From the NCBI GenBank assembly GCA_018660415.1, contig JABJKG010000013.1, positions 129,874-193,873 on the forward strand: a stretch of 64,000 bases of DNA, given 5' to 3'. The notes below the pieces were generated by a model. That model did no database searches. It had not been told where the DNA came from and saw only the letters and a program-made list of their open reading frames with translations. Position numbers and translations under genes: made by a program. How positions within the stretch are numbered: position 1 is the stretch's first letter; the number at the start of each line of letters is the position of its first letter. Shown in pieces: positions 1 to 64,000 of this stretch. The DNA comes from a bacterium (GTDB lineage: Bacteria; Babelota; Babeliae; Babelales; UBA12409).

Positions 1-10039: not shown

Positions 10040-11227
10040 ATGTCCAAGCTTATCATTCTCATCATTGGTACACGCCCAGAAGCTATAAAAATGGCTCCCG
10101 TTTACTTTGCATTAAAGCGCAATAATATTCCGGTTAAAATATGTGCTACCTTTCAACATACCAACTTACTCCAAGAAGTGTTTGATATCTTTGGTATTGT
10201 TCCTGATTTTAATTTGAATATTATGAAAGCCGGTCAAGACATTTCTTACTTAACACAAGCTGTATTACGTGAGACTCGTATTGTATTTGAACAAGAAAAT
10301 CCATCACTGGTATTAGTACAAGGTGACACTACGACAGCGTTTGCAGCAGCATTATCAGCCTTTTATCTTAATATCGAAGTTGGACACATTGAAGCGGGTT
10401 TGCGTACGTATGATATATCATCGCCCTTTCCAGAAGAGTTTAATCGACAGGCGGTTAGCCTTTTTGCCAAGTTTAATTTTGCACCAACTTCGCTTGCTGT
10501 ACAAGCCCTTCAACGAAGTAATATCAAACAAGATTCAATTTTTTGTACTGGTAATACCATTGTCGATGCTTTATCGATCATGCAACGCAAGGTAGAACAA
10601 CAAGAAGTGGTGGTATCAAGCGCTTTAAAGAATTTAGTGAGTCAATGTGATACTAAAAACCAAAAGAAAATTTTGCTAACAGTGCATAGACGAGAATCAT
10701 TTAACGGTGGTATTAAACGGGTGCTGGAGACCATTAAAGAGTATGCCTTAGCTCATCCTGATGTTTTTTTCTTTTACCCCTTCCATCCTAATCCAGTAGT
10801 ACAGAAAGCCATACTTGAGGTCGGACTGAAGGATGTGAATAATATATATATGTGTGAGCCGCTACTTTATCCAGACTTGATTTACCTTTTAGTAAATATG
10901 GATCTAATACTGACTGATTCAGGAGGTATTCAGGAAGAAGCAATAAGTCTTGGAAAAACCGTGCTTGTAGCTCGAGATAAGACTGAGCGTATGGAAGGTG
11001 TTAATGCTGGTATTGCACACCTGGTTGGGACCAATAAACGTAAAATTAAAATGGCCTTGAATACGTATATTCGAAGAGAAAATGTTGAAGCAACTCAGAT
11101 ATATGGTAATGGGCGTGCTGCAGAAAAAATTGTTGAAATAATCGAACGTAATGGGAAAGCACATGAAAAAAGTTTGTGTAGTAGGACTCGGGTACATAGG
11201 GCTTCCAACAGCGATCATTGCTGCTGA
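10040..11227 (+). CDS. wecB: UDP-N-acetylglucosamine 2-epimerase (non-hydrolysing)
   Basis: Motifs GTRPEAIKMAPV, HIEAGLRT and TDSGGIQEEA. The 3' end runs 65-77 nt into wecC. Confidence 0.9.
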   Translation: MSKLIILIIGTRPEAIKMAPVYFALKRNNIPVKICATFQHTNLLQEVFDIFGIVPDFNLNIMKAGQDISYLTQAVLRETRIVFEQENPSLVLVQGDTTTAFAAALSAFYLNIEVGHIEAGLRTYDISSPFPEEFNRQAVSLFAKFNFAPTSLAVQALQRSNIKQDSIFCTGNTIVDALSIMQRKVEQQEVVVSSALKNLVSQCDTKNQKKILLTVHRRESFNGGIKRVLETIKEYALAHPDVFFFYPFHPNPVVQKAILEVGLKDVNNIYMCEPLLYPDLIYLLVNMDLILTDSGGIQEEAISLGKTVLVARDKTERMEGVNAGIAHLVGTNKRKIKMALNTYIRRENVEATQIYGNGRAAEKIVEIIERNGKAHEKSLCSRTRVHRASNSDHCC

Positions 11228-12458
11228 AAAAGGATATGAAGTTGTAGGTTTTGATGTGGATCAGGAGCGAGTTGATAGGATTAATAAGTATGATCCTGTT
11301 ATTGAAGAGCCTGAAATTATTGGACGACTTGAGTCGGTTTTAAAAAATAAATCATTTCGAGCTACTACTGAAATTGAGCCTGCAGATTATTATGTTGTAG
11401 CAGTTCCCACCCCCCTTACTTTACATCATGGTGTTGATCTTCAATTTGTATGGTCCGCCCTTGCGTCTATCATGCTAGTTATGAAGCCAGGAAGTACCGT
11501 TATCCTGGAATCAACAGTGCCCGTTGGGACTACCGAGAAAATGGTTCAACGTATTCATCGTTATAATAAAGAATGGAAAGTTGGTGTCGATTTCTTTGCC
11601 GCGCATTGTCCTGAACGTGTGTTGCCAGGCAATATTTTTTATGAACTAGAGCATAATGATCGCATTATTGGTGGCTATGATGACACATCATCCGAGCATG
11701 CAGCAGCATTTTATCGTTCATTTGTTACGGGTGAAATTTACATGAAAAGTGGTCGTCTTGCTGAAATGGTCAAGTTGATAGAAAACAGCTCTCGAGATGT
11801 ACAGATCGCTTTTGCTCACCAAGTAGCCTCTATGGCTGAAGCTGCCAAGCTTGATCCTTATGAAGTAATTGATATGGCCAATAAACATCCTCGTGTTAAT
11901 GTTTTAAATCCAACCAGTGGCGTTGGTGGACATTGTATCGCTATAGATCCATATTTTTTGATGGAATCATTTCCGCAACAAACACAGCTTATCGCTGCAG
12001 CACGACAAGTTAACAACTTACGAACACAACAGGTTATTGATCAAATTCACCATGCTGTAGCCGAATTTAAGCAACCTCCTACCTTGTTGTTGGCTGGTTT
12101 GACCTATAAAGCAGATGTTGATGACTTGCGTGAGTCTCCAGCGCTCAAGATTGCACAAACATTACAAGGATATGACAATATTAATTTCTTAGTAACTGAG
12201 CCCAATGTATCAAAAGCTAACTTACAGCAGTATTTTAAGCCAGAGCAAATAGTGTCTTTCGAGCAAGGAATTGAAAAAGTAGACATGATTGTATTGTTGG
12301 TAGCGCATAGTGTATTTAAAATAGATTTACATGTTCAAGTACTGCAGTCCAAGCATATACTTGATTATTGTGGTAGTTGGTTTAAGGCTATACAAAAAAC
12401 CGAAAACAGTTTTTATCGCCCTTCTGTAGTTGAAAAAAACTTTGATCAAAAGCTTTAA
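11151..12458 (+). CDS. wecC: UDP-N-acetyl-D-mannosamine dehydrogenase (UDP-sugar 6-dehydrogenase family)
   Basis: Rossmann VCVVGLGYIGLPTA and catalytic Cys context GVGGHCI. It lies directly after wecB. An alternative start is the ATG at 11163. Confidence 0.85.
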   Translation: MGKHMKKVCVVGLGYIGLPTAIIAAEKGYEVVGFDVDQERVDRINKYDPVIEEPEIIGRLESVLKNKSFRATTEIEPADYYVVAVPTPLTLHHGVDLQFVWSALASIMLVMKPGSTVILESTVPVGTTEKMVQRIHRYNKEWKVGVDFFAAHCPERVLPGNIFYELEHNDRIIGGYDDTSSEHAAAFYRSFVTGEIYMKSGRLAEMVKLIENSSRDVQIAFAHQVASMAEAAKLDPYEVIDMANKHPRVNVLNPTSGVGGHCIAIDPYFLMESFPQQTQLIAAARQVNNLRTQQVIDQIHHAVAEFKQPPTLLLAGLTYKADVDDLRESPALKIAQTLQGYDNINFLVTEPNVSKANLQQYFKPEQIVSFEQGIEKVDMIVLLVAHSVFKIDLHVQVLQSKHILDYCGSWFKAIQKTENSFYRPSVVEKNFDQKL

Positions 12459-12554
12459 AATTTGTGAATAACCTTAAAAAGAGTTAAGTTGAAATATAAG
12501 TAAGCGTGCTCATTATGAGCTTTTTTTAAGACTCTTCTTGGGGAGATATCGACC

Positions 12555-14720
12555 ATGAGACAAGTATTCCTAAATAAGGAGGCTTTATCTATTAAAGAGG
12601 TATGCCAGCCTTTATTAGATGACTATTCAGTTTTAGTTTCCGTTACTTACTCCTTCATGAGTACCGGAAAAGGACTAGCCAATGTATTACAGTCCAATCA
12701 ACAACACTATTCAGGAGGTATTCCTGAAAAAATAAGACATCTTGTGCATCTTATTTCGCATCAAGATACAGGTCCGGCTAAAAACATTATAAAAGACTCT
12801 GGCAGTTATATTCCTCTTGGACAGTCATGTTCTGGTGTTATCATTGCCATCGGCAAAAAAGTACAAAAATTTCGTATTGGCGACTATGTGGCATGTACGG
12901 GCGATGGACTTGCCAACCATGCCGATGTTGTTTGTATTCCTGAAAAATTAGCCGTTCGTATTGAAGACGAAAATTTTCTCAAGGAAGCCTGTATAACCGG
13001 TATTGGTGCTATGGCACTGCAGAGCGTTCGACGTGCAAGTATAGAACTAGGAGACTTTGTTGCTATTGTTGGACTGGAGACACTAGGTCAACTTATGGTA
13101 CAACTGGCTAAGCTTTCAGGGGCGCGGGTTATTGCCTTTGATACGGAGCCTACACGGCTTGAGCTTGCAAGAAAGTCTGGTGCCGAGCATGTGTTTAATT
13201 TGAACGATAAAGACTTTTCTCAAACGATTAAATCGCTAACCTCATCTCATGGGTTGGATCGCGTTATTATTTCACCAGATTGTTTTTGTGATAATATTGA
13301 CGAGCTTTTTCTTGATCTTACACGCAAAAAAGGAACAATTGTCGTTGCTGGAAATAAGAAAGCAAAGTTTAACCAAGAGTCATCATATCAAAAAGAAATT
13401 AATGTTTTATTTTCATTTTCCCATGGTCCTGGGCGTTATGAGCAAGACTATGAGTATGGTGGATATGATTATCCCTATGCTTTTGTTCGATGGTCAGAAA
13501 ATAGAAATTTACAGCTGTTTGCTAATATGATTGTTCAAAAACAATTGCGGCTTGAGCATTTATTAGAAAAAGAGGTTCAGTTGAGTGAATTGACTAACCT
13601 TTTGGATCAGCGAAATAACGATGGCATTGGATTTGTTTTAGACTACGACAAAAAGGATGAAAAAGACAGTGGTGCATGTCCGGTTCAACTGTTAAAAAAG
13701 AACTTGGATTCTGGCTCATTCATCCCTGCTCGTTATGATCGTAAGGTTAAAGTAAGCTTTTATGGGCTTAATGGTGTAACACAAAATGGTATACTTCCAA
13801 CCATGGCTGGACTGAAAGATTTTGCGATTGATCGAATTGTTGATCGAAACATATCTCATGCATTAAACACAGCAAATAAATATCGTGGAGCGGTGCCATT
13901 AACGGGTGGCCTTGAAATTTTACGTGATATTGATCAGACTGATGCGATTTTTTTTGGCTCACTTAAGGGGGTTTCTCTTGAGAATTTTATGACCATATTA
14001 GAACAGCAAAAAAGCCTGTTTATTACCCATCCGCTGGCTAAAAAAGAATCAGATATAAGAGCTATAGAAGATTTTTTTGAAAAATCTCCTGAATCAAAGT
14101 TGTTTATTTGTTTTAATAGAACCTACTCCCCTTTCATTAAAAAAATAAAAACACAAATTGATCAGCGCTCAGTTAAGCCAATGATGATGAATTATCGAGT
14201 TAATCTTAAGGCCGTTGATAGGGTTCAAAAAAAATCAGATCAAGAAGGAAGTATTATTGCACGGGCATCACATATTATTGATGTTCTTTGTTACTTAAAT
14301 GATTCCAAGCCGGTAAGCATATCTGTGGAGGCGTTGTCGCCACGAGTTAATCATATTTTTCCTACAGATAATTTTAGTTGTCAGATTAGTTTTGCCAATG
14401 GTTCAGTTTGTAGCATTCTTTTTACCGCTCTTGGTTATGAAGATAGTGGCAATGAGCGTCTCGAGATTTTTTATGATTCTAAAACTATTGTCATGGAAGA
14501 TTATGTTCGCTTGACTGGTTTTGGGTTACCACAGACGTTTGACGAACTAGTGCGTGAGCCAGACATGGGTTATGGAAAGATGCTAGAAGAGTATTTGAAG
14601 TACATGAATTTGCCAAAGCAAGATCTTTTATCTTCTATTGTGCGTTGGAATACGGTTCAAAGTTTAACTTTAGCGGTTGATGAGCTGGCATGCCAGGGTG
14701 GTGGTGAAAAGACGGTTTAA
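12555..14720 (+). CDS. Bi-domain oxidoreductase (MDR/zinc-ADH-like N-terminal half fused to a Gfo/Idh/MocA-like C-terminal half)
   Basis: 721 aa. The N-terminal half resembles a medium-chain dehydrogenase (GDYVACTG, Rossmann GLETLGQLMVQLAKLSGARVIAFD). The C-terminal ~330 aa has a second dinucleotide-type fold. Confidence 0.6.
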   Translation: MRQVFLNKEALSIKEVCQPLLDDYSVLVSVTYSFMSTGKGLANVLQSNQQHYSGGIPEKIRHLVHLISHQDTGPAKNIIKDSGSYIPLGQSCSGVIIAIGKKVQKFRIGDYVACTGDGLANHADVVCIPEKLAVRIEDENFLKEACITGIGAMALQSVRRASIELGDFVAIVGLETLGQLMVQLAKLSGARVIAFDTEPTRLELARKSGAEHVFNLNDKDFSQTIKSLTSSHGLDRVIISPDCFCDNIDELFLDLTRKKGTIVVAGNKKAKFNQESSYQKEINVLFSFSHGPGRYEQDYEYGGYDYPYAFVRWSENRNLQLFANMIVQKQLRLEHLLEKEVQLSELTNLLDQRNNDGIGFVLDYDKKDEKDSGACPVQLLKKNLDSGSFIPARYDRKVKVSFYGLNGVTQNGILPTMAGLKDFAIDRIVDRNISHALNTANKYRGAVPLTGGLEILRDIDQTDAIFFGSLKGVSLENFMTILEQQKSLFITHPLAKKESDIRAIEDFFEKSPESKLFICFNRTYSPFIKKIKTQIDQRSVKPMMMNYRVNLKAVDRVQKKSDQEGSIIARASHIIDVLCYLNDSKPVSISVEALSPRVNHIFPTDNFSCQISFANGSVCSILFTALGYEDSGNERLEIFYDSKTIVMEDYVRLTGFGLPQTFDELVREPDMGYGKMLEEYLKYMNLPKQDLLSSIVRWNTVQSLTLAVDELACQGGGEKTV

Positions 14721-15390
14721 AAGGTAGCCTTTACGTTTTTTTTTAGCTTTGTATTGCTTTAAACAATCAAGTGTTTTTTTCCCGTAGGGCATAAAGGCTT
14801 TTTCAAGATTAAATGTTTGCTGCTTAATTTCATGTTCTCTTTTGCAAAGAAATTTTTCAGTAACCTCAGCCCAATTATTGATTATAAGGACAGGAAGATT
14901 TTTATCCATCTCCAGATATATATGATTCTGGGGCGATTGCCCGGCGTAATAGTACTGCACAATACAAAAAAATAAATCCATACAATTTTCATTTTATTTT
15001 ACTTTCTTGAGGACGTTTTAATTTTTAAAGGAAAGCACATATAAATTTTGTGTAGAGGTTATAAAGATATGAAAGAAAGATGCTAGAGTATGGGCAGAAT
15101 AACTATAATATAAAGTGAAATAAAAGAGAATTGAATACTATAGCTGGAGTATCAGTGTTGTGTTTTTTCTCATAAGAAGAGGGTTGATTTCAATTTTCAA
15201 TTAGTTTTGCAAATAGATCGGTCTACAGTATACTTTGGGTATATCTCATGGATCAGCAGCAGTAATGAACCTATTTTATAAATTCTATGAGTTCCCTTAG
15301 ATAAGACAAACTTATTCCGAGAGAAACCACATGACTGAGTTGGGGTGTTAAGGTAGTGGTACAAGCGGATTTATAAAATAGGAAGAGTTC

Positions 15391-16509
15391 ATGAAGAAGC
15401 TATTAAGTGTTGTATGTTTGATTTTCTGTGGTTCTTTGTATGGTATGCAAAAAAAAGCTATTATTTTTGGAGTTACCGGGCAGGACGGATCTTATTTAGC
15501 TGAATTGCTATTAAGCAAGGGGTATGAGGTTCATGGGGTTAAGCGCAGGTCTTCTTCCTTTAACACTTCTCGGTTAAATAGTTTGTATCAAGATTCTCAT
15601 GGTGAGAATGTTAGTTTTAAACTTCATTATGGTGATCTAACCGATTCTCTCAATATAACGAGCCTTTTACGAGAAATAGAACCAGATGAGATTTATAATC
15701 TTGGAGCTCAAAGTCATGTTCGGGTGTCATTTGATATTCCAGAGTACACCGGTAACTGTGACGGCTTAGGTACGCTTCGCATTTTAGAAGCAATTAGGTT
15801 TTTAGGGCTAGAGCAAAAAACAAAATTCTATCAAGCATCGACTAGTGAACTTTATGGATTAGTTCAAGAGATCCCTCAAAAAGAAACGACGCCTTTTTAT
15901 CCACGATCACCCTATGCTGTAGCTAAGATATATGGGTATTGGATTACCGTGAACTATCGAGAATCATATAATATGTTTGCGTGTAACGGTATTTTATTTA
16001 ATCATGAATCTCCTCGTCGTGGAGAAACTTTCGTAACCAAAAAAATCAGTATGGCTATTGCTAAAATTAAGTATGGTCTTCAGGATTGTTTATACTTAGG
16101 AAATATGGATTCCAAGCGTGATTGGGGTTATGCAGCTGATTATGTTGAAGCTATGTGGATGATGTTACAACAGGATAAGCCGCAAGATTTTGTTATAGCT
16201 ACTGGTGAAACTCACACAGTTCGGGAGTTTGTTGAAGTTGCTTGTAAAGAGGCTGGCATTGCTTTAACGTGGCAAGGATCTGGTCTTGATGAAGTAGGAA
16301 TTAATGCTTCTGGTAAAACAATAGTTAAAATTGATCCTCGTTACTATCGTCCAGCAGAAGTGGAATTTTTACTTGGAGATCCTTCAAAAGCTGAAAAAGA
16401 ACTTGGATGGAAGCCTAAGGTTTGTTTTAAAGAGTTAGTTAAGCGGATGGTTCAGTTTGATTTAGAACAGTGTTGTATGAGTAATAATGTACGTCGAAAC
16501 AAGGAATAA
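15391..16509 (+). CDS. gmd: GDP-mannose 4,6-dehydratase with an 18-aa N-terminal hydrophobic extension
   Basis: Motifs [22 protein letters not shown] and NHESPRRG. A Shine-Dalgarno-like AGGAAG lies 7 nt before the ATG at 15391. No such site precedes the internal Met at 15445. Confidence 0.93.
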
Positions 16510-16510
16510 C

Positions 16511-17503
16511 ATGAAAAAAACATATGTATTGATGATCGTCTTTTTATTTGTCACTATGGCTGAATGTGCTATGGATAAAAACGCAAGGATTTTTGTTGCT
16601 GGTCATAGAGGGTTAGTGGGCTCGGCATTGGTTAGAATCCTGGACGATCTTGGTTATCATAATTTAATATTACGGTCTCATGATGAACTTGATTTAACTG
16701 ACAAATTGGCTGTAGAAGAGTTTTTTGCGCAAGAAGAGCCGGATTATGTATTTTTAGCTGCAGCCAAGGTAGGGGGTATCGTTGGAAATAGCCGCTATCC
16801 GGCAGACTTTATATATGAAAACCTTCAAATTGAAACCAATGTGATTCATTCTTCCTATAGATTTGGAGTTAAAAAGCTCCTATTTCTAGGTTCATCTTGT
16901 ATATATCCGCGTATGTGTCCACAACCAATTAAAGAAGAGTATTTATTAAGTGACTATTTAGAGCCCACAAACGATGCCTATGCGATCGCAAAGATTGCTG
17001 GGATCAAAATGTGCCAATCGTATAATAAGCAGTATGGGACTAATTTTATAGCCTGTATGCCTACAAACCTTTATGGGCTTAATGATAACTTTGATTTAGA
17101 AATGTCGCATGTGCTTCCAGCTCTTATTGCAAAGGTTCAGAAAGCCAAGGCTAATGGCGATAAAAACTTTGTAGTTTGGGGGACAGGTCAAGTTAAACGA
17201 GAGTTTCTCTATGTTGATGATTTAGCTGAAGCATGTGTTTTTCTTATGAACAATTATGATGACAGTGATATTATTAACATTGGGACCGGTGAAGATGTAA
17301 CTATTGCTCAATTGGTGGAGGCTGTGAAAAGGGCTATAGGATATGACGGTGAAATTATTTATGATACTACCAAGCCGGATGGTACTCCTCGTAAGTTACT
17401 GGATGTAAGCAAAATAAATAATCTTGGGTGGAAGGCTAAGCATTCTTTAGCGGATGGTTTAGAGCTGACAACCAAATGGTATAAGCGGACCATTATCGGA
17501 TGA
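16511..17503 (+). CDS. fcl: GDP-L-fucose synthase (GDP-4-keto-6-deoxymannose 3,5-epimerase/4-reductase) with a 20-aa N-terminal hydrophobic extension
   Basis: Motifs RIFVAGHRGLVGSA and YAIAKIAG. AAGGAA lies 6 nt before the ATG at 16511, which is 1 nt after the gmd stop. Confidence 0.9.
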   Translation: MKKTYVLMIVFLFVTMAECAMDKNARIFVAGHRGLVGSALVRILDDLGYHNLILRSHDELDLTDKLAVEEFFAQEEPDYVFLAAAKVGGIVGNSRYPADFIYENLQIETNVIHSSYRFGVKKLLFLGSSCIYPRMCPQPIKEEYLLSDYLEPTNDAYAIAKIAGIKMCQSYNKQYGTNFIACMPTNLYGLNDNFDLEMSHVLPALIAKVQKAKANGDKNFVVWGTGQVKREFLYVDDLAEACVFLMNNYDDSDIINIGTGEDVTIAQLVEAVKRAIGYDGEIIYDTTKPDGTPRKLLDVSKINNLGWKAKHSLADGLELTTKWYKRTIIG

Positions 17504-17530
17504 TTGATCTTTTTTAAATAAAGGTTGCAT

Positions 17531-18406
17531 ATGAAGAGTAAAGCGGTAACAGCTATTACTTTATGCTTTTTGCAGTTAACGTTTGGAGACTCTGCTATAA
17601 GTTATCAAATTTCCGGTGGGAGACTCGGAGATCAGTTGATTTCCTACTGTATAGCTAAGGAGATTTCTCTTAAATATGACATTCCCTTATTGTATAAACC
17701 CTTTAAGTATTCAGATCAGCTTCAATTATCATTATTAGATAAGTCTTTTTCTTCAAATTTTGATCACTATACAACTGTGGAAATAGGGCATGATCTTCCT
17801 AAAGAAATTAAAAAGAAAAAGAAGAAGGCAACGCATATTTTATATGAAGTGGCTTTTCAGCACTGGAGAGCTTCTACTCCTGATAAAGCATGGTATGGGG
17901 TTTGTTCTGACCAATCATTTCGGCAGGAACTAAGAAAATACATTGCACCATGTTCAGATATTTCTGTTGTAAAGCCACCAAAAGGTGTAATCAGTGTAGC
18001 GATGCATGTTAGAACTGGTGATGGCTATGATCCAGGGAGCTTAGTGGATAGTTATTATGAAAAATTTCCTAAAGATGATTTTTTTATTGATCAAATTCTG
18101 CGGTTAAATGAGATATTTAGAGGTAATTCATTATATATTTATATTTTTACGGACTCTTTGAATACGGGTGTAATTAAAGCTAAATTTCAGTCGGTTTTTA
18201 GTGATTATCCAAGTATAGTTTTTAATTGTAAGGACGGAGACAATGGCTGGGATAATAATGTACTGGAGGACTTGTTTTCAATGCCTTACTTTGACTGTTT
18301 GATTCGTCCAAAATCAGGTTATTCGGTCATTGCTCAAGCCATAGGGAATTATAAAGTTGTTTTATATCCAGGAGGGGAAATCAATAATTTAACAACTTCG
18401 AATTGA
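17531..18406 (+). CDS. Putative fucosyltransferase (GT11/GT23/NodZ-type superfamily) with signal-anchor
   Basis: Motifs GGRLGDQLISYCIA (compare GGLGNQMFQYA), HVRTGD (compare HxRRGDY), IFTDS and LFSMPYFDCLIRPKSGYS. It lies directly downstream of gmd-fcl. Confidence 0.5.
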   Translation: MKSKAVTAITLCFLQLTFGDSAISYQISGGRLGDQLISYCIAKEISLKYDIPLLYKPFKYSDQLQLSLLDKSFSSNFDHYTTVEIGHDLPKEIKKKKKKATHILYEVAFQHWRASTPDKAWYGVCSDQSFRQELRKYIAPCSDISVVKPPKGVISVAMHVRTGDGYDPGSLVDSYYEKFPKDDFFIDQILRLNEIFRGNSLYIYIFTDSLNTGVIKAKFQSVFSDYPSIVFNCKDGDNGWDNNVLEDLFSMPYFDCLIRPKSGYSVIAQAIGNYKVVLYPGGEINNLTTSN

Positions 18407-18417
18407 CGATCTGGAAA

Positions 18418-19557
18418 TTAGTTCCAATCGATATCCCAAATATCCAACTTCTTGAATAAGGATTTTCCATACTGTTCTAACCATACTTGTACTTGTATTT
18501 TTTGCCAACTTTTGGCATGAGCATAAATATCCTTGTCAAAAAACTTATATTCTGAAAACCAGCTTTGTGGAGAAACTTTAGTTTCTAATCCAACTTCATT
18601 TTTGCTTTCACCGTATATTTTATTTATTTTATAAGGGTTCATTTTTGGATTACGAATTCGCTCTAAACATCGATACCATGCTTGTTTTATTAAAAGATTC
18701 TCCCAATTAACAAATTGGAAATGCATGAGGCCCACAGAGTAATCTCCTTGATAACGGGTGGTGATTACACTAGTAAATTGGTTTGTTGAATAGATTGTCC
18801 AAGCTTTAGTGGCTTGCGCTTGAGGAGATAAATCTGCATATTTTTCTTGTACGAAGTGTAGAACTTGAGTCAAGCGTATGCGTTGCTGGTAGTTTAAATG
18901 TATAACTTGTTGTGGCCTAAAATGCAGTAAAGGATCTTCAAGAGTAAGGTTATATCTTTGTCCTGTGAGATTCAGGTTCGGTGATCTAGAGCAGTGGATG
19001 AAGTTAGAGTTATATGAGCAGCCAGGCTGATCACAAAATATACAGTCATTAAGACTTCCAGACCAAGGAGAGCTATCGTATCGATATTGTTCTGTAGATC
19101 GCCACAGTTGAATCCAAGTAGCGTGTAGAACATCACCAGGTTGTAAAGATAAAATTTTATTACGAAGGAAATTTTTATGTAGGCAGTTACTAGTGAAAAT
19201 TTCATCAGCATCAATAACGATGAAATGGGTTCCACCAGCCTTTCTACCCGCCTCTAGTAGTTTGTTTTTATCTCCAGGTTCATCTCTAAACCAAACCGTT
19301 TTTTTGATTATTTGTACAATATTACATTCGTTAGCTAGTGACTCTAGTATTGGAACTGTTTTACCATCATCCGATGCATCATCAAGAACTATAATAGCAT
19401 CTGTATATAAAGATAGTGCTTTGAGACATTGTCCTACTATATCAGCTTCGTTCCTTACTGCCACAAGCCCAATGATTTTGTGTGGTTTTTTAATTTGATT
19501 GTATGCATTTATACTTAGAACGAAGAAGGAAAATAAGAGTATACTTAATTTTTTCAT
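18418..19557 (-). CDS. GT2-like (GT-A fold) glycosyltransferase with signal-anchor
   Basis: Motif VAVRNEADIVGQCLKALSLYTDAIIVLDDASDDG...FIVIDADE (DxD). Confidence 0.6.
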   Translation of the reverse strand: MKKLSILLFSFFVLSINAYNQIKKPHKIIGLVAVRNEADIVGQCLKALSLYTDAIIVLDDASDDGKTVPILESLANECNIVQIIKKTVWFRDEPGDKNKLLEAGRKAGGTHFIVIDADEIFTSNCLHKNFLRNKILSLQPGDVLHATWIQLWRSTEQYRYDSSPWSGSLNDCIFCDQPGCSYNSNFIHCSRSPNLNLTGQRYNLTLEDPLLHFRPQQVIHLNYQQRIRLTQVLHFVQEKYADLSPQAQATKAWTIYSTNQFTSVITTRYQGDYSVGLMHFQFVNWENLLIKQAWYRCLERIRNPKMNPYKINKIYGESKNEVGLETKVSPQSWFSEYKFFDKDIYAHAKSWQKIQVQVWLEQYGKSLFKKLDIWDIDWN

Positions 19558-19575
19558 AGTTTTAACCTATTTTAT

Positions 19576-20472
19576 TTATTTAAATTTTATAAAATCTTTA
19601 AATTTATAGCGCATGCCATTTTGGGAAATAAATATAGACGTTTCTGGTAGAAGTGCTTGACTATCCCAATGTACATGGATTGGGTCTAATGGATTGTTCT
19701 TTGATTCGAGAGGAATCCATCCTTGAAGGGAAATATCAAAATTTTGAATATTCGCATAGATACTGTATAAGGGTTGATCATGGCGTGCTGCTCCTAATCC
19801 AAGAGGTGAAGATCCATCGTCTTCAAAAATACTTATATTTGAAGAAAGTTGGTATATAGGGAGAACATAATCATCATAAACTTTACGAGAGAGACCTTGC
19901 ATGCCGGCTGAAATACTCAGTGCGTTTGGGCTTAAAAGATGATGTTTGTGCTCGGAAAATTGTTCATTTATTATATTGTGTAACACATTTTTTGTTAATC
20001 GACAGGCAATGTCATGACCACAATCTACCAGGAAATATCCTTTGTTTTCTATATGCTCAAATAGAGTATCTAGTGGTTGTAAAACGGAAATGCCTGCATC
20101 GAGATAAAGCATATAAGGGAAAAGCTCAAGCCCTTGCTTTATGGCTACTGGCTTCCAAGTAAAACATCCTCGCACTTTTCGGGTAGGTCCTGTGAGCATT
20201 CGTTCAAACATTTGCGGATTAGTTTTTTCAAGGTTGTATACTTGTACCTTATTAATGGTTTGTAAGAGTTTGCATTGTTTCTTTGTAAATCCTAGATCAA
20301 AAACTGCAATTTCTTGTAAGTTACCAAAGTTTGTTTTATGAATACTTCCAATTAAATTGAGTAATAGTTCAAAATGTTCCTTATCTGCACTGGTGCAGTA
20401 ATATTGAGGGATAGGGTAACTAAGTTGGGTTACAGAAACTAAGAGAAAGATAAATAATTTAGTGAATTTCAC
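19576..20472 (-). CDS. Unassigned GT-A-like protein, paralogue of 29025-29933, with signal peptide
   Basis: Shares QLSY.IPQYYCT..D......LLNLIGSIHKTNF, WKPV.IKQ.L..FPY..YLDAG and ARHDQPL.SI with the ORF at 29025-29933. Confidence 0.6.
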   Translation of the reverse strand: MKFTKLFIFLLVSVTQLSYPIPQYYCTSADKEHFELLLNLIGSIHKTNFGNLQEIAVFDLGFTKKQCKLLQTINKVQVYNLEKTNPQMFERMLTGPTRKVRGCFTWKPVAIKQGLELFPYMLYLDAGISVLQPLDTLFEHIENKGYFLVDCGHDIACRLTKNVLHNIINEQFSEHKHHLLSPNALSISAGMQGLSRKVYDDYVLPIYQLSSNISIFEDDGSSPLGLGAARHDQPLYSIYANIQNFDISLQGWIPLESKNNPLDPIHVHWDSQALLPETSIFISQNGMRYKFKDFIKFK

Positions 20473-20636
20473 TAATTTCCTTTCTTGAGGAATTTACACA
20501 GGATATTCTTTCCAAAAATTATCAAATTATTCCAAAAACTACAACTTGATTTTTGTTGACATAAAATGGTTAAATCTAATAAAGATTAATATATTTTAGT
20601 TTTTAAAATATAAATAAGGAATTTACTTATGGGTAA

Positions 20637-20906
20637 CACAAGCCAAGTCTTTGGAATAAGATAGGAAAGGACATCCACTGGAGTGTTGTTTTTATAGATC
20701 ATCGTCCGGGTGAAAGGCGTATTGAAGATGTGCGTCGGCTAAGAAAGAATACAGATATTTTTATTGTGCATGATACAGAAGAGGCTGGATACAAATACGA
20801 ACCAACCTTTTCGTCTTTCAAGTCTGTATATAGATTTTCTAGGTATAGGTCTCTCACAACTGCAGTAAGTGATACGGTGGATGTTTCAAAACTGTTTGAT
20901 TATTAG
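20637..20906 (+). pseudogene. Start-less 89-codon reading frame, probable 3' remnant of a methyltransferase-like gene
   Basis: The frame is open from the stop at 20634 to the TAG at 20904 and has no ATG/GTG/TTG near its 5' end. It encodes ..WSVVFIDHRPGERRIEDVRRLRKNTDIFIVHDTE.., which resembles the FLDAHW...VIIVDD region of the ORF at 33941-34897. Confidence 0.35.
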
Positions 20907-20910
20907 TATT

Positions 20911-20946
20911 CAAAATGGCCCGACTACAAGTCGGGCCATTTTTGTT
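20911..20946. terminator. Bidirectional rho-independent terminator
   Basis: Stem aatggcccgac, loop tacaa, stem gtcgggccatt, flanked by caaa upstream and tttg downstream. It sits between convergent reading frames. Confidence 0.8.
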
Positions 20947-20963
20947 ATAAAAGTAAGATATGT

Positions 20964-21761
20964 TTAATTAAGTTTGGCAATTGATAGCATTTGATCAATC
21001 ACGTGTTTGTATTGTTTATATGGACGAGAACAATGAGCATCGATATAGCGTTGGTTTCTAAGATGTGAAGCATTGAATTTCATATTATCACCACGGTCTA
21101 TTCTTGGACCTACATTATGGTTTAATTTAACGCAATCTTGTGAGTATCTTTGCCAGCGAGTTAAGCATTCATATAGCATGCGTTCATCAGTAAACCAGCC
21201 CATTCCAAGTGTGTGCCAGTGACTCATAAGAGCTCGCATATCATCAAAACTCTCTACTTGGAAAATTTCCTTAAAAGTACTTCCTAAAGCTGCATTGTAG
21301 CACATTGGAAATGCATTTGGATTAGGCCCGTATGCAGCATTGCGGTATACTATAAACTTATGATCAGGTATTTTTCGAATTGGCTTAGTAAAGTATTTTA
21401 ATTGTAGTGGAAACATATCAATATCGGACAACAGACAGAAATCTGTTGGGAATAAGGCAGGTATCAAAACTCGAATTACTTGGGCCTGGTATCCGGTATT
21501 TAATCCCTCTACTGGATCTATATAAACAACATCACCATATGTTTCATCAATTGGATTGTTTTCATCCCTTGTTCCAATAAATGCTAGAGTTGGTCGAACC
21601 GTATTGTTGGAAATTCGGCACCAAGCTTTTGATACCAGTGGCCAAAACTCTAGATATGTAGGATTATTATCTGATGCAAAAATCACACGATTTATTTGTG
21701 CAGTTTGAATATTTTGGCATGTCAAAGCAAGTGCCAAAATAAAGAAAAGTCCCTTTTTCAT
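20964..21761 (-). CDS. Putative glycosyltransferase of unassigned family with signal peptide
   Basis: 265 aa with signal MKKGLFFILALALTC. A DxD-like motif LLSDIDMFPL follows a hydrophobic strand. The call rests on context within the glycan island. Confidence 0.45.
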   Translation of the reverse strand: MKKGLFFILALALTCQNIQTAQINRVIFASDNNPTYLEFWPLVSKAWCRISNNTVRPTLAFIGTRDENNPIDETYGDVVYIDPVEGLNTGYQAQVIRVLIPALFPTDFCLLSDIDMFPLQLKYFTKPIRKIPDHKFIVYRNAAYGPNPNAFPMCYNAALGSTFKEIFQVESFDDMRALMSHWHTLGMGWFTDERMLYECLTRWQRYSQDCVKLNHNVGPRIDRGDNMKFNASHLRNQRYIDAHCSRPYKQYKHVIDQMLSIAKLN

Positions 21762-22099
21762 TATTTCCCCCTATTTAGAAAATATCATTACTATATGACT
21801 ATAAATACTAATTTGTCTCCCCCAAGACTTGCACGACCCCTTCAGTTTTTTTTGTTATAACCTATAAATTAAGCTTAATCGATAGTAATTATCGAGAGCA
21901 ATGATTAAAACAAAGCTGCGCACCCATTACCAATAGTAATTATTTTAAATTGAAGTATGTAAAGTGCCGCTACAGAGTTTTTGTATGCATTGCCTTGTAT
22001 GAGCTTCTTTCTTGCTGCAATATCTTTTGCATGTTTTATTTAGAGAGTTGGATATAATAAAGAAAAGAACGAAAAACTAAATAAGGACGGAGCAAGTTA

Positions 22100-23509
22100 A
22101 TGCATTTTAAATATATGATGTTGATTATAGGTTTGTTAAGTACTTTTCATATTACAAAAGGCGATGGTCAAAATAGAGACACTCCCTTGTATGTTCCCGG
22201 TGAGTATCTAGAAGAGTCTCCTTTGGTGCTAGTTAATGCACAGAGATTTGATCTTATGGCGAAGTATTTGTTTGCACAGTCGTATATTATGAACTTAAAA
22301 ACAGATTGGTTTTCTTGTTTGTATGAATCACATTTAAGAGTTTGGAATGGTTGCCATGAAGAGTATCCTCCGTCTTCTATTCTCAATTTTAATTGTGCTC
22401 GAGAATATAAAGAAAAAAGAGGAATAAGAGAGTATATTGAGTCATTTAGTGCCTTGTTAGATTCTATACGGACAAAAGGATTTGATCTTTCTCAGTCAAT
22501 TATTCCTACTAATATACACAAGCAAATTAAAGATGGGGCACATCGAGTTTCAGCTTGCTTGCTATTTGATAAGCCGGTTAAATATAAGAAATTTGATGAT
22601 TCTAATTTCATAGCTGCTACAGCAGAATACTTTAAGAAAGCGGGTCTAGAAGATGGGTTTTTAGATGCTATGGCATTGCAGTATTGTAAATTGAAGTCTA
22701 ATACCTATGTTATTAATCTTTTCCCAGACGCTTTGAAGAATGAAGCTGAAGTGTATAAAATATTGTCCAAGTACGGGACAATTGTATACGAAAAAAATGC
22801 TACTTTGTTTAAAAATGGCCCATTAAATCTTATTCGCATGTTATATGAAGAGCCATTTGAAGGGTGGAACAATAACTTTGCTAAGGAAAAAAGCGAGCAT
22901 TGTTTTTTTGGAAAACATAAAAAACATCGTATGAGATTTATTTTGTTTGAGTGTGATTCTTTAGAAAAAACTACGAAATGCAAGTCTGAAATCAGAGCCT
23001 TCTTTAAGAGTTATGACGTTATCCACATCAATGATACACATGAGGAAAGTATTTTATCGGCTCAAACAGCGTTTAATAATAATAGTCTACATTTTATCAA
23101 CCATGCCTCTCCTAAGCACTTTAAAAACTTTACCGATCTTTTTGGTCGGTTTAAGCAATGGATCGCTAGAGAGGGTTATTCCCTAGATTATTTTTGTATT
23201 GATACGAGTGCGGTTTTGTCTGTTTATGGCATTCGAGAATGTGCTGATTTAGATTATTTGCATTCTGGTAGCCCAATTGATTCAGGAATTGTTGGTATTG
23301 ATGATCACGACTGTGAATTAAGATACCATGCAAGTTCAAAGGATGATATTGTTTTCAATCCAGAGAACCATTTCTACTTTAAAGGTGTAAAGTTTTGTTC
23401 TTTGAACACTATAAAAAAATTGAAACAAAAACGGAATGAAGTAAAAGATCAAAAAGATATTAAGATGATTAACGAGCTGCTAGCAAGTAAAAAAGCAGCT
23501 CGTTGTTAA
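22100..23509 (+). CDS. Hypothetical two-region protein (ParB/Srx-like DGAHR region plus minimal nucleotidyltransferase-like region) with signal-anchor
   Basis: Motifs KDGAHRVSACLL and CIDTSAVLSVYGIRECADLDYL (an hG[GS]-x(9-13)-DxD-like pattern). Confidence 0.4.
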   Translation: MHFKYMMLIIGLLSTFHITKGDGQNRDTPLYVPGEYLEESPLVLVNAQRFDLMAKYLFAQSYIMNLKTDWFSCLYESHLRVWNGCHEEYPPSSILNFNCAREYKEKRGIREYIESFSALLDSIRTKGFDLSQSIIPTNIHKQIKDGAHRVSACLLFDKPVKYKKFDDSNFIAATAEYFKKAGLEDGFLDAMALQYCKLKSNTYVINLFPDALKNEAEVYKILSKYGTIVYEKNATLFKNGPLNLIRMLYEEPFEGWNNNFAKEKSEHCFFGKHKKHRMRFILFECDSLEKTTKCKSEIRAFFKSYDVIHINDTHEESILSAQTAFNNNSLHFINHASPKHFKNFTDLFGRFKQWIAREGYSLDYFCIDTSAVLSVYGIRECADLDYLHSGSPIDSGIVGIDDHDCELRYHASSKDDIVFNPENHFYFKGVKFCSLNTIKKLKQKRNEVKDQKDIKMINELLASKKAARC

Positions 23510-23510
23510 C

Positions 23511-24890
23511 TTATGCTTTGAGTTTCTTTTTTGAATTGAAATAGTAAAAATAATAAGGTTTTTTTATTTTTATTTCTTTTTTTAACAAGCCGGAATTGCA
23601 TATTTGCATTGCCCAGGGGGTATCTTCAGCATAGGAGAGCTCAGGGAAAGCAAACTTGCATGCTATTGATTTTTTTATTGGGTTAAGGTGATTTGGCGGT
23701 CGATAATAAGCTTTTTTGTCATCACTATATTTTTTATATTTTATAGAATGAATAAATGGCTTATCAAATTTATTGTTAACAAAATAATGGCCAGTTAAGC
23801 TAACACAATCGGGATTGTTTAAAATTGCTTTGTAGATGATTTCGATATAGTCTTCAGAAATTTTGTCATCATCATCAATAAATGAAATATATTCCCCGGT
23901 ACAGTCGGCTACTAATGCATTACGCTTAGTTCCTACCGATAAATCAGTGTTATCCCTAAAGAAAACTATTTCAATTTTGTCTTCGAGGCAATTTTTTTGT
24001 ATTTGTTGTTCCAGTTGCGTTAAGAGACTACTAAATGTTTTTTTTCTTGAGTCTAGCGTAGGGATTAAGATGCTCCATTTAATTTGAGAAGTTTGCATAT
24101 AAAAATTATGGTCTCGTCTAGTCCAGAAAGTAACTTTATCTTCATCGTGGAAAGAATCATTATGGCGATAAAGTTCATCCATTTTAGTTGCATCATTACC
24201 ACCCCAAGCTGGATGTCGATGCTCTAATAGAGTTTGATGTACATAGCGTTCTTTTTGTAACAGCTTTGCAATTGCAGTAAATTCATTGTCTGAACAAAGA
24301 GACTTGTAGACGGGGTTATAAAGAAACCCAAATTGTCGGTAATATTTGTTATCCATTATTGAATAGGTAATAATTTCTTCTCCAGCGTGCCCATCATAGA
24401 AGTTTAAAACTCCGTTTCCTGTGGGGAAAAATTTTTGCATGTTCTCAGCAATAACAAGGTCAAACCCTTTCGTAACAGGATACATGTCATCACTTGCAAG
24501 AAGAATAATGTCAAAGTCATCTATATGCTTATCTACATCAGCATTGCATGCAGATATTTTCCCATTATTATTGCCAAAATAATAACTCAAGTTTGGGAAT
24601 TGTTTGAATTTATTTATACTTTTGGGGCAATTCATTGTTTTGTCATCTATATCACAAGAAATAACAAAATGAACAGGAATTTTGTGCGAAAGATGGTGAT
24701 AAAAACGTTTGAGATTTTTGAAAAATAGATCGGGACGTGATCTTGTAGGCCATTTAATCAAAAGGCGTGGTTGGGTGTTATTATGAAAACATACATCGTT
24801 AGAAGAAATTTGTTTAACAATGGGTACAATCCTATAAGGAGTGTATAATCCAATACATAAAAGAATCACAAAAATGGATTTAATTTGCAT
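23511..24890 (-). CDS. Two-domain glycosyltransferase: N-terminal unassigned domain (paralogue of 25709-26512) plus C-terminal GT2
   Basis: The N-terminal half aligns by eye with ORF 25709 (LLIK.PTR.R, ISCD..D..MN, LLASDDM.P, GVLNF.DGH, FGF.Y.P.Y). The C-terminal half has ILIPTLDSR...FIDDDD. Confidence 0.65.
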   Translation of the reverse strand: MQIKSIFVILLCIGLYTPYRIVPIVKQISSNDVCFHNNTQPRLLIKWPTRSRPDLFFKNLKRFYHHLSHKIPVHFVISCDIDDKTMNCPKSINKFKQFPNLSYYFGNNNGKISACNADVDKHIDDFDIILLASDDMYPVTKGFDLVIAENMQKFFPTGNGVLNFYDGHAGEEIITYSIMDNKYYRQFGFLYNPVYKSLCSDNEFTAIAKLLQKERYVHQTLLEHRHPAWGGNDATKMDELYRHNDSFHDEDKVTFWTRRDHNFYMQTSQIKWSILIPTLDSRKKTFSSLLTQLEQQIQKNCLEDKIEIVFFRDNTDLSVGTKRNALVADCTGEYISFIDDDDKISEDYIEIIYKAILNNPDCVSLTGHYFVNNKFDKPFIHSIKYKKYSDDKKAYYRPPNHLNPIKKSIACKFAFPELSYAEDTPWAMQICNSGLLKKEIKIKKPYYFYYFNSKKKLKA

Positions 24891-25012
24891 TATTACTACT
24901 TTCTAAATTCATAAAAATATTAAATATTATTTCCAGTTAAAACTTGCAAAAACTATAAAATTTGTAAAGGTTTTATATTATGTATAAAGGGTTGTAAAAA
25001 GGAAAAACTACT

Positions 25013-25690
25013 ATGAAAAGTTGGTTGCTGTTAGGGCTGTTGCTAGGGGTATACTTTGTTGTTGAGTCTAAGTTTTACAGTCAATGTAAGCAGGATCAAT
25101 TTGTTTATGAAACTTTTTTTAAGGATAAAAAGGATGGTTTTTTTGTTGAAATAGGGGCAGATGATGGTATTACATTTAGTAATACCTTATTTTTTGAAGA
25201 ACTTGGCTGGAAGGGAATATGTATTGAGCCTAGACCTACAGCTTTTACAAAGTTAATACAAAATAGACACTGTTTTTGTGATAAGCAAGCTATTGCGGCC
25301 AAAAAAGGAAGTCGAGAGTTTTTGGTTGTAGAAGGTTATTGTCAAATGCTGAGTGGATTTGTTGATACTTATGATCCAGTTCATTTACAACGGATAAAAA
25401 GAGAGTTAAAACAATTTGGTGGCACGAGTTATGTAGAGACTGTTCCATGTATTTCTTTTAACGAACTATGTGACACGTATAATGCTAAAAAAATAGATTT
25501 GTTAAGTGTTGATACTGAGGGTAGCGAGCTGGAAATTCTTAAGCTCATTGATTTTGATCATATTTATATACAGGTGATTGTAGTAGAGAATTTATATGGA
25601 AGTAAGGCTATTAAGGAATTACTCACAAAAAATGGGTACTCATTGGTCAAGGTGCTAGATAGTGATGAAGTTTATTATAAGCCACACTAA
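25013..25690 (+). CDS. FkbM-family SAM-dependent methyltransferase with signal-anchor
   Basis: Motifs FVEIGADDGITFSNT and DLLSVDTEGSELEILK, the Methyltransf_21/FkbM signature. Confidence 0.75.
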   Translation: MKSWLLLGLLLGVYFVVESKFYSQCKQDQFVYETFFKDKKDGFFVEIGADDGITFSNTLFFEELGWKGICIEPRPTAFTKLIQNRHCFCDKQAIAAKKGSREFLVVEGYCQMLSGFVDTYDPVHLQRIKRELKQFGGTSYVETVPCISFNELCDTYNAKKIDLLSVDTEGSELEILKLIDFDHIYIQVIVVENLYGSKAIKELLTKNGYSLVKVLDSDEVYYKPH

Positions 25691-25708
25691 AGGTGGGTAA
25701 GGAGAGTA

Positions 25709-26512
25709 ATGGGTAGATGCAGATTGGTGGTTGGAATATTGTTTTTATTGAGTTTATCAAGTTTAACCGAGCCTTTGAATGCAGCGGAATTGCTTATAAA
25801 ATTTCCTACACGTGAACGAACCAAGAAGTTTTTTAAGTGCTTAGATCAGTATTATAAACTTCTTTCTAAAAAGCATTCATATCATTTTTTAATTTCTTGT
25901 GATGCAAATGATGTAAAGATGAATAATGCAAAAGTGAAAGAGCGTTTTAAGAAATATGACAATTTAACCGTTATTTATGGGGAGCGGGTTGGTAAGATTG
26001 GTGCATGCAATCGGGATATGGATTTGGCTCCAGATTTTGATATTGTACTGCTTGCTAGTGATGATATGTGGCCTTATACACAAGATTATGATGATATTAT
26101 TATCCAGCATATGGAAAAAGAATTTCCTGACTTTGATGGGGTTCTGAATTTTGCAGATGGTCATCCTAAAGGCTCTCATGTACTTAACACCTATCCCATT
26201 CTAGGTAAAAAATACTTTAATCGCTTTGGGTTTATATATCATCCCGCCTACCTATCCTATTTTTGTGATTTAGAATTAGCATTGGTTTCAAGGTTGTATG
26301 GTAAAGAGGCAATTGTTGATATAGAGCTGTTAACACATAACAACCCTGCTTTTACTAATGAAAAAGATGCCCTATATAATTTTAACCAGAAACTATATCA
26401 TAAAGATGAACAGATCTTTATGGAACATCTTACTAATAAGTTTGAATTGGATTTTCTTACATTAGAGCAAGTGGATTATTTAGAATTCTGTAAGTCTAAA
26501 ATGGATGAATAA
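25709..26512 (+). CDS. Stand-alone copy of the unassigned GT-like domain found in 23511-24890
   Basis: Strong AAGGAG site before the start and a signal-like LVVGILFLLSLSS. Paralogy as described for 23511-24890. Confidence 0.6.
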   Translation: MGRCRLVVGILFLLSLSSLTEPLNAAELLIKFPTRERTKKFFKCLDQYYKLLSKKHSYHFLISCDANDVKMNNAKVKERFKKYDNLTVIYGERVGKIGACNRDMDLAPDFDIVLLASDDMWPYTQDYDDIIIQHMEKEFPDFDGVLNFADGHPKGSHVLNTYPILGKKYFNRFGFIYHPAYLSYFCDLELALVSRLYGKEAIVDIELLTHNNPAFTNEKDALYNFNQKLYHKDEQIFMEHLTNKFELDFLTLEQVDYLEFCKSKMDE

Positions 26513-26533
26513 TTTTATTTCAAGGAAAATCGT

Positions 26534-27979
26534 TTGAAAAACAAATTTTTTTATATTTTCGGAATGAGTTTGTTATTCCTCACTGCCTTAACCACCAATC
26601 TTTGTGCTGATGAAAAAGGCTTAGAAAAGCATTTAACTATCATTATTCCAAGTTATAACAATGCACAATGGTATGAAAAGAATTTGCGGTCGGTGTTCAT
26701 GCAAAAGTACTCTAATTATTCGGTTATATACTGTAATGACTGTTCTACTGATGATACTTTCAATAAAGTACAAAAATACATTTGCAGTGTTGGTATGGAG
26801 GATAAAGTAACATTAATTTCTAATCCGGTTAGGCGAGGTAAGGCTGCTAATTTATGGCTAACTCTTCATAATCGAAACTCTGAATATATTATTTCCGATG
26901 AAAGTATTGTTGTTGTTTTAGATGGTGATGATTGGTATCCACACGATGGGATTTTTTCCTATATTAATAAATTATATACGGAGAATGATATTTGGTTTTC
27001 TTATGGCGGATTTCAAGAGTATCCTTCTCAAAAAAAATGCTTTAATAAGCCAATTCCACAAAAAATATTAGATACTAATAGTTTTCGTAAAGCAGGGGCT
27101 TTTGGTTCTCAACAGCGCACATTTTATGCATGGCTATATAGGCAAATAAAATTAGAGGATTGTATTTGTGAAGGATATTTTATTCCTGTCGTTAGTGATA
27201 TAGCTAAAGTTATTCCAATGTTAGAGATGTGTTCTCCACGCTTCAAATTGGTTGATGATTACATTTATGTTTATAATCGATTGAACACTATTAATGATGA
27301 TAAGATTGATCATAAACTACAATGGAAAATTGATCATTATTTTAGGTTGAAGCCAGCATATCCAAAATTGCATGAGCCCAAGTTTTTATCTCTTGATAGT
27401 TATGCTCCAATAGATTGTATTGTGTCAGTGCAGGAGCATCAATTGAATAAAATCGATCCTCAAAGTCTATATAGTCAATTAGAACAGCAGTTTTCTGATA
27501 TTGGAAGAGTAATTGTTCTAGCAGACCAAAAAAGTCGCTACTTAGTTGTAGAGCATGATGGTTCTAATCATTTTAAAACAACAAGGGGTGTTGGTTTAAA
27601 CTCTTTATTAAAGGGGGTTTCGAGCAAATATGTTTGTTTTCTTAACTTAGAAAAGCTGGCTTGTTTTAACAGTACCAATTTATCTGAAGTTAATCATTCA
27701 TTGGAAAAAACTCATGCATTTTGTTATGAAATTTTTCCAGCTAAGCAAAAGCATTATGAACAGCTTGGTAGCGGATTATGTGGCTATCAAACCAGTTGTT
27801 CTCTGTCTTATATAAAAAAGAGAGGCGGGTTTGATGGAATGGTTTATAAAACTGAGGAGCTAGTTTCTTTCCTGGGTGGACTAGAAGAAAAAACTTTTTC
27901 TTTTTTTAAGAAAAAGTGGGATGAGTACTGTTGTTCTCGTCAAAACAGGCATAAAATTTGTCTTCTGCATAAAAATTAA
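26534..27979 (+). CDS. GT2 glycosyltransferase with a ~220-aa C-terminal extension of unknown function
   Basis: TTG start after AAGGAA. Motifs IIIPSYNNAQWYEKNLRSV..Q.YSNY..IYCNDCSTDDT, LDGDDW and RTFYAWLYRQI. Paralogous to 29997-30758 and to the C-terminus of 31771-33918. Confidence 0.75.
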   Translation: MKNKFFYIFGMSLLFLTALTTNLCADEKGLEKHLTIIIPSYNNAQWYEKNLRSVFMQKYSNYSVIYCNDCSTDDTFNKVQKYICSVGMEDKVTLISNPVRRGKAANLWLTLHNRNSEYIISDESIVVVLDGDDWYPHDGIFSYINKLYTENDIWFSYGGFQEYPSQKKCFNKPIPQKILDTNSFRKAGAFGSQQRTFYAWLYRQIKLEDCICEGYFIPVVSDIAKVIPMLEMCSPRFKLVDDYIYVYNRLNTINDDKIDHKLQWKIDHYFRLKPAYPKLHEPKFLSLDSYAPIDCIVSVQEHQLNKIDPQSLYSQLEQQFSDIGRVIVLADQKSRYLVVEHDGSNHFKTTRGVGLNSLLKGVSSKYVCFLNLEKLACFNSTNLSEVNHSLEKTHAFCYEIFPAKQKHYEQLGSGLCGYQTSCSLSYIKKRGGFDGMVYKTEELVSFLGGLEEKTFSFFKKKWDEYCCSRQNRHKICLLHKN

Positions 27980-27999
27980 TTTTAAAAAAGGAAAATATA

Positions 28000-29019
28000 G
28001 TGAAAAAACACTATGGTTTATATTTGATTCTAACTTTTATTGGCTTGATAGGCAACATGGATGCCAAAAGGATTTATATTGTTCCACCGGGAGGATATGA
28101 AGATGGTAAGTTGTTTAAGCTTTCCAATGATTGGCTTAATCGGGACATGGTTAATCAGATTTGGTGTGATTTGAAAGCGGAGCTTAATCGAAGAGGGCAT
28201 ACAATTCAAACAGTGCGTATGAATGCCAATATGAATAATTGTGATGCTCTTATTGTGTGTGGTATTTTCCCTCAATATTTTAATGTTTATCAACGATTGA
28301 CTAATGCTGGAAAAAGAGTTATTTCTCTTTTGTTTGAACCAAAAACGGTTGAGCCTCAGAGCTATAATAGGAACTATTACAATCATTTTACAAAAGTAAT
28401 AACAATGTATGATGATGATGTAAGAGAGGTCGGTAACTGTATGAAATTACATTATGCTCAGCCTCATTTATCTATGCGTGAATCAGTATCGTTCTCTAAA
28501 AAACGCTTATGTACTATGATTAACTCCAATAAGAGTTCTAATTATAAAAACTCTCTGTATGGTGAGCGTCAAAATGCAGTAAAAGAGCTAAGTAAGCATC
28601 CCCAAGACTTTACATTCTATGGTCAAGGTTGGAATGTAAAGCGATGGAAGTGTTATGGTGGTGGTGTTAAGAGTAAGTCGGATACTCTTGTGAATTTTAA
28701 ATTCTGTATTTGCTATGACAATACGAATGATGCCAATGGATATATCACTGAGAAAATTTTTGACAGCATGCAAGCAGGGTGTGTTCCTGTTTACCTAGGA
28801 GCTCCTAATATAACCGACTATGTTCCGGCAGAATGCTTGATTGATAAGAGAGATTTTAGCTCATATGAAGATCTCTACAACTTTATGAAAAACATGACCC
28901 AGGAAGAGTACCAAAAATATATAGATAATATTCAAGCTTTTTATGCTTCCGAGATGGCAGAAAGGTTTTCTGGTGCCCATTTTGCAAAAACTGTCTGTGA
29001 AGCTCTAGCTGTCGAATAA
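28000..29019 (+). CDS. GT10-type alpha-1,3/4-fucosyltransferase-like protein with N-terminal signal-anchor
   Basis: Variant of the alpha-1,3-FucT motif, FCICYDNTNDANGYITEKIFD, followed by GCVPVYLGAPN. GTG start. Confidence 0.7.
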   Translation: MKKHYGLYLILTFIGLIGNMDAKRIYIVPPGGYEDGKLFKLSNDWLNRDMVNQIWCDLKAELNRRGHTIQTVRMNANMNNCDALIVCGIFPQYFNVYQRLTNAGKRVISLLFEPKTVEPQSYNRNYYNHFTKVITMYDDDVREVGNCMKLHYAQPHLSMRESVSFSKKRLCTMINSNKSSNYKNSLYGERQNAVKELSKHPQDFTFYGQGWNVKRWKCYGGGVKSKSDTLVNFKFCICYDNTNDANGYITEKIFDSMQAGCVPVYLGAPNITDYVPAECLIDKRDFSSYEDLYNFMKNMTQEEYQKYIDNIQAFYASEMAERFSGAHFAKTVCEALAVE

Positions 29020-29024
29020 ATAAC

Positions 29025-29933
29025 CTATTTATAACGTATAAATCTCATGGCTCCACCTTGATAGTTGGGGCCTTGAGTTCGTGATACATAAATAACGCTA
29101 TCTTGGTTGAGCTGACTTTCTAGGTGATGAATATGTACAACTTTTTTTTCATTTTTTAGTTGCAGAACAAAATAGCCTCGCTCAGTGAAAAGACGATAGC
29201 CGTTTATATGGGCTAGAATACTAAATAAAGGCTGATCGTGTCGAGCTTCTCCTTTACCTTTAGAAGAGCTTCCATCATCAACAAATAGAGTGACATCTTT
29301 AGCAAATTCATACATCGGCATTACGTACTCGTCGTAGACCTTTCGTGAAACCCCTTGAAGGCCAGCAGTTACAGATGGAGTATCCTTACAGGTTAATAGC
29401 CCTCTATATTGCGCATACAGCTGGTTCATGATTTGTTTACGCACTCGTTTGGTAGAGCGATCTATAATGTTGTGCTCAGGGCCAGGGGCTAATAAAAAAT
29501 AGCCGTTTGCTTCTATATACTCAAAAATATCATTCAATGATTTGAGAACAGTAACTCCAGCATCTAAATAAAATACATACGGGAATTTATCTAGGGATTG
29601 CTTAATGACAACTGGTTTCCATGCATATGATCCAGGAACTCTTTTTCCGCTTCGCGTAGTAACTATGGGTTTAATAATATCAGGATGGACATGATCAACC
29701 TCATGAACCGTTACTTTTGCAATTTGTTTGAGTGAGTTGATTTGTTTTGCAGACATTCCCAGGTTAAATACAGCAATTTCTACAAGCTCATCAAAGTTAG
29801 TTTTATGGATACTGCCAATTAAATTTAAGAGGTTGGGATAATAAGTAGCATCAGACGCGGTACAATAATATTGAGGAATGCTATAGCTGAGTTGGGTGAT
29901 GAGTAATAGTGATAAAAGGGAAAACTTTTTCAT
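29025..29933 (-). CDS. Unassigned GT-A-like protein, paralogue of 19576-20472
   Basis: Shares the motifs listed for 19576-20472 and has signal MKKFSLLSLLLITQLSYS. Confidence 0.6.
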   Translation of the reverse strand: MKKFSLLSLLLITQLSYSIPQYYCTASDATYYPNLLNLIGSIHKTNFDELVEIAVFNLGMSAKQINSLKQIAKVTVHEVDHVHPDIIKPIVTTRSGKRVPGSYAWKPVVIKQSLDKFPYVFYLDAGVTVLKSLNDIFEYIEANGYFLLAPGPEHNIIDRSTKRVRKQIMNQLYAQYRGLLTCKDTPSVTAGLQGVSRKVYDEYVMPMYEFAKDVTLFVDDGSSSKGKGEARHDQPLFSILAHINGYRLFTERGYFVLQLKNEKKVVHIHHLESQLNQDSVIYVSRTQGPNYQGGAMRFIRYK

Positions 29934-29996
29934 AAAGAATCCTTAGGCTAGTGAAAAATCTAATTTTTTTAAGGTAATCACAACTCAAAAAAGTTG

Positions 29997-30758
29997 TCAA
30001 AGCTCATGGTTGGTGATTTTTGGATATTGAGGCTTGCTGCGTATGACCTGAGCAATATCTAATTGTTCTTGATAATTGTTTTTAAAGTCATTGAGTGGGG
30101 TTTGATTGTTGTAGATATATAAGACTTCTCGAATAAATCGTATGTGTCCTCGTGCCATTTCGACCATTGGTAACATTTCAGCTACATCGCCAGCAATTTG
30201 AAAAAACTCACCCTGATGTTGAAGATCGTTTTTAGGAATTTTTTTAAAAAGCCATGCATAATAAGTTCTGAGTGCGCTTGTGTAATAACAGGTTGACGCA
30301 CGAAAATCAAAATCTTGGGGTAGTTTTTTACAGTGGCCTTTTTTATTACTAGGGAACCGTTTATATTGTCCGTACGTTACCCAGATATCATACTTAGAAT
30401 AGACTTTATTGATTTTCTTTAAGACATTATCATGAGCAAACCAATCATCACCATCTAGGATGAGAATTATTTCATTATTTTCACACAAGTGAGAGCCTTT
30501 ATAGCGGTTAGCGGTAGCGCCCTGCCGAGTTTCATTTTTAATGAGGGTTACACGCTGTTGTTGGTGTTTTTCATAAATGTACTGTTCTACTAGGTGAGCT
30601 GTGTTATCTGAAGAGTGATCATCAAGATAAATAATACGATAGTTGGTGTAGTTTTGGTTGAAGATGGAATCAAGGTTGTGTTTATACCACTGAGCATTGT
30701 TATAGGAAGGGACTACAACAACGAGTTTTTTTTCAGGGATAGGTTTAAAAAAGAACAT
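29997..30758 (-). CDS. GT2 glycosyltransferase (the only enzyme of the island without an obvious hydrophobic N-terminus)
   Basis: Motifs VVVPSYNNAQWYKHNLDSIFNQNYTNYRIIYLDDHSSDNT, LDGDDW and RTYYAWLFKKI. Confidence 0.8.
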   Translation of the reverse strand: MFFFKPIPEKKLVVVVPSYNNAQWYKHNLDSIFNQNYTNYRIIYLDDHSSDNTAHLVEQYIYEKHQQQRVTLIKNETRQGATANRYKGSHLCENNEIILILDGDDWFAHDNVLKKINKVYSKYDIWVTYGQYKRFPSNKKGHCKKLPQDFDFRASTCYYTSALRTYYAWLFKKIPKNDLQHQGEFFQIAGDVAEMLPMVEMARGHIRFIREVLYIYNNQTPLNDFKNNYQEQLDIAQVIRSKPQYPKITNHEL

Positions 30759-30760
30759 GT

Positions 30761-31774
30761 TTATTCCTTTAAGCAGGATAAGTAAGTTTCTATCATAGCT
30801 TCTTGGGAAAAAGGACGAGCTTGGGGTCCAGCCAAGAAGTTTTTTATATTGGTTAGGTATTGCTCATGTTTTTTTGCTGATATATTTTTTATAAAACTAT
30901 AGAGCTCTTGATATGAGTTAAAGTTTCTCATATTGATAAAACAGTTTTGAGGAATATATTTATCTATATTTGGTGCACCGAGATATATAGGGACACAGCC
31001 TCCAAAAAAGCAGTCAAAGATTTTTTCAGTGATATAGCCAGCAGGGCCATCCATGTTTTCAAAGCAAATGTAAAAGCGATAATTGCTCATGCATTTATAC
31101 TTATTATCAACGGAACCTTTATAGCTTTTCTGGCGATTGCCAGCACATGAACGGCCGAATAAATCAAGTTCATACGTGTTTAAATTGTCAAAGAAGTCTA
31201 TTATTTCTAGGCGTTTATTGAAGAGTGCCTGTGGGTGGTTGGAGTGGCGATTGCTACTAATCATGGTACAGAGCTTTTTTTTATTAAAAGGGCGTTGATC
31301 GTGCATGAATGGGTTGGTTGGATTTAAATTGTATTGCATCCAATGAAATTTATGCACCTTTTTATTATCAATTAGTTCGTCGTTCCAGGTGAATATATTA
31401 TCAACAATATCCCATCGACGTTGTTGGTATTGATGGGGGCTGGTAGCTGGTGGTTCAAATAGAAACGCTGCCGTTTTAGCATTGCGTAATGGCCTTAGCT
31501 TTCCATGGGTTAATGACATGGGCAAGTTGAAGAAAATAACACAATCGGCGTCATAGGAATCCTGTAGTGATTGTAGTGAGTACTTGGCGGCTTGAGCACT
31601 ATAACCCTTTTTATGTAGAGCTTTTTTAAATTTTTTCCAAAAACCATTATCGTGTTCATCTTGTTGAAAAAAGTCACCATAGTCTTGTGCAAGATCATAC
31701 AAAAGCCGCAGCTTTTTTTGTTGAGGCTGTATGAGCGTTGGGAGTAAAAAGGCGTATAATAATAGTTTTTTCAT
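30761..31774 (-). CDS. GT10-type alpha-1,3/4-fucosyltransferase-like protein with N-terminal signal-anchor
   Basis: Canonical FYICFENMDGPAGYITEKIFD followed by GCVPIYLGAPN. The preferred start forms an ATGA stop/start overlap with the upstream gene. An alternative ATG is at 31798. Confidence 0.8.
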   Translation of the reverse strand: MKKLLLYAFLLPTLIQPQQKKLRLLYDLAQDYGDFFQQDEHDNGFWKKFKKALHKKGYSAQAAKYSLQSLQDSYDADCVIFFNLPMSLTHGKLRPLRNAKTAAFLFEPPATSPHQYQQRRWDIVDNIFTWNDELIDNKKVHKFHWMQYNLNPTNPFMHDQRPFNKKKLCTMISSNRHSNHPQALFNKRLEIIDFFDNLNTYELDLFGRSCAGNRQKSYKGSVDNKYKCMSNYRFYICFENMDGPAGYITEKIFDCFFGGCVPIYLGAPNIDKYIPQNCFINMRNFNSYQELYSFIKNISAKKHEQYLTNIKNFLAGPQARPFSQEAMIETYLSCLKE

Positions 31775-33918
31775 AACTTTTCTGCGGTTTGGTAGCACGG
31801 AGTAGTGAGTACTTTATGATGAACTTTTGCTTCTACGGTTTTATCAATGTTTTTAAAATCGTTGAGTGGGGAATCGATATTGCGCATTAAAAGTGGTTTC
31901 GAAATATAGGAGATATTAGTTTCAGCCATTTCTAAAATAGGATAGAAGGTTGCAGCATCATGGAACACTGGGATGAAGGCATTATCGATCATGAGATCTT
32001 CTTTTCTTATCCGTTTGAAGAGCCACGCATAATAGGTGCGTAGTCCTGAATAATGCCAAACCCTTTCTCTGAATGCTTTATTTTTTACTACCCATAATGG
32101 TGTTTGTTTACACCAGTTTTGCATATTGAGCTTTTTTGCAAGCTCGGGAGGGTTGTTTATATAGTTTCCATATACGGCCCAAGAACCTTGTTGATACTCT
32201 TTGTTAAGTCGGGTGAGAACATAGGGATCGATTAAGTAGTCATCACCATCAAGCTCTACGATGATAGAGTCATCAGGGCATGAATGAATGGCGCTATAAA
32301 GGTTGCTGAGTTTTTTATTTCGGTGGCTATTGCAAACAAGGGTGACCAGATTTTTTTTGTCCTTTTGTTCTAAATATTCTTGAACGAATTGCCCCGTATT
32401 ATCTGGTGATTGATCATCAACGTATATGACATTGAAATTAGGATATTGTTGTTCAAGTACCGAATCTAAGTTCTTAACATAATATTTACTATTATTGTAG
32501 GAGGTTATTAGTACGGTAAAGTGGTGATCGTGTTCCTGGGCATATTTTCTATTCGAGAGTAATTGTTGCACATGATACATAAGGTTAGGAATTGTTGAAA
32601 GCCATCCATGCCTGATCCTTTTTATAAACATTTGGCTCAGGTGATTTTGTTGGTGAATAAGGATTCCATAAGTCATTACGAAAAACAATGCATTAGAGAA
32701 AAGAGTGGCAATTACGCAACCATAAATATTAAAACGTGGTATTAAAAGGATATTAAGGCCGATATTGGTGGATGCTGCAGAAATGTTAGTGACGAGAATG
32801 GTCCAGGTTTTTTTCTTAAAAACCAGATAACAGGAGCTAAAATAGGTTCCCATAAAAAGAACATTCCCGAGTAGCATTGGTAAGACATACTGGAGAGATT
32901 GGTGGTACTTTGTAGGTAAGAACCATGGTCCTACTTTAAGAGCAAATAATGAGGCAATGGTTACGCTGACTCCCATGAATGCCATAGCAAGCCACATGGT
33001 TTTGAGGTTGCGATTTTCTATTGTTTTAAGGGGTTCTTTTTTTTCAGCGTATTGTTTGAGCATATATGGAACGTAGGAACCGCTAAGAGGTAAAAGTACG
33101 GTCATTTGAAACATCATGGTTGATTGATCAGCAAATGCGTAAATACCTACATTATGCATATTGGTCAGATCTGCCAACACCCAACGATCGCCAAAAGAAA
33201 GGATCCAATTGAATAAAATATTAGGGATAAAGGGAAGTCCTAGCCATAATAAGTTTCTTGCATCTTTAAACTGAGGAATTTTTATATATTCTTTTTTTTT
33301 CAAACCAATTTGTTTTTTGTAATAAAAGAAGGCTATGGCACAAATGGTAGAGATTCCAAGAAAATTACTGGTGATAACACCAAGGATTCTGAAGTTGTAA
33401 TAAAAGACAAGAATAGCCGTGGAAGCGATCGATACTAAGGCAGCAGTAAGTTGGATAATGGTGAGCTTGCGGGCGTTACTTTGATAGCGCAATACCTGAA
33501 GATATAACTCGGAAAAAAACTGCACAAAACAATAGATCATGGCCAGTATCATGATGGTTTTTGATGCAAGTCCCAAAAATATAAATTGATTTAGCCAATG
33601 CTGGTTGATGATTAATAAAATAAATATGGGTATAGCAATTACAAGATACGTTTGGATGATGCTATGAAACACTTGTTTGCGCCCAGCCGAGTCATGATGG
33701 AAGTACTCGAGTCCAAATACTTGTCGGAGTCCAAGATTCAAAAAAAGAGGGAATAGCGCACAAAAATTATTTATGAGAGAAAGAAGCCCAAATTCTGATG
33801 TGGTTAGGATGGTTACCGTTACCAGAGTTGTGCCCCATGTAATTCCACGTAGTACAATGGCGCCACACGAGTATGTTAAAAAATTCTTGATGAGAGTTGT
33901 ATTGAAGTGTTTTATCAT
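31771..33918 (-). CDS. Fusion protein: Wzx/MOP-type polysaccharide flippase (about 440 aa, multi-TM) plus C-terminal GT2 domain
   Basis: The N-terminus has many TM helices and Polysacc_synt-like features (LIKNF..Y..G......TTSEFGLLSL). The C-terminus has VLITSYNNSKYYVKNLDSVLEQQYPNFNVIYVDDQSPDNT, LDGDDY and RTYYAWLFKRI. Confidence 0.65.
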   Translation of the reverse strand: MIKHFNTTLIKNFLTYSCGAIVLRGITWGTTLVTVTILTTSEFGLLSLINNFCALFPLFLNLGLRQVFGLEYFHHDSAGRKQVFHSIIQTYLVIAIPIFILLIINQHWLNQFIFLGLASKTIMILAMIYCFVQFFSELYLQVLRYQSNARKLTIIQLTAALVSIASTAILVFYYNFRILGVITSNFLGISTICAIAFFYYKKQIGLKKKEYIKIPQFKDARNLLWLGLPFIPNILFNWILSFGDRWVLADLTNMHNVGIYAFADQSTMMFQMTVLLPLSGSYVPYMLKQYAEKKEPLKTIENRNLKTMWLAMAFMGVSVTIASLFALKVGPWFLPTKYHQSLQYVLPMLLGNVLFMGTYFSSCYLVFKKKTWTILVTNISAASTNIGLNILLIPRFNIYGCVIATLFSNALFFVMTYGILIHQQNHLSQMFIKRIRHGWLSTIPNLMYHVQQLLSNRKYAQEHDHHFTVLITSYNNSKYYVKNLDSVLEQQYPNFNVIYVDDQSPDNTGQFVQEYLEQKDKKNLVTLVCNSHRNKKLSNLYSAIHSCPDDSIIVELDGDDYLIDPYVLTRLNKEYQQGSWAVYGNYINNPPELAKKLNMQNWCKQTPLWVVKNKAFRERVWHYSGLRTYYAWLFKRIRKEDLMIDNAFIPVFHDAATFYPILEMAETNISYISKPLLMRNIDSPLNDFKNIDKTVEAKVHHKVLTTPCYQTAEKL

Positions 33919-33940
33919 ACAAGTTCAGTAACGCCATCGA

Positions 33941-34897
33941 TTATGAAGTTTTTAATGCATTAGTGAGAGATTCTATTTTTGATGATTGATAGTTAATTTT
34001 TTTCAATAAATTTAGCGACTTATAGGCCTCTGTACGGTTTGAAGAATAGAAATCTATAATGCTTTTCCATAGAATATATGGCCCTAAAATACACTTGTCA
34101 GATCGACAGAACCGTTTGTACAGGTTTAACATAAATTCTTTATCTACAGAATTAATGTCTTTTAATCCAAGTTCTACATTGTTATTTACTGTTTGATTTT
34201 CTTCTTCTAAGCGACTTTGAGTCATAATTTTAATTGCAGGTGAAATTTCTACAGAGTCATCATCGAAGGCTATGAGTACGTCTCCATAAATAACTATTTG
34301 ATAGTGAGGGTTGATATCTTTAAGGAGGGCAATCGTTTCATTAAGGGTGGGATATCCACTTTGATCCCGGTGGGATGGGTAGGTATTATATTTTGAAAAA
34401 AAACGCATATCATCAACAATAATAACAGCATTGCTAACGTTTGACTGTTTAATAGCACGGAGCTCGTTTTTGATTGGTGTATTTTCTTCTCCTCGAGCAG
34501 TATCGCCACTGGACCAGTGAGCGTCAAGAAAGAAAAGTATTTTCCCTTGAGAGCCTTTGACCATTTGAGGTAAAGTAGCTGCAGAATCGCCATGATATAT
34601 ATGAATGTGTGATTGATTCTTAAACATGTTTTCACATCGTTTGAATAGGTGGTCAGAAAGTTCTACCGAGTGGATGTCAGAAAAGATAGGGGATGCAAAT
34701 TTTACGCTTTCTCCAGAACAAGTGCCAGTTTCAATGAATGTTACGATATTAAAGGTTTGTTTAATATAACGGAAAAAATCTGGTGTAAGAGCATCGTCAT
34801 AATTTTTAGCAGGCATCAATTCAAGACTGTTTGGGCATACATTTACGATAGAAAAAAGATTGAGAACCAATAGTATCTTTGATAGAGTTTTCTTCAT
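33941..34897 (-). CDS. Putative Rossmann-fold (SAM-dependent methyltransferase-like) protein with signal peptide
   Basis: Motifs FIETGTCSGES, HSVELS, FFLDAHW and IIVDDMRFF. Family not firmly recognised. Confidence 0.4.
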   Translation of the reverse strand: MKKTLSKILLVLNLFSIVNVCPNSLELMPAKNYDDALTPDFFRYIKQTFNIVTFIETGTCSGESVKFASPIFSDIHSVELSDHLFKRCENMFKNQSHIHIYHGDSAATLPQMVKGSQGKILFFLDAHWSSGDTARGEENTPIKNELRAIKQSNVSNAVIIVDDMRFFSKYNTYPSHRDQSGYPTLNETIALLKDINPHYQIVIYGDVLIAFDDDSVEISPAIKIMTQSRLEEENQTVNNNVELGLKDINSVDKEFMLNLYKRFCRSDKCILGPYILWKSIIDFYSSNRTEAYKSLNLLKKINYQSSKIESLTNALKTS

Positions 34898-34920
34898 GAA
34901 TTATTCCTTTTTTATTTTTC

Positions 34921-36153
34921 CTACTCAAATGGGAACTGCTGACAAAATAATTGTACCTTATCTTTAAGATCTTTCAAAATATTTTCATCGTTACGGTTTT
35001 GTAACGCTTGATCAATCCAGATAGCGATCTGTCGCATTTGCTCTTCTTTCATGTGCCGTGATGTCAGCATTGGAGTACCCAGGCGGATACCACTGGTTAC
35101 AAATGGTGACTGAGGATCAAATGGGATAGTGTTACGGTTTACATAGATATCAATAGATTCAAGAGTTTCTTCGGCTTCCTTGCCAGTTAGCTCTTTTGAT
35201 CGTAGGTCCAGAATGAAAAGGTGGTTGTCTGTTTCTTTTGATACGAGGTCATAACCTAAATTTCTAAACTCATTAGCCAGTGCTTGGGCATTGCGAATGA
35301 TTTGTTTTTGGTATTCTACATACTCAGGTTGCATGGCAAGATGATACGCGACAGCTTTTCCGGCGATTACGTTCATAAATGGTCCACCTTGCAATCCTGG
35401 CATGACGGCACGGTCAATTTGTGCGGCCCATTCTTTCTTGCACAATATGAAGCCTCCTCGTGGCCCTCTGAGAGTTTTATGGGTGGTGCTCGTGACAAAA
35501 TCTGCATATGGAACTGGGCTGGCATGGAGATGAGCGGCAACAAGGCCGGCGATATGGGCCATGTCGACCATGAGAAGGGCGCCAACCGAGTCGGCAATCT
35601 TTCTAAACTCGGCAAAATTGATTGAGCGTGAGTAGGCGGAGGCGCCTGCCACTATCAGCTTGGGTTTATGTTCGGTTACTATTTGCTGGATGGCAGCATA
35701 GTCGATCTCTTGGGTTTGTTCGTCGACTTCATAGTTGATGAAGTTATAAAAAGTTCCTGAGAAGTTGATGGGATGGCCGTGGGTTAAGTGTCCGCCACTC
35801 TTGAGGCTCATGGCTACAACGGTATCGCCAGGCTTGAGCGCTGCAAAATAGACTGCGGCATTGGCTTGGGATCCTGAGTGTGGTTGAACATTGGCATGTT
35901 CAGCTTGAAAGAGTGTCTTACAGCGATCACGGGCTAGGTTTTCTATTTCATCGACAAATTGGCAGCCAGCATAATACCGGCGGCCAGGATACCCTTCAGC
36001 ATACTTGTTTGTGAGTATCGAGCCTACAGCCTCGCGGACTGGTAGTGGGCAGTAGTTTTCCGAGGCGATAAGGTTGATAGTGCTTTCTAGGCGGTGAAAT
36101 TCTTTGTCGATAAGCTCATTGATAGCAGAATCAGCTCGTTTAAGTGCTTCCAT
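34921..36153 (-). CDS. glyA: Serine hydroxymethyltransferase
   Basis: Motifs [12 protein letters not shown] (PLP lysine), [13 protein letters not shown] and [10 protein letters not shown]. Confidence 0.97.
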
Positions 36154-36361
36154 GGTCCCTCTTTGTATTTTTTGCTTTCAGTGTACCCCTGTTGGCTGGT
36201 CTTGCCAATCCCGAAAGGCTTTTTTAAAGGGTTTGGTTTTTTTGACAATTTGCGTCAAATAAGGGAAAATAATAACAAGTTAACTTATCAAAAGTGGGCG
36301 GTTCAATAGAGAAAATATTCTTATTGGGATCGTATCCATCTTATCCTAAAAATTAGAGGAA

Positions 36362-36934
36362 ATGCTTGTGATTACAGCGTCAGAGTTTAGAAAGGGTTCA
36401 AAGTTTATCTATAACGGAGATCCACATGCTGTTGTAGACTTTCAACATGTTAAGCCAGGCAAGGGTGGTGCTTTTGTTCGAACCAAGATGAAAAACCTTA
36501 TTTCTGGGTCGATTTACGAAGAGACCTTTAGAACTGAAGAAAAATTCAAGCGTCCTGATCTTCAGTACAAGGATGTTCAATTTTTATATAACGATGCTGA
36601 AGGCTACCACTTCATGGATCAAGAGAGTTATGAACAGATTTCCTTAAAGTTGGACCAGTTGAGTGACGTTAAAGATTTTCTTAAAGAAGAGACTGTCTAT
36701 CGGGTTTTATCGTATGAAGATAATCCTATCGAGATTACTCCGCCATTGTTTATGGAGTTGGAAGTAACTGAAACGGTGCCTGGTATTCGTGGAGATACTG
36801 CTCAGGGTAGAGCTACAAAGCCTGCTACATTGGAAACAGGACTTGCTATTCAGGTTCCTTTGTTTGTAAATGAAGGTGATAAGATCAAGGTAGATACTCG
36901 TGATTCTAAATACATTGAACGAGTTAAGAACTAA
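36362..36934 (+). CDS. efp: Elongation factor P
   Basis: Loop HVKPGKGGAFVRTKMKNL. Length is 190 aa, consistent with the three-domain EF-P. Confidence 0.95.
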   Translation: MLVITASEFRKGSKFIYNGDPHAVVDFQHVKPGKGGAFVRTKMKNLISGSIYEETFRTEEKFKRPDLQYKDVQFLYNDAEGYHFMDQESYEQISLKLDQLSDVKDFLKEETVYRVLSYEDNPIEITPPLFMELEVTETVPGIRGDTAQGRATKPATLETGLAIQVPLFVNEGDKIKVDTRDSKYIERVKN

Positions 36935-36953
36935 AAAAAGAGGTTATAAAAAA

Positions 36954-37502
36954 ATGGACGATAACAATAATAACAACCTCGACAATAGTACGTTAGAAGT
37001 TGATTTACAGTTAATTCAGATCAAGAAGATAGACGGTGAGTATTCTCGTCGGCAGATTCGGTCACTTGTTTTCCACTTGTTATATGCAATGGAAGAGTTT
37101 GACTATGATGTGTCTTTAGACTCATTGATTGATAATTTCAATCGTGGGTTCGATCAAGAGATCGAGATTGATGGTGAAATCGCTACTATCACTCAAAAGG
37201 TTATTGATGATCGTCATGAACTGGATAAGCAGTTACAACCATTCCTAGAAAAATGGCGCTTGGAACGGCTTGGTGTTTGTACCAAAATTATACTTCGGCT
37301 TGGATTATGGGAGATGCTTCATGACAATGTCAGAACCATTATCGCTATCAATGAAGCCGTTGAGTTAGCAAAATGCTTTACTGAAAAGGATGCATACAAG
37401 TTTATCAATGGTGTCCTTGATAGAATCGCTACCCATCTTGGCAAGAAGGATGAGAAAGAGGATGATGATAAGGCTACTGATTCAGAAGAAGCTTCTGACT
37501 AG
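36954..37502 (+). CDS. nusB: Transcription antitermination factor NusB (poly-Asn N-terminus, acidic C-terminal tail)
   Basis: Motifs RRQIRSLVFHLLYAME, ILRLGLWEM, AINEAVELAK and FINGVLDRI. An AAGAGG site precedes the ATG at 36954. Confidence 0.8.
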   Translation: MDDNNNNNLDNSTLEVDLQLIQIKKIDGEYSRRQIRSLVFHLLYAMEEFDYDVSLDSLIDNFNRGFDQEIEIDGEIATITQKVIDDRHELDKQLQPFLEKWRLERLGVCTKIILRLGLWEMLHDNVRTIIAINEAVELAKCFTEKDAYKFINGVLDRIATHLGKKDEKEDDDKATDSEEASD

Positions 37503-37517
37503 AGCGTGAAAACAAAT

Positions 37518-37562
37518 AAAAATTCGCCTTAGCCTCACGAATGAGACCAAGGCGAATTTTTA
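37518..37562. terminator. Bidirectional terminator between nusB and the Cys-rich peptide gene
   Basis: Outer stem aaaattcgcctt / aaggcgaatttt with an inner ctca/tgag stem, flanked by A-run and T-run. Confidence 0.75.
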
Positions 37563-37585
37563 TATTTATCGAGTGTAACTCAGGG

Positions 37586-37783
37586 TTACCCTTGACACTT
37601 GTCACAGCAGCCAAGGCATCCAAGGATACCACAACCACAGTTACATGAATCACATGATTCTGTTTTCATAATCTTAGCAGGTTTTGAATCGCCACAACAT
37701 GATGTACATGTTGAGCAAGAACCAGCTTGAAGTAATCCAACACTACCTAACAAAACGAATAATGTTACTAATTTACCCTTCAT
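37586..37783 (-). CDS. Small secreted Cys-rich peptide (65 aa; 12 Cys in a ~45-aa mature part)
   Basis: Strong AAGGAG site and signal MKGKLVTLFVLLGSVGLLQA. The mature part is GSCSTCTSCCG...CDSCNCGCGILGCLGCCDKCQG. Confidence 0.7.
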   Translation of the reverse strand: MKGKLVTLFVLLGSVGLLQAGSCSTCTSCCGDSKPAKIMKTESCDSCNCGCGILGCLGCCDKCQG

Positions 37784-37832
37784 AATGATTCTCCTTTTTA
37801 AAGGGGGTTATTAATAATTGCCTTGAGAAATT

Positions 37833-37991
37833 TTATCTACCGCAGCAACCACTCTTACAAGAGCTACATGCTTTCTTAACTATTTTTCCATTTTTATCTT
37901 TAGTTTCCTTAGTTTCAGCTCGTCCACAACCAGCCTGAAGTAACCCAAGACCACCAACGATAACAAATAATGCCATTAATTTACGTTTCAT
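37833..37991 (-). CDS. Small secreted Cys-rich peptide, paralogue (52 aa)
   Basis: AAGGAA site, signal MKRKLMALFVIVGGLGLLQA, then GCGR... and C-terminal CSSCKSGCCGR. It shares the C-S-x-C-x-S-(G)-C-C-G motif with 37586-37783. Confidence 0.65.
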   Translation of the reverse strand: MKRKLMALFVIVGGLGLLQAGCGRAETKETKDKNGKIVKKACSSCKSGCCGR

Positions 37992-38291
37992 AGTTTTTCC
38001 TTTATATAAAACTACTCTTTCATTATTACTATCCCTATGATAGCAATAATTGAATTCAAATAGCAATAGTTTTGCAATAATAATGCTATCTTTGGGCGAT
38101 TGGCTGATTAGGTGGGTGTATTGGTGACAGTGAATAGGGCCGTTCTTGGTTGGGTGAAAGGTGTGTCCGGTTGCCAATAGTCGCTGTCAGTATTTGTATT
38201 GGGCGATTTTAACCTGCGGGGATGTTAAAAAGTGCTTAACGGTAGGCGTTTTGTTGGGTAGAAAGATTCTATATGTATAGAAGGTGGAAAT

Positions 38292-39377
38292 TTATATTGT
38301 GGCCAAAAGGGAGTAAAAGGGCGCTAGCTTGATACCTAGCGCTGGGACTAGGGAGATAGAGCTGTTAAGGGCGGAACTCATATGGTTTTTTATTGTATTG
38401 GTGTTATGGCCATAGTAGCCTGGAACCAGTTGGGCTTGAAAGCCGCTTGTTCTTAAGACTTCGATAAGATGGTAGGGATCCATAAGGTGTTCTGACCAAT
38501 TACCGGTGTGGGGATCACAGGTATCTGAGCTGGTAGGTTCAGCAGGAATGAGCCTTGTTTTTTTGAACTTATCTATGCAGGCGTGGATATCTTTTTGGAT
38601 CATACCGCGAGTTGCTCGAGATAGCTGGTCGATCTGATACTTAGTCAGTGAAGGCTTATATTTTCTAATAATATCCTTACGGATGGTATAGAAACTTTGG
38701 AGGCTATCCCGTTTTTTGTGGCCCCAGAGGTTGAGGCGATCTTCATATTCATGTTGATGATGCAGCTTGGTGAGTGCGCTTTTGATACGTGGGTTACAGG
38801 TATTGGCTCCTGAGGACATGAATATAGAAAGAGAGTTACGCGATGAGAGTTTTTTAAGCTTTTGGAGAAACTCTTCTATATTATACACGTGCTCAATGAC
38901 ATCATAGGAGGCTACAGCATTACATGAAATCTTATGATTCTTGAGGTACTCGATGACAGGATCGATATCACCGGGGATATAATGATCAGCCTCACAGCCG
39001 AGTGCTTTACCGATAGCTTGAGCGTCGTTACAGGAGACTGGGTATATATCATTGTATAAAACGGTTCCGACTCCAGCTTCCTTGGCTAACAGTGATAAAA
39101 TTCCCACACCACCGCCATACTCCATGAATACCACATCCTGCAGTGGAAGCTTGGTCGCATCGAGTGACCAGGCCAGAATATATGAATATTTTTGTAAGGT
39201 GCGCGTTAGATTGCTCAGATGGTCTTGAAATAAGTAGTTTTTGTTGTAGTCCGAGATATTGATGGTTGCAAAATTGAAATTAGAAAGTTTATCATACAGT
39301 CGTTGAGCAGCAATATCTATATGTTCACAGAGAGCTTGATTCTTTGGAAGTCTAGCGGCTTTGTATGTAAGTTTCAT
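38292..39377 (-). CDS. Class I SAM-dependent methyltransferase
   Basis: Motif I VFMEYGGGVGILSLLAKEAG, post-I YNDIYP, and ASYDVIEHV. Confidence 0.7.
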   Translation of the reverse strand: MKLTYKAARLPKNQALCEHIDIAAQRLYDKLSNFNFATINISDYNKNYLFQDHLSNLTRTLQKYSYILAWSLDATKLPLQDVVFMEYGGGVGILSLLAKEAGVGTVLYNDIYPVSCNDAQAIGKALGCEADHYIPGDIDPVIEYLKNHKISCNAVASYDVIEHVYNIEEFLQKLKKLSSRNSLSIFMSSGANTCNPRIKSALTKLHHQHEYEDRLNLWGHKKRDSLQSFYTIRKDIIRKYKPSLTKYQIDQLSRATRGMIQKDIHACIDKFKKTRLIPAEPTSSDTCDPHTGNWSEHLMDPYHLIEVLRTSGFQAQLVPGYYGHNTNTIKNHMSSALNSSISLVPALGIKLAPFYSLLATI

Positions 39378-39594
39378 AAGGTTTTACTCGATTTTGTCAT
39401 CATAAAGGGCTTTTTTTATAAGTGTAAGTGATTTGCAAAGCAAAGCAAGTCTCAGGCATATCTGATGGCGAGGGTTAACTTTTTGGCTTAAGAATGATCC
39501 ATAATACCTTTTCTTGTGTTGCTCAAGGCTAAACCATTGAGTTGAAAGTACAGCACGACTATAATGGTCTCGTTTTTAACTGTAAGGGGAAAGT

Positions 39595-40335
39595 ATGAAA
39601 AAGTTATTGTTATTATTTATTGTATTGAATATCTCTCAGTCTGTGTATAGTATGGATATTTTCAAGGCAATTGCTAATCGATGGGGCTGGGGGCAACCAA
39701 TGGAAGACGGAGAAGGGCTCGAGGCCGGTCCATCTGGTTTGCCGGTGGTGATGGGAGATGTTACTTTTGTAGATGGTAATGCTGGGCCACACTCTATGTA
39801 TGAAGTTAGTGGTGGGAGGGAATTTCAAGAGGGAGTTCCTGGTGATGATAATAGTGATGTAGAAATGGATGATCTTACTCTAGAAAAATTCAGAAATATG
39901 AGTGAAGAAGAACGAGATATGATGGAAGCAAATATCGACAGAATGATTGGACGGACACAAGGGGCACAGCAAACAGTTGCCAAAAGGCTTGCACCACAGG
40001 CTCCAACTCGTAGCGGGCTACCTAAAGTGAAGATTAGTGTGAGCGATAGTGAGTTTAAGGCAGGATTGCAAGATATGATAGTATCTGGAGCTTCTGTGCA
40101 AGAAACGTTAATGCTGAAGATACATTTTAATCAAATGAGAGCCGAAGAAGGACAACGTCGGGCTGCCATGGCATCCAATCTTTTTGCGCGAAAATCATTC
40201 TGTTTACAGGGTGTTCTGTTTTTATACACAAGTGGAACCGTGGGGATTGGTCTTGCTGCTTTAGCTTTAAATGAAACTGGATATACGGTAGCAGAACTTC
40301 TTGCTGCAGCTGCAGAAAATTTACCTATTGGATAA
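39595..40335 (+). CDS. Hypothetical secreted protein with C-terminal TM segment
   Basis: Signal MKKLLLLFIVLNISQSVYS, an acidic middle, and C-terminal VLFLYTSGTVGIGLAALAL. Confidence 0.55.
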   Translation: MKKLLLLFIVLNISQSVYSMDIFKAIANRWGWGQPMEDGEGLEAGPSGLPVVMGDVTFVDGNAGPHSMYEVSGGREFQEGVPGDDNSDVEMDDLTLEKFRNMSEEERDMMEANIDRMIGRTQGAQQTVAKRLAPQAPTRSGLPKVKISVSDSEFKAGLQDMIVSGASVQETLMLKIHFNQMRAEEGQRRAAMASNLFARKSFCLQGVLFLYTSGTVGIGLAALALNETGYTVAELLAAAAENLPIG

Positions 40336-40353
40336 TCATAAAAAATAAGACAA

Positions 40354-40392
40354 TAAAAAAAGCCGGAGTTTTTACGCTCCGGCTTAGTTTTT
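40354..40392. terminator. Bidirectional terminator (ndk versus the upstream convergent gene)
   Basis: Stem agccggag / ctccggct flanked by aaaaaaa and tttttt. Confidence 0.8.
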
Positions 40393-40406
40393 TAAGACTA
40401 TGGATA

Positions 40407-40814
40407 TTAGCCTTGGAAGAAGAGTGCTAGTTCAGCTTGTGCATTTTCAGCAGAGTCTGAACCGTGTGTTGCATTCTCTCCAACATCAGTACCAAACTTA
40501 CCACGAATGGTATCTTTTGGCGCTTCTTTAGAGTCAGTTGGTCCCATAAGATCACGCCATGCAGCGATTGCGTTTTCTTTACTGAGAGCCATAACAATAA
40601 CTGCACCTGATGTCATAAACTCAACAAGTTCACCAAAGAACGGGCGATCTTTATGAACAGCATAAAACTGTTCTGCAAGTTCTTTGTTCAACTTAAGTTT
40701 ATACATACCATCAATCGAAAAACCATTTTCTTCAATCATGTCAATGATCTTGCCAGCATTTTTAGCACGGACAGCATCAGGTTTGATGATTGCAAAGGTT
40801 CTTTCAATAGCCAT
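40407..40814 (-). CDS. ndk: Nucleoside-diphosphate kinase
   Basis: Motifs ERTFAIIKPDAV and NATHGSDS (active-site His). Confidence 0.97.
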   Translation of the reverse strand: MAIERTFAIIKPDAVRAKNAGKIIDMIEENGFSIDGMYKLKLNKELAEQFYAVHKDRPFFGELVEFMTSGAVIVMALSKENAIAAWRDLMGPTDSKEAPKDTIRGKFGTDVGENATHGSDSAENAQAELALFFQG

Positions 40815-40827
40815 ACTTCATAATCCT

Positions 40828-42612
40828 TTATTTTTTAGAATCCTTAACCATCTTCTCGAGTGCGAGTTGCAATTGAGTTTTTGGCTTCGGTCCTTGTTCT
40901 ATTTTAGGTTGAGCAGCTTTTCTTGGTTTTGCAGCAGTTGCAGTTGAAGGAGCTTTTTCTCTAGGCTCTTCTTTTGCAGCTGTTGCATCAAGCTTTGTGC
41001 TCAAGCTAAGTTTTCTATCATCTTTACTTACTTGGATAATACGGAATTCTTGTTCTTCATCGATCTTGAGAACATCGTTGATTTTCTTATCGCCGAAGTC
41101 GGAGATATGAACAAGCCCTTCGATACCATTAGGAAGTTTAACGAATGCACCAAAGTTGGCGATCTTCGTTGTTGTTCCTTTAACAATTGAACCGACAGTG
41201 TAGTCTTGTTCGATTGTATCCCATGGATCTTGAGTTAATTGCTTAATACCAAGAGAGATTTTTCTATTTTCTTCATCAATGTTTAAGATCATTGCTTCAA
41301 TAGGATCGCCCTTCTTGTACAAGTCACCCGGATGATCGATGTGCTCGGTCCAAGAAAGATCAGATACGTGTGCAAGTCCGTCAACACCAGGAACTAAGAG
41401 GATAAAGATACCAAACTCAGTAACATTACTTACTGTTCCAGTAATCTTGCTTCCAATCTTGAATCGTTCACTGATTGACTTCCAAGGGTTGTCTTTCAAT
41501 TGTTTAACACTGAGGGACATACGTCGATTTTCTTTATCAAGAGAAACAACAGATACATCGATATCTTGGTTCACTTCATACATCTTGTTTAAATCGTTAA
41601 CACGATCAGTCCAAGAGATTTCTGAAATGTGTACAAGTCCTTCGATACCTGGGAATACTTCAACAAAGAGACCGTAATCGGTAATGCTTGAAACTTTACC
41701 TTTAATACGGCTTCCTACTTCAACATCACTTGGAAGTTGTTCCCAAGGGTTGTCAGAGAGTTGTTTCATACCAAGAGAGATCTTGTTGTTGTCTTTATCT
41801 ATAGAAAGGATCTTCACAGTGATGGTATCACCCATATTGATCTTAGCGCTTGGGTGAGAAATTCGGCCCCAAGTCATATCAGTAATGTGTAATAATCCAT
41901 CAACGCCACCGATATCAACAAATACACCGTAGTTGGTAATATTTTTAGCGATACCTTGAATTACACTTCCTTCTGCAACGTTTTCAAGTACTTCTTTTCT
42001 AGCACCTTCACGTTGTTCAAAGAGATGTTGGCGACGAGAAATGATAACATTTCCACGTTTCTTATTAATTTTTATAATTTTTGCAGTTATAGGTTGTCCT
42101 ACATACTGATCAAAATTAGTAACTCGTTGTAAGTCAACTTGAGAGCCAGGCAAGAATGCAGGGATGCCAATATCAACACTTAAACCACCCTTAACAGTAT
42201 GAGTTACCATACCTTCAACAGATTGGTCTTCTTCGTGAAGTTTGCTGATCTTATCCCATGCTTTCATAGCTTTCGCTTTTTCATATGAAAGCTGAACGTT
42301 ACCTTCGATGTTTTCTAATTCATCCAGAATTACATCAATTGATGCATCTTCAGCAAGCCCTTTGAGCTCATGATCAGAAAATTCATATCGAGGAATGATA
42401 CCGTTAGATTTATAGTTGATGTCTACAACTACACCACTTGAGTCGATGCCTACAATGCGTCCAACAACCAAAGAACCCTTTTTGAGGTTATCTGTTGTTT
42501 CATTGTATAAGCTAAGTAATTCTTGTTGTTGCTGTTCGTTAAGCTCTGCTACCTCTTTAGGAGGAGTAGAGACGCGACCAAATTGCTCTGGTCTTATGAC
42601 TTCTTTTGCCAT
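40828..42612 (-). CDS. rpsA: 30S ribosomal protein S1 (six S1 domains plus a Lys/Ala/Pro-rich tail)
   Basis: Repeated G.V......G.FV....GL.H.S motifs. I chose the start at MAKEV (AAGGAA site) rather than the longer ORF beginning at 42732. Confidence 0.93.
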   Translation of the reverse strand: MAKEVIRPEQFGRVSTPPKEVAELNEQQQQELLSLYNETTDNLKKGSLVVGRIVGIDSSGVVVDINYKSNGIIPRYEFSDHELKGLAEDASIDVILDELENIEGNVQLSYEKAKAMKAWDKISKLHEEDQSVEGMVTHTVKGGLSVDIGIPAFLPGSQVDLQRVTNFDQYVGQPITAKIIKINKKRGNVIISRRQHLFEQREGARKEVLENVAEGSVIQGIAKNITNYGVFVDIGGVDGLLHITDMTWGRISHPSAKINMGDTITVKILSIDKDNNKISLGMKQLSDNPWEQLPSDVEVGSRIKGKVSSITDYGLFVEVFPGIEGLVHISEISWTDRVNDLNKMYEVNQDIDVSVVSLDKENRRMSLSVKQLKDNPWKSISERFKIGSKITGTVSNVTEFGIFILLVPGVDGLAHVSDLSWTEHIDHPGDLYKKGDPIEAMILNIDEENRKISLGIKQLTQDPWDTIEQDYTVGSIVKGTTTKIANFGAFVKLPNGIEGLVHISDFGDKKINDVLKIDEEQEFRIIQVSKDDRKLSLSTKLDATAAKEEPREKAPSTATAAKPRKAAQPKIEQGPKPKTQLQLALEKMVKDSKK

Positions 42613-42813
42613 GTATATCCGATTCCTTTGAAAAATAGATATGTGTTTTGTGAGAACAAAACACAGACGTATAAGTGTTAAAAATATATTAATTCTAGCA
42701 TCTATTCTACCATGTAAATTGCCCAATAGCAAATTATTAAAACCCTCTTAACGGTTGAGTTTTTTTGGGGTATAGATAAGAGGATTAATAGTTATTTTGA
42801 GGGATTAAAAACG

Positions 42814-43941
42814 GTGAATATTGTTATTGTTACTAATAATTACGCTCCTTATTCGGGAGGGGTAGTCAGCTCGATCAATGCATTTGCTCAAGGATTACGT
42901 GAGTTGGGGCATTCTGTTTTTATTGTGACGTTAGATTTTACGGGAGAGCCATCACAGGATCCCTTTGTATTGAATATTTTTTGTCCAGTTCGGTTCAAGT
43001 ATAAGAAGAATCACCTGGCCATCCCATGGCGTGCTACTAATGAGCTCAAGCTGATTATAAAGCGTCTTAATCCTGATGTTGTCCATTCACAGCATCCTTT
43101 CCTCTTGGGGGTGAGTGCGGTTCGGGTGTGTAAAGAGCTCAAAATTCCTATTGTATTCACCCACCATACGCAATATGTTCAATACTCTCACTATATCCCG
43201 CTTCCAGGATTGGTAGTCAAGCCGGTAATCAATCACCGGGTGCTTTGGTATGCCAAGCTCGTGGATGCAATAATTGCTCCTAGTGCTGTAATCAAGAATG
43301 AGTTAGTGCATAAAGGAGTTGAGAATGGTGTTTGTGTGCTTCCCAGTCCGTTATTACCGGTCTTTTTCGATTCACCGCAGGGCATTCATAGTGAATCGCG
43401 GTCGTTTAAGCTGTTGATTGTGAGTCGGTTTATGAAAGAGAAGAACATTCCGTTCCTGTTGGATATGTTTGCCAGGCTTCCCAGGGGCTTTACCTTGACC
43501 TTGGTTGGTTATGGTGCTCTCCTCCCAGATCTTAAGGAGTATGCTTATGATCGCTTGGGGCTATCAAAGCATAAGGTGCGTTTTGTGGTCAAGCCACCTA
43601 AGGCACGATTATTAAAACTGTATAGGTCTGCTGACTTATTTGTCTTTTCATCGCTTACAGAGACTCAGGGGCTGGTTGTGGCCGAGGCTATGGCCTCCGG
43701 GCTGCCTGTTGTTGCATTGGATAGTCCGGCCTTGCATGATATTATTCAAAATAAGGAAAATGGATTTTTGGTGTCTAATATCCAAGAGATGGTAGAGTGT
43801 GTGCAATCCATATCCCAGGATCCTGTGTTTTATTCCGCCTTAAAACAGGGGGCACTTAATACGGCCCAGGGCTACTCTTCCTGTAGCTTGAGCAAGCGCT
43901 TGATTGAATTTTATAATAAAACCATCCAGTCTCAAGGGTGA
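42814..43941 (+). CDS. GT4-family (GT-B) glycosyltransferase
   Basis: N-terminal IVTNNYAPYSGGV and C-terminal E.QGLVVAEAMASGLPVVA. GTG start. Confidence 0.8.
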   Translation: MNIVIVTNNYAPYSGGVVSSINAFAQGLRELGHSVFIVTLDFTGEPSQDPFVLNIFCPVRFKYKKNHLAIPWRATNELKLIIKRLNPDVVHSQHPFLLGVSAVRVCKELKIPIVFTHHTQYVQYSHYIPLPGLVVKPVINHRVLWYAKLVDAIIAPSAVIKNELVHKGVENGVCVLPSPLLPVFFDSPQGIHSESRSFKLLIVSRFMKEKNIPFLLDMFARLPRGFTLTLVGYGALLPDLKEYAYDRLGLSKHKVRFVVKPPKARLLKLYRSADLFVFSSLTETQGLVVAEAMASGLPVVALDSPALHDIIQNKENGFLVSNIQEMVECVQSISQDPVFYSALKQGALNTAQGYSSCSLSKRLIEFYNKTIQSQG

Positions 43942-44022
43942 TCCACCAGTTGAGGTTTTTGGTTATATCCTTATAATTAAGGGTAATTAGACATCATGGT
44001 GTGGACTTTGGAGGTTTTATAA

Positions 44023-44670
44023 ATGGTTGTTAAAAAAGCATTCTTATTAATTGTTTTTGTGGGTATGACATCGGTCTTACAGGGAGGTCAAGCTCAATCG
44101 CGTCAAGAGTATCCTCTTAATTTTGTTTCAGCACATCATGAAGCTGCTCACTCGGTAGTTGCAGTATTGCTAGCTGATCGCAATAAGCGTTTTGCACTAT
44201 ATGATACTGTCGTTTTTTTGAATGCGTCTTCTGACCAATCTTCAGGAGAAACCCGTTTTTATCCCAAGAGAAAACAAGAATTATTGCCTCGGGAAAATAT
44301 AGAGTCACTGCTTTGTATGATTATAACATTAATGGCAGGGCGTGCAGCAGAAGAAATACTTTTTAATGAGTCAGACTGTTGTTCTGCTGACTATGCACTT
44401 GCGTGTAAGTATGCACGAGATCTTGAATGCTATGCGAATGATTATAACTTTGTTTTTTGTTTTGAAGACCTTATCAAAGATCTCATTGGTGAAGAGTCAA
44501 ACATAAGCATTTACCAAGGGATACAAAGTGATGAAATTGTAAATCGATGCTTAGATGTTTCACGGCAGTTTCTGACTCATCATACAAAGCTTTTGGAAAG
44601 GCTTGCGACTGTTCTTTTGAATGGCAAGCGCCTGCGTGCACAAGAGGTCAAAAACATTCTTGCTCTATAG
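44023..44670 (+). CDS. Stand-alone FtsH-type M41 metalloprotease domain with signal peptide (no AAA+ module)
   Basis: Signal MVVKKAFLLIVFVGMTSVLQG. Motifs AHHEAAHSVVA (HExxH), LMAGRAAEEILF and SADYALACKYARD match the FtsH protease-domain pattern. Confidence 0.65.
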   Translation: MVVKKAFLLIVFVGMTSVLQGGQAQSRQEYPLNFVSAHHEAAHSVVAVLLADRNKRFALYDTVVFLNASSDQSSGETRFYPKRKQELLPRENIESLLCMIITLMAGRAAEEILFNESDCCSADYALACKYARDLECYANDYNFVFCFEDLIKDLIGEESNISIYQGIQSDEIVNRCLDVSRQFLTHHTKLLERLATVLLNGKRLRAQEVKNILAL

Positions 44671-44755
44671 GGAGTATTGATTGCCAAAAACAATCTTATG
44701 GACTATTTTGGTTAGGTTAGATGCGTCTAGTATTAAACTTAAAAAATAGTGATCA

Positions 44756-46306
44756 ATGAAGAAATTAAAAGTTTGTTTTTTGTTTTTTTTCTTAAGCTGT
44801 ATTGTCTATGATGCAGTTCCCGAACATAAATCTTTTTTTGCAGAAGTTGCTAAAGATATCATTGTTGGAACGGCTGTCTTTGCTTCTGTTATGGGGTTAC
44901 TACACGTTTTTAAATCAGTATTGGTTCAAGAGAATGGGCTGACTGAAATTAAGCATTCCAATGATACGTTTGAATCGGTAGCAGGTCTTGATGAGGCTAA
45001 AGAAGAGCTCACAGATATTATTGATTTTCTTAAAAATCCTGAAAAGTTTCAGTTTCTAGGTGCTCATATTCCTCGAGGTATTTTGCTAACGGGTGCGCCT
45101 GGTAACGGTAAAACTTTGCTTGCTCGTGCTATAGCAGGAGAGACAGGTTGTTCTTTTTACAGTGTTAATGGAGCTGACTTTGTTGAGCTTTATACCGGTG
45201 TTGGTCCAGCACGGATGCGTGAACTATATAAAGCAGCACAACAGAATGCACCATCGATTATTTTTATTGATGAAATTGATGCGGTAGCTCGCCATCGAAG
45301 TCGCGATAATAATGATCACGGTGAATATGATAATACGTTATTACAATTGTTAGTGCTCATGGATGGCTTTGAAAAGAACGATAAGCCAGTAGTATTTATT
45401 GGTGCTACTAATTTACAAGAAGCGTTGGATAGTGCACTACTTAGACCTGGAAGGTTTGATCGTATTGTTCATGTCTCGTTACCGGATATAAAAAATCGTA
45501 CAAAAATTTTACAATATTTTGCAGATTCTTTATGTATGGGTCCTAAGGTCAATCTTAAAGAGATAGCACAAACTACGGTCGGATTTTCTGGAGCGCATTT
45601 AAAGAATCTTATGAATGAGGCTGCAATTATTGCATCGCGTAAGAACCGCAAGCTAATAGCACAGGCTGACTTGATAGAGGCTCGAGATAAAACTATTTAT
45701 GGTAAAGCACTTAAGTCTCGTATTCTTACCGAAAAAGAAAAAAAGGTAACAGCTGTGCATGAGTCTGGCCATGCATTAGTGAACTTATTACTCAAAAAAT
45801 ATAGTCTTCCTCTTTATAAAATCACGATTGTGCCGCACGGAGAAGCTCTTGGATTTACTGGTATGTTGACCAATGAAGATCGTTATTCTTGTTCTAAGGA
45901 GGAGCTGGTTGCACAAATCATGATGCTTCTTGGTGGTCGTGCAGCAGAAGAGATAACGTTTGCACAATTATCTACCGGTGCTTCCGATGACTTTAAGCAC
46001 GCATCGCGGCTAGCACGCGAGATGGTTATGATCCACGGCATGTCTGCCGAAATGGGAACCGTATTTTATGATACGACACAGTATAGATTTTCTGAAGAGA
46101 CCCTACAAAAGATTGATAACCAAGTTAAGCGTATCATTCAAAAATGTTATGAGGAGACTCGGCTATTGCTGGCCAAGCATATTCGAGAACTCCAAGTTTT
46201 GTCTGATCGTCTCTTTATAGATGAAACCTTGTATTGTGAGGATGTCGCGACATTATATACCGATGATAGCCTTGCTGACGAGTCTTTCTACCTTCCAGCA
46301 GTTTGA
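44756..46306 (+). CDS. ftsH: FtsH-family ATP-dependent zinc metalloprotease paralogue with a minimal extracytoplasmic loop
   Basis: Walker A GAPGNGKT, Walker B IIFIDEIDA, SRH region LLRPGRFDR, and HESGHAL. Only about 60 aa precede the AAA module. Confidence 0.85.
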   Translation: MKKLKVCFLFFFLSCIVYDAVPEHKSFFAEVAKDIIVGTAVFASVMGLLHVFKSVLVQENGLTEIKHSNDTFESVAGLDEAKEELTDIIDFLKNPEKFQFLGAHIPRGILLTGAPGNGKTLLARAIAGETGCSFYSVNGADFVELYTGVGPARMRELYKAAQQNAPSIIFIDEIDAVARHRSRDNNDHGEYDNTLLQLLVLMDGFEKNDKPVVFIGATNLQEALDSALLRPGRFDRIVHVSLPDIKNRTKILQYFADSLCMGPKVNLKEIAQTTVGFSGAHLKNLMNEAAIIASRKNRKLIAQADLIEARDKTIYGKALKSRILTEKEKKVTAVHESGHALVNLLLKKYSLPLYKITIVPHGEALGFTGMLTNEDRYSCSKEELVAQIMMLLGGRAAEEITFAQLSTGASDDFKHASRLAREMVMIHGMSAEMGTVFYDTTQYRFSEETLQKIDNQVKRIIQKCYEETRLLLAKHIRELQVLSDRLFIDETLYCEDVATLYTDDSLADESFYLPAV

Positions 46307-46404
46307 TGAGTTTTTCCCTCTGTAAAAGCCTTAATTAGCTCTTTTGTGTTAATATGTTAAACTAAAGGATAATAAAATTCCGGGTTGATAAATAAAAGAG
46401 CGCT

Positions 46405-48387
46405 ATGAAAAATTTTAAGTTACATGTTCCATTTCCGCCAGCCGGTAGTCAGCCGGAGGCTATTAAGCAGCTTGTTAAAGACAGGCCTGGACGGTCGACG
46501 CTGCTTGGCGTAACTGGATCGGGTAAGACGTATACTATGGCCAACGTGATTGCTCAGGTGAATAAGCCCACCTTGATTTTATCGCCCAATAAGACATTGG
46601 CTGCACAATTGTACGAAGAGTTTTCATTGTTTTTTCCTGAAAATAAGATTTCTTATTTTGTCAGTTATTATGATCACTATCAACCGGAGTCATACCTTCC
46701 AGCGCAGGATATTTATATTCCTAAAGAGACTAAGATCAATGCAGAGATTGAGCGGTTGCGTGTTGAAGCTACTGCTTCATTGGTGAATCGTTCTGATACG
46801 ATCGTGATTGCCTCCGTGTCATGTATTTATTCTTTGGGGAGTCCTACCGATTATCGTGACTTGGCTTTTCAGCTCAATGTTGGGCAACAGATAACGCGTA
46901 CTCAATTATTACAACAGCTTATTTTCATTCAGTATCAACGTAATGATGTAGAAAAAGCGTCTGGAACCATTCAAGTATTTGGTAATACGGTTGAAGTTAA
47001 CTTGCCGTATCAAAAAGAGAAGCTTCGCATTGAACTGTTTGGTGATAAATTAGATTCGTTGGAATGGGTGGATAAGCATAATAATAAAGTTTTGCGCCAA
47101 TTGGACAATGCCCTTATCTTTCCGGCCAAGCATTTTGTTACAACACAAGAAAAGAAAGATGCAGCGATCAAAAGTATTACGACCGAGCTGGATTGGTGGC
47201 TACCTCAAATTAAAAATCCAGTCTATAAAGATCGCTTACAACGACGTGTTAACCATGACTTGGAGATGATCCAACAGGTTGGATATTGTTCTGGTATTGA
47301 AAATTACTCGAGTCACTTTGAAGGTAGAAAAACAGGACAAGCGCCCTCTTGTTTGTTTGATTTCTTTCCTGATGACTTTTTATTAATGGTTGATGAATCT
47401 CATATCGCCCTTCCGCAATTGCGTGGGATGTACGCTGGCGATCGTTCAAGAAAAAAATCATTAATTGATTTTGGGTTTAGATTACCATCCGCTTATGATA
47501 ATCGTCCACTCCAGTTTGAAGAGATAGAAAAGTATTTTAAAGATGCTGTATTTGTTTCGGCAACACCTGGGGACTATGAATTATCACAATCGTCTAGTGT
47601 TGTTCAACAGGTTATTCGCCCTACCGGTCTTTTAGATCCTGAGGTAGAAATACACCCAAGAAAAAATCAATTAAATCATCTTATAGAGCGGATTCGTGAA
47701 GTTAAGAGCAATAACTATCGTACATTGGTCACCGTTATGACTAAAAAGTCTGCTGAGGACTTGGCTGAGTATATCGAGGATCAAGGAATTAAGGTTTGTT
47801 ACCTTCATTGTGATATTAAAACCCCTCAACGGACTGAACTTCTACAAAAACTACGGCTTGGCGTCTTTGACTGTCTTGTCGGTGTGAACTTGTTACGAGA
47901 GGGGCTGGATCTTCCTGAGGTGGCGTTAATGGCGATCATGGATGCTGATATAGAAAGCTTCTTGCGTGATAAACGTTCATTGATTCAGATTATTGGTCGA
48001 GCGGCTCGGAACGCAAGTTCCAAGGTGATCATGTTTGCGGATAAGGTTACTAAGTCCATGAAGGGTGCAATCGATGAGACTAATCGTCGACGCAAGATGC
48101 AGCAGGAATTTAACGAGAAGCATGGTATCGTCCCGAAAACGGTAACGCGTGAAGTTAAGGAAAGCATTTCTTCAATGCAAAAGGCAATCGCCTCAGCATC
48201 AAAATCCAAAAAGAAAAAAAAGGACAAGAAGGTCCTTAATCAACAAGAACTTCTTACTCAAATTGTCAGCCTTGAAACCAAGATGCAAAAAGCAGCTCAA
48301 GATCTCGAGTTCGAGACCGCTATCGCATTGCGAGCAGAGTGGCAAGAACTGACAAATCAGTTTGAGAAATTGATCAACAAAAAATAA
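46405..48387 (+). CDS. uvrB: Excinuclease ABC subunit B
   Basis: Motifs GVTGSGKT, VDESH and a C-terminal UVR motif LEFETAIALRAEWQEL. Confidence 0.97.
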   Translation: MKNFKLHVPFPPAGSQPEAIKQLVKDRPGRSTLLGVTGSGKTYTMANVIAQVNKPTLILSPNKTLAAQLYEEFSLFFPENKISYFVSYYDHYQPESYLPAQDIYIPKETKINAEIERLRVEATASLVNRSDTIVIASVSCIYSLGSPTDYRDLAFQLNVGQQITRTQLLQQLIFIQYQRNDVEKASGTIQVFGNTVEVNLPYQKEKLRIELFGDKLDSLEWVDKHNNKVLRQLDNALIFPAKHFVTTQEKKDAAIKSITTELDWWLPQIKNPVYKDRLQRRVNHDLEMIQQVGYCSGIENYSSHFEGRKTGQAPSCLFDFFPDDFLLMVDESHIALPQLRGMYAGDRSRKKSLIDFGFRLPSAYDNRPLQFEEIEKYFKDAVFVSATPGDYELSQSSSVVQQVIRPTGLLDPEVEIHPRKNQLNHLIERIREVKSNNYRTLVTVMTKKSAEDLAEYIEDQGIKVCYLHCDIKTPQRTELLQKLRLGVFDCLVGVNLLREGLDLPEVALMAIMDADIESFLRDKRSLIQIIGRAARNASSKVIMFADKVTKSMKGAIDETNRRRKMQQEFNEKHGIVPKTVTREVKESISSMQKAIASASKSKKKKKDKKVLNQQELLTQIVSLETKMQKAAQDLEFETAIALRAEWQELTNQFEKLINKK

Positions 48388-48544
48388 TTTTATATAGTAT
48401 CTTTATACAGACAGAAACAACCGTGTTTTCAATTGGAAATATTAATATAGGGTGTTCACTTGTGAGTTGTCCTTTTTAGGAAATTCAACATGGTTTTTTG
48501 TTTGTTTAAAAGGATTTTAATTTAAAATTATAGGAAGCCGCATT

Positions 48545-50641
48545 GTGAATAAATATACATTTAGTGGTGGATTGTTATTCGTTTTGCTTGTTTTTGTTGG
48601 GACAGGTTTATTTATGAGAAAAGAAATTCAGGCGGGGGAATGCGTGATACAGGGTATTGATGATATTGAGCGGTTATTTTCTTATGATCCTCAGGAAATT
48701 AAGAAGCGGTTTGCGATGGTGGAGGAGTATATAACTGAGCAGGTTGATGATATCTTGGTAATTCCAGCAGGGGACCGTTCATTTGATAATACTATGCGGC
48801 CATTGGATAGCATTGTTCGGTTTGTAACAGCTAATATTGTACCGTTGTTTGATCAATCTTACGTAAATCCATCATCAGAGATTCGTAATTTGGTTCAACA
48901 AGAATGGGTAGCTCTGGAAAAGTTTATTCAGGACAAGGTAGAAAAGAACGTTGATTTATTTAAAGCGTGTCAGGCTTATGTTGCACAGAACTATAAAAAA
49001 CAACAGAAAGATTTAAGCCCCGAGTCTCAGCGATTTGTAGATGAAATCATGCTTAAGTTTAAGCGCAGTGGTTTAGATTTGCCAGCTGACAAGCTTAACG
49101 AGCTCAAGGATGTTACCAATAAGATCAGTGCTTTAACGATTGAATTTGATAAAAACATTGCAGAAAGTAACAAGAAAATCCATGTTGATCGCGCAGGACT
49201 TGATGGATTGTCTAATGATTTTATTGAAGGCTTGGAAAAGGACGCTGATGGTAAGTATATATTAGGTACTGACTATCCTACTTATCATGCCATTATGAAG
49301 CAGTGTATAGTAGAAGATACTCGAAAAAGAATGTATCAACTTTATAACACTCGTGCATATCCAGTTAATATTGAGGTGTTAAACAAGATTATTGCACTGC
49401 GTGATGAGCTTGCAAAAATTTTAGGATATAAAAGCTTTGCTGAGTATGAGCTTGAAGATCAAATGATTAAAACACCCAAGCGGGCGTATGATTTTATTGA
49501 AGCTTTAATGAAACGTGCGAAAGGTAAGCAGCTGGAAGAGTTTGAGATTCTCACAAAAGAGTTGCCACAGTCTGTTTCATTGTCAGCTGATGGAAAAATG
49601 AAGCCATGGGATGTTGCTTATTTAAAAGAAGAGTATAAAAAGAAACATTTTAGTATAGATGATGAAAAGGTTGCAGAGTACTTTCCGGTCGATCATACGT
49701 TACAAGAAATATTTACCGTATACCAAACACTTCTCGGTCTTAAGTTCGAGCCAGTAACAATCAAAGGGTTATGGGATCCTGAAGTCAAATCAATCAAGGT
49801 TGTTAACAAAGAGGATGATCGGGTTTTAGGGTATTTATTATTAGACCTTTATCCGCGTCCAGGTAAGTATACTCATGCATGCCAAGATACACTGGTGTTT
49901 GCAGAAAAATTGTCTGATGGTTCTTACTGTCCCGCTTTATCAATAGTGATTGCGAATTTTCCAAAACCACAAAATGGTCGTCCCGGTCTTTTGAAGTTTG
50001 ATGATGTTAAAACTTTCTTTCATGAGTTTGGGCATGCAATGCATGCATTGTTGGGTAGAACTGAATTAGCAACATTTTCAGGAACCAGTGTGAAGAGAGA
50101 CTTTGTTGAAACGCCATCACAAATGTTTGAACAGTGGCTTGATGATAAAGAAGTTTTACAGACTATTGGGCGACATTATATAACAGGAGAAGCGCTACCG
50201 GAAAATATTATTAAGAAACTTTCTGAGTTACTCAAATTTGATTCAGGTAGTTTTGTTGAAGGACAGGGTGTTTACTCTTTGTTAGCGTTAGATGTTTTTG
50301 GGCCCGGTGCTCATAAGGATACTCATGCAATAGCCGAAAAGTTATATAAAAATGCGTTACCCAATACTCAATGGGATCCTGATAATCATTTTGAAGCAGC
50401 ATTTGGACATTTGACTGGTTATGGTGCTCAGTATTATGGGTATCTTTGGTCTCGAGTTTTTGCTCTAGATCTTTTTGAGCAGATAGAAAAAGAAGGGTTA
50501 TTATCGCCTAAGGCTGGCCAACGTTTTATCAAAGAGGTATTAGGAAGAGGTGGGTCTGCTGATCCTGATGTGTTGTTGAAAAACTATCTAGGACGAGAGC
50601 CAAATCAAGAAGCATTCTTTAAAGCCTATGGTATTAAATAA
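48545..50641 (+). CDS. M3-family (thimet oligopeptidase/Dcp-like) zinc metallopeptidase with N-terminal hydrophobic anchor
   Basis: Motif HEFGHAMH followed by a downstream E in FVETPSQ. GTG start. N-terminal GGLLFVLLVFVGTGLF. Confidence 0.85.
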   Translation: MNKYTFSGGLLFVLLVFVGTGLFMRKEIQAGECVIQGIDDIERLFSYDPQEIKKRFAMVEEYITEQVDDILVIPAGDRSFDNTMRPLDSIVRFVTANIVPLFDQSYVNPSSEIRNLVQQEWVALEKFIQDKVEKNVDLFKACQAYVAQNYKKQQKDLSPESQRFVDEIMLKFKRSGLDLPADKLNELKDVTNKISALTIEFDKNIAESNKKIHVDRAGLDGLSNDFIEGLEKDADGKYILGTDYPTYHAIMKQCIVEDTRKRMYQLYNTRAYPVNIEVLNKIIALRDELAKILGYKSFAEYELEDQMIKTPKRAYDFIEALMKRAKGKQLEEFEILTKELPQSVSLSADGKMKPWDVAYLKEEYKKKHFSIDDEKVAEYFPVDHTLQEIFTVYQTLLGLKFEPVTIKGLWDPEVKSIKVVNKEDDRVLGYLLLDLYPRPGKYTHACQDTLVFAEKLSDGSYCPALSIVIANFPKPQNGRPGLLKFDDVKTFFHEFGHAMHALLGRTELATFSGTSVKRDFVETPSQMFEQWLDDKEVLQTIGRHYITGEALPENIIKKLSELLKFDSGSFVEGQGVYSLLALDVFGPGAHKDTHAIAEKLYKNALPNTQWDPDNHFEAAFGHLTGYGAQYYGYLWSRVFALDLFEQIEKEGLLSPKAGQRFIKEVLGRGGSADPDVLLKNYLGREPNQEAFFKAYGIK

Positions 50642-50776
50642 TTTATTAATTCAAAATTAATCTTTTGGATTATTCTGCTAGGCTGTGTATACTAAGTTCC
50701 TAAATATATAGATTGATTTTTTTCTATATATATTTTGTATGTAAAAGTGCAAAAATTTTTAATAAAAAGGATGAAA

Positions 50777-51499
50777 ATGAAGAAGTATATTGTGCTAGTT
50801 TTATTAGCAACAGTCTTAACAGGGTTGGGTAGAATTGTTCGTCGGAGTCCGGATGCACATTACCGGTTGCATCATCCAACTATAGAGAATTTAACATCAG
50901 TTTTTATGGATGCTGTTAACGCCAAAAATCATACTAAGCACAGAAAATTTATTACCTCGATGATGCATGATGAGAAAGCACTTGAGTCAGAGATGGCACA
51001 AGAGTTTGCCGATGCGTTATTGCGGTTAGTTGCTTTGCATGAAGAGCGTGCTCTTGCCCAACAAGAACCGGTAACTCAAATCAAAGAAACTCAAGTTATT
51101 GAATATGTAGAATCTGAAATTGAAGGTGCTGAAAAGGCTAAATTGATTCAGCATATCAATATCGCTAAAAATGCTCTCCGTTCCAAATCGTTTACTCCTG
51201 AAGATCTTATCTTTGCTTTAGCTGCAGTTGGATATCTTACGGGCTTGCTTGAGTCTCCACAGACCAAACAGTTGGTTGATATGGATATCAATGAGTTGGC
51301 AGCAGTCGAACAAAAGATTGTGGCACAAATTGAAAGCTCTACCGACTTGCTGGATGAACTCAAGTATATCAAGGAGGATGACGCTCAGCCGGTATATAAA
51401 TCTAAAAAGAAAGATAGTGTCAGCTATCAAGATCAAACGATTATAACTAGGGAGGGTGATCGAATCTGTACAAAAAAAATTAAACGATCGCACAATTAA
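50777..51499 (+). CDS. Hypothetical membrane-anchored/secreted protein
   Basis: MKKYIVLVLLATVLTGLG, then a helical charged region. No family recognised. Confidence 0.5.
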   Translation: MKKYIVLVLLATVLTGLGRIVRRSPDAHYRLHHPTIENLTSVFMDAVNAKNHTKHRKFITSMMHDEKALESEMAQEFADALLRLVALHEERALAQQEPVTQIKETQVIEYVESEIEGAEKAKLIQHINIAKNALRSKSFTPEDLIFALAAVGYLTGLLESPQTKQLVDMDINELAAVEQKIVAQIESSTDLLDELKYIKEDDAQPVYKSKKKDSVSYQDQTIITREGDRICTKKIKRSHN

Positions 51500-51610
51500 T
51501 AAGCCCTATAAAGTTAATTCTTGGAAAGACAAAAGAATTGATTTTATGTATAGTTCTGTGCTAGGACTATGATTGGTGTAGTAATCTTTTTACCTTATAA
51601 GGAAGTAAGT

Positions 51611-53191
51611 ATGAAAAAAATATTAAAGTTAAGTCTTGCGTTATTACTTGTGCTCGGAGCACAAGCGGATTATAACTATACAGGAAAGTCATTCTTTTCT
51701 ACCATTAATCCATCTCAATTAAGTTTCCCTGAACGTGTAGCAAGTTTCAGAACGGATAGACAGTACGCAAAAGAGTGTGGTTGGGGCGCGGCGTTCCAAG
51801 CTGTTGGATTCTGGCAAAGCTCTGGTAGTAGCGATCGCCTAGGTGAGTACTTCATGCCATTTAACAAGTGTGCATTGGTTGCGGGTGAATATGGTTCTAA
51901 CTCTGTTAAAACACATAGTAATGATCTTCTTGCTAACTACTTTGGTGTTTTCACCGATACAGTTAATACTACTGTGGGTGTTCCAAGTCCTAATACATTA
52001 ACCTTCCAAAGTACTATTTCCATGAAACCACAACATAAAGTATATGGTGTTGGGCTTACATGGCAGCAACGACTATTCAAGTGCTTATGGGCTGATGTTT
52101 CTACATCAATCGTTCAAGTTCAAAATAAGATGAACTTCTGTGAAAAAGTACAGAATTCTGGTGGCGGTAACGTTCCAGAAGGTTCATATGCAAACATGAC
52201 TGCAGCTTTTGCAAGTAACCGACTTAACTATGGCCGTATTACCAAGTGTAATATGAAAAAGAGCGGTGTTGCAGATGTAGAGTTCCGTCTTGGGTATGAA
52301 AAAGACCTTTGTGATTGCTGTGGCGTTGGTGGCATCTATGTTGGTGGTTTAATTCCAACAGGTAACAAGCCTGGTGATACCAAACTGAGTACTGCTACAA
52401 CAACTAGTTCTACTACAAAACCTTGTGATTATGGTCGTTATATGTTCCAACCAATCGTTGGTAATAACCATCACTGGGGAGTTCTTTTTGGATCTTATGG
52501 TCGCCTTGAAATAATTAACAGCAACAGTGGTTGCCCTCTAACGCTGATGACTGACTGTACTGCTAAGTATCTTGCTAGTAACAAGCAAAAACGTTCATTT
52601 GATTTAAAAGGTAAGCCTTGGAGTCGTTACATTCATACATGGAACAACTCAGCAGCTGTTGCAACTGACTTGACTCTAGCTAACCTTGTACCATTAATTA
52701 ACTACACAACTCTTAATTCAAATGTTCGACCAGGCTGGTCTCTTGATTGGAACAATGCATTGCATTACCAATACAAATGCTTCGCGTTTGAAGTTGGCTG
52801 TAATGTGTATGCGCGTGAAGGTGAAAGCATCTCATGCTGCCAAAAAATCCAAGGTGGTATTGGACTTGCTGATCTTTATGAGTGGGCTGATGAAGATACT
52901 GTAGTAACTGCAGGATTAGAAACCATTACTCGTGATAACTGGGGTAACGCTACCGATGTTGATATTGATGGTAATGATGTTTATCTTACTGTTGCTCAAG
53001 CTGATATTGATTATATGTCAGCAGCAGCGCCTCCTGTATTTAACGGTACTATTTATGGTGCTGTTACTTATGATTGGAACAACTGTAAAGTTCCTGCTTT
53101 CATTAGCGGTGGTGGTTCTTATACTTTCACTAGTGATAATGCAGCACTCAATAACTGGGTTGCTTGGGTTAAAATTGGTATAGCCTTTTAA
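51611..53191 (+). CDS. Putative Cys-rich outer-membrane beta-barrel (porin/MOMP-like)
   Basis: Signal MKKILKLSLALLLVLGAQA, alternating aromatic/polar strands, and a C-terminal ...WVKIGIAF ending in Phe. About 16 Cys, including CDCCG and SCCQ. Confidence 0.55.
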   Translation: MKKILKLSLALLLVLGAQADYNYTGKSFFSTINPSQLSFPERVASFRTDRQYAKECGWGAAFQAVGFWQSSGSSDRLGEYFMPFNKCALVAGEYGSNSVKTHSNDLLANYFGVFTDTVNTTVGVPSPNTLTFQSTISMKPQHKVYGVGLTWQQRLFKCLWADVSTSIVQVQNKMNFCEKVQNSGGGNVPEGSYANMTAAFASNRLNYGRITKCNMKKSGVADVEFRLGYEKDLCDCCGVGGIYVGGLIPTGNKPGDTKLSTATTTSSTTKPCDYGRYMFQPIVGNNHHWGVLFGSYGRLEIINSNSGCPLTLMTDCTAKYLASNKQKRSFDLKGKPWSRYIHTWNNSAAVATDLTLANLVPLINYTTLNSNVRPGWSLDWNNALHYQYKCFAFEVGCNVYAREGESISCCQKIQGGIGLADLYEWADEDTVVTAGLETITRDNWGNATDVDIDGNDVYLTVAQADIDYMSAAAPPVFNGTIYGAVTYDWNNCKVPAFISGGGSYTFTSDNAALNNWVAWVKIGIAF

Positions 53192-53215
53192 TAGTTAAGA
53201 GCTAAGTAAAAAGAG

Positions 53216-53260
53216 TATATAACAATGGGGGCCCTTAGCTGTGGTCCCCACTGTTATATA
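53216..53260 (+). terminator. Long hairpin downstream of the OMP gene
   Basis: 15-bp arms tatataacaatgggg / ccccactgttatata (one G-U pair) around a 15-nt loop. No clear U-tract follows. Confidence 0.45.
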
Positions 53261-53435
53261 GAGATGAATTGCTTTGTAGCTACTTGAAATGTCATTGTTT
53301 TACACCGATTGTTTATTAAGTGTGAAGCGTTATGTTACCTTTGTTGTATAGGGTACTATTGATTTATCAATAAAAAGTTTTATGACAATACAGTGTAGCT
53401 ATATTGAAATATGAATTTTTTAAAGAGGACGTATA

Positions 53436-54302
53436 ATGAAAAGACAAATGAAATTAATGTTAGTGTTGCTAACAGCAGGGATGTCACAAGCTGCGTTAGG
53501 TGAAGAAGTAAAATATGATTTAACCACTGTTAGCGGTTTGTCTCGGGCGTTTGATGCTGCTTATGCAAAAAATATGCATTCACCTGCTGCACGACATACA
53601 TTTAGAGTAAGCATGGGTGGTAACTCTAAAAACCCTGGAACTACTTTTAACAAAGCTATAAAAGCTGTTTTTGCAAAACAGAAAGGTGGGTCGGCAGCGG
53701 CTGCAGTAGCAGACAAAAGGGCAGCTTTAGCAGCTGCTAAGAAAACATCTGATGCAACGATAGCTCAGCTTAAAGCGTTAGTTAAGGACGGTCAGCCTGA
53801 CATAAAATCTATAGGTTTAAGTGGTTTAGTTGATCGGTATGGTAACAAGAACCGACCAAAAGATATCAACGCATATATAAATGGTATTCATACAGCAGGT
53901 GTAATAGATGGTCTTAGAAGATCTGAAGTAGGTAAAAAGGCTACTCAAGGAATAAGTGACCGACAATATGAGGACTTATTTCATGATCTCTATGAAAAAG
54001 AAATAGAGCAGAGGTTCAATGCTTATGAAGGATTAAAAACAGAAGTTTCTGACCATGAAGAAGCTGTAGAGGCTCTGCAAGCGCAGATTAAAGATTTAGA
54101 AGCTCAGAATAAAGCTACTTTAGGACATCTTACAGAGTTGAGAAAGGTTATGAGTGAGCAGGCTGGAATCATTTCTGCCAATGTTAATGCAAAAGGTGGA
54201 AAAACAAAGTGGGAAGCTGCTCTTAAGGTTCTAGAAAACCCTACTGCTGCTATGCCTGCGCAAGCAGAGGCAGGTAAGAATGAAATGGACGACGTTGACT
54301 AG
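53436..54302 (+). CDS. Hypothetical secreted Ala/Lys-rich coiled-coil protein
   Basis: Signal MKLMLVLLTAGMSQAALG and a heptad-like C-terminal half. Confidence 0.6.
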   Translation: MKRQMKLMLVLLTAGMSQAALGEEVKYDLTTVSGLSRAFDAAYAKNMHSPAARHTFRVSMGGNSKNPGTTFNKAIKAVFAKQKGGSAAAAVADKRAALAAAKKTSDATIAQLKALVKDGQPDIKSIGLSGLVDRYGNKNRPKDINAYINGIHTAGVIDGLRRSEVGKKATQGISDRQYEDLFHDLYEKEIEQRFNAYEGLKTEVSDHEEAVEALQAQIKDLEAQNKATLGHLTELRKVMSEQAGIISANVNAKGGKTKWEAALKVLENPTAAMPAQAEAGKNEMDDVD

Positions 54303-54336
54303 GTTAATTTAACGTCTAGTTTTATAAGTACGATGT

Positions 54337-54366
54337 AAGGAGGCCCAAAAGGGCCTCCTTTTTTGT
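54337..54366 (+). terminator. Rho-independent terminator
   Basis: Stem aaggaggccc, loop aaaa, stem gggcctcctt, followed by ttttgtt. Confidence 0.85.
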
Positions 54367-54445
54367 TGGTATTGGTCTGAGGTTTTATCATTACTACTTG
54401 ATTGACCTTTATATGTCCCTCAACTCTTGATTTCTATGTGTAAGA

Positions 54446-54465
54446 TTTATTACTATTATAAATAA
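54446..54465 (+). promoter_or_regulatory. Conserved upstream element TTTATTACTATTA..TAAATAA (copy 1)
   Basis: It ends exactly 31 nt before the ATG at 54497. A second copy lies at 57903-57925 with the same 31-nt spacing to the ATG at 57957. Confidence 0.45.
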
Positions 54466-54496
54466 AAACACAAGGTGTCGTAAAATAGGGATCAAG

Positions 54497-56440
54497 ATGA
54501 AAAAGTTAGTTATAGCATTAGTGCTGGTGGGAGTATGGATACAGGGAGCTTGTGGGGGTAGCTTTGAACCATTGAGACAAGAGTATCTTCGTATCATGGC
54601 AGAAGAGCCTAAAGCGATGATGAGTGTAAATATTCCACAATTAGATGGTTTACAAGCTGATATTGTTAGCTTGATAGGAGACGTAAGCATAAGCTCGGAG
54701 AAAGATCAAAAAATCCTATCCAGTCTTCAAATAAACCTCAAAACATTATCTAATCTATTGCGTAACCTTAAAAGACGCAAAGAAGAGATTGAAGGGTATG
54801 CCAAGCAGCAGCTTGTGGTTGCTAGGCAGGGTAAGCATGATGCAGAGATGCAATTAGCGGCCTTGCAAAGCAACTATGATCGAGCATTGGTGCAGATTGC
54901 GGGAGATCGCGAGGATGTCGCCGGAGCAGTTCTTGAACAATATAAGGGGGCTAGTCCTCAACAAAAAGCCAAGTTAGAAGAAAAGGTAGCAGAAGCTAAT
55001 AAGATGGTGGTCGATGGAGCGGAGCTGGTTTTACATCAAGCACGTGAGGGTGATAAGAAGGAAGAAGATATTTTCAAGGCGGCAAGTCAGATTGGACAAG
55101 CCCAGCAGATGAATGAAGCCCTGATTCAGGGTAAGAGTGATGATATTGAAGAACTTCAAAGAGAAGTAGCTCATGTAGAAGAGCAGCGCGATCAAGCAGC
55201 AGAAGAAGCAGAGGGCTTTAGCGAACAGCTTGATGAGGCACAAATTAAAGTAGAGCGATTGAAAAAAGAAGTAGCTGCCATCGAAAAGAGAGCTCTCCTA
55301 GCAAAAACCGAAGAAGAACGGGCTCGTTTAGCAGAACAAGCAGAACGAGAGAAAGAAGCTCTTAAAAAAGCCGAAGCAGTAGCTGCTGATTATCGAGAAA
55401 AAATTCAACATCGACAAGGATTAATAGATGAGCTTGAGCAAGAAAAGAAAAGAATCGAAGCTAATATCGAAGGCTTACGTAGCGATGTTGAAAATCTCAA
55501 AAATCGAAACGAGGAGCTCCAGCGGCTTCTTGAAGAGCTTTCTTTAGAGTCGAGTAAAATTGCGACTATTAGAAGCACAGTGGCTAATCTTTATAAGCAA
55601 GAAGTAGCCTTAGCGGGAATTGATGCGACTTATGTACGATTAAAAGCATTAGAAGGTATTGAGGATATTCCTGAGGATGTTAGAGAAGAAGCACACGCTA
55701 TGATTACCAGGTCGCGATTAGATCAAGGAGAAAAAGATCGACTCTTACATGAGTTGGCAGAGCCTCTTAGTGAAAAGCAGCGAGAAGAGCTTGCAGAACT
55801 TACTAAAGCAAGACGAGCAGTAACATTACATCAAATTAGAAACGCTCATACTACTATCAAGTCATTATTAGAAGATAAAGAGCGTGCAATTCAAGAACAA
55901 GTAGCGCCTACGCAGTCTACATGGCAGCGTTGGTGGTCTGGTGGTTATGATAAGGCCAATATAAAAGATGAAGCCTTGAGAGGTGATGTTTCTCTCTTAG
56001 AGCGCGAGGTAGAGCTTGGAAAAGCATTAAGGCAGGTTGACTATAATGCTACAGAGGCTATGCAAAAGTTCCCACACCTCTTTGATAAGAACCAGGTTAT
56101 GGGCATGCGTCCTGAAGCTGGAGGTTTTGCTCTGGAAGGACGCCAACACCTTCAGATTGAAGCTCCTGCTGGAGAGGAAGTGGTCGTTGAACAAGTAGCG
56201 CCAGGTCGCATGGCACAGTTGGCGTTGTGGGGATCTCGAGTGAAAGGTTGGGGAGCAGCAGCCGGTCGTTTTGCCAAGGATGTCTTTACACCAGGTGCTC
56301 CAGAAACGGACATTCTCAAGATCGTAGCTAATGCCAAACAAGAAGTACTTGATCGAGAGCATCGTGAGCAAGAGCAAGATCGTCAGGATCAAGACGAAAG
56401 AGAGGCTGAGTGGGAAAGAATGCGCCAAGAGCAAAGATAG
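54497..56440 (+). CDS. Secreted coiled-coil protein, family member 1
   Basis: Signal MKKLVIALVLVGVWIQGACG. About 300 aa of the C-terminal half are clearly paralogous to 56449-57804 (LYKQE.ALA.ID...RLKALE, VAPTQSTW..WWSG.YDK, GRMAQLALWGSR.K.WG.AAGRFA). Confidence 0.75.
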   Translation: MKKLVIALVLVGVWIQGACGGSFEPLRQEYLRIMAEEPKAMMSVNIPQLDGLQADIVSLIGDVSISSEKDQKILSSLQINLKTLSNLLRNLKRRKEEIEGYAKQQLVVARQGKHDAEMQLAALQSNYDRALVQIAGDREDVAGAVLEQYKGASPQQKAKLEEKVAEANKMVVDGAELVLHQAREGDKKEEDIFKAASQIGQAQQMNEALIQGKSDDIEELQREVAHVEEQRDQAAEEAEGFSEQLDEAQIKVERLKKEVAAIEKRALLAKTEEERARLAEQAEREKEALKKAEAVAADYREKIQHRQGLIDELEQEKKRIEANIEGLRSDVENLKNRNEELQRLLEELSLESSKIATIRSTVANLYKQEVALAGIDATYVRLKALEGIEDIPEDVREEAHAMITRSRLDQGEKDRLLHELAEPLSEKQREELAELTKARRAVTLHQIRNAHTTIKSLLEDKERAIQEQVAPTQSTWQRWWSGGYDKANIKDEALRGDVSLLEREVELGKALRQVDYNATEAMQKFPHLFDKNQVMGMRPEAGGFALEGRQHLQIEAPAGEEVVVEQVAPGRMAQLALWGSRVKGWGAAAGRFAKDVFTPGAPETDILKIVANAKQEVLDREHREQEQDRQDQDEREAEWERMRQEQR

Positions 56441-56448
56441 GAGTGACG

Positions 56449-57804
56449 ATGAACAGGGTTATATTAATTTTACTAGGATCCATGATAATGCAGGGGGTAC
56501 ATGCCCAAAGTGAGGAGCTCCGTATTATGCGTGAGCAGGTGGAACATGAACAGTTGATCAACAATAAGCGTAACGAGCTTAGAGAGCTTGAGCAGCAAAA
56601 AAATGTTCTCTTGCAAGATCATAGAGCAAAACTTGCTCAAGCAACTCAAGACTTTAATGAAAGGACTGAAGAGCAGCAACGCAACGTGAGAAAATTGCAA
56701 CAATTGGCTGCTGCTAGCCAAAGAGGCAACACACCAGACGCATTTAGGGATAGGCAGAACGTTGAAAGAGCAAATGAAAGGCTAGAGGCGATAGAGGAAG
56801 AAGAGCTGGCTTATCGTCAAACTAGAATAAGTGAGTGGACCCATGAAACAGCTCAAATAGATAGTAGGATTCGTGTCTTACAGCAGGAGATTGACACCCT
56901 TACAAGGGACAGTGAAGGGCGCGCCCGACACTTAGAAGGCTTTTCTTTAGACTCTAGTAGTATGGGTACGATTAAAACTACTGCTGCAAAGCTTTATAAA
57001 CAAGAGCAGGCTTTAGCAAAGATTGATGAAACTTTAATACGCTTGAAAGCGCTTGAGGCGATTAGGTCTATTTCTGAAGAGGTAAAAGCAGAAGCTCAGT
57101 CGATAATTCAAAGATCTCGCTTAGAAGACCCTGAAAAACAACACCTTTTATATGAATTGGAACATCCCTTATCAGCCGAACAACAAGTAGAGCTTACAAG
57201 GTTGAATAAAGAACGACGCGAGATAACGTTGTTTCAGATTAGAACTGCCCACGCTAATATCAAATCGTTGTTGAAAGATAGAGAGCGTGCGATTCAAGAA
57301 TTGGTTGCGCCGACTCAATCGACATGGGAGCACTGGTGGTCAGGTAGTTATGATAAGGATAATATTGCCGATGAAGGATTGAAAGGTGATATTTCTTTCT
57401 TAGAACAAGAGGTAGAGCTTGGAAAAGCATTGAGAAAGGTTGGCTATAATGCTACCAAAGCTATGAACAAGTTTCCAGAGCTGTTTAATATAGATCAAGA
57501 AGATGAATTTTTTGATATTGAGCCGCCGACTGTAGCGCCTAAGCCTGAGGCTGTAGAACCAGGACGTATGGCACAACTAGCGTTATGGGGATCTCGAATA
57601 AAAAGATGGGGTACTGCTGCAGGTCGTTTTGCACAACAGCTTCTAACACCAAGTGACCCTGAGAAAGACATTGTTAAGATTGTAGCTCATGCTCAGCAAG
57701 AGCTGCGTGATAGGGAGCATCGAGAGCTGGAGTATGAACGTCAAGAAGAGGAAGAAAGAGAAGCTAGATGGGAAAGTGTGCGTCAAGAAGGAGCAGAGAG
57801 CTAG
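56449..57804 (+). CDS. Secreted coiled-coil protein, family member 2
   Basis: Its AGGAG site overlaps the upstream stop codon. Signal MNRVILILLGSMIMQGVHA. Paralogy as described for member 1. Confidence 0.75.
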   Translation: MNRVILILLGSMIMQGVHAQSEELRIMREQVEHEQLINNKRNELRELEQQKNVLLQDHRAKLAQATQDFNERTEEQQRNVRKLQQLAAASQRGNTPDAFRDRQNVERANERLEAIEEEELAYRQTRISEWTHETAQIDSRIRVLQQEIDTLTRDSEGRARHLEGFSLDSSSMGTIKTTAAKLYKQEQALAKIDETLIRLKALEAIRSISEEVKAEAQSIIQRSRLEDPEKQHLLYELEHPLSAEQQVELTRLNKERREITLFQIRTAHANIKSLLKDRERAIQELVAPTQSTWEHWWSGSYDKDNIADEGLKGDISFLEQEVELGKALRKVGYNATKAMNKFPELFNIDQEDEFFDIEPPTVAPKPEAVEPGRMAQLALWGSRIKRWGTAAGRFAQQLLTPSDPEKDIVKIVAHAQQELRDREHRELEYERQEEEEREARWESVRQEGAES

Positions 57805-57902
57805 TTTAAATGTTTGACGTTTTGTAAGAAAAACCAGAATGGAGCCTTTAGTTAACAGAAGTTGAGGAAAAAAAGAGCAACTGTTGACTAAGCGCATGAG
57901 AG

Positions 57903-57925
57903 TTTATTACTATTAGAATAAATAA
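57903..57925 (+). promoter_or_regulatory. Conserved upstream element (copy 2)
   Basis: TTTATTACTATTAGAATAAATAA. The first 13 nt are identical to 54446-54458, and there is a 3-nt insertion. Confidence 0.45.
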
Positions 57926-57956
57926 GATTTTGTTTTGTTTAAAATGGAGAAGAAAA

Positions 57957-58826
57957 ATGAAGAAGTTTATAGGGTTCCTTGTTTTTATGGGAACGATTCT
58001 ACCAGCAGTGTCTTTTGGTGATCATGAGCCATTAAGGCAGAGATATCTTGAAATTCTAAGAGAAGAGGGTGTAGCTACAGCACATGGGGACCTTGAGAGA
58101 TTTGCGCAGGTAGAGCAGGCGATTCCGCAATTAATAACTGATATTCAAGCTGCTGCACCAGGAGATAAACGTATGTTAGGGATACTTCAGATAACACCAG
58201 CAAGATTAACTTCTTATAACCAAGAAGTACAAAAACGACAACGGGCTGCAGAAGAGTTACAATTAGTTGTTGCTCAGCGTAATGCTGTAGAAGAGGAAAG
58301 ACAGAGGCGACTTCTCGAAGAGGCCGAAGAACAACGACGAGCTGACGAAGAGAGAGAGGCGCGGGATTATGAAGACAGGCAGAATGAAGCCGAAAAGCAA
58401 CGACGAGCTGACGAAGAGAGAGAAGCTGAAGAAGAGCGACGAGCTGAAAAAGAAGCAGACTGGGTAAGGCAGCAAGAAAAAGTTCGAGAAGAAAGATTTG
58501 TTAATCCTCGAGAAGAGCATGATCGACAAGCTGCAGAGCGGGCAATAAGAGCTAAGGAAGTACAACAAGAAATAATAAGAGAACACGAGGACACAGGGGC
58601 ACATGCTTCTTGGTTCAGTAATTTTGGTCGTGGGGCTATGGATCAATTTGATGGCGGAGAAGGAATGTGGGATCGCGACGACTCAGATGATGAGCCATTT
58701 CCAGCACAAGAAGAAGTGCAACCTGACCAAGAAGTAGCTGAAGAAGAGGTGGTTGAGGAACCGGCTAGGGAAGAAGTAGAAGAGGCATTTGAAGAGCATG
58801 CTGCACCTTTCGATCCATTTAGCTAA
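57957..58826 (+). CDS. Secreted coiled-coil/charged-repeat protein, family member 3
   Basis: Signal MKKFIGFLVFMGTILPAVSFG. The post-signal motif HEPLRQRYLEILREE matches FEPLRQEYLRIMAEE of member 1. It also contains RRADEEREA repeats. Confidence 0.7.
   Translation: MKKFIGFLVFMGTILPAVSFGDHEPLRQRYLEILREEGVATAHGDLERFAQVEQAIPQLITDIQAAAPGDKRMLGILQITPARLTSYNQEVQKRQRAAEELQLVVAQRNAVEEERQRRLLEEAEEQRRADEEREARDYEDRQNEAEKQRRADEEREAEEERRAEKEADWVRQQEKVREERFVNPREEHDRQAAERAIRAKEVQQEIIREHEDTGAHASWFSNFGRGAMDQFDGGEGMWDRDDSDDEPFPAQEEVQPDQEVAEEEVVEEPAREEVEEAFEEHAAPFDPFS
58332..58460 (+). repeat. Intragenic 66-nt tandem repeat
   Basis: caacgacgagctgacgaagagagaga occurs at 58332 and 58398 (26/26 identical). A degenerate third copy starts near 58434. 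Confidence 0.8.
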
Positions 58827-58849
58827 AATTCAATAGAAACTAAAAAAAA

Positions 58850-58886
58850 GCAGAATAAGGGCGTTGGCTCTTATTCTGCTTTTTTG
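58850..58886. terminator. Bidirectional terminator
   Basis: Stem gcagaataag / cttattctgc flanked by aaaaaaaa and tttttt, between convergent genes. Confidence 0.8.
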
Positions 58887-58902
58887 TTTTAAAAGTCTCT
58901 AC

Positions 58903-59562
58903 TTAAGGGAATTGTTTGATTCCTAGTTTTTTCCAGTCCTCATCAAACTGTTTTATGCCTTGCTTAGTGAGGGGATGCTTGGTGGCCTTTTCTAAAATAT
59001 CGGTTGATACGGTTGCAACATCGACTCCAGCTTCAATTGCTTCATGGAGATGTTCCACGGTTCGCAATGATGCTGCAAGGATCCCCGTAGAAAAACCATA
59101 TGAGTCTTTCATATACTTAATCTCATGGAGCATTGAGATCCCATCTTCATCAATATCGGCAAGCCGTCCAATAAAGGGTGATATATATGTCACTCCCAGC
59201 TTGGACATGAATAAGCTTTGGATGAGTGTGAACACGAGCGTGATATTTAACTTTACCTGTTCAGCGACCAGTTTTTGGATAATAGGATAGTATTCTTCGG
59301 TGCATGGTATTTTTACGAGTATATTTGGGCCGAGAGCAGCGATTTTTTTTGCTTGGTCGTAAACCGCCTGAGGTTCTTTCTCGGTCACCTCGACGCTAAT
59401 TTCTCCGCTTGGGAGGAGATTCATAATGTCCTTAATGACCTTAACAGGATCGCCTCCTTCTTTACTCAGATGGCTTGGGTTGGTCGTAACACCGTCAATG
59501 ATACCCGTATCGGACCATTTTTTAATGTCAGAGACCTTGGCGGTATCGAGAAATATTTTCAT
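58903..59562 (-). CDS. tal: Transaldolase, short TalC / fructose-6-phosphate aldolase subfamily
   Basis: MKIFLDTA....IKKW...GIIDGVTTNPS and the Schiff-base Lys context (ILVKIP). About 219 aa. Confidence 0.9.
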   Translation of the reverse strand: MKIFLDTAKVSDIKKWSDTGIIDGVTTNPSHLSKEGGDPVKVIKDIMNLLPSGEISVEVTEKEPQAVYDQAKKIAALGPNILVKIPCTEEYYPIIQKLVAEQVKLNITLVFTLIQSLFMSKLGVTYISPFIGRLADIDEDGISMLHEIKYMKDSYGFSTGILAASLRTVEHLHEAIEAGVDVATVSTDILEKATKHPLTKQGIKQFDEDWKKLGIKQFP

Positions 59563-59572
59563 TACAGTTCCT

Positions 59573-60667
59573 TTAACTTTGTTTAAGAGCGGTCATATAA
59601 ACCGTTTCATATTCTTTAATTTCATCGGTGTTGAAGTAGTCCATAATAAAATCGTGGGCACCTTGGGCGAGGGCTGCTCGGTATCTGGGATCGTTATAAA
59701 AGGTGCGTGCTGCATTATACAGATCGATCGGTACTGATAAAAAGCATTGAAGGCCTGTCCGTCCTTCTTTGATAAAGATTGTGTTGGATGGGATTGCTGA
59801 TGCGATGATGGGTTTTTGCATGTACATAGCTTCGATAACAGCAAGGCTTTCTGCTTCTGACTGTGAACAGTTGATAGCGACGTTACAGCCTTTGTAGGCT
59901 TGCCAGATATCATCATGTGGTAATGGACCTAGGTACCGGATCCAGTCCTTGTCCTTAATGGCGTCCTGGAACTGGGTAAAGTATTCCTGATCGAGAATGC
60001 TTCCAACAAAGGCTAATTTAACGTTCGGATGTTGTTCATGGAGTTTTTCTAAGAGGTGTATGGGCATGAGATTATTTTTGACTGGTCTGATCCCGGCAAC
60101 GTGTAGGTAGATAAAATCATCCTCATTAAAATTGAATCGCTCTCGAAAATCATAGTGATTGGCATCACAGTGAGGTTCTCCGCGTCTGATTATGGAGCAT
60201 TGTTCCTTTAGTTCAGGATGTTTTTTTATTAACGCGTTCATTCCCGTATTATTGAGTCCCGTGTTGTTAAACGTTATTAAGTGTGAAGCCTTAAGGATTG
60301 TATCCTCAGTTTGAGCAGCCTTTGCAGGATCTAATAAGCATTGATTATAGTCGGTGCCACTGAGTGTTAAGACATAGGGAATATGAAGATGGTGAGCTAT
60401 TGCCACAGCTCGGCGGCTTTTAAAGCCATGAAATGCATGGATAATATCGGGCTTGAATTCAAGAATGGTTTCGATGTTAATAGCATCAGGTGTGAATACT
60501 AAGGTTTGATGTCCCAGTTGTTCAAGGCCAGTGGTGAGGCGATGAATATCAATACTATTACCTGTGACTGTAGGCAGTTTTGTGGGCGTGATAAATAGAA
60601 TATTCAGTGAAGATGATTGTTGAAAGATGATCGATAGAATAAGAAAGATTAATTTTTTATACGCCAT
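59573..60667 (-). CDS. GT4-like (GT-B) glycosyltransferase with N-terminal hydrophobic segment
   Basis: N-terminal KLIFLILSIIFQQSSS followed by the NILFITP strand. C-terminal SQSEAESLAVIEAMYMQKPIIAS. Confidence 0.6.
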   Translation of the reverse strand: MAYKKLIFLILSIIFQQSSSLNILFITPTKLPTVTGNSIDIHRLTTGLEQLGHQTLVFTPDAINIETILEFKPDIIHAFHGFKSRRAVAIAHHLHIPYVLTLSGTDYNQCLLDPAKAAQTEDTILKASHLITFNNTGLNNTGMNALIKKHPELKEQCSIIRRGEPHCDANHYDFRERFNFNEDDFIYLHVAGIRPVKNNLMPIHLLEKLHEQHPNVKLAFVGSILDQEYFTQFQDAIKDKDWIRYLGPLPHDDIWQAYKGCNVAINCSQSEAESLAVIEAMYMQKPIIASAIPSNTIFIKEGRTGLQCFLSVPIDLYNAARTFYNDPRYRAALAQGAHDFIMDYFNTDEIKEYETVYMTALKQS

Positions 60668-60749
60668 TATTACTTCTCTTAATGTATTGAAACTACGTTT
60701 GAGTAGAGTCTAGATAAGAGAAGTATAATTGGCAATTTTTAGTAAAAGA

Positions 60750-62474
60750 CTAATCTCTATTTTGTCCGTAGGTAATAAGTGCATTTTCAAGGCGATCCAC
60801 TTCTTCACGATGGGGGTCACTGACTGTACGGGTACTGTAAAGACTGGTATCTCGAGTGTTGAGTGCTTTTCTATAGTCTTCAGTCAATGCACGGAAATCT
60901 GCGTTTGTATCATATGAAGTTGTGTTTCGCTCTAAGGCGCTGACATCAACGGGCCATTGAAATTCACGAGATGCTTGTGAACGACCTTTTTTACGAATAA
61001 GCCTTCGTTGATTGGCACCTAACCTTTGAACCTTTTTAAGAACTTTAGGTCTTATTTCACCTATTTTTTCTGCATTAGCTTCAATGACCGTTTGAATCCA
61101 ATCAGGGTTTCCAAAACTGTGTTTTTGATGTTTTTTTACCGGTGAAGACCCTGTAAGACGATCAGTACTAGCTTTTTGAGCACGCCATATTTCTATTAAT
61201 GCATCATACTCAGTAGTACGTTGTTGTCGTCTTTGTTCTAATATACCTACTGAGTCTCCATCAGATTCAGAATCAGTATCCTCTTCAAGTTGAGGGCTAG
61301 GTAGCTCTTGTCCGAGTCCTAAGGCTGGTCTGACTTCTTCCTCTTCTTCTTCAGATGTACTATCGTCATCAGAACTAGTGTCTGAAACTGAATCTCCATC
61401 GGATTCAGAGTCAGTACCCTCTTCAAGTTGAGGGCTAGGTAGTTCTTGCCAGACTTCTTCCTCTTCTTCATCAGAACTAGTGTCTGAATCGGAACCATCT
61501 AGCGACAAGGTTTCTTCAACTTCTTCGCCTTCTCGAGCGCCGCCTCCTCTAATACCACTCCATAATCCTTCAAAGAGTCGTAGCAACCCTTCAATGTTGA
61601 TGGAATAGCTATAACTAGCACCTCCAGCGCCTGCAGCTATAAGAGCTGCAATAATGGCTTTTTTTCTATTTTTTCTTGCTTCAGCTTTTACGAACTCAGC
61701 ATGTGATATAGCTGCTTGCTCATCGAGCATTCTGTCCATAGCTTCTATTTCAGCGAGTTCGGCTATCGCTTTTTCTTCTAATTTTTTGAGTCTTGCGAAA
61801 GCTTGTTCTTTTTTCCATTGCTTATACTTATTCCAGCCATAGTATGATCCAGCAGCAAGTGCGATAGCTCCTAATGCCCACAAGGTTTTTGGAATTTTGC
61901 GGGAAACTTCTGCTACAGATTGTGTAGATTCAACTGATGGCACTGGGAATGGTATGTTGGTAGTCGGATTAGGGAACACTAACTCGGCTGGCATTTTGTT
62001 AGGGAATGTGACAGGTGGAATCATATAAGAAGGTGGCAATTGTTTGTGGAGTGCTGAAATCGCAGTTCCTAATGGTGGAAGTATTGCCGGAGTCTGTTTG
62101 GATATAGTTTCGGCTATCGTTTTAGCTACTGGTGTGTTCACCTTAGTAAAGGTTCCTTTTCCAATTTCTCGGGTCAATAGCTGAATGTCTTCCATTGTCA
62201 CTTTTTGTAGATTTTCTTTTTTAAGGAAGTTAGCAACCTCTCTTAAAGTGGTTTTGTTAGGAAATTTGGCAGCATTCTTTTGGTAGGTGAAATATTTAGG
62301 AAAGATTTCAGGAAGGTGCCAGACTCGTGCAGGCGAGTTTTGGGCCCATGGCCGCATAGCTCTACCTCCGGGTAAAACCGTAAAATCAACTTTAGGGAGT
62401 TTAGGTATCCCAAGTAGCGTATTGCCTGATAATGCAAACAATAGGACTAAAAGACCTTTTAATATTTTTATCAT
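60750..62474 (-). CDS. Hypothetical secreted/membrane protein with acidic Ser/Asp/Glu tandem repeats
   Basis: Signal MIKILKGLLVLLFALSG and two internal hydrophobic segments. It contains repeats of LPSPQLEE.TDSESDGDSV. Confidence 0.65.
   Translation of the reverse strand: MIKILKGLLVLLFALSGNTLLGIPKLPKVDFTVLPGGRAMRPWAQNSPARVWHLPEIFPKYFTYQKNAAKFPNKTTLREVANFLKKENLQKVTMEDIQLLTREIGKGTFTKVNTPVAKTIAETISKQTPAILPPLGTAISALHKQLPPSYMIPPVTFPNKMPAELVFPNPTTNIPFPVPSVESTQSVAEVSRKIPKTLWALGAIALAAGSYYGWNKYKQWKKEQAFARLKKLEEKAIAELAEIEAMDRMLDEQAAISHAEFVKAEARKNRKKAIIAALIAAGAGGASYSYSINIEGLLRLFEGLWSGIRGGGAREGEEVEETLSLDGSDSDTSSDEEEEEVWQELPSPQLEEGTDSESDGDSVSDTSSDDDSTSEEEEEEVRPALGLGQELPSPQLEEDTDSESDGDSVGILEQRRQQRTTEYDALIEIWRAQKASTDRLTGSSPVKKHQKHSFGNPDWIQTVIEANAEKIGEIRPKVLKKVQRLGANQRRLIRKKGRSQASREFQWPVDVSALERNTTSYDTNADFRALTEDYRKALNTRDTSLYSTRTVSDPHREEVDRLENALITYGQNRD
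61252..61495 (-). repeat. Intragenic ~138-nt tandem repeat (about 2 copies with indels)
   Basis: The 59-nt cores at 61252-61310 and 61390-61448 are nearly identical. Shorter shared blocks (gacttcttcctcttcttc, tcatcagaactagtgtctgaa) follow each core. Confidence 0.8.
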
Positions 62475-62729
62475 TATACTATAACCTTCATTTTATCCGC
62501 TTTATTATTTCTAATTCTATCATAGATTATTTACACATTGCAATAATTTAAAGAGCGACAATTCTGCTTTATTACAACTGTAAGTAGTGCGTGTATTAGA
62601 AATCCATTAAAATAGCTAATAATAGGATATATTGAGAGGTGAAAAGTGTCAAATGGTCAATAATTTATCAAAATAGGGGTATCTGTTGACCTAGCCGTGC
62701 TATTGAGTGTAAATGTGGCTTTGGCTGGT

Positions 62730-64000
62730 TTACCTTACAACGAAGTTGATCAGGCGTTTCGGTACATATATGGTTTTTACCACCTGTTTACCTTCTAGCC
62801 ATTTAGATACAGCTTTCTGGGCTTGGGACTCTGCTGTAGCCTGGTCTGTGTCTAGGGAGACCTGGATTGAGCTACGGGTCTTTCCATTAACCTGAACGCC
62901 CATCTCTACAGTGTCCTCTTGGGCCAGCTTGGGATCAAACTGAGGCCATGAACAATCTTCCAGTCCTTTTTGAGCTACTTGCTCAATCAGCTCTGCTGTC
63001 ATGAATGGGGCCATGATCGAAAGCATTACCAATATTGACTCTGCTGATTCTTTGCTCAAGCGCATCTTTTTTTGAATGATTTCGTTAAAGAATTCCATGA
63101 GTGCAGATATAGCAGTATTAGGTTTAAATGCTTCTACCCGTTGAGAGAATTCCTTAAGAGCACGATGGACGCGTTTGGTAGTAGCAACCTCTTCTTTGGC
63201 TCCGTCAGGCAAGATGTTGTCAGGATTTGAAAAGAAGTTCCAGACCTTGGTTGAGAATCGCTTGATTCCTTCAAGGCCATTATCCTGCCATTCACAATCA
63301 AGCTCAGGTGGACCCATGAATAAGATGTACATACGTAAAACATCGGATCCATACTTTTGTACGATGTCATCCGGGTTGACCACGTTGCCTTTAGACTTGG
63401 ACATTTTTTCAACAAGGCCACTTTTTTCAGACTTCTTTAAGACCATGCCTTGATTGAACAGTTGCTTAAACGGTTCATCAAAAGGTAAAAAACCAAGGTC
63501 GTGTAAAACTTTTACATAGAACCGAGCGTAAAGTAAGTGTAATATTGCATGTTCAATGCCACCAACATATAGATCTACCGGAAGCCAGTAATTAAGATCG
63601 TCTTGATTAAATGGTTTGTCAGTTAGGTCATGGTTTGGATAGCGTAAGAAATACCAGCATGAGCCAGCCCATTGTGGCATCGTATTAGTTTCTCGCTTTG
63701 CAGGACCGTTACATACCGGGCAGCTTGTGTTAACCCAGTCGGTCATTGCTGCAAGTGGAGACTCTCCAGTGCCGGTTGGTTCATAGTTCTCTACTTCAGG
63801 AAGTAATACGGGAAGTTGATCTTCTGGAACGGGAACGGTACCACACGTATCACAATGAATGAGTGGGATCGGTTCGCCCCAGTAACGTTGACGAGAGAAG
63901 ATCCAATCACGAAGTTTATACTGTGTTTCACCCTTCCCAGTCTTATGCTCTTCAAGGTGTTCAATAACTTTTGGAATAGCTTCAGATCGGGCATCAAGGC
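62730..64000 (-). CDS. leuS: Leucine--tRNA ligase, C-terminal ~423 codons (continues beyond the window)
   Basis: My own translation upstream of 63746 stays open to the window edge: [53 protein letters not shown]... The KMSKSKGN motif is present. Confidence 0.95.

Follow-up and report, generated by a model that had tools for sequence, protein, structure and literature searches.

We confirmed 17 adjacent ORFs between positions 15391 and 34897 (~20 kb) of the window, the 64,000-nt (64-kb) stretch of bacterial DNA analyzed here (Table 1). This island encodes GMD, FCL, two GT10 enzymes, a GT-B protein with a fucosyltransferase fold, five GT2 domains, further GT-A families, two methyltransferases and one Wzx–GT2 fusion. 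Families were assigned with curated models (TIGR, NF and Pfam), PHROG, and AlphaFold predictions searched with Foldseek. The curated models and AlphaFold/Foldseek uphold the first-pass annotation, which had listed gmd, fcl, three fucosyltransferase-like proteins, at least five GT2 domains, methyltransferases and Wzx. As had also been suspected, the island is more AT-rich than its flanks (GC 34.9% versus 38.4% and 40.4%).

Table 1. Genes of the fucose island and the genes adjoining it, with the evidence for each assignment.
Position	Strand	Product	Evidence
10040..14720	+	wecB, wecC, fused Zn-ADH/GFO oxidoreductase; all without signal, adjoining the island	Pfam
15391..16509	+	gmd, GDP-mannose 4,6-dehydratase; signal peptide 18-20 aa	TIGR01472 593 bits (cutoff 415); model begins at aa 21
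16511..17503	+	fcl, GDP-L-fucose synthase; signal peptide MKKTYVLMIVFLFVTMAECA	NF047922 478 bits; model begins at aa 24
17531..18406	+	Fucosyltransferase-superfamily GT-B, family without Pfam model; signal peptide	AlphaFold, Foldseek
18418..19557	-	GT2 (GT-A) plus C-terminal part without assignment; signal peptide	PF00535, PF13704
19576..20472	-	GT8-like; signal peptide, GTG start	45% identity to paralog 29025-29933
20964..21761	-	GT-A enzyme, DxD motif SDIDM, family without Pfam model; signal peptide and SPase I site	AlphaFold, Foldseek
22100..23509	+	~420-aa domain; signal peptide	No family match
23511..24890	-	Two-domain GT, phrog_14945-type N-terminal and GT2 C-terminal; signal peptide	PHROG, PF00535
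25013..25690	+	FkbM-family methyltransferase; signal peptide	PF05050 60 bits
25709..26512	+	phrog_14945-type GT, paralog of the 23511-24890 N-terminal half; signal peptide	PHROG glycosyltransferase match
26534..27979	+	'PSYNN'-family GT2 plus C-terminal half without assignment; signal peptide, TTG start	PF00535 59 bits; paralogy
28000..29019	+	GT10 fucosyltransferase; signal peptide, GTG start	PF00852 63.1 bits (cutoff 23.9)
29025..29933	-	GT8-like; signal peptide	Weak PF01501 match; paralog of 19576-20472
29997..30758	-	'PSYNN'-family GT2 without signal peptide, predicted cytoplasmic	PF00535 78 bits
30761..31774	-	GT10 fucosyltransferase; signal peptide, start at MKK codon 31774	PF00852 68.6 bits (cutoff 23.9)
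31771..33918	-	Wzx-type flippase plus C-terminal 'PSYNN' GT2	PF01943 (Polysacc_synt) 60 bits, PF00535
33941..34897	-	Class I SAM-dependent methyltransferase; signal peptide	Family profile matches PDB methyltransferases (1vbf, E = 3.9e-6)

The motifs GVTGQDGS (Rossmann GxxGxxG) and YAVAK (YxxxK, catalytic) are legible in GMD. The FCL score falls just below the NF047922 cutoff of 500, with model positions 2-302 of 308 aligned, and a YAIAK motif is present. No sequence-family model matches the protein at 17531-18406; its AlphaFold model (pLDDT 92.6) has AtFUT1, FUT8, NodZ and POFUT1 as top Foldseek matches (E = 5e-8 to 4e-6, TM 0.55-0.56). Its family comprises 121 proteins, with named members all in Babeliales or Chlamydiae, and conserves R31, G33, D34 and R161; both the G-G-R-[LF]-G-[DN] motif and the conserved Arg are found. 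By predicted fold the protein is a member of the fucosyltransferase GT-B superfamily (GT11, GT23, GT37, GT65), an assignment that stops short of one CAZy family. The modeled structure at 20964-21761 (pLDDT 96) matches glycogenin (GT8) and GT6 enzymes at E ~1e-6, which places this family of 551 proteins in a glycogenin/GT6-type GT-A fold. The domain at 22100-23509 has no Pfam match even at E <= 10; it forms 2144 representative clusters and is elsewhere fused to FkbM, GT10, GT2 and TPR domains.

This gene content resembles that of Wzx/Wzy O-antigen and capsule clusters, which likewise combine nucleotide-sugar synthesis genes (in this case gmd, fcl, wecB and wecC), many GTs, methyltransferases and Wzx at a GC content below that of the flanks. 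However, Pfam searches and a polytopic-protein scan of the 64-kb window found no Wzy, Wzz, initiating phosphoglycosyltransferase, ligase or ABC exporter, in agreement with the initial impression that the classical set is missing there. The only polytopic protein found was the Wzx fusion, and Wzx/Wzy clusters differ from the island in this fusion to a GT2 domain as well. All Leloir steps are cytoplasmic in such clusters, whereas 15 of the 17 island enzymes bear apparent Sec signals. The oxidoreductase upstream also adjoins the islands of three related genomes (L005, L006 and L007), never with a signal.

The source bacterium is a marine member of the Dependentiae (TM6), an obligate protist parasite, as judged by closest relatives, shared synteny and hallmark gene content. 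TM6 MAGs are the best genome matches to the window genes (77% and 65% identity), and the window contains the ankyrin, M3 and M41 proteins with signal that are hallmarks of Dependentiae. The island, together with the neighboring glyA, is syntenic with a groundwater TM6 genome (L006), which contradicts a recent import. Signal peptides are found on 44% of the coding sequences of Chromulinavorax, M3 and M41 peptidases among them (PMC6561590). In Babela, whose sole secretion system is type II, ankyrins with signal have been interpreted as secreted into the amoeba cytoplasm (PMC4378268). Dependentiae have a very large predicted secretome, with roughly half of all proteins bearing signal peptides. 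The first-pass annotation had overlooked this phylum context and its abundance of signal peptides.

Fifteen of the 17 island proteins begin with a basic, MKK-type N-terminus (n-region +2 to +4) followed by a hydrophobic core, as called by a home-made heuristic and inspection by eye; the heuristic may also pick up Rossmann N-termini, and WecC of the window is one such case. The near-universal N-terminal segments described initially are thereby borne out by count, including the two exceptions named then, the GT2 at 29997-30758 and the Wzx fusion. None of 16 housekeeping cytoplasmic proteins in the window has such an N-terminus (Fisher p = 1e-7 versus the island). The non-island background is nevertheless high, with a signal-like N-terminus in 17 of 34 window ORFs (p = 0.007).

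We considered whether the true starts lie downstream, the AT-rich DNA ahead of them merely translating to a lysine- and hydrophobic-rich peptide. Stretches rich in T do code for F, L and I, PGAP (NCBI) calls a 354-aa gmd from an internal Met, and both gmd and fcl keep an in-frame ancestral Met directly after the signal. With corrected starts for fcl (16511), the next gene (17531) and the second GT10 (31774), however, AGGA-type Shine-Dalgarno motifs lie 5-10 nt upstream of most long starts. The motif aGGAAGAg precedes M1 of gmd and AAGGA the MKK start of fcl, with none at the internal M19 and M29, respectively, which speaks against the downstream starts that had been raised as a possible objection. 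Further motifs are AGGA upstream of the GTG start at 19576-20472, a strong AAGGAG at 25709-26512 and one at the TTG start of 26534-27979. Most GMD homologs with signal have no alternative internal Met, and signal-bearing fcl homologs exist. The n, h, c architecture is conserved over hundreds of proteins and is missing from the housekeeping proteins of the window and from equally AT-rich viral homologs (see below). We therefore regard an annotation artifact as essentially refuted. With a Met codon retained after the signal in fcl and gmd, a cytoplasmic isoform may still arise by internal initiation.

The hydrophobic cores of the 15 proteins are uncharged and about 10-14 residues long, with just 4 exceeding KD 1.6 over a 19-residue window. 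In the curated models and AlphaFold beta1 strands, 3-15 residues separate the core from the catalytic fold, leaving no stem region. In the 20964 family, the SPase I site (n=91) has A, G, S or C at -1 in 98% and L, I, A or T at -3 in 87% of proteins, with a P/S/T helix breaker at -4; small or neutral c-region residues were counted in this family and judged by eye in the others. Taken together, the short cores, the lack of a stem and the conserved SPase I site give the N-termini of the island the appearance of cleavable Sec signal peptides.

The first-pass annotation had instead likened them to the signal-anchors of Golgi type II GTs. Those enzymes also start with a short basic stretch and a hydrophobic segment ahead of a non-cytoplasmic catalytic domain (predicted here) and overlap in families (GT10, FUT8/NodZ-like and GT8-like; GT90, GT6 and GT34 in relatives). 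Their TM segments span 17-22 residues, however, compared to 10-14 for the island cores, and they are membrane-anchored, whereas the island proteins, with a conserved SPase I site in the 20964 family, are predicted to be soluble exported enzymes. We rejected the Golgi type II layout, as neither an uncleaved TM segment of 17-22 residues nor a stem is present.

The same features bear on whether the segments are uncleaved anchors or in-plane helices that hold a classical Leloir line at the inner membrane face near Wzx. Such cytoplasm-facing tethers would give the nucleotide-sugar-dependent steps their conventional topology and make cofactor supply trivial. Some island proteins have basic residues immediately past the core, and in chlamydial GT2 homologs (e.g., L079) the hydrophobic segment is longer and leads into a K/R-rich linker. 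But a basic N-terminus of the MKK type is predicted to orient the protein N-in, C-out. The cores lack the length needed to cross a bilayer, the catalytic fold follows them within 3-15 residues, and the 20964 family keeps an SPase I site, a feature beyond hydrophobicity. Viral and presumably free-living homologs do without the segment, and the signal-less paralogs in the same island indicate that tethering is not intrinsic to the family. We consider cytoplasmic tethering improbable.

Orthologs in L006 and a second TM6 genome, L007, carry the signal on the same genes as the window island, including both GT10 genes in L006 (that of 28000-29019 with an ATG start), and have none on the 29997 ortholog, the oxidoreductase or the Wzx fusion. 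Control proteins (alaS, glyA, uvrB and the oxidoreductase) had a signal in 0/16 cases. Within the lineage we counted signals on 18/24 gmd, 11/18 fcl and 13/18 GT10 proteins, and signal-like N-termini in 106/119 members of the 20964 family and 92/120 of the 17531 family. The cultivated strain Noda2021 has signals on UDP-glucose dehydrogenase, FCL and GMD; in some Dependentiae (L014), GMD and FCL have none. GT2 copies carry a signal in 0/8 cases in high-GC, presumably free-living bacteria, compared to ~75% in Dependentiae and Chlamydiae. Gene content, signal-peptide features, conservation and lineage-specific distribution are direct observations.

Viral or giant-virus contigs carry relatives of three island GT families, with identities reaching 47%. 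None of the viral copies has a signal (0/80, 0/6 and 0/2 per family; 0/88 in total), the contigs being likewise AT-rich, and viral relatives of the GT8-like family begin directly at the conserved YFCTAAD motif. We attribute this absence to translation of the viral proteins in the host cytoplasm and regard the signal as a bacterial addition. The proposal that the enzymes were acquired from eukaryotes or giant viruses therefore stands in part: the common families favor it, and the signal does not come from that source. GMD and GMER are known from chloroviruses. Giant viruses encode their own glycosylation machinery (PMC9614988) and resemble the island's bearer as intracellular protist parasites with a glycan toolkit of their own and three related GT families; they differ in that only the bacterial copies have a signal peptide added.

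Based on these features, we propose a two-compartment glycan pathway with a cytoplasmic and an exported arm, a model that in our estimation has an even chance of being right. The cytoplasmic arm would comprise the GT2 at 29997, the GT2 domain of the Wzx fusion and, likely, WecB, WecC and the upstream oxidoreductase. A 12-TM model of Wzx has 21 K+R inside (+5 in the tail) compared to 3 outside, so its fused GT2 domain is predicted to face the cytoplasm. This arm would act on the cytoplasmic side, with UDP-GlcNAc-derived sugars as its probable substrates, and its product would be flipped by Wzx. The exported arm would consist of 15 proteins (GMD, FCL, three fucosyltransferase-type enzymes, several GT-A enzymes, two methyltransferases and one of unknown type), synthesized as precursors whose Sec signal peptides are cleavable, and then leaving the cytoplasm. 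They would work outside the inner membrane, whether in the periplasm, on the surface of the cell or, following another secretion step, in the cytoplasm of the host, drawing on host GDP-mannose, UDP-sugars, NADPH and SAM, so that the enzyme goes to the substrate rather than the substrate being imported. The product is likely a glycan bearing fucose and methyl groups, most probably located on the surface of the bacterium itself. We infer export itself, the final compartment, the donor-substrate source and the acceptor. Of the three readings offered initially, an exported or host-directed machinery is best supported.

Several observations weigh against the two-compartment model. Sec translocates unfolded proteins, so GMD would need to take up NADP+ outside the cytoplasm, and export of GMD, FCL or UGDH by Sec is without known precedent. 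K or R residues stand at the beginning of several mature N-termini (gmd QKK, 18418 KKPHK, 28000 KR, 30761 KKLR), a feature that disfavors export through Sec in E. coli and makes the charge bias less distinct. The island proteins are also cysteine-rich (5-16 each), which is awkward in an oxidizing periplasm. The signal-less GMD and FCL of L014, the possible internal initiation in fcl and gmd, and the heuristic basis of the signal calls count on this side as well.

The high cysteine content would suit a reducing compartment, as expected if the enzymes are host-directed effectors that cross both membranes (Sec plus a type II system or outer-membrane vesicles) and modify host or secreted proteins within the host cytoplasm, Wzx and the cytoplasmic genes forming a separate pathway. 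The eukaryotic cytosol supplies NADPH, NAD+, SAM and GDP-mannose, and viral members of these families work there without a signal. Sec signals in Dependentiae mark presumed host-cytoplasm proteins such as ankyrins and ubiquitin/SUMO proteases (PMC4378268), and L005 encodes an ankyrin-repeat-GT2 fusion with signal. However, in the window as in L006 and L007, the signal-bearing genes are tightly interleaved and syntenic with the Wzx-GT2 and the signal-less GT2, suggesting a single pathway whose acceptor is lipid-linked or at the surface. A complete set of over 10 transferases together with methyltransferases resembles complex-glycan assembly rather than single-sugar modification of a host, and no outer-membrane secretion signal is readable in the sequence. 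On balance, we think it rather unlikely that the enzymes are host effectors.

The Sec secretome published for Chromulinavorax and Babela belongs to the same phylum and has the same kind of N-terminal signal; the published lists differ in consisting of ankyrins, proteases, nucleases and ubiquitin-system proteins (PMC6561590, PMC4378268). Neither paper mentions glycosyltransferases or GDP-fucose enzymes, as judged by text searches with 'glycosyl' and 'fucos', and we found no prior description in the literature of a fucose island with putative export signals.

More broadly, Dependentiae, many environmental Chlamydiae and some unclassified low-GC bacteria may operate a complete Leloir pathway outside the cytoplasm, including GMD/FCL/UGDH, fucosyltransferases and SAM methyltransferases. 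It would use host nucleotide-sugar, NAD(P)H and SAM pools, having evolved by the addition of Sec signals to enzyme families whose giant-virus members work in that host cytoplasm with no signal. We place this generalization slightly short of an even chance; if true, such an extracytoplasmic Leloir pathway would be a bacterial counterpart of Golgi-lumen glycosylation.

Gehre et al., in 2016, are reported to have found that Chlamydia trachomatis secretes glycogen-pathway enzymes into the inclusion lumen and uses host UDP-glucose there. That case is similar in being a multi-enzyme nucleotide-sugar pathway of an intracellular bacterium, outside the cytoplasm and fed by a host nucleotide sugar (predicted here). 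It differs in its route, type III secretion, and its product, glycogen, whereas island-type tags are N-terminal Sec signals on GMD, FCL, UGDH and methyltransferases, recognized so far from sequence. Secreted Leloir GT toxins and effectors include Legionella Lgt and SetA, clostridial TcdA/B and NleB. These, too, are GT-A enzymes that act outside the bacterium on host nucleotide sugars (predicted for the island). They are, however, single enzymes that place one sugar onto a host protein after delivery by T3SS, T4SS or self-translocation, whereas in the island a whole pathway of ~15 enzymes carries the Sec signals.

The island at 15391–34897 comprises 17 back-to-back open reading frames whose strand alternates in six blocks. 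Curated models bore out the gene list proposed in the first-pass annotation, namely a GDP-mannose 4,6-dehydratase (GMD), a GDP-L-fucose synthase (FCL), two GT10 fucosyltransferases, five GT2 domains, an FkbM methyltransferase, and a Wzx-type protein (see the table; genes are named by start coordinate). Several of the remaining families are without a Pfam model: the 17531 family, with 121 members of which the named ones come only from Babeliales and Chlamydiae; the 20964 family of 551 proteins; and the ~420-aa domain of 22100, which carries a DGAHR motif and belongs to a large family (2144 representative clusters at 50% identity). This last domain is recurrently fused to FkbM, GT10, GT2, and TPR domains in giant multidomain proteins of 1000–4000 aa, the same partners that occur in the island. 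For the 17531, 20964, 22100, 25709, and GT8-like families, no usable match emerged when the PDB was searched by sequence and by profile, and 33941 found no PDB match as a single query, its family profile alone succeeding. Profile–profile comparison (hhalign) of the unassigned families with the GT2 family detected no significant similarity, comparison of the 20964 model with BFVD by fold brought up generic GT-A matches only (identity ≤14%), and an Rfam scan of the window had no match.

Coordinates of the island genes, intervening gaps, and other features of the window
Position	Feature	Basis or remark
801–1865	PilN homologue, unassigned ORF upstream	
8162–8845	Ankyrin-repeat protein	signal-like N-terminus
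14670–14981	103-aa minus-strand caller-predicted ORF	no family match; lies in the gap upstream of gmd
14721–15390	670-bp gap upstream of gmd	
directly upstream of island	wecB, wecC, fused Zn-ADH/GFO oxidoreductase	without signal
15391	GMD	TIGR01472, 593 bits vs cutoff 415
16511	FCL	NF047922, 478 bits, slightly below cutoff 500, full length covered
	Two GT10 fucosyltransferases	PF00852, 63 and 69 bits vs cutoff 23.9
17531–18406	Fucosyltransferase-fold protein	AlphaFold model (pLDDT 92.6) matches AtFUT1, FUT8, NodZ, POFUT1
18418	GT2 domain	curated model
19576 and 29025	Paralogues, 45% identical	weak GT8 match
20473–20963	490-bp gap	
20964–21761	Glycogenin/GT6-like GT-A fold	AlphaFold pLDDT 96; DxD motif SDIDM
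21762–22099	338-bp gap	
22100	No family assigned	Pfam search negative
23511	N-terminal half; C-terminal half GT2	PHROG glycosyltransferase phrog_14945; curated model
25013	FkbM methyltransferase	curated model
25709	Glycosyltransferase	PHROG phrog_14945
26534	GT2 domain	curated model
29997	GT2 domain	curated model
31771–33918	Wzx-type Polysacc_synt domain fused to C-terminal GT2	curated models
33941	Class I SAM methyltransferase	family-profile search against PDB
36900–37502	NusB	
42814–43941	Second GT4	without signal-like N-terminus
44023–44670	Isolated M41 peptidase domain	signal-like N-terminus
44756–46306	FtsH-like gene	adjoins the M41 domain
48545–50641	M3 oligopeptidase	signal-like N-terminus
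54497–58826	Three consecutive paralogues	signal-like N-termini; no Pfam match
59573–60667	GT4 glycosyltransferase	signal-like N-terminus

By our own heuristic, which may mistake Rossmann N-termini for signals (as for WecC in the window) and whose key cases were checked by eye, 15/17 island proteins have an N-terminus made up of a basic stretch followed by a hydrophobic core; the two that do not are exactly those named beforehand. None of 16 housekeeping cytoplasmic proteins in the window (including AlaS, GlyA, EF-P, NusB, UvrB, Pth, PrmC, S1, transaldolase, WecB, and WecC) has such an N-terminus (Fisher p = 1e-7 versus the island). The general background is high, with 17/34 non-island ORFs signal-like (p = 0.007 versus the island). 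The lower GC content expected of the island was also found, though the difference is modest (34.9% versus 38.4% and 40.4% in the flanks).

AGGA-type Shine-Dalgarno motifs lie 5–10 nt upstream of most of the long starts that include these segments, GTG and TTG starts included, and the internal Met codons of gmd (M19) and fcl (M29) have no such motif in front of them; starts 16511, 17531, and 31774 were trimmed to the MK(K) codon. The NCBI pipeline places the gmd start at the internal Met, giving 354 aa (MBT4856183.1), versus 372 aa from other gene callers (gmd start region, 15391–15447), and this homology-guided choice hides the gmd signal in public records, an annotation blind spot. The majority of signal-bearing GMDs lack any internal Met (e.g., MKQILLLIILCCSPILEAQPKVALITGVTGQDG in strain Noda2021), so their signal must be translated. 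Unlike these GMDs, from which the ancestral Met is mostly absent, most signal-bearing FCL homologues keep it, placed immediately behind the signal (M-x-K-D/N-A-K-I-[FY]-V-A-G-H; 16511–16600 in the window, and loci L015, L019, L025, L027, L043, L050, and L059). Because of this retained Met, a cytoplasmic FCL isoform made from the internal start is possible, which hints at dual initiation and thus dual localization.

The first-pass annotation had read the N-termini as signal-anchors of the Golgi type. Across the signal-bearing island proteins, the n-regions carry a charge of +2 to +4, the truly hydrophobic cores span ~10–14 residues, and the catalytic fold starts 3–15 residues past the core, leaving no stem. 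In an alignment of the 20964 family anchored at the invariant β1 Arg, position −5 from this Arg is A, G, S, or C in 98% of members (n = 91), −7 is mostly aliphatic (L or I), −8 is P, S, or T, the stretch from −18 to −10 is hydrophobic with no charged residues, and Lys occupies −21 and −22. This c-region has the form of a classical signal peptidase I (−3,−1) site, and its conservation would exceed the needs of membrane anchoring alone. The charged n-regions, short cores, missing stem, and conserved c-region thus speak for a signal peptide in place of an anchor. Of the other export signals, neither a lipobox (L-[AS]-[GA]-C) nor a twin-arginine RR motif was visible by eye, and lipoprotein and Tat signals were set aside. 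One point against Sec export is that several predicted mature N-termini start with K or R.

The identical contig was found again in marine metagenomes. In a scan of a genome collection with the "PSYNN" GT2 family, which includes 26534, 29997, and the Wzx-fused domain, the best matches were TM6/Dependentiae metagenome-assembled genomes (77% and 65% identity), with further matches in many Dependentiae/Babeliales and environmental Chlamydiae. One groundwater TM6 genome (L006) is syntenic with the window, reading glyA, Wzx-GT2, GT10, signal-less GT2, GT8-like, GT10, GT2, 20964 homologue, GT8-like, 25709 homologue, FkbM, GT2, and oxidoreductase. The window also encodes PilN and signal-bearing ankyrin, M3, and M41 proteins, matching hallmarks reported for Chromulinavorax destructans, in which 44% of coding sequences carry signal peptides and the secreted proteases include M3 and M41 (PMC6561590). 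Together with the TM6 relatives and the L006 synteny, these hallmarks identify the source, as judged from gene content, as a Dependentiae bacterium. Recent horizontal acquisition of the island was rejected on account of the synteny, which extends to glyA, and we take the island to be ancestral in the lineage.

In L006 and a second TM6 genome (L007), the signal is present on the same genes as in the window and likewise absent from the 29997 orthologue, the oxidoreductase, and the Wzx fusion. Among homologues in the fetched loci, signal-like N-termini occur on 18/24 GMDs, 11/18 FCLs, 13/18 GT10, 8/10 GT8-like, and 7/7 20964-family proteins, versus 0/16 controls (alaS, glyA, uvrB, and oxidoreductase). 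In a database of 5.8 billion proteins, such starts were found in 106/119 members of the 20964 family and 92/120 of the 17531 family. Across two phyla of protist parasites, the trait occurs on hundreds of proteins. In an identity matrix used to ask whether the signal-bearing GMDs are monophyletic, all GMDs are ~70–75% identical, which gives no resolution, and the signal-bearing ones fall into several small separate groups, compatible with one or several origins. An exception among Dependentiae is L014, whose GMD and FCL are without a signal. In Noda2021, UDP-glucose dehydrogenase (UGDH), FCL, and GMD are adjacent and all signal-bearing. A related island (contig L005, 26% GC) holds the oxidoreductase, a 33941 homologue, and a GT90, along with signal-bearing forms of GT2 (one), GMD (two paralogues), GT4 (four), and an ankyrin-GT2 fusion, and a single polypeptide in L020 (9884–11905) joins a signal, a "PSYNN" GT2, and a GMD. 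The signal–ankyrin-repeat–GT2 fusion and GT90 genes of L005 lie at 11412–12581 and 13541–14624; GT90 is a eukaryote-type protein O-glucosyltransferase family. On L003/L004 (ENA KRAE22-1, JGI 3300042916 contigs, 38% GC), GMD, GT10, and M3 peptidase genes, each signal-bearing, adjoin genes for PagL, LicD, and patatin. Beyond Dependentiae and Chlamydiae, other bacteria may share the trait.

Three island glycosyltransferase families are also present on viral contigs. The "PSYNN" GT2 has 282 viral relatives (≤47% identity, named giant-virus genomes included), and none of 80 viral copies examined carries a signal, compared to 108/143 copies in Dependentiae, Chlamydiae, and other low-GC bacteria and 0/8 in high-GC bacteria. 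The 20964 family (6 viral relatives) is signal-bearing in 0/6 viral versus 106/119 bacterial copies, and the GT8-like family (2 viral relatives) in 0/2 versus 8/10. As the viral contigs are equally AT-rich (23–44% GC), base composition does not explain the hydrophobic N-termini; high-GC GT2 copies (Binataceae, Acidobacteria) begin directly at M-KKIAVIIPSYNN. The signal thus follows the compartment of the producer, being present when the enzyme is made in an intracellular bacterium and missing when it is made in host cytoplasm or by bacteria presumed to be free-living. Of our indirect arguments that the catalytic domains are destined for export from the bacterial cytoplasm, this pattern is the strongest. 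The occurrence of the "PSYNN" GT2 on viral contigs also suggests that genes have moved, in one direction or the other, between giant viruses and Dependentiae or Chlamydiae. On these contigs (IMG/VR, L091–L170, many 100–390 kb), the domain is often fused to the C-terminal side of a long N-terminal region, Pro/Thr-rich or of another kind. With its shallow alignment, the 17531 family had no relative in the viral-contig scan.

We favor a pathway divided between two compartments. In a 12-TM model of the Wzx part, 21 K/R (+5 in the tail) lie inside versus 3 outside, a bias that would place the fused GT2 domain in the cytoplasm, like the signal-less 29997. A cytoplasmic arm of signal-less WecB, WecC, oxidoreductase, 29997, and the Wzx-fused GT2 could run on UDP-GlcNAc, presumably made anyway by a peptidoglycan-making bacterium. 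The exported enzymes would form GDP-fucose from host GDP-mannose outside the inner membrane and there fucosylate and methylate a glycan. This arm would require GDP-mannose, NADPH, SAM, and UDP-sugars, and NAD+ too for UGDH in relatives; none of these is known to occur in the periplasm of a free-living bacterium. Energy parasites (Chlamydiae, Rickettsiae) import host ATP and NAD+ through inner-membrane transporters, so host metabolites of that size must enter the periplasm; outside the outer membrane, they are plentiful. ATP import is reported for Chromulinavorax (PMC6561590). A caveat is that GMD would need to bind NADP+ after export.

The acceptor may be a flipped bacterial glycan, as the tight synteny of the exported enzymes with Wzx would suggest, or a host or secreted protein, to which the ankyrin-GT2 fusion and the cysteine richness of the enzymes point. 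For Babela, signal-bearing ankyrins and ubiquitin/SUMO proteases were read by the authors as secreted into the amoeba cytoplasm via Sec and type II, the only secretion system they found (PMC4378268). The PilN homologue is a sign that our contig encodes type IV pilus or type II secretion-like machinery, which bears on how Sec-exported proteins might cross the outer membrane.

By the textbook rule, bacterial nucleotide-sugar-dependent glycosylation is cytoplasmic, and only lipid-linked donors are used past the inner membrane. Conserved, predicted export signals on the enzymes that make GDP-fucose, as well as on roughly twelve Leloir transferases and methyltransferases, would depart from this rule. 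If the signals work as they look, the enzymes go to the host metabolite pool, with no sugar import or synthesis, which would be a surprising variant for bacterial glycobiology and a new facet of metabolic parasitism, as well as a means of surface or host glycan mimicry. The nearest concepts are the secreted glycogen pathway of Chlamydia, single-enzyme glycosyltransferase effectors, and giant-virus glycosylation. Our full-text literature search returned no paper connecting signal-bearing glycosyltransferases or GDP-fucose enzymes with Dependentiae or, more broadly, with endosymbionts; a term search of the Chromulinavorax and Babela papers (PMC6561590, PMC4378268) for "glycosyl" and "fucos" yielded nothing on glycosyltransferases or fucose, and the Noda2021 genome announcement mentions neither (PMC8812299). 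Babela, Chromulinavorax, and Noda2021 are the three cultured Dependentiae isolates, and cultivated strains make the idea testable, directly so in Noda2021, which is grown in Vermamoeba (PMC8812299) and has signal-tagged GMD, FCL, and UGDH.

Elsewhere in the window, the three paralogues at 54497–58826 have E/R/Q-rich bodies resembling coiled coils, with the 54497 and 56410 proteins 48% identical, and their three genes fall on a peak of AT skew (+0.18 to +0.24) where GC is also higher (0.42–0.44). NusB has an Asn-rich N-terminal extension, MDDNNNNNLDNS, its conserved domain starting from ~aa 52.

Follow-up and report, generated by a model that had tools for sequence, protein, structure and literature searches.

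In a 64-kb stretch of DNA from a bacterium of the Dependentiae (the window, by which we mean the whole of the stretch analyzed), the adjoining genes for the GDP-fucose pathway enzymes Gmd and Fcl begin with N-terminal extensions of 18-20 codons, each of the form "MKK plus hydrophobic". These extensions follow Shine-Dalgarno (SD) sites, lie outside the catalytic fold, resemble Sec signal peptides, are conserved in kind among relatives, and recur on proteins throughout the glycosylation island that surrounds the pair. We consider it likely that they are genuine, translated Sec signals, and that the GDP-fucose pathway is exported together with a set of glycosyltransferases and is run on host GDP-mannose and NADP(H).

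Sequence comparison places the organism in the Dependentiae/TM6 (Babeliales). The best named matches to its UvrB are from Candidatus Babeliales (86% identity) and candidate division TM6 (84% identity), followed by many Dependentiae, and other low-GC contigs with ankyrin repeats share genes with the window locus.

The identities of the two enzymes were assigned from family profiles and structural comparison. The Gmd core (15445..16509, plus strand) is intact and is a predicted GDP-mannose 4,6-dehydratase, converting GDP-mannose to GDP-4-keto-6-deoxymannose: it scores 593 bits against the TIGR01472 equivalog (cut-off 415), with residues 21-361 matching profile positions 1-342, and 518 bits (1e-155) against PF16363. 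The core aligns end to end with residues 2-353 of E. coli Gmd (PDB 1db3), the extension falling outside that structure, and its GxxGxxG and S/T-E...Y-x3-K motifs are invariant or nearly so in the homologue alignment (G27, T29, G30, Q31, D32, G33, S150/T151, E153, Y175, and K179). The Fcl core (16571..17503, plus strand; PF01370, 6e-63) scores 478 bits against the GDP-L-fucose synthase profile NF047922, just below the cut-off of 500, with residues 24-325 matching profile positions 2-302 of 308; its second-best family reaches only 83 bits, and it is 66-71% identical to proteins named GDP-L-fucose synthase by their sources. The two genes lie on the same strand, 1 nt apart, and the same pairing is found at three related loci (L089, L091, and L092). 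The first ~20 residues of each protein fall outside the TIGR01472 and NF047922 profiles. In the AF2 model of Gmd, residues 1-17 have a pLDDT of about 50 or less and include a detached helix at residues 2-13, and the first strand (beta1) of the Rossmann fold begins at residue 22.

An earlier, sequence-only reading had proposed that gmd starts at the ATG at 15391, behind AGGAAG, and that fcl starts at the ATG at 16511, behind AAGGAA and 1 nt after the gmd stop. Checks of the sequence and its translation bore out the sequence details of both proposals. Upstream of gmd, AGGAAG (15380..15385, plus strand; -4.2 kcal/mol against the anti-SD) ends 5 nt before the ATG, and the 18-residue extension (15391..15444, plus strand) leads into the core at 15445. 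The fcl site, AAGGAA (16501..16506, plus strand; -5.4 kcal/mol), lies within the 3' end of gmd, whose TAA stop occupies 16507-16509; the ATG one base beyond it opens the extension MKKTYVLMIVFLFVTMAECA (16511..16570, plus strand), after which the protein continues as MDKNARIFVAGHRG from 16571 to the stop at 17503. Two further in-frame fcl ATGs have no SD: one at 16487, which overlaps gmd, and one at 16532, which is Prodigal's choice and yields a 323-aa product. The same reading had found no recognizable ribosome-binding site before the internal Met codons, and this too holds, with pairing energies of -2.2 kcal/mol at 15445 and -1.5 kcal/mol at 16571. Compared with medians of -2.0 across the window's 1331 ATGs and -5.7 for its 17 annotated starts, the internal Mets are at background and the upstream SDs are ordinary, not strong. 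Scans for promoters and terminators across 14600-18600 gave matches at the level of shuffled sequence, and Rfam and tRNA scans of the 64-kb window gave no matches. Three further contigs (L081, L082, and L083) match the window letter for letter over 15300-17600, which leaves a synonymous/non-synonymous comparison of the extensions no variation to draw on.

Could the extensions simply reflect a misplaced start? In that case initiation would occur at 15445 and 16571, both proteins would be ordinary cytoplasmic enzymes, and the upstream stretch would be an untranslated leader that reads as hydrophobic through the F, I, L, and K codons of AT-rich DNA. Both window proteins retain a Met at precisely the canonical start position, and the PGAP annotation trims them to it (Gmd, 354 aa; Fcl, 310 aa), which conceals the extensions in public records; moreover, at ~36% GC, a stop-free run of 18-20 codons is not rare by chance (~0.25, by our estimate). 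However, the 354-aa Gmd call in ENA derives from a contig cut at 15443, the fcl ATG directly follows the gmd stop, and an ordered n/h/c pattern is present on some 15 neighboring genes and not on housekeeping genes. In the window and its relatives alike, it is the upstream starts alone that have SD motifs; this disfavors an internal start, as do the relatives' proteins described below. We therefore regard misplaced starts as highly improbable, and an annotation artifact as no likely source of the extensions of Gmd and Fcl.

Aligning Gmd and Fcl with those of relatives, as the sequence-only reading had suggested, revealed that the extension is present and conserved in kind. All six loci of the lineage that share the gene neighborhood (L086, L087, L088, L089, L091, and L092) have an equivalent n/h/c-type extension on Gmd and/or Fcl, and most of these extended proteins have no Met at the core boundary. 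Since the internal Met is usually absent there, the relatives' extensions must be translated. Together with the SD placement, these equivalents support the reading that signal-peptide-like N-termini are part of the translated Gmd and Fcl proteins. Ten of the 120 best Gmd homologues have a hydrophobic N-terminal extension, for example MKLKFLQLYIFLLSATLNIADDNLQNSTKKTALIFG (L086), MNFNYKMLLVFLLAANNICFAQDNTQNTAKKVALIFG (L087), MNSKKTVLLYLLFIVGSSELSAKVALIFG (L088), and MKRIGFLSLLLCSMIIESKVALITG (L092), and of the ten, only the window's own protein shows a Met where the core begins. An eleventh apparent case, P0051, retains the canonical Met and shares 91% identity with signal-less proteins; it was discounted as a gene call extended too far upstream. 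Extensions were also found in 12 of the 120 best Fcl homologues, two of which (P0335 and P0358) have no Met at all at or near the core start. Across the window and its relatives, anti-SD scores range from -3.0 to -8.7 for upstream starts and from +0.3 to -2.2 for core-boundary Mets. Among distant relatives it is the character of the extension that is conserved, not its sequence.

L089, L091, and L092 were chosen only by the signal on Fcl, which makes them a cross-check free of selection bias for a Gmd signal; in all three, the adjoining Gmd is signal-bearing. As background we used 156 unrelated Gmd loci (79 from GTDB genomes and 77 from IMG/VR contigs). An upstream in-frame start followed by a hydrophobic 10-mer occurs in only three of these, and all three keep the canonical Met. 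The scan of genome contigs with Gmd had yielded relatives at ≤70% identity from unrelated phyla and no close genome, and that of viral contigs phage and viral Gmd genes only; both were reused as background sets. A scan of metagenome contigs with an alignment of the lineage-specific 721-aa dehydrogenase encoded upstream of gmd returned weak ADH-like matches (24-35% identity over ~140 residues) and no relatives. In a neighbor-joining tree of Gmd cores, the signal-bearing proteins form two groups of five plus singletons. Core identities are ~72-77% both within and beyond the signal-bearing set, such that the tree does not separate one origin from several.

A retained Met could also mean that each gene makes two products, an exported form from the upstream start and a cytoplasmic form from the core Met, with GDP-fucose formed in both compartments. 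Both window genes keep the canonical Met, as noted above, and signal-bearing Fcl proteins, which fall into about eight independent lineages (58-69% mutual identity), have it at exactly the canonical position in four lineages and within two residues of it in two more; the positions neighboring this Met vary more than the Met itself. Against dual initiation, the internal Met has no SD in the window, L089, or L091, a boundary Met among signal-bearing Gmd proteins occurs in the window's protein only, and the retained Met could reflect phylogenetic inertia. L089 encodes two Gmd proteins, one canonical and signal-less (beginning MKKALITG) and one signal-bearing; there the two forms are thus distinct products, and a need for the enzyme in two compartments is served by separate genes. 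We consider two isoforms per gene very unlikely.

The anatomy of the extensions, which we scored by crude rules of our own, resembles that of a Sec signal peptide. The n-region is MKK (+2) in both window proteins, and across the set its charge is +1 or +2 in 23 of 24 Gmd/Fcl N-termini, the exception being the L089 Gmd, which has none. By the same rules, h-regions span 8-18 residues with a mean Kyte-Doolittle value of 1.7-3.6. The window Fcl, with an h-region of 14 residues, has a good -3/-1 site at TMA/EC (the slash marks the candidate cleavage position), and many relatives have good ones, such as CFA/QD, LRA/DM, and LLA/EP. In the window Gmd, the h and c regions form a stretch of 16 uncharged residues that includes the polar residues of the c-region, and its candidate sites, LYG/MQ (with L at -3) and CGS/LY, are weak. 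The overall pattern is like that of OmpH/Skp of the same lineage and is absent from cytoplasmic controls. Lipoprotein and Tat readings were rejected: no RR occurs in any n-region of the Gmd/Fcl N-termini examined, and cysteines in the h-regions stand outside an L-[AS]-[GA]-C lipobox context.

The same features bear on whether the segments might remain in place as uncleaved membrane anchors, with the N-terminus out and the C-terminal domain in, tethering Gmd, Fcl, and the transferases as an inner-membrane assembly line that acts on lipid-linked intermediates and cytoplasmic GDP-mannose. Such an arrangement would keep enzymes and substrates in their conventional compartment, and it fits a locus that has a Wzx-like flippase and resembles a surface-polysaccharide cluster. 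The lysines on both flanks of the window Gmd segment (MKK...MQKK) leave its charge balance ambiguous. On the other hand, hydrophobic cores of 8-17 residues fall below the usual length of a transmembrane helix and within that of cleavable signals, and under the positive-inside rule the positively charged N-terminal tails (MKK, MKR, MNKK) would hold the N-terminus in and place the C-terminal domain out. Good -3/-1 sites with acidic residues after them occur in many relatives, and N-termini of this type are found on proteins of the phylum that have been interpreted as secreted host effectors (PMC4378268, PMC6561590). A permanent anchor is in our judgment unlikely.

The gmd-fcl pair adjoins an island in which such N-termini are the rule. 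Directly downstream of fcl, and probably in the same transcription unit, is a gene for a 291-aa protein (17531..18406, plus strand) with the signal-like N-terminus MKSKAVTAITLCFLQLTFG before DS at the candidate cleavage site and no sequence match in Pfam, NCBIfam, or PDB. The glycosylation island that follows (18418..31798), delineated from Pfam matches and N-termini, encodes four GT2 enzymes (18418-19557, 23511-24890, 26534-27979, and 29997-30758), two GT8-like proteins (19576-20472 and 29025-29933), an FkbM methyltransferase (25013-25690), and two GT10 fucosyltransferases (28000-29019 on the plus strand and 30761-31798 on the minus strand). The island also contains proteins of no assigned family. 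All of its proteins begin with a signal-like MK..-hydrophobic N-terminus except the GT2 at 29997-30758; altogether, ~15 neighboring glycosyltransferase genes, including those for both GT10 enzymes, encode one. Further along lie a polytopic fusion of a Wzx-like flippase (Polysacc_synt; PF01943, residues 10-287) to a GT2 domain (PF00535, residues 468-626), with no cleavable signal (31771..33918, minus strand), and a 318-aa protein of no assigned family with a signal-like N-terminus (33941..34897, minus strand). The latter is encoded by the last island gene before glyA and has a homologue in L086 (12571-13593).

Upstream of gmd, by contrast, wecB (10040-11227), wecC (11151 or 11163 to 12458), and the gene for the 721-aa dehydrogenase of ADH_zinc_N/GFO type (12555-14720), all on the plus strand, encode proteins with no signal. 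These nucleotide-sugar genes (10040..14720) constitute a contrast set of cytoplasmic enzymes within the same locus. The 721-aa dehydrogenase is common to the window, L086, L087, L088, and L092, and L088 also shares an AlaRS-HIT...SHMT-EF-P arrangement. The signal pattern is likewise absent from AlaRS, GlyA, EF-P, Ndk, UvrB, transaldolase, WecB, WecC, and a GT4. In relatives, signal-like N-termini extend to ManC, UDP-sugar dehydrogenases, a NUDIX protein, and sulfotransferases, as well as to Leloir-type transferases of families GT6, GT32, and GT90. The window also encodes a signal-bearing ankyrin protein (8162-8845); of the machinery relevant to release beyond the outer membrane, only a PilN-like gene (1320-1865) is recognizable in it.

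Together, the sequence features indicate that the pathway is most likely exported by Sec and then periplasmic or secreted, where it would run on host GDP-mannose and NADPH. Bacterial sugar-nucleotide chemistry is taken to be cytoplasmic; for want of nucleotide sugars, steps beyond the inner membrane rely on lipid-linked donors. For this organism the apparent paradox of enzymes exported away from cytoplasmic substrates is readily resolved, since a host cell surrounds the bacterium. Dependentiae are obligate intracellular parasites of protists and send a very large part of their proteins through Sec. Gmd and Fcl would have moved into this exported set along with glycosyltransferases able to use their product, and in relatives ManC, UDP-sugar dehydrogenases, the NUDIX protein, and sulfotransferases would have joined them. 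Once translocated, and probably cleaved, the enzymes would fold beyond the bacterial cytoplasm, in the periplasm, at the cell surface, or in the host cytosol, the last of these via a type II system or vesicles. To our knowledge, substrates of type II systems have no known sequence motif. At their destination, host GDP-mannose and host NADP(H) would be used to form GDP-fucose for the co-exported GT10 fucosyltransferases. Gmd requires tightly bound NADP+, and Sec substrates are unfolded, cofactor-bearing periplasmic enzymes usually being exported by Tat; since Sec exports unfolded chains, folding of Gmd would depend on external NADP(H). The signal-less WecB, WecC, 721-aa dehydrogenase, and Wzx-GT2 fusion suggest a cytoplasmic first stage followed by external elaboration, with the Wzx-GT2 fusion a candidate link between the two sets of assembly steps.

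A broader and more tentative possibility, to which we give somewhat less than even weight, is that the Dependentiae have a Golgi-like extracytoplasmic system. Here Gmd, Fcl, ManC, UDP-sugar dehydrogenases, the NUDIX protein, and the transferases would all be exported by Sec and fed by the host, making either a fucosylated coat on a bacterium without lipopolysaccharide (LPS) or modified host molecules; Babeliales have been described in published genome analyses as having no LPS genes. The Leloir glycosyltransferases, methyltransferases, and sulfotransferases, a large and variable complement, would act in a space that is in chemical continuity with the host cytosol, taking GDP-mannose, UDP-sugars, NADPH, SAM, and PAPS straight from the host. 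If correct, such a system would break the rule that confines nucleotide-sugar-dependent steps of bacterial glycan synthesis to the inner membrane's cytoplasmic face, and it would explain how metabolically minimal Dependentiae could still make a surface glycan that is complex and variable. The export signals that a whole lineage has on Gmd, Fcl, and the transferases for their product suggest that intracellular parasites can drop the cytoplasmic-only constraint, because the space around them is a host cell rich in activated sugars and NADPH. The window proteins would also be naturally Sec-compatible versions of Gmd and Fcl.

A close counterpart in gene content is the colanic acid cluster of E. 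coli, in which gmd and wcaG/fcl encode the same two enzymes and are likewise adjoining and co-oriented. Canonical Gmd and Fcl, in contrast, begin 5-9 residues before GxxGxxG with no hydrophobic leader, as do 85-95% of the best 120 homologues and 153 of the 156 unrelated loci. With an N-terminal hydrophobic segment that would place the catalytic domain outside the cytoplasm of synthesis, the GT10, GT8, and GT2 proteins, and in relatives the GT6, GT32, and GT90 proteins and sulfotransferases, resemble the type II glycosyltransferases of the Golgi, GT10 fucosyltransferases among them. There, the segment is an uncleaved anchor of ~20 residues, nucleotide sugars enter through SLC35 transporters, and Gmd and Fcl are cytosolic, whereas the segments described here are shorter and are present on the very enzymes that interconvert nucleotide sugars. 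One nicotinamide-cofactor enzyme that sets a precedent for work outside the bacterial cytoplasm is the glucose-fructose oxidoreductase of Zymomonas mobilis, a periplasmic enzyme with bound NADP that is exported folded, with its cofactor, by Tat under a twin-arginine signal. RR is absent from the signals described here, and cofactor loading would therefore come after export.

Within the phylum, the same kind of N-terminal signal characterizes the Sec and type II secretome. Signal peptides are present on 44% of coding sequences in Chromulinavorax destructans (PMC6561590), and in Babela massiliensis 79 of 126 ankyrin proteins have one and a type II system is the sole secretion system found (PMC4378268). 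The effectors published for Dependentiae are ankyrin, ubiquitin-system, protease, and nuclease proteins (PMC6561590, PMC4378268), and a search of the published secretome papers for glycosyl-, fucose, mannose, and nucleotide-sugar content returned nothing relevant. The large Sec secretome of the phylum is already known; our searches turned up no description of GDP-fucose enzymes being exported, and the searchable picture includes neither exported nucleotide-sugar enzymes nor Leloir transferases. [quoted passage not shown] 2016, PMC4829429). There an intracellular bacterium places normally cytoplasmic nucleotide-sugar-dependent enzymes outside itself to act on a nucleotide sugar of the host, as proposed here. 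The chlamydial system depends on type III secretion, makes a storage polymer, and has experimental support; the one proposed here has Sec-type signals, would make fucosylated glycans, and is predicted from sequence. If the proposal is correct, the Chlamydia-style use of secreted enzymes on host nucleotide sugars extends to a second phylum, by another secretion route and for another pathway.

GDP-mannose 4,6-dehydratase (Gmd) and GDP-L-fucose synthase (Fcl) of the window carry N-terminal extensions that have their own Shine-Dalgarno (SD) sequences, lie outside the enzyme fold, are Sec-like and recur in kind across deep relatives. The sequence-only reading had placed the starts of both genes 18-20 codons upstream of the canonical cores, and our measurements support it. 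The gmd ORF (15391-16509, stop TAA at 16507-16509) follows an SD-like AGGAAG at 15380-15385; fcl starts at the ATG at 16511, 1 nt past the gmd stop and after AAGGAA at 16501-16506, ends at 17503 and reads MKKTYVLMIVFLFVTMAECA-MDKNARIFVAGHRG. Anti-SD pairing reached -4.2 (gmd) and -5.4 (fcl) kcal/mol at the upstream ATGs, and -2.2 and -1.5 kcal/mol at the internal Met codons (15445 and 16571), which, as that reading had claimed, have no recognizable ribosome-binding site; reference medians were -2.0 across the window's 1331 ATGs and -5.7 for 17 annotated starts. Two more in-frame fcl ATGs (16487 and 16532) also lack a preceding SD. Public annotations differ in these start sites: Prodigal calls a 372-aa Gmd and a 323-aa Fcl, JGI a 330-aa Fcl, and NCBI PGAP the canonical starts (354 and 310 aa). 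A 354-aa Gmd call in ENA reflects only the cutting of its contig at 15443. The 670 bp 5' of gmd (14721-15390) hold no convincing gene, their sole ORF being a 103-aa Prodigal call on the minus strand (14670-14981) with no family match. The gmd-fcl unit may have its promoter region in this interval; scans for consensus promoters upstream of gmd gave chance-level results only.

Family assignments place the first ~20 residues of each protein outside the enzyme. Gmd scored 593 bits against the TIGR01472 equivalog (cutoff 415), with residues 21-361 spanning the whole profile; E. coli Gmd (1db3) aligns to it from 1db3 residue 2 onward, and in our Gmd protein alignment the positions that bind cofactor or act in catalysis are invariant or nearly so. 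Fcl scored 478 bits against NF047922 (GDP-L-fucose synthase), slightly under the 500-bit cutoff, with residues 24-325 covering profile positions 2-302, and shares 66-71% identity with proteins labeled GDP-L-fucose synthase by their sources. An AlphaFold2 model of full Gmd (mean pLDDT 83) predicts that residues 1-17 form a detached helix (pLDDT ~50) and that the Rossmann fold starts at residue 22.

Databases contain no protein closely related to Gmd (top identity 74%). Among its best 120 homologs, most start 5-9 residues ahead of the GxxGxxG motif, and 10, counting window Gmd, carry a hydrophobic N-terminal extension; the other nine lack a Met where the core begins. An apparent eleventh, P0051, was set aside because its gene call is over-extended. 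Such extensions occur in 12 of the best 120 Fcl homologs, two of which (P0335 and P0358) lack a Met at or near the core start. The contigs L086, L087 and L088 (26-40% GC), which encode Gmd homologs with the extension, share gene neighborhood with the window, all three retaining the 721-aa dehydrogenase gene or its flanks and L088 also AlaRS-HIT...SHMT-EF-P. Because L089, L091 and L092 were chosen solely for their Fcl signal, Gmd status playing no part, their Gmd result is independent of selection: in all three, signal-bearing Gmd adjoins signal-bearing Fcl. L092 is the closest by shared neighborhood (70% identity in a fragment of the 721-aa dehydrogenase), with N-termini MKKVFALVFISVSVLCGFEKSSKIFVAGH (Fcl) and MKRIGFLSLLLCSMIIESKVALITG (Gmd). 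In L089 a canonical Gmd (MKKALITG) is encoded alongside a signal-bearing one, which shows that these are separate products. In every locus compared an SD precedes the upstream start (-3.0 to -8.7), and Mets at the core boundary, where present, have none (+0.3 to -2.2). The alignment proposed with the sequence-only reading thus finds the extension conserved in kind, in Gmd and/or Fcl of all six of these lineage contigs. That the internal Mets are the real starts and the extensions an artifact is very improbable given the SD placement, the 1-nt gmd/fcl junction, the relatives that lack an internal Met, and the background: in a set of 156 unrelated loci with Gmd, drawn from GTDB genomes and IMG/VR contigs, only 3 had any upstream start with a hydrophobic stretch, and all three kept the canonical Met. 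A signal-bearing Gmd (MKKIFILLLIGIVPLLAEPKKALIFG; P0035, P0021, P0010) also occurs at 10001-11086 of L084/L085, among different neighbors (PagL, LicD, patatin, photolyase and a signal-bearing GT10), a case in which the trait may reach beyond the window's lineage.

Alternative starts could also yield two isoforms, an idea compatible with export that we consider quite unlikely. Signal-bearing Fcl from about eight lineages (58-69% mutual identity) keeps the canonical Met exactly in four and within two residues in two more, but signal-bearing Gmd almost never does so, and internal initiation has no SD support where DNA is available. The Fcl homologs P0261, P0269, P0321, P0291, P0295, P0354, P0296, P0313 and P0286 and the window's Fcl (16571) have an internal Met no more than two residues off the canonical start.

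We scored the anatomy of the two window extensions and 22 from relatives by simple rules rather than a trained predictor. Net n-region charge was +1 or +2 in all but one of the 24 (L089 Gmd, which has no n-region), and the uncharged hydrophobic stretch spanned 9-18 residues, usually followed by a -3/-1 site and acidic or polar residues (TMA/EC, CFA/QD, LRA/DM, LLA/EP); the site in window Gmd, LYG/M, is weak. None of the 24 contains a twin-arginine motif or lipobox. OmpH/Skp, the lineage's own periplasmic chaperone, has the same N-terminal anatomy, and AlaRS, GlyA, EF-P, Ndk, UvrB, transaldolase, WecB, a GT4 and canonical Gmd/Fcl do not. On this comparison, which is not a formal prediction, the extensions look like Sec signals. 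A membrane anchor leaving the enzymes facing the cytoplasm would keep their chemistry conventional, but it is unlikely: the hydrophobic cores are short for an anchor, and the charged N-tails favor an N-in/C-out orientation.

Nearly every product encoded between 15391 and 34897, in gmd, fcl and the glycosylation island, starts with MK and a hydrophobic run. Signal-like N-termini occur on the 291-aa unknown directly 3' of fcl, an FkbM methyltransferase, several unknowns, GT2 enzymes other than 29997-30758, a GT8-like paralog pair (19576-20472 and 29025-29933) and a pair of GT10 fucosyltransferases (28000-29019 and 30761-31798), which probably consume the GDP-fucose. The other exception is the fusion of a polytopic Wzx-like flippase and a GT2 domain (31771-33918). 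A third paralog pair is GT2 (26534-27979 and 29997-30758); 29997-30758 alone among the six paired genes has no hydrophobic N-terminus, and with the Wzx-GT2 fusion listed separately it is the only such island transferase. The signal is absent from WecB, WecC and the 721-aa dehydrogenase, encoded 5' of gmd. The wecB and wecC genes overlap (10040-12458). Homology to the fused 851-aa WecB-WecC of L089 puts the frame switch at ~11158/11160, so wecC must start at 11151 or 11163 (MGKHMKKVCVVGLGYIG, Rossmann motif), overlapping the non-homologous wecB tail by ~65-77 nt; the Prodigal start at 11256 was rejected, as it loses the Rossmann motif and the NCBIfam profile match opens at position 31-35.

In relatives, signal-like N-termini also occur on ManC, UDP-sugar dehydrogenases, a NUDIX hydrolase, a HIT paralog and sulfotransferases, and likewise on GT6, GT32 and GT90 enzymes. 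The L089 locus (6080-12217, NCBI GCA_041156605.1) combines signal-like ManC, signal-less canonical Gmd, signal-bearing Fcl and Gmd, and signal-bearing sulfotransferases and GT6 enzyme, which suggests cytoplasmic and exported GDP-sugar routes in parallel. Three of the relatives' proteins with signal-like N-termini belong to further normally cytoplasmic families: a MutS_V-domain protein (L087, 1879-3621), a NUDIX hydrolase (L091, 9403-9981) and a HIT-family paralog adjoining a signal-less copy (L088, 7174-7812).

No rRNA or tRNA genes were found in the window. The nearest named relatives of its UvrB are Candidatus Babeliales (86%), candidate division TM6 (84%) and then many Candidatus Dependentiae, and the same contig is present in several metagenome assemblies and NCBI MAGs. 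Dependentiae are obligate intracellular parasites of protists. Signal peptides occur on 44% of CDS in C. destructans, where LPS genes were not found (PMC6561590), and most LPS genes are missing in Babeliales (PMC4776705). Just 5' of the sugar genes, the product of 8162-8845 combines ankyrin repeats with a signal-like N-terminus, as is typical for effectors of the class known from Dependentiae. Elsewhere, a 215-aa FtsH-type M41 protease domain alone with a signal-like N-terminus (44023-44670) lies directly 5' of a full-length FtsH-like AAA+M41 gene (44756-46306). The products of 54497-56440 and 57930-58826, which have no Pfam match, share a motif just past a signal-like N-terminus (EPLRQEYLRIM and EPLRQRYLEIL) and look like a putative paralogous secreted family.

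We propose that Sec would translocate Gmd and Fcl, that their signals would probably be cleaved, and that both would then fold beyond the bacterial cytoplasm and work in a place supplied with host metabolites. The co-substrates needed by the signal-bearing set (GDP-mannose, NADPH, UDP-sugars, SAM and PAPS) are cytosolic metabolites of a eukaryotic host. For an intracellular parasite the outside is itself a cytoplasm, which answers the earlier objection that GDP-mannose and NADPH are cytoplasmic. A difficulty for this proposal is that Sec passes chains in the unfolded state while Gmd depends on bound NADP+, which it would have to acquire once exported. The enzymes might finally be periplasmic or surface-located, or be released by a type II system or vesicles. 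Paralog pairs, the flippase and content that differs between relatives make the locus resemble a variable surface-glycan cluster and lean toward decoration of the bacterium's own envelope, whereas the same signals on host-directed effectors of Dependentiae lean toward release.

In literature outside subscription journals, we found no papers tying Dependentiae/Babelota to glycosyltransferases, fucose or GDP-mannose, and no reports of a signal-peptide-bearing Gmd. Signals of this kind and the large Dependentiae secretome are already known; the new element would be the use of a known export route for a pathway strictly cytoplasmic elsewhere. The closest functional analog is Chlamydia trachomatis, which secretes glycogen enzymes outside its cell and uses host UDP-glucose, but does so by type III secretion into its vacuole (PMC4829429).

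What the first reader, a model, noticed from the sequence alone, without database searches (positions are those of the whole stretch)
28000..29019. Two diverged GT10 alpha-1,3-fucosyltransferase-like genes with eukaryote-style N-terminal anchors
ORF 30761-31774 carries the canonical alpha-1,3-FucT motif FxIxFEN-x6-YITEK, seen as FYICFENMDGPAGYITEKIFD. ORF 28000-29019 carries a variant, FCICYDNTNDANGYITEKIFD. Both follow it with GCVP(V/I)YLGAPN. The characterised bacterial GT10 enzymes (Helicobacter FutA/FutB) lack an N-terminal anchor and use C-terminal heptad repeats and amphipathic helices. Animal FUTs are N-terminally anchored type II proteins, and that is the layout seen here. The FEN to YDN change in one copy may mean altered acceptor specificity or loss of activity.
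Basis: partly seen in the sequence, partly recalled or inferred. Interest (0 to 1): 0.6.

Follow-up and report, generated by a model that had tools for sequence, protein, structure and literature searches.

The report
Exported bacterial fucosyltransferase pair
Two genuine fucose-transferring enzymes in a protist-parasitic bacterium (Dependentiae) carry bacterial export signals rather than animal-style membrane anchors, so fucose is probably added to glycans outside the bacterial cytoplasm using host-derived sugar nucleotides.

Summary
ORFs 28000-29019(+) and 30761-31774(-) are true GT10 fucosyltransferase-family genes: Pfam 63 and 69 bits, and the best fold match is the H. pylori alpha1,3-FucT. 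They are 34% identical paralogs.

- **Leaders.** The N-terminal segments are short n-h-c leaders with 16-17 uncharged residues. There is no stem, and the first beta-strand starts at residue 23. This is Sec signal-peptide anatomy, not an animal type II anchor.
- **Not GT10-specific.** About 44% of this 1.08-Mb Babeliales genome's ORFs carry such leaders, as do about 15 of 17 island genes, including Gmd and Fcl.
- **Phylogeny.** Both genes nest in a bacterial clade (Dependentiae, Chlamydiota, Verrucomicrobiota). One branch (SH-aLRT 95) separates 93 leader-bearing members from 17 leaderless free-living ones. Eukaryotic and viral GT10s are far more distant.
- **The "YDN" variant.** The family consensus is YEN, so only E-to-D is unusual. 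It is conserved in orthologs and the catalytic residues are intact.

The genome lacks ManC, so GDP-mannose must come from the host. The best reading is an exported fucosylation pathway working outside the cytoplasm. Export, activity and acceptor are inferred, not shown.

The parts
28000..29019 (+). GT10 copy A (339 aa), the 'YDN' variant
   Evidence: PF00852 63.1 bits. AF2 pLDDT 95 with a GT-B fold; top PDB match is H. pylori FucT 2nzx, E 1.5e-11. Orthologs P0002 (84%) and P0003 (61%, TM6 bacterium).
28000..28065 (+). Leader of copy A (residues 1-22, MKKHYGLYLILTFIGLIGNMDA)
   Evidence: n-h-c architecture, N-flank charge +3 against C-flank -1. Helix 5-18 is followed directly by beta1 at 23-28. 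Leader identity to orthologs is 59% and 28%, against 86% and 63% for the mature part.
27988..27992 (+). Shine-Dalgarno AAGGA, 7 nt before copy A's GTG start
   Evidence: Read directly from the sequence. It supports translation of the leader.
30761..31774 (-). GT10 copy B (337 aa), the 'FEN' form
   Evidence: PF00852 68.6 bits. 34% identical to A. Orthologs P0121 (87%) and P0122 (70%, Candidatus Babeliales). The ATG overlaps the upstream stop codon.
31718..31774 (-). Leader of copy B (MKKLLLYAFLLPTLIQPQQ)
   Evidence: The h-region is short (12 aa) and contains a Pro. There is no obvious small-residue cleavage site in B itself, but ortholog P0122 has ...SNSAA|QKK.
29025..29933 (-). GT8-like enzyme with leader, between the two GT10 genes; paralog of 19576-20472
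   Evidence: Weak PF01501 hit, E 6e-4. Leader MKKFSLLSLLLITQLSYS.
29997..30758 (-). GT2 without a leader, immediately downstream of copy B
   Evidence: PF00535 78 bits. Its ATG lies 2 nt after B's stop, with an AGGA inside B's 3' end.
31771..33918 (-). Wzx-type flippase fused to a C-terminal GT2 domain, immediately upstream of copy B
   Evidence: PF01943 (residues 10-287) plus PF00535 (residues 468-626).
26534..27979 (+). GT2 with leader, immediately upstream of copy A
   Evidence: PF00535 59 bits. Leader MKNKFFYIFGMSLLFLTALTTNLCA.
15391..16509 (+). GDP-mannose 4,6-dehydratase (Gmd) with a 20-aa leader; supplies the donor pathway
   Evidence: TIGR01472 593 bits; the match starts at residue 21. 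Gmd genes next to leader-clade GT10s in L060, L048, L033 and L018 also carry leaders.
16511..17503 (+). GDP-L-fucose synthase (Fcl) with a roughly 23-aa leader
   Evidence: NF047922 478 bits (just under the 500-bit cut-off); the match starts at residue 24.

Best explanation
A and B are two old paralogs of the GT10 (alpha1,3/4-fucosyltransferase) family in an uncultured Babeliales (Dependentiae) parasite of protists.

Each is made with a Sec-type N-terminal leader oriented N-in, which places the whole GT-B catalytic domain outside the cytoplasm. That means the periplasm or cell surface, either released by signal peptidase I or held by the uncleaved leader.

The donor, GDP-fucose, is made in the same compartment by leader-bearing Gmd and Fcl. 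Their substrate is host GDP-mannose, because the bacterium has no ManC.

The two GT10s then fucosylate a glycan that the neighbouring enzymes build. The neighbours are a leaderless GT2 and a Wzx-GT2 fusion on the cytoplasmic side, and leader-bearing GT2, GT8-like and methyltransferase enzymes outside. The acceptor is most likely a glycan of the bacterium's own envelope.

**Shown here:** family membership, intact catalytic residues, leader anatomy and orientation bias, phylogenetic placement, and absence of ManC.

**Inferred:** actual export and cleavage, enzymatic activity and linkage, the host origin of the nucleotide sugar, and the acceptor.
For: **GT10 identity.**
- Pfam scores, PDB sequence hits to H. 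pylori FucT, FUT9 and plant FucTs, and AF2 pLDDT 95 with H. pylori FucT as the top fold match.
- Invariant E113 lies in the family's conserved WEPP block (FEP in A and B), which aligns with the ESP segment of FUT9. From my own knowledge, that ESP Glu is FUT9's catalytic base.
- N241, E251 and K252 correspond to H. pylori FucT N240, E249 and K250.

**Leader is translated.** There is a Shine-Dalgarno before A's start and an ATGA overlap at B's start.

**Leader is an add-on before beta1.** It is absent from the Paenibacillus, Effusibacillus, Pseudomonas, Sulfuricurvum, Brevinematales, Bacteriovoracaceae and Micrarchaeota homologs.

**One branch separates the two states.** It splits 93 leader-bearing from 17 leaderless GT10s, SH-aLRT 95, one state change.

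**Orientation.** The N-flank is more positive than the C-flank in 223 of 239 sequences, tied in 16, and reversed in none.

**Cleavage-site signal.** The last uncharged residue before the first charged residue after the hydrophobic core is Ala/Ser/Gly in 52% against a 19% background.

**Leader evolves faster than the mature domain** while staying hydrophobic.

**Neighbourhoods.** 57 of 74 neighbours of leader-clade GT10s in Dependentiae have leaders, against 2 of 72 around leaderless GT10s. Adjacent Gmd genes gain leaders in four independent loci.

**Genome content.** Signal peptidase I and three secretins are present. The only NTP_transferase is GalU, in a 98%-complete genome.

**Phylum trait.** 44% of CDS have signal peptides in the cultured relative C. 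destructans (PMC6561590), matching my rough 44% here.

**Precedent.** In Chlamydia, the glycogen synthase GlgA acts in the inclusion lumen on host UDP-glucose (PMC4829429).
Against: - No dedicated signal-peptide predictor was available, and nothing experimental shows export or cleavage.
- B's leader has no obvious small-residue cleavage site. A's would be the unusual M-D-A|K.
- 56% of clade members have Lys or Arg as the first charged residue after the leader, which is not ideal for Sec substrates.
- No Leloir fucosyltransferase is known to work in a bacterial periplasm.
- GDP-mannose and NADPH would have to reach that compartment, and no route was identified.
- A leaderless GT2 and leaderless WecB and UDP-ManNAc dehydrogenase sit in the same region, so part of the pathway is cytoplasmic.
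- No WaaL/Wzy-type ligase was found, so the fate of a flipped glycan is unclear.
- In A, Gmd and Fcl an internal Met lies at the end of the leader (A's M20 precedes the last two leader residues), so leaderless cytoplasmic isoforms cannot be excluded.
Confidence: 0.55

Rival explanations
1. The two GT10s are true secreted effectors. After Sec export they cross the outer membrane, through one of the three secretin systems or in outer-membrane vesicles. They then fucosylate host proteins or glycans in the host cytosol or vacuole, where GDP-mannose and NADPH are abundant.
For: There are three secretins. Dependentiae are reported to secrete many effectors and to shed vesicles (PMC6561590). The lack of ManC makes the pathway host-dependent. 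No ligase for a bacterial glycan was found.
Against: The GT10 genes are embedded in a cluster with a Wzx flippase and many GTs, the typical layout for a bacterial surface polysaccharide. A WecA/MraY-family initiator is present. The same clade occurs in Verrucomicrobiota MAGs, which are not all intracellular.
Confidence: 0.2
2. The hydrophobic N-terminus merely tethers the enzymes to the cytoplasmic face of the inner membrane, or is skipped through an internal start. Fucosylation would then happen in the cytoplasm as in ordinary bacteria.
For: All characterised bacterial Leloir GTs of polysaccharide pathways act in the cytoplasm. An internal Met lies at the end of the leader in A (M20), Gmd (M19) and Fcl (M22). 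A leaderless GT2 and the Wzx-fused GT2 suggest cytoplasmic steps.
Against: Charge bias favours N-in in 223 of 239 sequences and N-out in none. The h-regions are too short for a stable transmembrane helix in A and B. The Shine-Dalgarno sits before the leader start, not the internal Met. B has no internal Met. Gmd leaders in L060 and L048 are followed by long linkers. Without ManC a cytoplasmic Gmd would still need imported GDP-mannose.
Confidence: 0.12
3. One reading: the genes are eukaryote-like type II membrane fucosyltransferases acquired laterally from a eukaryotic host or a giant virus.
For: They have an N-terminal hydrophobic segment and no C-terminal heptad repeats. The organism lives inside eukaryotes. 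GT10 genes exist on giant-virus contigs.
Against: The nearest relatives are bacterial at E 1e-50 to 1e-138. FUT9, plant FucTs and viral hits are much weaker, at E 1e-7 to 3e-32. There is no stem region. The same leader type is found on 44% of the proteome. Both copies nest inside a bacterial clade.
Confidence: 0.03
4. Copy A is a catalytically altered or dead paralog because of the FEN-to-YDN change.
For: E240 is at least 90% conserved in the family, and Asp occurs only in A and its orthologs.
Against: E to D is a conservative change. The Asn, Glu and Lys aligned with H. pylori FucT N240, E249 and K250, and the conserved Glu113, are all intact. The variant is maintained at 84% and 61% identity, with the whole protein conserved and no decay. 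The same-genus genome G073 keeps both copies.
Confidence: 0.05

Closest known systems
Helicobacter pylori alpha1,3/4-fucosyltransferases FutA/FutB (GT10; PDB 2nzw/2nzx/2nzy, 5zoi)
   Same: Same Pfam family and GT-B fold, and the best structural match. The donor-binding core N...Y-x-T-E-K is shared. GDP-fucose is the presumed donor.
   Different: About 15% identity over the fold. There are no C-terminal heptad repeats or amphipathic helices. An N-terminal Sec-type leader is present instead. The H. pylori enzymes act in the cytoplasm on the Lewis-antigen O-chain.
Short (~335 aa) leaderless GT10s of free-living bacteria (Paenibacillus, Effusibacillus, Pseudomonas, Sulfuricurvum)
   Same: 34-40% identical over the full length, with the same domain boundaries and invariant residues.
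   Different: They start directly at beta1 with no leader. Their neighbours (2 of 72) and their adjacent Gmd genes are also leaderless. One tree branch separates them from the leader clade.
Animal and plant GT10 fucosyltransferases (human FUT9, PDB 8d0o; plant FucTA/FUT13, PDB 9s6a and 7yro)
   Same: Same family. The conserved Glu and the donor motif align. The catalytic domain faces away from the cytosol, so the layouts are topologically analogous.
   Different: The animal and plant enzymes are type II proteins with a cytosolic tail, a transmembrane helix of about 20 aa and a stem. Here the leader is short, there is no stem, and there is no phylogenetic affinity.
Chlamydia trachomatis glycogen enzymes acting in the inclusion lumen on host UDP-glucose (PMC4829429)
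   Same: A bacterial Leloir-type glycosyltransferase works outside the bacterium on a host-supplied nucleotide sugar.
   Different: Those enzymes have no signal peptide and use type 3 secretion. The pathway (glycogen) and the enzyme families are different.
Sec-dependent secretome of Dependentiae (Chromulinavorax destructans, PMC6561590)
   Same: 44% of CDS have signal peptides, matching this genome. The leader on the GT10s is part of that phylum-wide trait.
   Different: The paper does not mention glycosyltransferases or fucose (0 occurrences). Export of nucleotide-sugar and GT enzymes is not described there.

Membership tests
GT10 (Pfam PF00852, alpha1,3/4-fucosyltransferase family) | Significant match to the family HMM above the curated cut-off | tested here: met
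   63.1 bits (A) and 68.6 bits (B) against a cut-off of 23.9; confirmed on genomic DNA.
GT10 (Pfam PF00852, alpha1,3/4-fucosyltransferase family) | GT-B two-Rossmann fold resembling solved GT10 structures | tested here: met
   AF2 model of A has pLDDT 95 and pTM 0.89. The top Foldseek hits are H. pylori FucT 2nzx and 2nzw, E about 1e-11. B was not modelled.
GT10 (Pfam PF00852, alpha1,3/4-fucosyltransferase family) | Donor-binding residues equivalent to H. pylori FucT N240, E249 and K250 (motif FxxxFEN-x-YxTEK) | tested here: met
   N241, E251 and K252 are invariant in alignment A1 and align to H. pylori FucT N240, E249 and K250. A has D in place of E at position 240. That these H. pylori residues are essential is from my own knowledge of the published structure.
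GT10 (Pfam PF00852, alpha1,3/4-fucosyltransferase family) | Catalytic-base Glu in the N-terminal domain (the 'ESP' Glu of FUT9) | tested here: met
   E113 is invariant in alignment A1. It lies in the family's WEPP block (FEP in A and B), which aligns with the NLESP segment of FUT9 in the profile search. The role of that Glu is from my own knowledge.
GT10 (Pfam PF00852, alpha1,3/4-fucosyltransferase family) | GDP-fucose-dependent alpha1,3/4 transfer to a GlcNAc or Glc acceptor | not testable with these tools
   This needs a recombinant enzyme assay. GDP-fucose supply genes (gmd, fcl) are in the same island.
Helicobacter-type FutA/FutB subfamily | C-terminal heptad repeats followed by amphipathic membrane-binding helices | tested here: not met
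   The proteins end at residues 339 and 337, right after the last catalytic-domain helix (325-336). There is no extra C-terminal region.
Eukaryotic type II membrane fucosyltransferase layout | Cytosolic tail plus a transmembrane helix of about 18-22 residues | tested here: not met
   The uncharged runs are 17 aa (A) and 16 aa (B), including polar ends. The best 19-residue hydropathy is 1.19 and 0.64, below 1.6. The clade median is 16 aa, although a subset (for example Anoxychlamydiales) has stretches of about 20 aa.
Eukaryotic type II membrane fucosyltransferase layout | Stem region between the membrane segment and the catalytic domain | tested here: not met
   The helix at 5-18 is followed by beta1 at 23-28. 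In the alignment the leader abuts the conserved xIYIxPP strand.
Eukaryotic type II membrane fucosyltransferase layout | Phylogenetic affinity to eukaryotic GT10s | tested here: not met
   The best relatives are bacterial. Both copies lie inside the Dependentiae/Chlamydiota/Verrucomicrobiota clade. FUT9 scores only E 1.6e-7 (A) and 1.2e-11 (B).
Sec-type (SPase I) signal peptide | Tripartite n-h-c organisation with a positive n-region and N-in charge bias | tested here: met
   MKK followed by a hydrophobic core. N-flank +3 against C-flank -1 (A) and 0 (B). The clade gives 223 of 239 N-in and none N-out.
Sec-type (SPase I) signal peptide | Small residues at -1/-3 of a cleavage site | tested here: inconclusive
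   At clade level, the last uncharged residue before the first charged residue after the core (a proxy for -1) is Ala/Ser/Gly in 52% against a 19% background. A offers M-D-A|K and B has no clear site. No SignalP-type predictor was available.
Sec-type (SPase I) signal peptide | Export and processing machinery present in the genome | tested here: met
   Signal peptidase I (PF10502, 120 bits) and three secretins are present. SecYEG and SecA were not searched.
Sec-type (SPase I) signal peptide | Demonstrated translocation and cleavage | not testable with these tools
   This needs reporter fusions or N-terminal proteomics.

The most novel reading that the evidence does not exclude
A whole GDP-fucose-dependent Leloir pathway operates outside the bacterial cytoplasm, fed by host GDP-mannose. 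It consists of Gmd, Fcl, two GT10s and about ten further GTs and methyltransferases. The layout is a Golgi-like division of labour: early steps are cytoplasmic, a Wzx flippase moves the intermediate across, and late steps happen in the extracytoplasmic compartment. The export signal on GT10 may have been acquired only once, and the exported form is now distributed across Dependentiae, Chlamydiota and Verrucomicrobiota. This would be a bacterial glycosylation topology that has not been described.
Probability: 0.4. Interest if true: 0.8.

Novelty: new variant of a known kind. Interest (0 to 1): 0.5.

Why it matters
Bacterial Leloir glycosyltransferases and nucleotide-sugar enzymes are textbook cytoplasmic proteins, because their substrates are cytoplasmic. 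A coherent clade of GT10 enzymes with export signals, next to exported Gmd and Fcl and in genomes that cannot make GDP-mannose, suggests something different. Host-dependent bacteria may run fucosylation in a compartment that is chemically continuous with the host.

If confirmed, three things follow.
- It changes where bacterial glycan assembly can be expected to happen.
- It offers a route to fucosylated (possibly host-mimicking) surfaces in Dependentiae and environmental Chlamydiae.
- It provides compact (~315 aa mature), repeat-free GT10 enzymes, with a natural E-to-D variant in the donor motif, for glycoengineering.

The specific 'animal-like anchor' idea is ordinary. It dissolves into a phylum-wide signal-peptide habit.

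Tried and rejected
1. **First tree, with partial FUT9 and H. pylori FucT segments as outgroups.** Copy B was pulled next to the long, partial H. pylori row. I treat this as long-branch attraction. The tree was rebuilt without those rows and with B's orthologs.
2. **Strict leader heuristic.** It mislabelled about 10 leader-bearing proteins as 'none'. These were corrected by inspection and a relaxed rule. Six ambiguous or truncated rows were left uncoded.
3. **Hydropathy-based TM count of the Wzx-GT2 fusion.** It found only 9 segments and is unreliable, so I did not use it to place the fused GT2 domain.
4. **Literature searches.** Searches combining Dependentiae, signal peptide and glycosyltransferase; GT10 and Chlamydia; and periplasmic fucosyltransferases found nothing relevant. 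This shows absence from that library only.
6. **Giant-virus origin.** Only distant partial matches were found.
7. **Arg190.** I could not verify that R190 corresponds to H. pylori FucT Arg195. The sequence alignments start downstream of it, and the FUT9 alignment does not place an Arg there.
8. **Not used.** The large representative-protein search and a second structure prediction (copy B) were not run, because the question was already answered.
Full report
**1. Observation**

Both ORFs are real and sit at the stated coordinates.
- Copy A (28000-29019, +, 339 aa) starts at a GTG. A good Shine-Dalgarno (AAGGA, 27988-27992) lies 7 nt upstream.
- Copy B is best read from the ATG at 31774 (337 aa, MKKLLL...). 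This ATG overlaps the stop codon of the upstream Wzx-GT2 gene as ATGA, which is typical of translational coupling.
- The quoted motifs are present verbatim.
- Pfam PF00852 (Glyco_transf_10) scores 63.1 and 68.6 bits against a cut-off of 23.9.
- A and B are 34% identical over 262 residues.
- They are the only GT10 genes in the 1.08-Mb, 98%-complete genome.

**2. Organism and context**

The window is a compact bacterial chromosome segment carrying alaS, pth, efp, nusB, glyA, rpsA, uvrB and leuS.

The closest named homologs of A and B come from candidate division TM6, Dependentiae and Babeliales. GT10 occurs in 34 of 151 sampled genomes of the phylum (27 of 96 genera). A same-genus genome keeps both copies about 2.3 kb apart in divergent orientation, as here.

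The two genes lie in a glycan island spanning about 15.4-34.9 kb of the window. The island contains:
- Gmd (TIGR01472, 593 bits) and Fcl (NF047922, 478 bits).
- At least six GT2 domains, two GT8-like paralogs, an FkbM methyltransferase and a Wzx flippase fused to a GT2 domain.

**3. GT10 membership and catalytic integrity**

- An AF2 model of A built on a 27-sequence alignment is very confident (pLDDT 95, pTM 0.89).
- Its best PDB matches are the H. pylori alpha1,3-FucT structures, E about 1e-11.
- In the family alignment E113, R190, N241, E251 and K252 are invariant.
- N241, E251 and K252 align with H. pylori FucT N240, E249 and K250. E113 lies in the family's WEPP block (FEP in A and B), which aligns with the ESP segment of human FUT9. 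The catalytic importance of these reference residues is from my own knowledge of the published structures.
- Neither protein has any C-terminal extension, so the Helicobacter heptad-repeat and amphipathic-helix region is absent.

**4. The 'FEN to YDN' change**

Among about 330 family members the tripeptide is YEN in 277, FEN in 36 and YDN in 5. Those 5 entries are copy A (counted three times, under three ids) and its two orthologs, at 84% and 61% identity.

The Phe-to-Tyr difference is therefore just the family norm. Only E240D is special. It is a conservative change kept across substantial divergence in an otherwise well-conserved protein. This points to a maintained, possibly specificity-tuning variant. 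It does not point to loss of function.

**5. What the N-terminal segments are**

Several lines argue for Sec-type leaders and against animal-type anchors.
- **No stem.** The model shows one helix (5-18) running straight into beta1 (23-28).
- **Short hydrophobic run.** The uncharged runs are 17 aa (A) and 16 aa (B). The best 19-residue hydropathy is 1.19 and 0.64, under the 1.6 rule of thumb for a transmembrane helix. The clade median is 16 aa.
- **Charge bias.** The N-flank is more positive than the C-flank in 223 of 239 sequences, tied in 16 and reversed in none. This predicts that the catalytic domain ends up outside the cytoplasm.
- **Cleavage-site signal.** The last uncharged residue before the first charged residue after the core is Ala/Ser/Gly in 52% (Ala 25%), against a 19% background (Ala 5%). 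This is a proxy for signal-peptidase I sites.
- **Fast sequence divergence.** Leaders are 28-80% identical between orthologs, against 63-87% for the mature domains, yet they remain hydrophobic.
- **Machinery.** The genome has signal peptidase I and three secretins.

There are caveats. B itself lacks an obvious cleavage site. A subset of the clade (for example the Anoxychlamydiales proteins) has hydrophobic stretches of about 20 aa that may be uncleaved anchors. No dedicated predictor was available.

**6. The leader is not a GT10 peculiarity**

By a loose heuristic, 44% of all ORFs of 100 aa or more in this genome begin with such a leader. The published value for the cultured Dependentiae Chromulinavorax destructans is also 44% (PMC6561590).

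In the island, 15 of 17 genes have a leader, including Gmd and Fcl. Their family-model matches begin only at residues 21 and 24.

**7. Phylogeny**

- The top 80 hits in named genomes are mostly Chlamydiota, Dependentiae/Babeliales and Verrucomicrobiota MAGs. A minority come from free-living lineages: Paenibacillus, Effusibacillus, Sulfuricurvum, Brevinematales, Bacteriovoracaceae and Micrarchaeota.
- The tree was built on the catalytic domain only, with leader columns removed. One branch (SH-aLRT 95) separates 93 leader-bearing from 17 leaderless sequences, so the trait needs a single change. An earlier tree with outgroups gave the same count, with support of 84.
- A sits firmly with P0002, P0003 and other Dependentiae (97-100). 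B sits with its own Babeliales orthologs (100) on the leader side of the split.
- Eukaryotic GT10s (E 1e-7 to 1e-11 by single sequence) and giant-virus contig hits (E 3e-32 or weaker, partial) are far more distant than the bacterial relatives (1e-50 to 1e-138).
- The root was not determined, so gain and loss of the leader cannot be told apart.

**8. Replicated context evidence**

| GT10 group | Non-polytopic neighbours within 6 kb with leaders |
|---|---|
| Dependentiae (leader clade) | 57 of 74 |
| Chlamydiota (leader clade) | 51 of 178 |
| Verrucomicrobiota (leader clade) | 16 of 43 |
| Leaderless clade | 2 of 72 |

In the same call, Gmd genes adjacent to leader-clade GT10s carry leader extensions in four separate loci (L018, L033, L048, L060). 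Two of these have long linkers and no Met at the canonical start. Gmd genes adjacent to leaderless GT10s start at the canonical KVALITG.

**9. Donor supply**

The only NTP_transferase-family gene in the genome is GalU (TIGR01099, 318 bits). No ManC was found. GDP-mannose for Gmd therefore has to come from the host.

WecB and the UDP-ManNAc dehydrogenase (10040-12458) are leaderless. The pathway thus seems split between a cytoplasmic UDP-sugar branch and an exported GDP-fucose branch.

The genome has two MraY/WecA-family genes, no Bac_transf gene and no Wzy_C/WaaL gene.

**10. Mechanism proposed**

A and B are exported (N-in leader, Sec pathway) to the periplasm or cell surface. There they use GDP-fucose made locally by exported Gmd and Fcl from host GDP-mannose. 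They fucosylate a glycan assembled by the island enzymes.

The acceptor is probably a lipid-linked or envelope glycan. Leaderless GT2s would start it in the cytoplasm and the Wzx-GT2 fusion would flip it across. A host-directed effector role is the main alternative.

A precedent for a bacterial Leloir enzyme using a host nucleotide sugar outside the bacterium is chlamydial GlgA in the inclusion lumen. That case uses type 3 secretion and no signal peptide (PMC4829429).

Export, cleavage, activity, linkage, acceptor and the route of nucleotide sugars are all inferred.

**11. Verdict**

The 'eukaryote-style anchor, lateral origin, possible loss of activity' reading is mostly wrong.

What remains interesting is that these GT10s belong to a previously undescribed (in the searchable literature) leader-bearing clade. 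Together with co-exported GDP-fucose synthesis, this clade implies extracytoplasmic fucosylation in host-associated bacteria.

Earlier notes of this scan had already flagged the island and the Gmd/Fcl leaders. This report adds:
- the single-branch phylogenetic split between leader-bearing and leaderless GT10s;
- the neighbourhood statistics;
- the orientation and cleavage-site statistics;
- the motif census;
- the ManC gap.

Noticed in passing
window 26534-27979, 29997-30758, 31771-33918; loci L001, L011, L068: Three paralogous GT2 domains share the motif (P/T)SYNN(A/S)x(W/Y)Y and occur in three formats: with a leader, without a leader, and fused to the C-terminus of a Wzx flippase. In Chlamydiota and unclassified MAGs the same GT2 type is fused N-terminally to a leader-clade GT10, as leader-GT2-GT10 proteins of 600-1135 aa.
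   Followed up: partly
window 15391-17503: Gmd and Fcl carry leaders of about 20 aa, and a Met sits exactly where the canonical enzyme would start. Copy A has a similar Met (M20) two residues before the end of its leader. This raises the possibility of dual exported and cytoplasmic isoforms from alternative starts.
   Followed up: partly
genome contig C8:14425-15174 (outside the window): The only NTP_transferase-family gene in the 98%-complete genome is GalU. No ManC, GlmU or RmlA homolog matched PF00483, which implies heavy reliance on host nucleotide sugars.
   Followed up: partly
window 19576-20472 and 29025-29933: Two GT8-like paralogs share a conserved SxPQYYCT segment right after the leader. 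The Pfam support is only weak (E 0.055 and 6e-4), so this may be an undescribed GT-A family.
   Followed up: no
window 17525-18406, 20964-21761, 22100-23509, 25709-26512: Four leader-bearing island proteins have no Pfam or NCBIfam match. 17525-18406 contains HVRTGDGYD, which is reminiscent of the GT11/GT23 fucosyltransferase HxRRxD motif. 25709-26512 is a paralog of the N-terminal half of the GT2 at 23511-24890.
   Followed up: no
window 54497-56440 and 56410-57804 (also 57930-58826): Tandem leader-bearing, Glu/Arg/Gln-rich coiled-coil proteins share a conserved C-terminal module (...VAPTQSTW(Q/E)(R/H)WWSG(G/S)YDK...GRMAQLALWGSR(V/I)K...). They may be secreted effectors or surface proteins.
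   Followed up: no
window 44023-44670 and 44756-46306: A leader-bearing, stand-alone M41 (FtsH-type) peptidase-like domain with an HEAAH motif sits next to a shorter FtsH-like AAA+ protease that has an N-terminal hydrophobic segment. The C. destructans paper lists secreted M41 peptidases.
   Followed up: no
window 8162-8845: A leader-bearing ankyrin-repeat protein, a typical Dependentiae effector candidate.
   Followed up: no
window 12555-14720: A 721-aa leaderless fusion of a Zn-dependent alcohol-dehydrogenase-like domain with a Gfo/Idh/MocA-type oxidoreductase domain, directly after wecB and the UDP-ManNAc dehydrogenase. It may be a nucleotide-sugar modifying enzyme.
   Followed up: no
whole window: GC skew is positive in 30 of 32 2-kb bins, whatever the gene orientation, and the cumulative skew rises almost throughout. 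The window therefore probably lies within one replichore.
   Followed up: no

Follow-up and report, generated by a model that had tools for sequence, protein, structure and literature searches.

Small, very Cys-rich exported proteins are known from several unrelated settings. OmcA (PF03503, Chlam_OMP3) is tiny and exported, carries CC and CxxC motifs together with stretches of Lys, and is found in bacteria that live obligately inside cells but have a resistant form outside them. Conotoxin and defensin families pair a near-invariant signal peptide with a hypervariable, Cys-rich mature peptide, and metallothionein loci are typically amplified in tandem. Metallothioneins (eukaryotic MT; SmtA/BmtA, PF02069; MymT) fold only upon metal binding, and bacteria have small Cys-rich, Cu-binding peptides such as MymT (PMC7558416). 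In the same source, SmtA and MymT are described without an export signal, and Csp1, a Tat-exported four-helix bundle, is the sole Cu store said to be exported (PMC7558416).

Here we describe a family of small, Cys-rich peptides from the Dependentiae whose resemblance to OmcA and the metallothioneins is by analogy only. Like OmcA, these peptides belong to obligately intracellular bacteria whose extracellular stage is resistant, and disulfide cross-linking is plausible for them. Unlike OmcA, with which they share no sequence match, they have no canonical lipobox (several members could not be lipidated at the cleavage site) and no adjacent omcB-like gene; they occur in Dependentiae rather than Chlamydiota, as tandem arrays of paralogs with modular C-x2-C-x2-3-C-C repeats. 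With metallothioneins they share size, Cys percentage, Cys motifs, an abundance of Lys, Gly and Ser but few aromatic residues and little His, a linker between two Cys regions, an apo-form without a predicted fold and tandem gene copies, but they differ in having a cleavable Sec signal and no metal-responsive genetic context, and homology is not detectable. Csp1 is likewise a Cys-rich exported protein of a Gram-negative bacterium and, as these peptides may be, a periplasmic metal store (PMC7558416); however, it is a rigid, tetrameric four-helix bundle with a Tat signal, whereas the mature peptides are 29–54 aa long, with a Sec signal that lacks a twin-arginine motif and no predicted fold. Conotoxins and defensins resemble the peptides in their conserved signal, fast-diverging Cys-rich mature region and tandem duplication, but these eukaryotic families keep strictly conserved disulfide frameworks, whereas here Cys counts and positions both drift and omega is below 1.

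The peptide genes form a two-gene operon

The window, by which we mean the whole 64,000-nucleotide stretch of DNA analyzed, contains two adjacent minus-strand ORFs, A and B (Table 1), which a preliminary description had read as a tandem pair of tiny, extremely Cys-rich secreted peptides. That reading is supported, and the positions and strand of both ORFs were confirmed. With cleavage behind LLQA, mature A comprises 45 aa, of which 12 are Cys (27%) and none is aromatic or His, and mature B comprises 32 aa with 5 Cys and a net charge of +6; these lengths and Cys counts are those originally proposed. The motifs CDSCNCGCG and GCLGCCDKC are present in A, and the Cys motif said to be common to the pair reads CSTCTSCCG in A and CSSCKSGCCG in B. 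Both signal peptides end in GLLQAG, although calling them near-identical was slightly generous, with 14 of 21 residues identical and the other 7 conservatively replaced. Similarly, a strong ribosome-binding site had been ascribed to both genes, which holds for A (AGGAG, 7 nt from the ATG), whereas that of B is of moderate strength (AAGGA, 6 nt).

Table 1. Features of the peptide locus, in window positions; a slash marks the cleavage site
Feature	Position	Strand	Description	Basis
ORF A	37586..37783	minus	65 aa, 12 Cys (18.5%); MKGKLVTLFVLLGSVGLLQA/GSCSTCTSCCGDSKPAKIMKTESCDSCNCGCGILGCLGCCDKCQG	
ORF A signal peptide	37783..37724	minus	codons 1–20	
Intercistronic spacer B–A	37784..37832	minus	49 nt; SD AGGAG of ORF A at 37795..37791	
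ORF B	37833..37991	minus	52 aa, 5 Cys (9.6%); MKRKLMALFVIVGGLGLLQA/GCGRAETKETKDKNGKIVKKACSSCKSGCCGR	
ORF B signal peptide	37991..37932	minus	codons 1–20	
Dedicated promoter	38037..38072	minus		promoter scan and conservation across 5 lineages
Bidirectional intrinsic terminator	37517..37562	both		terminator scan

The pair of Cys-rich, signal-bearing ORFs exceeds chance: the mean Cys content of window proteins is 1.5%, and of the 173 six-frame ORFs that are 40 aa or longer, A and B alone have both a Cys content of 9% or more and an N-terminus resembling a signal peptide; 30 shuffled windows yielded no such ORF. Both proteins are annotated as genes in their exact sequence, A in many contigs and B in many metagenome contigs. 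The population is present in marine samples low in oxygen, for example JGI 3300004276 and 3300004280 and the HAWL17-1 assemblies. The nine loci recovered by exact peptide look-up are 100% identical in DNA sequence and so are uninformative on divergence, but this identity means that the absence of an ORF A call in several assemblies is a gene-caller artefact. In related genomes, both ORFs are retained with synonymous changes and in-frame indels. An alternative, TTG-started form of ORF B of 114 aa was rejected, since it would run through the conserved promoter.

Genes B and A constitute one operon, with a conserved sigma-70-type promoter at its start and a bidirectional terminator at its end. 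The promoter begins with an invariant block, AAACTATTGCTATTTGAA (38072..38055), which includes the −35 hexamer TTGCTA (38066..38061) and is followed, after an 18-nt spacer measured from the −35, by a TG-extended −10 element, TATCAT (38042..38037). Across five lineages, the promoter blocks are the sole strongly conserved blocks in a diverged intergenic region of about 300 nt; the invariant block occurs once in the window, and the promoter pattern found matches in 241 million metagenome records only upstream of this family's arrays. The terminator scan found no minus-strand terminator in the spacer between the two genes, which argues that B and A are co-transcribed, and the spacer and its Shine–Dalgarno sequence are kept at three related loci (L016, L010 and L013). 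Downstream, the terminator is a perfect hairpin of at least 20 bp with T-runs flanking it on either strand, which the peptide operon shares with the convergent nusB gene (end at 37502), and a comparable hairpin lies 3' of the gene pair in L029. Signals for both transcription and translation are in place, in the form of a conserved promoter, Shine–Dalgarno sequences and a terminator, and relatives keep both ORFs, so that the conditions under which the preliminary description would have been refuted are not triggered. A conserved hairpin that pairs with the start codon was also seen before genes of the MKGK type; its stability is no better than that of shuffled sequence (z of 0 to −1.2) and covariation is absent. 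Scanning the window against Rfam returned no matches.

Distribution and evolution of the family

A search for relatives, in which both ORFs proved conserved, assembled a family of 14 members from 7 lineages, arranged in tandem arrays of 2–4 genes. Homologs of ORF A include P0002–P0004, P0011 and P0012, and the L016 ortholog of ORF B has 84–90% identity with an omega of about 0.1–0.2. At every locus with known flanks, the array is found between a gene of 361–363 aa and nusB/efp, and its neighbors at the syntenic loci are housekeeping genes (S1, NDK, NusB, EF-P and SHMT). Outside one Babeliales (TM6/Dependentiae) clade, no relatives were found in 1.84 billion proteins, 185,579 species genomes and 241 million metagenome records, and a scan of viral contigs found none. 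Scans of both peptides at E values up to 1 matched no Pfam-A family, including OmcA (PF03503) and the metallothioneins, and no NCBIfam entry. A phmmer search of mature ORF A against the PDB found nothing at E values up to 10; that of mature P0007 returned one chance match to a zinc-ribbon protein (E = 0.65), and BLASTP against a human MT2A sequence was not significant (E = 0.36). Thus, the OmcA and metallothionein parallels drawn earlier stand as analogy but not as homology. We found no earlier description in the literature on Cys-rich peptides or disulfide biology in Dependentiae, and these searches point to a clade-restricted, previously undescribed peptide family.

The mature parts of the Cys-rich members contain 12–29% Cys, are rich in Lys, Gly and Ser and have 0–2 aromatic or His residues each (pooled composition C 22%, K 14%, G 13%, S 10%, aromatic plus His about 2%). 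They share a layout in which an N-terminal Cys cluster is followed by a Cys-free, Lys-rich linker of 12–21 aa and then by one to three C-terminal C-x2-C-x2-3-C-C(G) modules, the four-Cys module being duplicated within P0007. Cys counts range from 4 to 12 without regard to parity, and even close orthologs differ in how many Cys they have and where. Many members are polycationic, with net charge reaching +11. An AlphaFold2 model of ORF A built from an eight-sequence alignment (pLDDT 52.6, a confidence insufficient for fold comparison) contained only the signal helix, and a fixed fold is not predicted for the mature peptides. Omega is at most 0.09 for the signal part and 0.2–0.44 for the mature part, and mature dN is 0.185 compared with 0.016–0.033 in neighboring genes, so that mature parts change 6–11 times faster than the genes that flank them; copy number varies too.

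Signal peptide and processing

By rule-based inspection, all 14 members carry an MK[GRN]K n-region, 13–14 hydrophobic residues and a terminal [LAV]-Q-A, with L, A or V at −3 and A at −1 throughout. In an alignment of eight members, M1, K2, K4, L5, L8, F9, V10, G16, L17, Q19 and A20 are invariant, and the c-region reads G-L-x-Q-A. The same inspection found the features of a Sec/signal peptidase I pre-protein (a basic n-region, an h-region of 10–15 residues and small or aliphatic residues at −3 and −1). Cleavage by signal peptidase I after Q-A is consistent with every member, and we consider it probable that the enzyme cuts there to release soluble, non-lipidated periplasmic peptides. Other exported proteins of the window also end their signals in xQA (AQA/DYNY, SQA/ALGEE and GQA/QSRQ).

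The preliminary description had suggested that the Cys just after the conserved signal might be lipidated, in which case the peptides would be small, membrane-anchored lipoproteins like OmcA, with a non-canonical lipobox (L-Q-A-[GA]-C) peculiar to their lineage. A Cys does follow Q-A-x in 11 of the 13 Cys-rich members, the window protein at 54497..56440 has a similar I-Q-G-A-C junction, and a lol lipoprotein-transport system has been reported in one cultivated member of the Dependentiae (PMC6561590). However, the suggestion fared poorly across the family. In a regular-expression search, the PROSITE PS51257 lipobox, [LIVMFWSTAG](2)-[LIVMFYSTAGCQ]-[AGS]-C, does not match at the first Cys in any member, and neither does G+LPPv2, with Q at −3; the single PS51257 match in the family, in L020_2, falls at an internal Cys. 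Both L010 peptides read QAD before the Cys, which puts Asp at −1, and ORF A reads GSC. The first Cys of L029_1 lies at +10 (VQA/AENVKKNDGCCC), and the Cys-free, acidic paralog L020_1 bears the same signal peptide (AQA/EEDIE). OmcA is a proven lipoprotein even though LipoP scores it as a signal peptidase I substrate, and failure of the lipobox in silico is thus inconclusive; we nonetheless regard lipidation as quite improbable.

Candidate functions of the mature peptides

The nearest relatives of the source organism are TM6/Babeliales MAGs, which agrees with the intracellular lineage suspected from the start (lifestyle per PMC6561590 and PMC4378268). The Dependentiae in culture are diderms and live as obligate intracellular parasites; their periplasm contains dense material, and their extracellular cocci remain infectious for years (PMC6561590). 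An envelope disulfide cross-linker is biologically plausible given such relatives, and we tentatively favor this function. The dense thiol clusters may form intermolecular disulfides, both with one another and with Cys-containing envelope proteins, a step that we put forward as a possibility; the polycationic linkers would bind anionic envelope components, and infectious cells lying dormant outside the host would have their envelope made rigid until reduction inside the host reversed the process. It counts against cross-linking that soluble 3–5-kDa peptides without a lipid anchor are odd structural elements, and that metal binding explains the metallothionein-like composition equally well. As for partners, no OmcB-like or other obvious gene is linked to the operon, OmcB (PF03504) has no match among the scanned window ORFs, including a 540-aa protein, and no Dsb oxidoreductase was found in the subset of window ORFs scanned. 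The 540-aa protein (51611–53191), previously called a Cys-rich outer-membrane protein, is moderately enriched in Cys (16 Cys or 3.0%, roughly double the mean for the window) but matches no family; its single-sequence model reached a pLDDT of 30.4, too low to be usable, and a phmmer search against the PDB returned no matches.

Rapid evolution of the mature part, together with variation in copy number, means that a family involved in host interaction or metal stress fits at least equally well. One such reading holds that the peptides are exported and metallothionein-like, with reduced Cys clusters that bind Cu(I), Zn(II) or Cd(II) as metal-thiolate clusters in the periplasm. They would then act as a sink or buffer for metals, which might protect from Cu/Zn poisoning where the cell is in a protist's food vacuole, for instance, or in water that is sulfidic and low in oxygen. 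In mass (3–5 kDa), Cys content and the use of CC, CxC and CxxC motifs, the peptides look like metallothioneins as defined by composition (low mass, 15–35% Cys in such motifs and few aromatic residues or His). The Cys-free linker between two Cys-rich regions, the plasticity of Cys number and position between orthologs, the duplicated module in P0007, the tandem gene copies and the lack of a predicted apo-form fold all point the same way. However, the peptides show no similarity to Pfam metallothionein families or to solved metallothioneins, the bacterial metallothioneins described (SmtA and MymT) lack an export signal, no gene for a metal sensor, pump or chaperone lies near the operon, the promoter has no recognizable metalloregulator operator, and an oxidizing periplasm would favor disulfides over thiols. 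We consider a metal-binding role to be rather doubtful. We give the same doubtful standing to its fullest form, in which these would be the first Sec-exported bacterial metallothionein-type peptides, a modular, tandemly amplified periplasmic thiolate sink enabling an obligate parasite of protists to withstand Cu/Zn intoxication or oxidative attack in the food vacuole of its host.

Alternatively, the peptides could be directed at the protist host or at competitors, as effectors, toxins or antimicrobial-like agents that leave the cell after Sec export via a secretin or outer-membrane vesicles, with a conserved signal cassette launching fast-evolving cargo. The contrast between the highly conserved signal and the quickly diverging mature part speaks for such a function, as do the multigene arrays, a paralog in which the same signal precedes a wholly different, Cys-free cargo, the polycationic character of many members and a secreted ankyrin-repeat protein encoded in the same window. 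Moreover, it is widely assumed that Dependentiae direct their signal-peptide proteins at the host (signal peptides occur in 44% of CDS, with enrichment in ORFans; PMC4378268), and outer-membrane vesicles are visible early in infection (PMC6561590). Nonetheless, omega below 1 in the mature part does not amount to positive selection, a Sec signal alone takes cargo only as far as the diderm periplasm, and genes for immunity, transport or secretion are not linked. The Cys positions follow no conserved framework, unlike those of disulfide-knotted toxins, and the operon occupies a stable syntenic site among housekeeping genes rather than an effector island; we judge a host- or competitor-directed role to be unlikely. 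A variant in which these polybasic, Cys-string-like peptides, many of them with CCxx at the end, reach the host and there undergo S-acylation or prenylation has at best a very slim chance of being correct. The superficial likeness to RiPP precursors, in which a conserved leader precedes a Cys/Ser/Thr-rich core and a dedicated maturase modifies that core (as in lanthipeptides, ranthipeptides or SCIFF-like peptides), lies in the conserved N-terminus and the variable Cys/Ser/Thr-rich C-terminus, and a conserved upstream gene has weak similarity to SAM methyltransferases (Methyltransf_23, E = 3.5e-4, below the gathering score). Yet the N-terminus is a textbook hydrophobic Sec signal rather than a leader, the peptides have a promoter of their own, distinct from the upstream gene, and radical-SAM, LanB/C/M, cyclodehydratase, protease and ABC-exporter genes are absent from five syntenic loci. 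We rejected this reading, whose probability we consider close to negligible, on the absent maturase context and the Sec-signal N-terminus.

In summary, Dependentiae/Babeliales are widespread obligate parasites of protists that have scarcely been tested experimentally, and a conserved, dedicated operon for exported peptides with up to 29% Cys offers a concrete candidate for the biology of dormant-cell persistence. The family also illustrates how micro-ORFs escape annotation, as a 65-aa gene went uncalled in several assemblies. The peptides are short enough for synthesis, which makes both the cross-linker and the metal-binding ideas directly testable. If the peptides do bind metal, they would represent a new exported class of bacterial metallothionein; if they cross-link the envelope, a chlamydia-like, disulfide-stabilized envelope would have arisen independently in a second phylum.

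Gene pair and promoter

Both minus-strand genes (ORF A and ORF B, Table) lie where the preliminary description had placed them, and their products are, as it had claimed, exported and Cys-rich: each carries a Sec signal, and Cys makes up 18.5% of ORF A and 9.6% of ORF B, against a mean of 1.5% in proteins of the window. Of the 173 six-frame ORFs that reach 40 aa, only these two have both a signal-like N-terminus and a Cys content of 9% or more, a combination found in 0 of 30 shuffled windows. The SD sequence of ORF A is strong (AGGAG, 7 nt 5' of the ATG), and that of ORF B is weaker (AAGGA, 6 nt).

Features of the window discussed in the text
Feature	Position	Strand	Description
ORF A	37586..37783	minus	65 aa, 12 Cys; MKGKLVTLFVLLGSVGLLQAGSCSTCTSCCGDSKPAKIMKTESCDSCNCGCGILGCLGCCDKCQG
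ORF B	37833..37991	minus	52 aa, 5 Cys; MKRKLMALFVIVGGLGLLQAGCGRAETKETKDKNGKIVKKACSSCKSGCCGR
Promoter-like site 5' of ORF B	38066..38037	minus	TTGCTA, 18-nt spacer, TG-extended TATCAT (promoter scan)
Perfect hairpin	37517..37562		At least 20 bp, T-runs on both sides; 3' of ORF A, common to convergent nusB
Enzymes within a glycan-biosynthesis cluster (~20 kb)	15391-17503, 18418-19557, 23511-25690		Normally cytoplasmic; signal-peptide-like N-terminal hydrophobic extensions before the catalytic domains
215-aa ORF	44023-44670		Signal peptide and partial M41 (FtsH) peptidase domain; directly 5' of the 516-aa protein
516-aa AAA+/M41 protein	44756-46306		Lacks the usual FtsH N-terminal membrane region
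Putative OMP	51611..53191		Signal peptide (…GAQA↓DYNY), mature part 526 aa, C-terminal …GIAF
Three adjoining secreted ORFans	54497-56440, 56410-57804, 57930-58826		No Pfam match

An alignment of upstream regions from five lineages showed that the ~300-nt intergenic region has diverged almost throughout. Its strongly conserved blocks are AAACTATTGCTATT(T/A)GAA, which holds the -35 hexamer, and a TTGnTAT -10 region 8 nt downstream. The window has a single copy of the -35 block, and the joint pattern, written to skip the window's own lineage, was found in only five stretches among 241 million metagenome records, all five before arrays of this peptide family. We therefore conclude that ORF B and ORF A make up a two-gene operon served by a conserved promoter of its own; no minus-strand terminator was found in the 49-nt spacer between them. 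The pair is a conserved, expressed-looking operon for two Sec-exported micropeptides composed of Cys modules. A semi-conserved C-rich block (CCAATAnnCCCTCCCA-like; window 38104-38125, minus strand) lies ~40–60 nt 5' of the -35 in five of five lineages, within an intergenic region that is otherwise diverged, unusually long and GC-rich, and may be a regulator site.

The start of ORF A has features of its own. A 7-bp hairpin (window 37776-37805, minus strand) pairs CCCUUUA, 5' of the SD, with UGAAGGG, drawn from the start codon and codons 2-3, so that the loop contains the SD. It is kept only before MKGK-type genes (in the window and the related loci L016, L010 and L013, with a weaker form in L029); MKRK and MKNK paralogs have neither half. 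The hairpin is the minimum-free-energy structure in every lineage, its stability is no greater than that of shuffles (z from 0 to -1.2), and there is no covariation because every pair is invariant; it might act in the control of translation, or be nothing. Codons 1-20 of ORF A and the 5' leader show zero synonymous differences between the window (37724-37832) and L016 (1028-1136), against a dS of ~0.5–0.65 in the remainder of ORF A and in flanking genes, which suggests nucleotide-level constraint or recent gene conversion.

Source organism and peptide family

Both peptides recur unaltered, beside the same neighbours, on many marine metagenome contigs, the longest of 408 kb. The DNA of the nine copies fetched is 100% identical, so that they represent one population; they also reveal the absence of ORF A from the gene calls of some assemblies as a gene-caller artefact. 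More distant homologs were found in 'candidate division TM6 bacterium RIFCSPHIGHO2_12_FULL_36_22' and a 'Candidatus Babeliales' MAG, at loci syntenic with the window (GT4, S1, NDK, a ~230-aa gene, a 361-363-aa gene, the peptide genes, nusB, efp, SHMT), some of which have an epimerase gene between the peptide genes and nusB. This synteny, together with 71–85% identity of housekeeping proteins to those of the window, assigns the window to a Babeliales (Dependentiae/TM6) bacterium. Those Dependentiae that have been cultivated are described as diderms that live as obligate parasites inside protists; they show dense material in the periplasm, form extracellular cocci whose infectivity lasts for years, and carry signal peptides on 44% of CDS (PMC6561590; PMC4378268), in keeping with the intracellular source proposed earlier. 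The window fits this picture in encoding many ORFans with signal peptides and a secreted protein with ankyrin repeats.

Assembled from called and uncalled ORFs, the family comprises 14 members in seven lineages, in tandem in every case: two genes in the window, L016, L010/L011, L013 and L029, and four in L020. Wherever flanks exist (window, L016, L010 and L013) the array occupies one syntenic site; the L020 and L029 contigs are too short for neighbours. The L029 contig, from a public metagenome, ends at ~571-616 in an Illumina adapter (AGATCGGAAGAGCACACGTCTGAACTCCAGTCAC...), an assembly contaminant.

The N-terminal 20–22 residues are near-invariant (MK[GRN]KL[VIM][TA]L[FLM]V..G..G[LF].Q(V)QA), and synonymous codon differences there indicate purifying selection at the protein level (omega ≤0.09). 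Mature parts share 41–49% identity between more distant lineages, with in-frame indels; their dN between the window and L016 is 0.185, against 0.016–0.033 in flanking genes, and their omega is 0.2–0.44. These values amount to fast or relaxed evolution anchored by Cys rather than to evidence of positive selection. The first of the four L020 genes (225-404) places the family signal peptide on a Cys-free, acidic 39-aa mature part (AQA↓EEDIEIIVFDAQPAMASGQ...) unrelated to the others; evidently the signal-peptide cassette is reused for differing cargo.

The layout of the mature peptides is consistent across members: an N-terminal Cys cluster (C-x2-C-x2-C-C, C-x2-C-x-C or CC), a Cys-free linker of 12–21 residues rich in Lys, Glu and Thr, and one to three C-terminal modules of the type C-x2-C-x2-3-C-C(G), such as CSSCKSGCCGR, CNKCKTGCCGN, CNACKSGCCGRRK and CRTCNSCCGK. 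In the homolog P0007 this module is duplicated in tandem. Pooled composition is 22% C, 14% K, 13% G and 10% S, with ~2% aromatic residues plus His. Cys counts range from 4 to 12 and follow no parity rule, and even close orthologs differ in where their Cys lie.

Searched exhaustively with an HMMER profile, 1.84 billion representative proteins gave nine matches, all of them members of this family, and a word-indexed search of 5.8 billion proteins gave 10. At the DNA level, the N-terminal pattern MK[GRN]KL[VIM][TA]LF, which misses divergent signal peptides such as that of L029, was found in one of 185,579 species-representative genomes, a TM6 Rifle groundwater MAG. No relatives were found in viral contigs. 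As far as these searches reach, the family belongs to a single Babeliales clade, and no other species-representative genome gave a match.

Relation to known proteins and to other genes of the window

Membership in the OmcA or metallothionein families, both named in the preliminary description, is unsupported. The chlamydial envelope protein OmcA is an analogue at most: its profile (PF03503) gives no match to the peptides, which have no canonical lipobox and no linked omcB among the ORFs scanned. Like metallothioneins, the peptides are small, Cys-rich, motif-bearing and poor in aromatic residues, and lack a predicted apo-fold (AlphaFold2 predicted only the signal helix; pLDDT 52.6), but no homology to Pfam metallothionein families or solved metallothioneins was found. 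RiPP precursors were rejected, since maturase and exporter genes are absent from all syntenic loci and the N-terminus is a Sec signal; the 361-aa gene 5' of the peptides has sub-threshold methyltransferase similarity and is separated from them by their own promoter. With no earlier description found in the literature, the family is best regarded as an undescribed, clade-restricted one that resembles known kinds of small Cys-rich proteins without being homologous to them.

The 'Cys-rich OMP' of the preliminary description has a signal peptide and is enriched in Cys: its 16 Cys, some of them in a CDCC motif, make up 3.0% of the protein, twice the mean of the window. It matched no Pfam, NCBIfam or PDB entry, and single-sequence AlphaFold gave no usable fold. 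It is a possible, if weak, candidate for a cross-linking partner of the peptides.

The extended glycan-cluster enzymes include GDP-mannose 4,6-dehydratase (Gmd), an NAD-dependent epimerase, GT2 glycosyltransferases and an FkbM methyltransferase; in Gmd, the Pfam match begins at residue 25, behind the hydrophobic extension. The extensions could reflect start codons called in the wrong place, anchor the enzymes in a membrane, or mark sugar-nucleotide enzymes that are exported. Two of the three secreted ORFans share an EPLRQ(E/R)YLR motif just past the signal peptide and are thus probably a paralog family; one of the three has an I-Q-G-A-C junction, like the Q-A-G-C of the peptides. The M41 gene pair may be a split or rearranged FtsH.

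Processing and possible function

The suggestion that the peptides are lipoproteins is not supported. Neither PROSITE PS51257 nor the G+LPPv2 patterns match at the first Cys of any member, because Q occupies -3. Obligatory lipidation is further argued against by Asp at -1 in both L010 peptides (QAD↓C), by the ORF A junction (QAGS↓C), by L029_1, where the first Cys is at +10 (SQVQA↓AENVKKNDGCCC), and by Cys-free L020_1 (AQA↓EEDIE). Cleavage by signal peptidase I after Q-A fits 14 of 14 members (L, A or V at -3, A at -1), and similar junctions occur in other exported proteins of the window (AQA↓DYNY, SQA↓ALGEE, GQA↓QSRQ). Judged from these junctions, the peptides are probably processed by signal peptidase I, with the caveat that OmcA, a proven lipoprotein, is also scored by LipoP as a signal peptidase I substrate (PMC2811131). 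A non-canonical lipoprotein is unlikely.

We infer that the peptides act through thiol clusters outside the cytoplasm. An exported metallothionein-like sink for metal or oxidant would explain their composition, plasticity and tandem amplification as well as cross-linking would. However, export has no precedent in the literature consulted on bacterial metallothioneins: neither SmtA nor MymT carries a signal for export, and Csp1, a Cu store that is exported, is a four-helix bundle dependent on Tat (PMC7558416). Metal-related gene context is also absent, with no redox or metal homeostasis genes indicated among the scanned ORFs of the window, and we regard a sink as rather unlikely. Slightly less likely still is a host-directed peptide, which would match the pattern of conserved signal and variable cargo and agrees with what has been published on Dependentiae. 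Against it stand an omega below 1 and the lack of an evident route across the outer membrane.

We tentatively favour a model in which the peptides cross-link the envelope of the dormant infectious cell through intermolecular disulfides. Export would place them where disulfides form, their polycationic linkers would be suited to envelope binding, and the Dependentiae lifestyle parallels that of chlamydiae.
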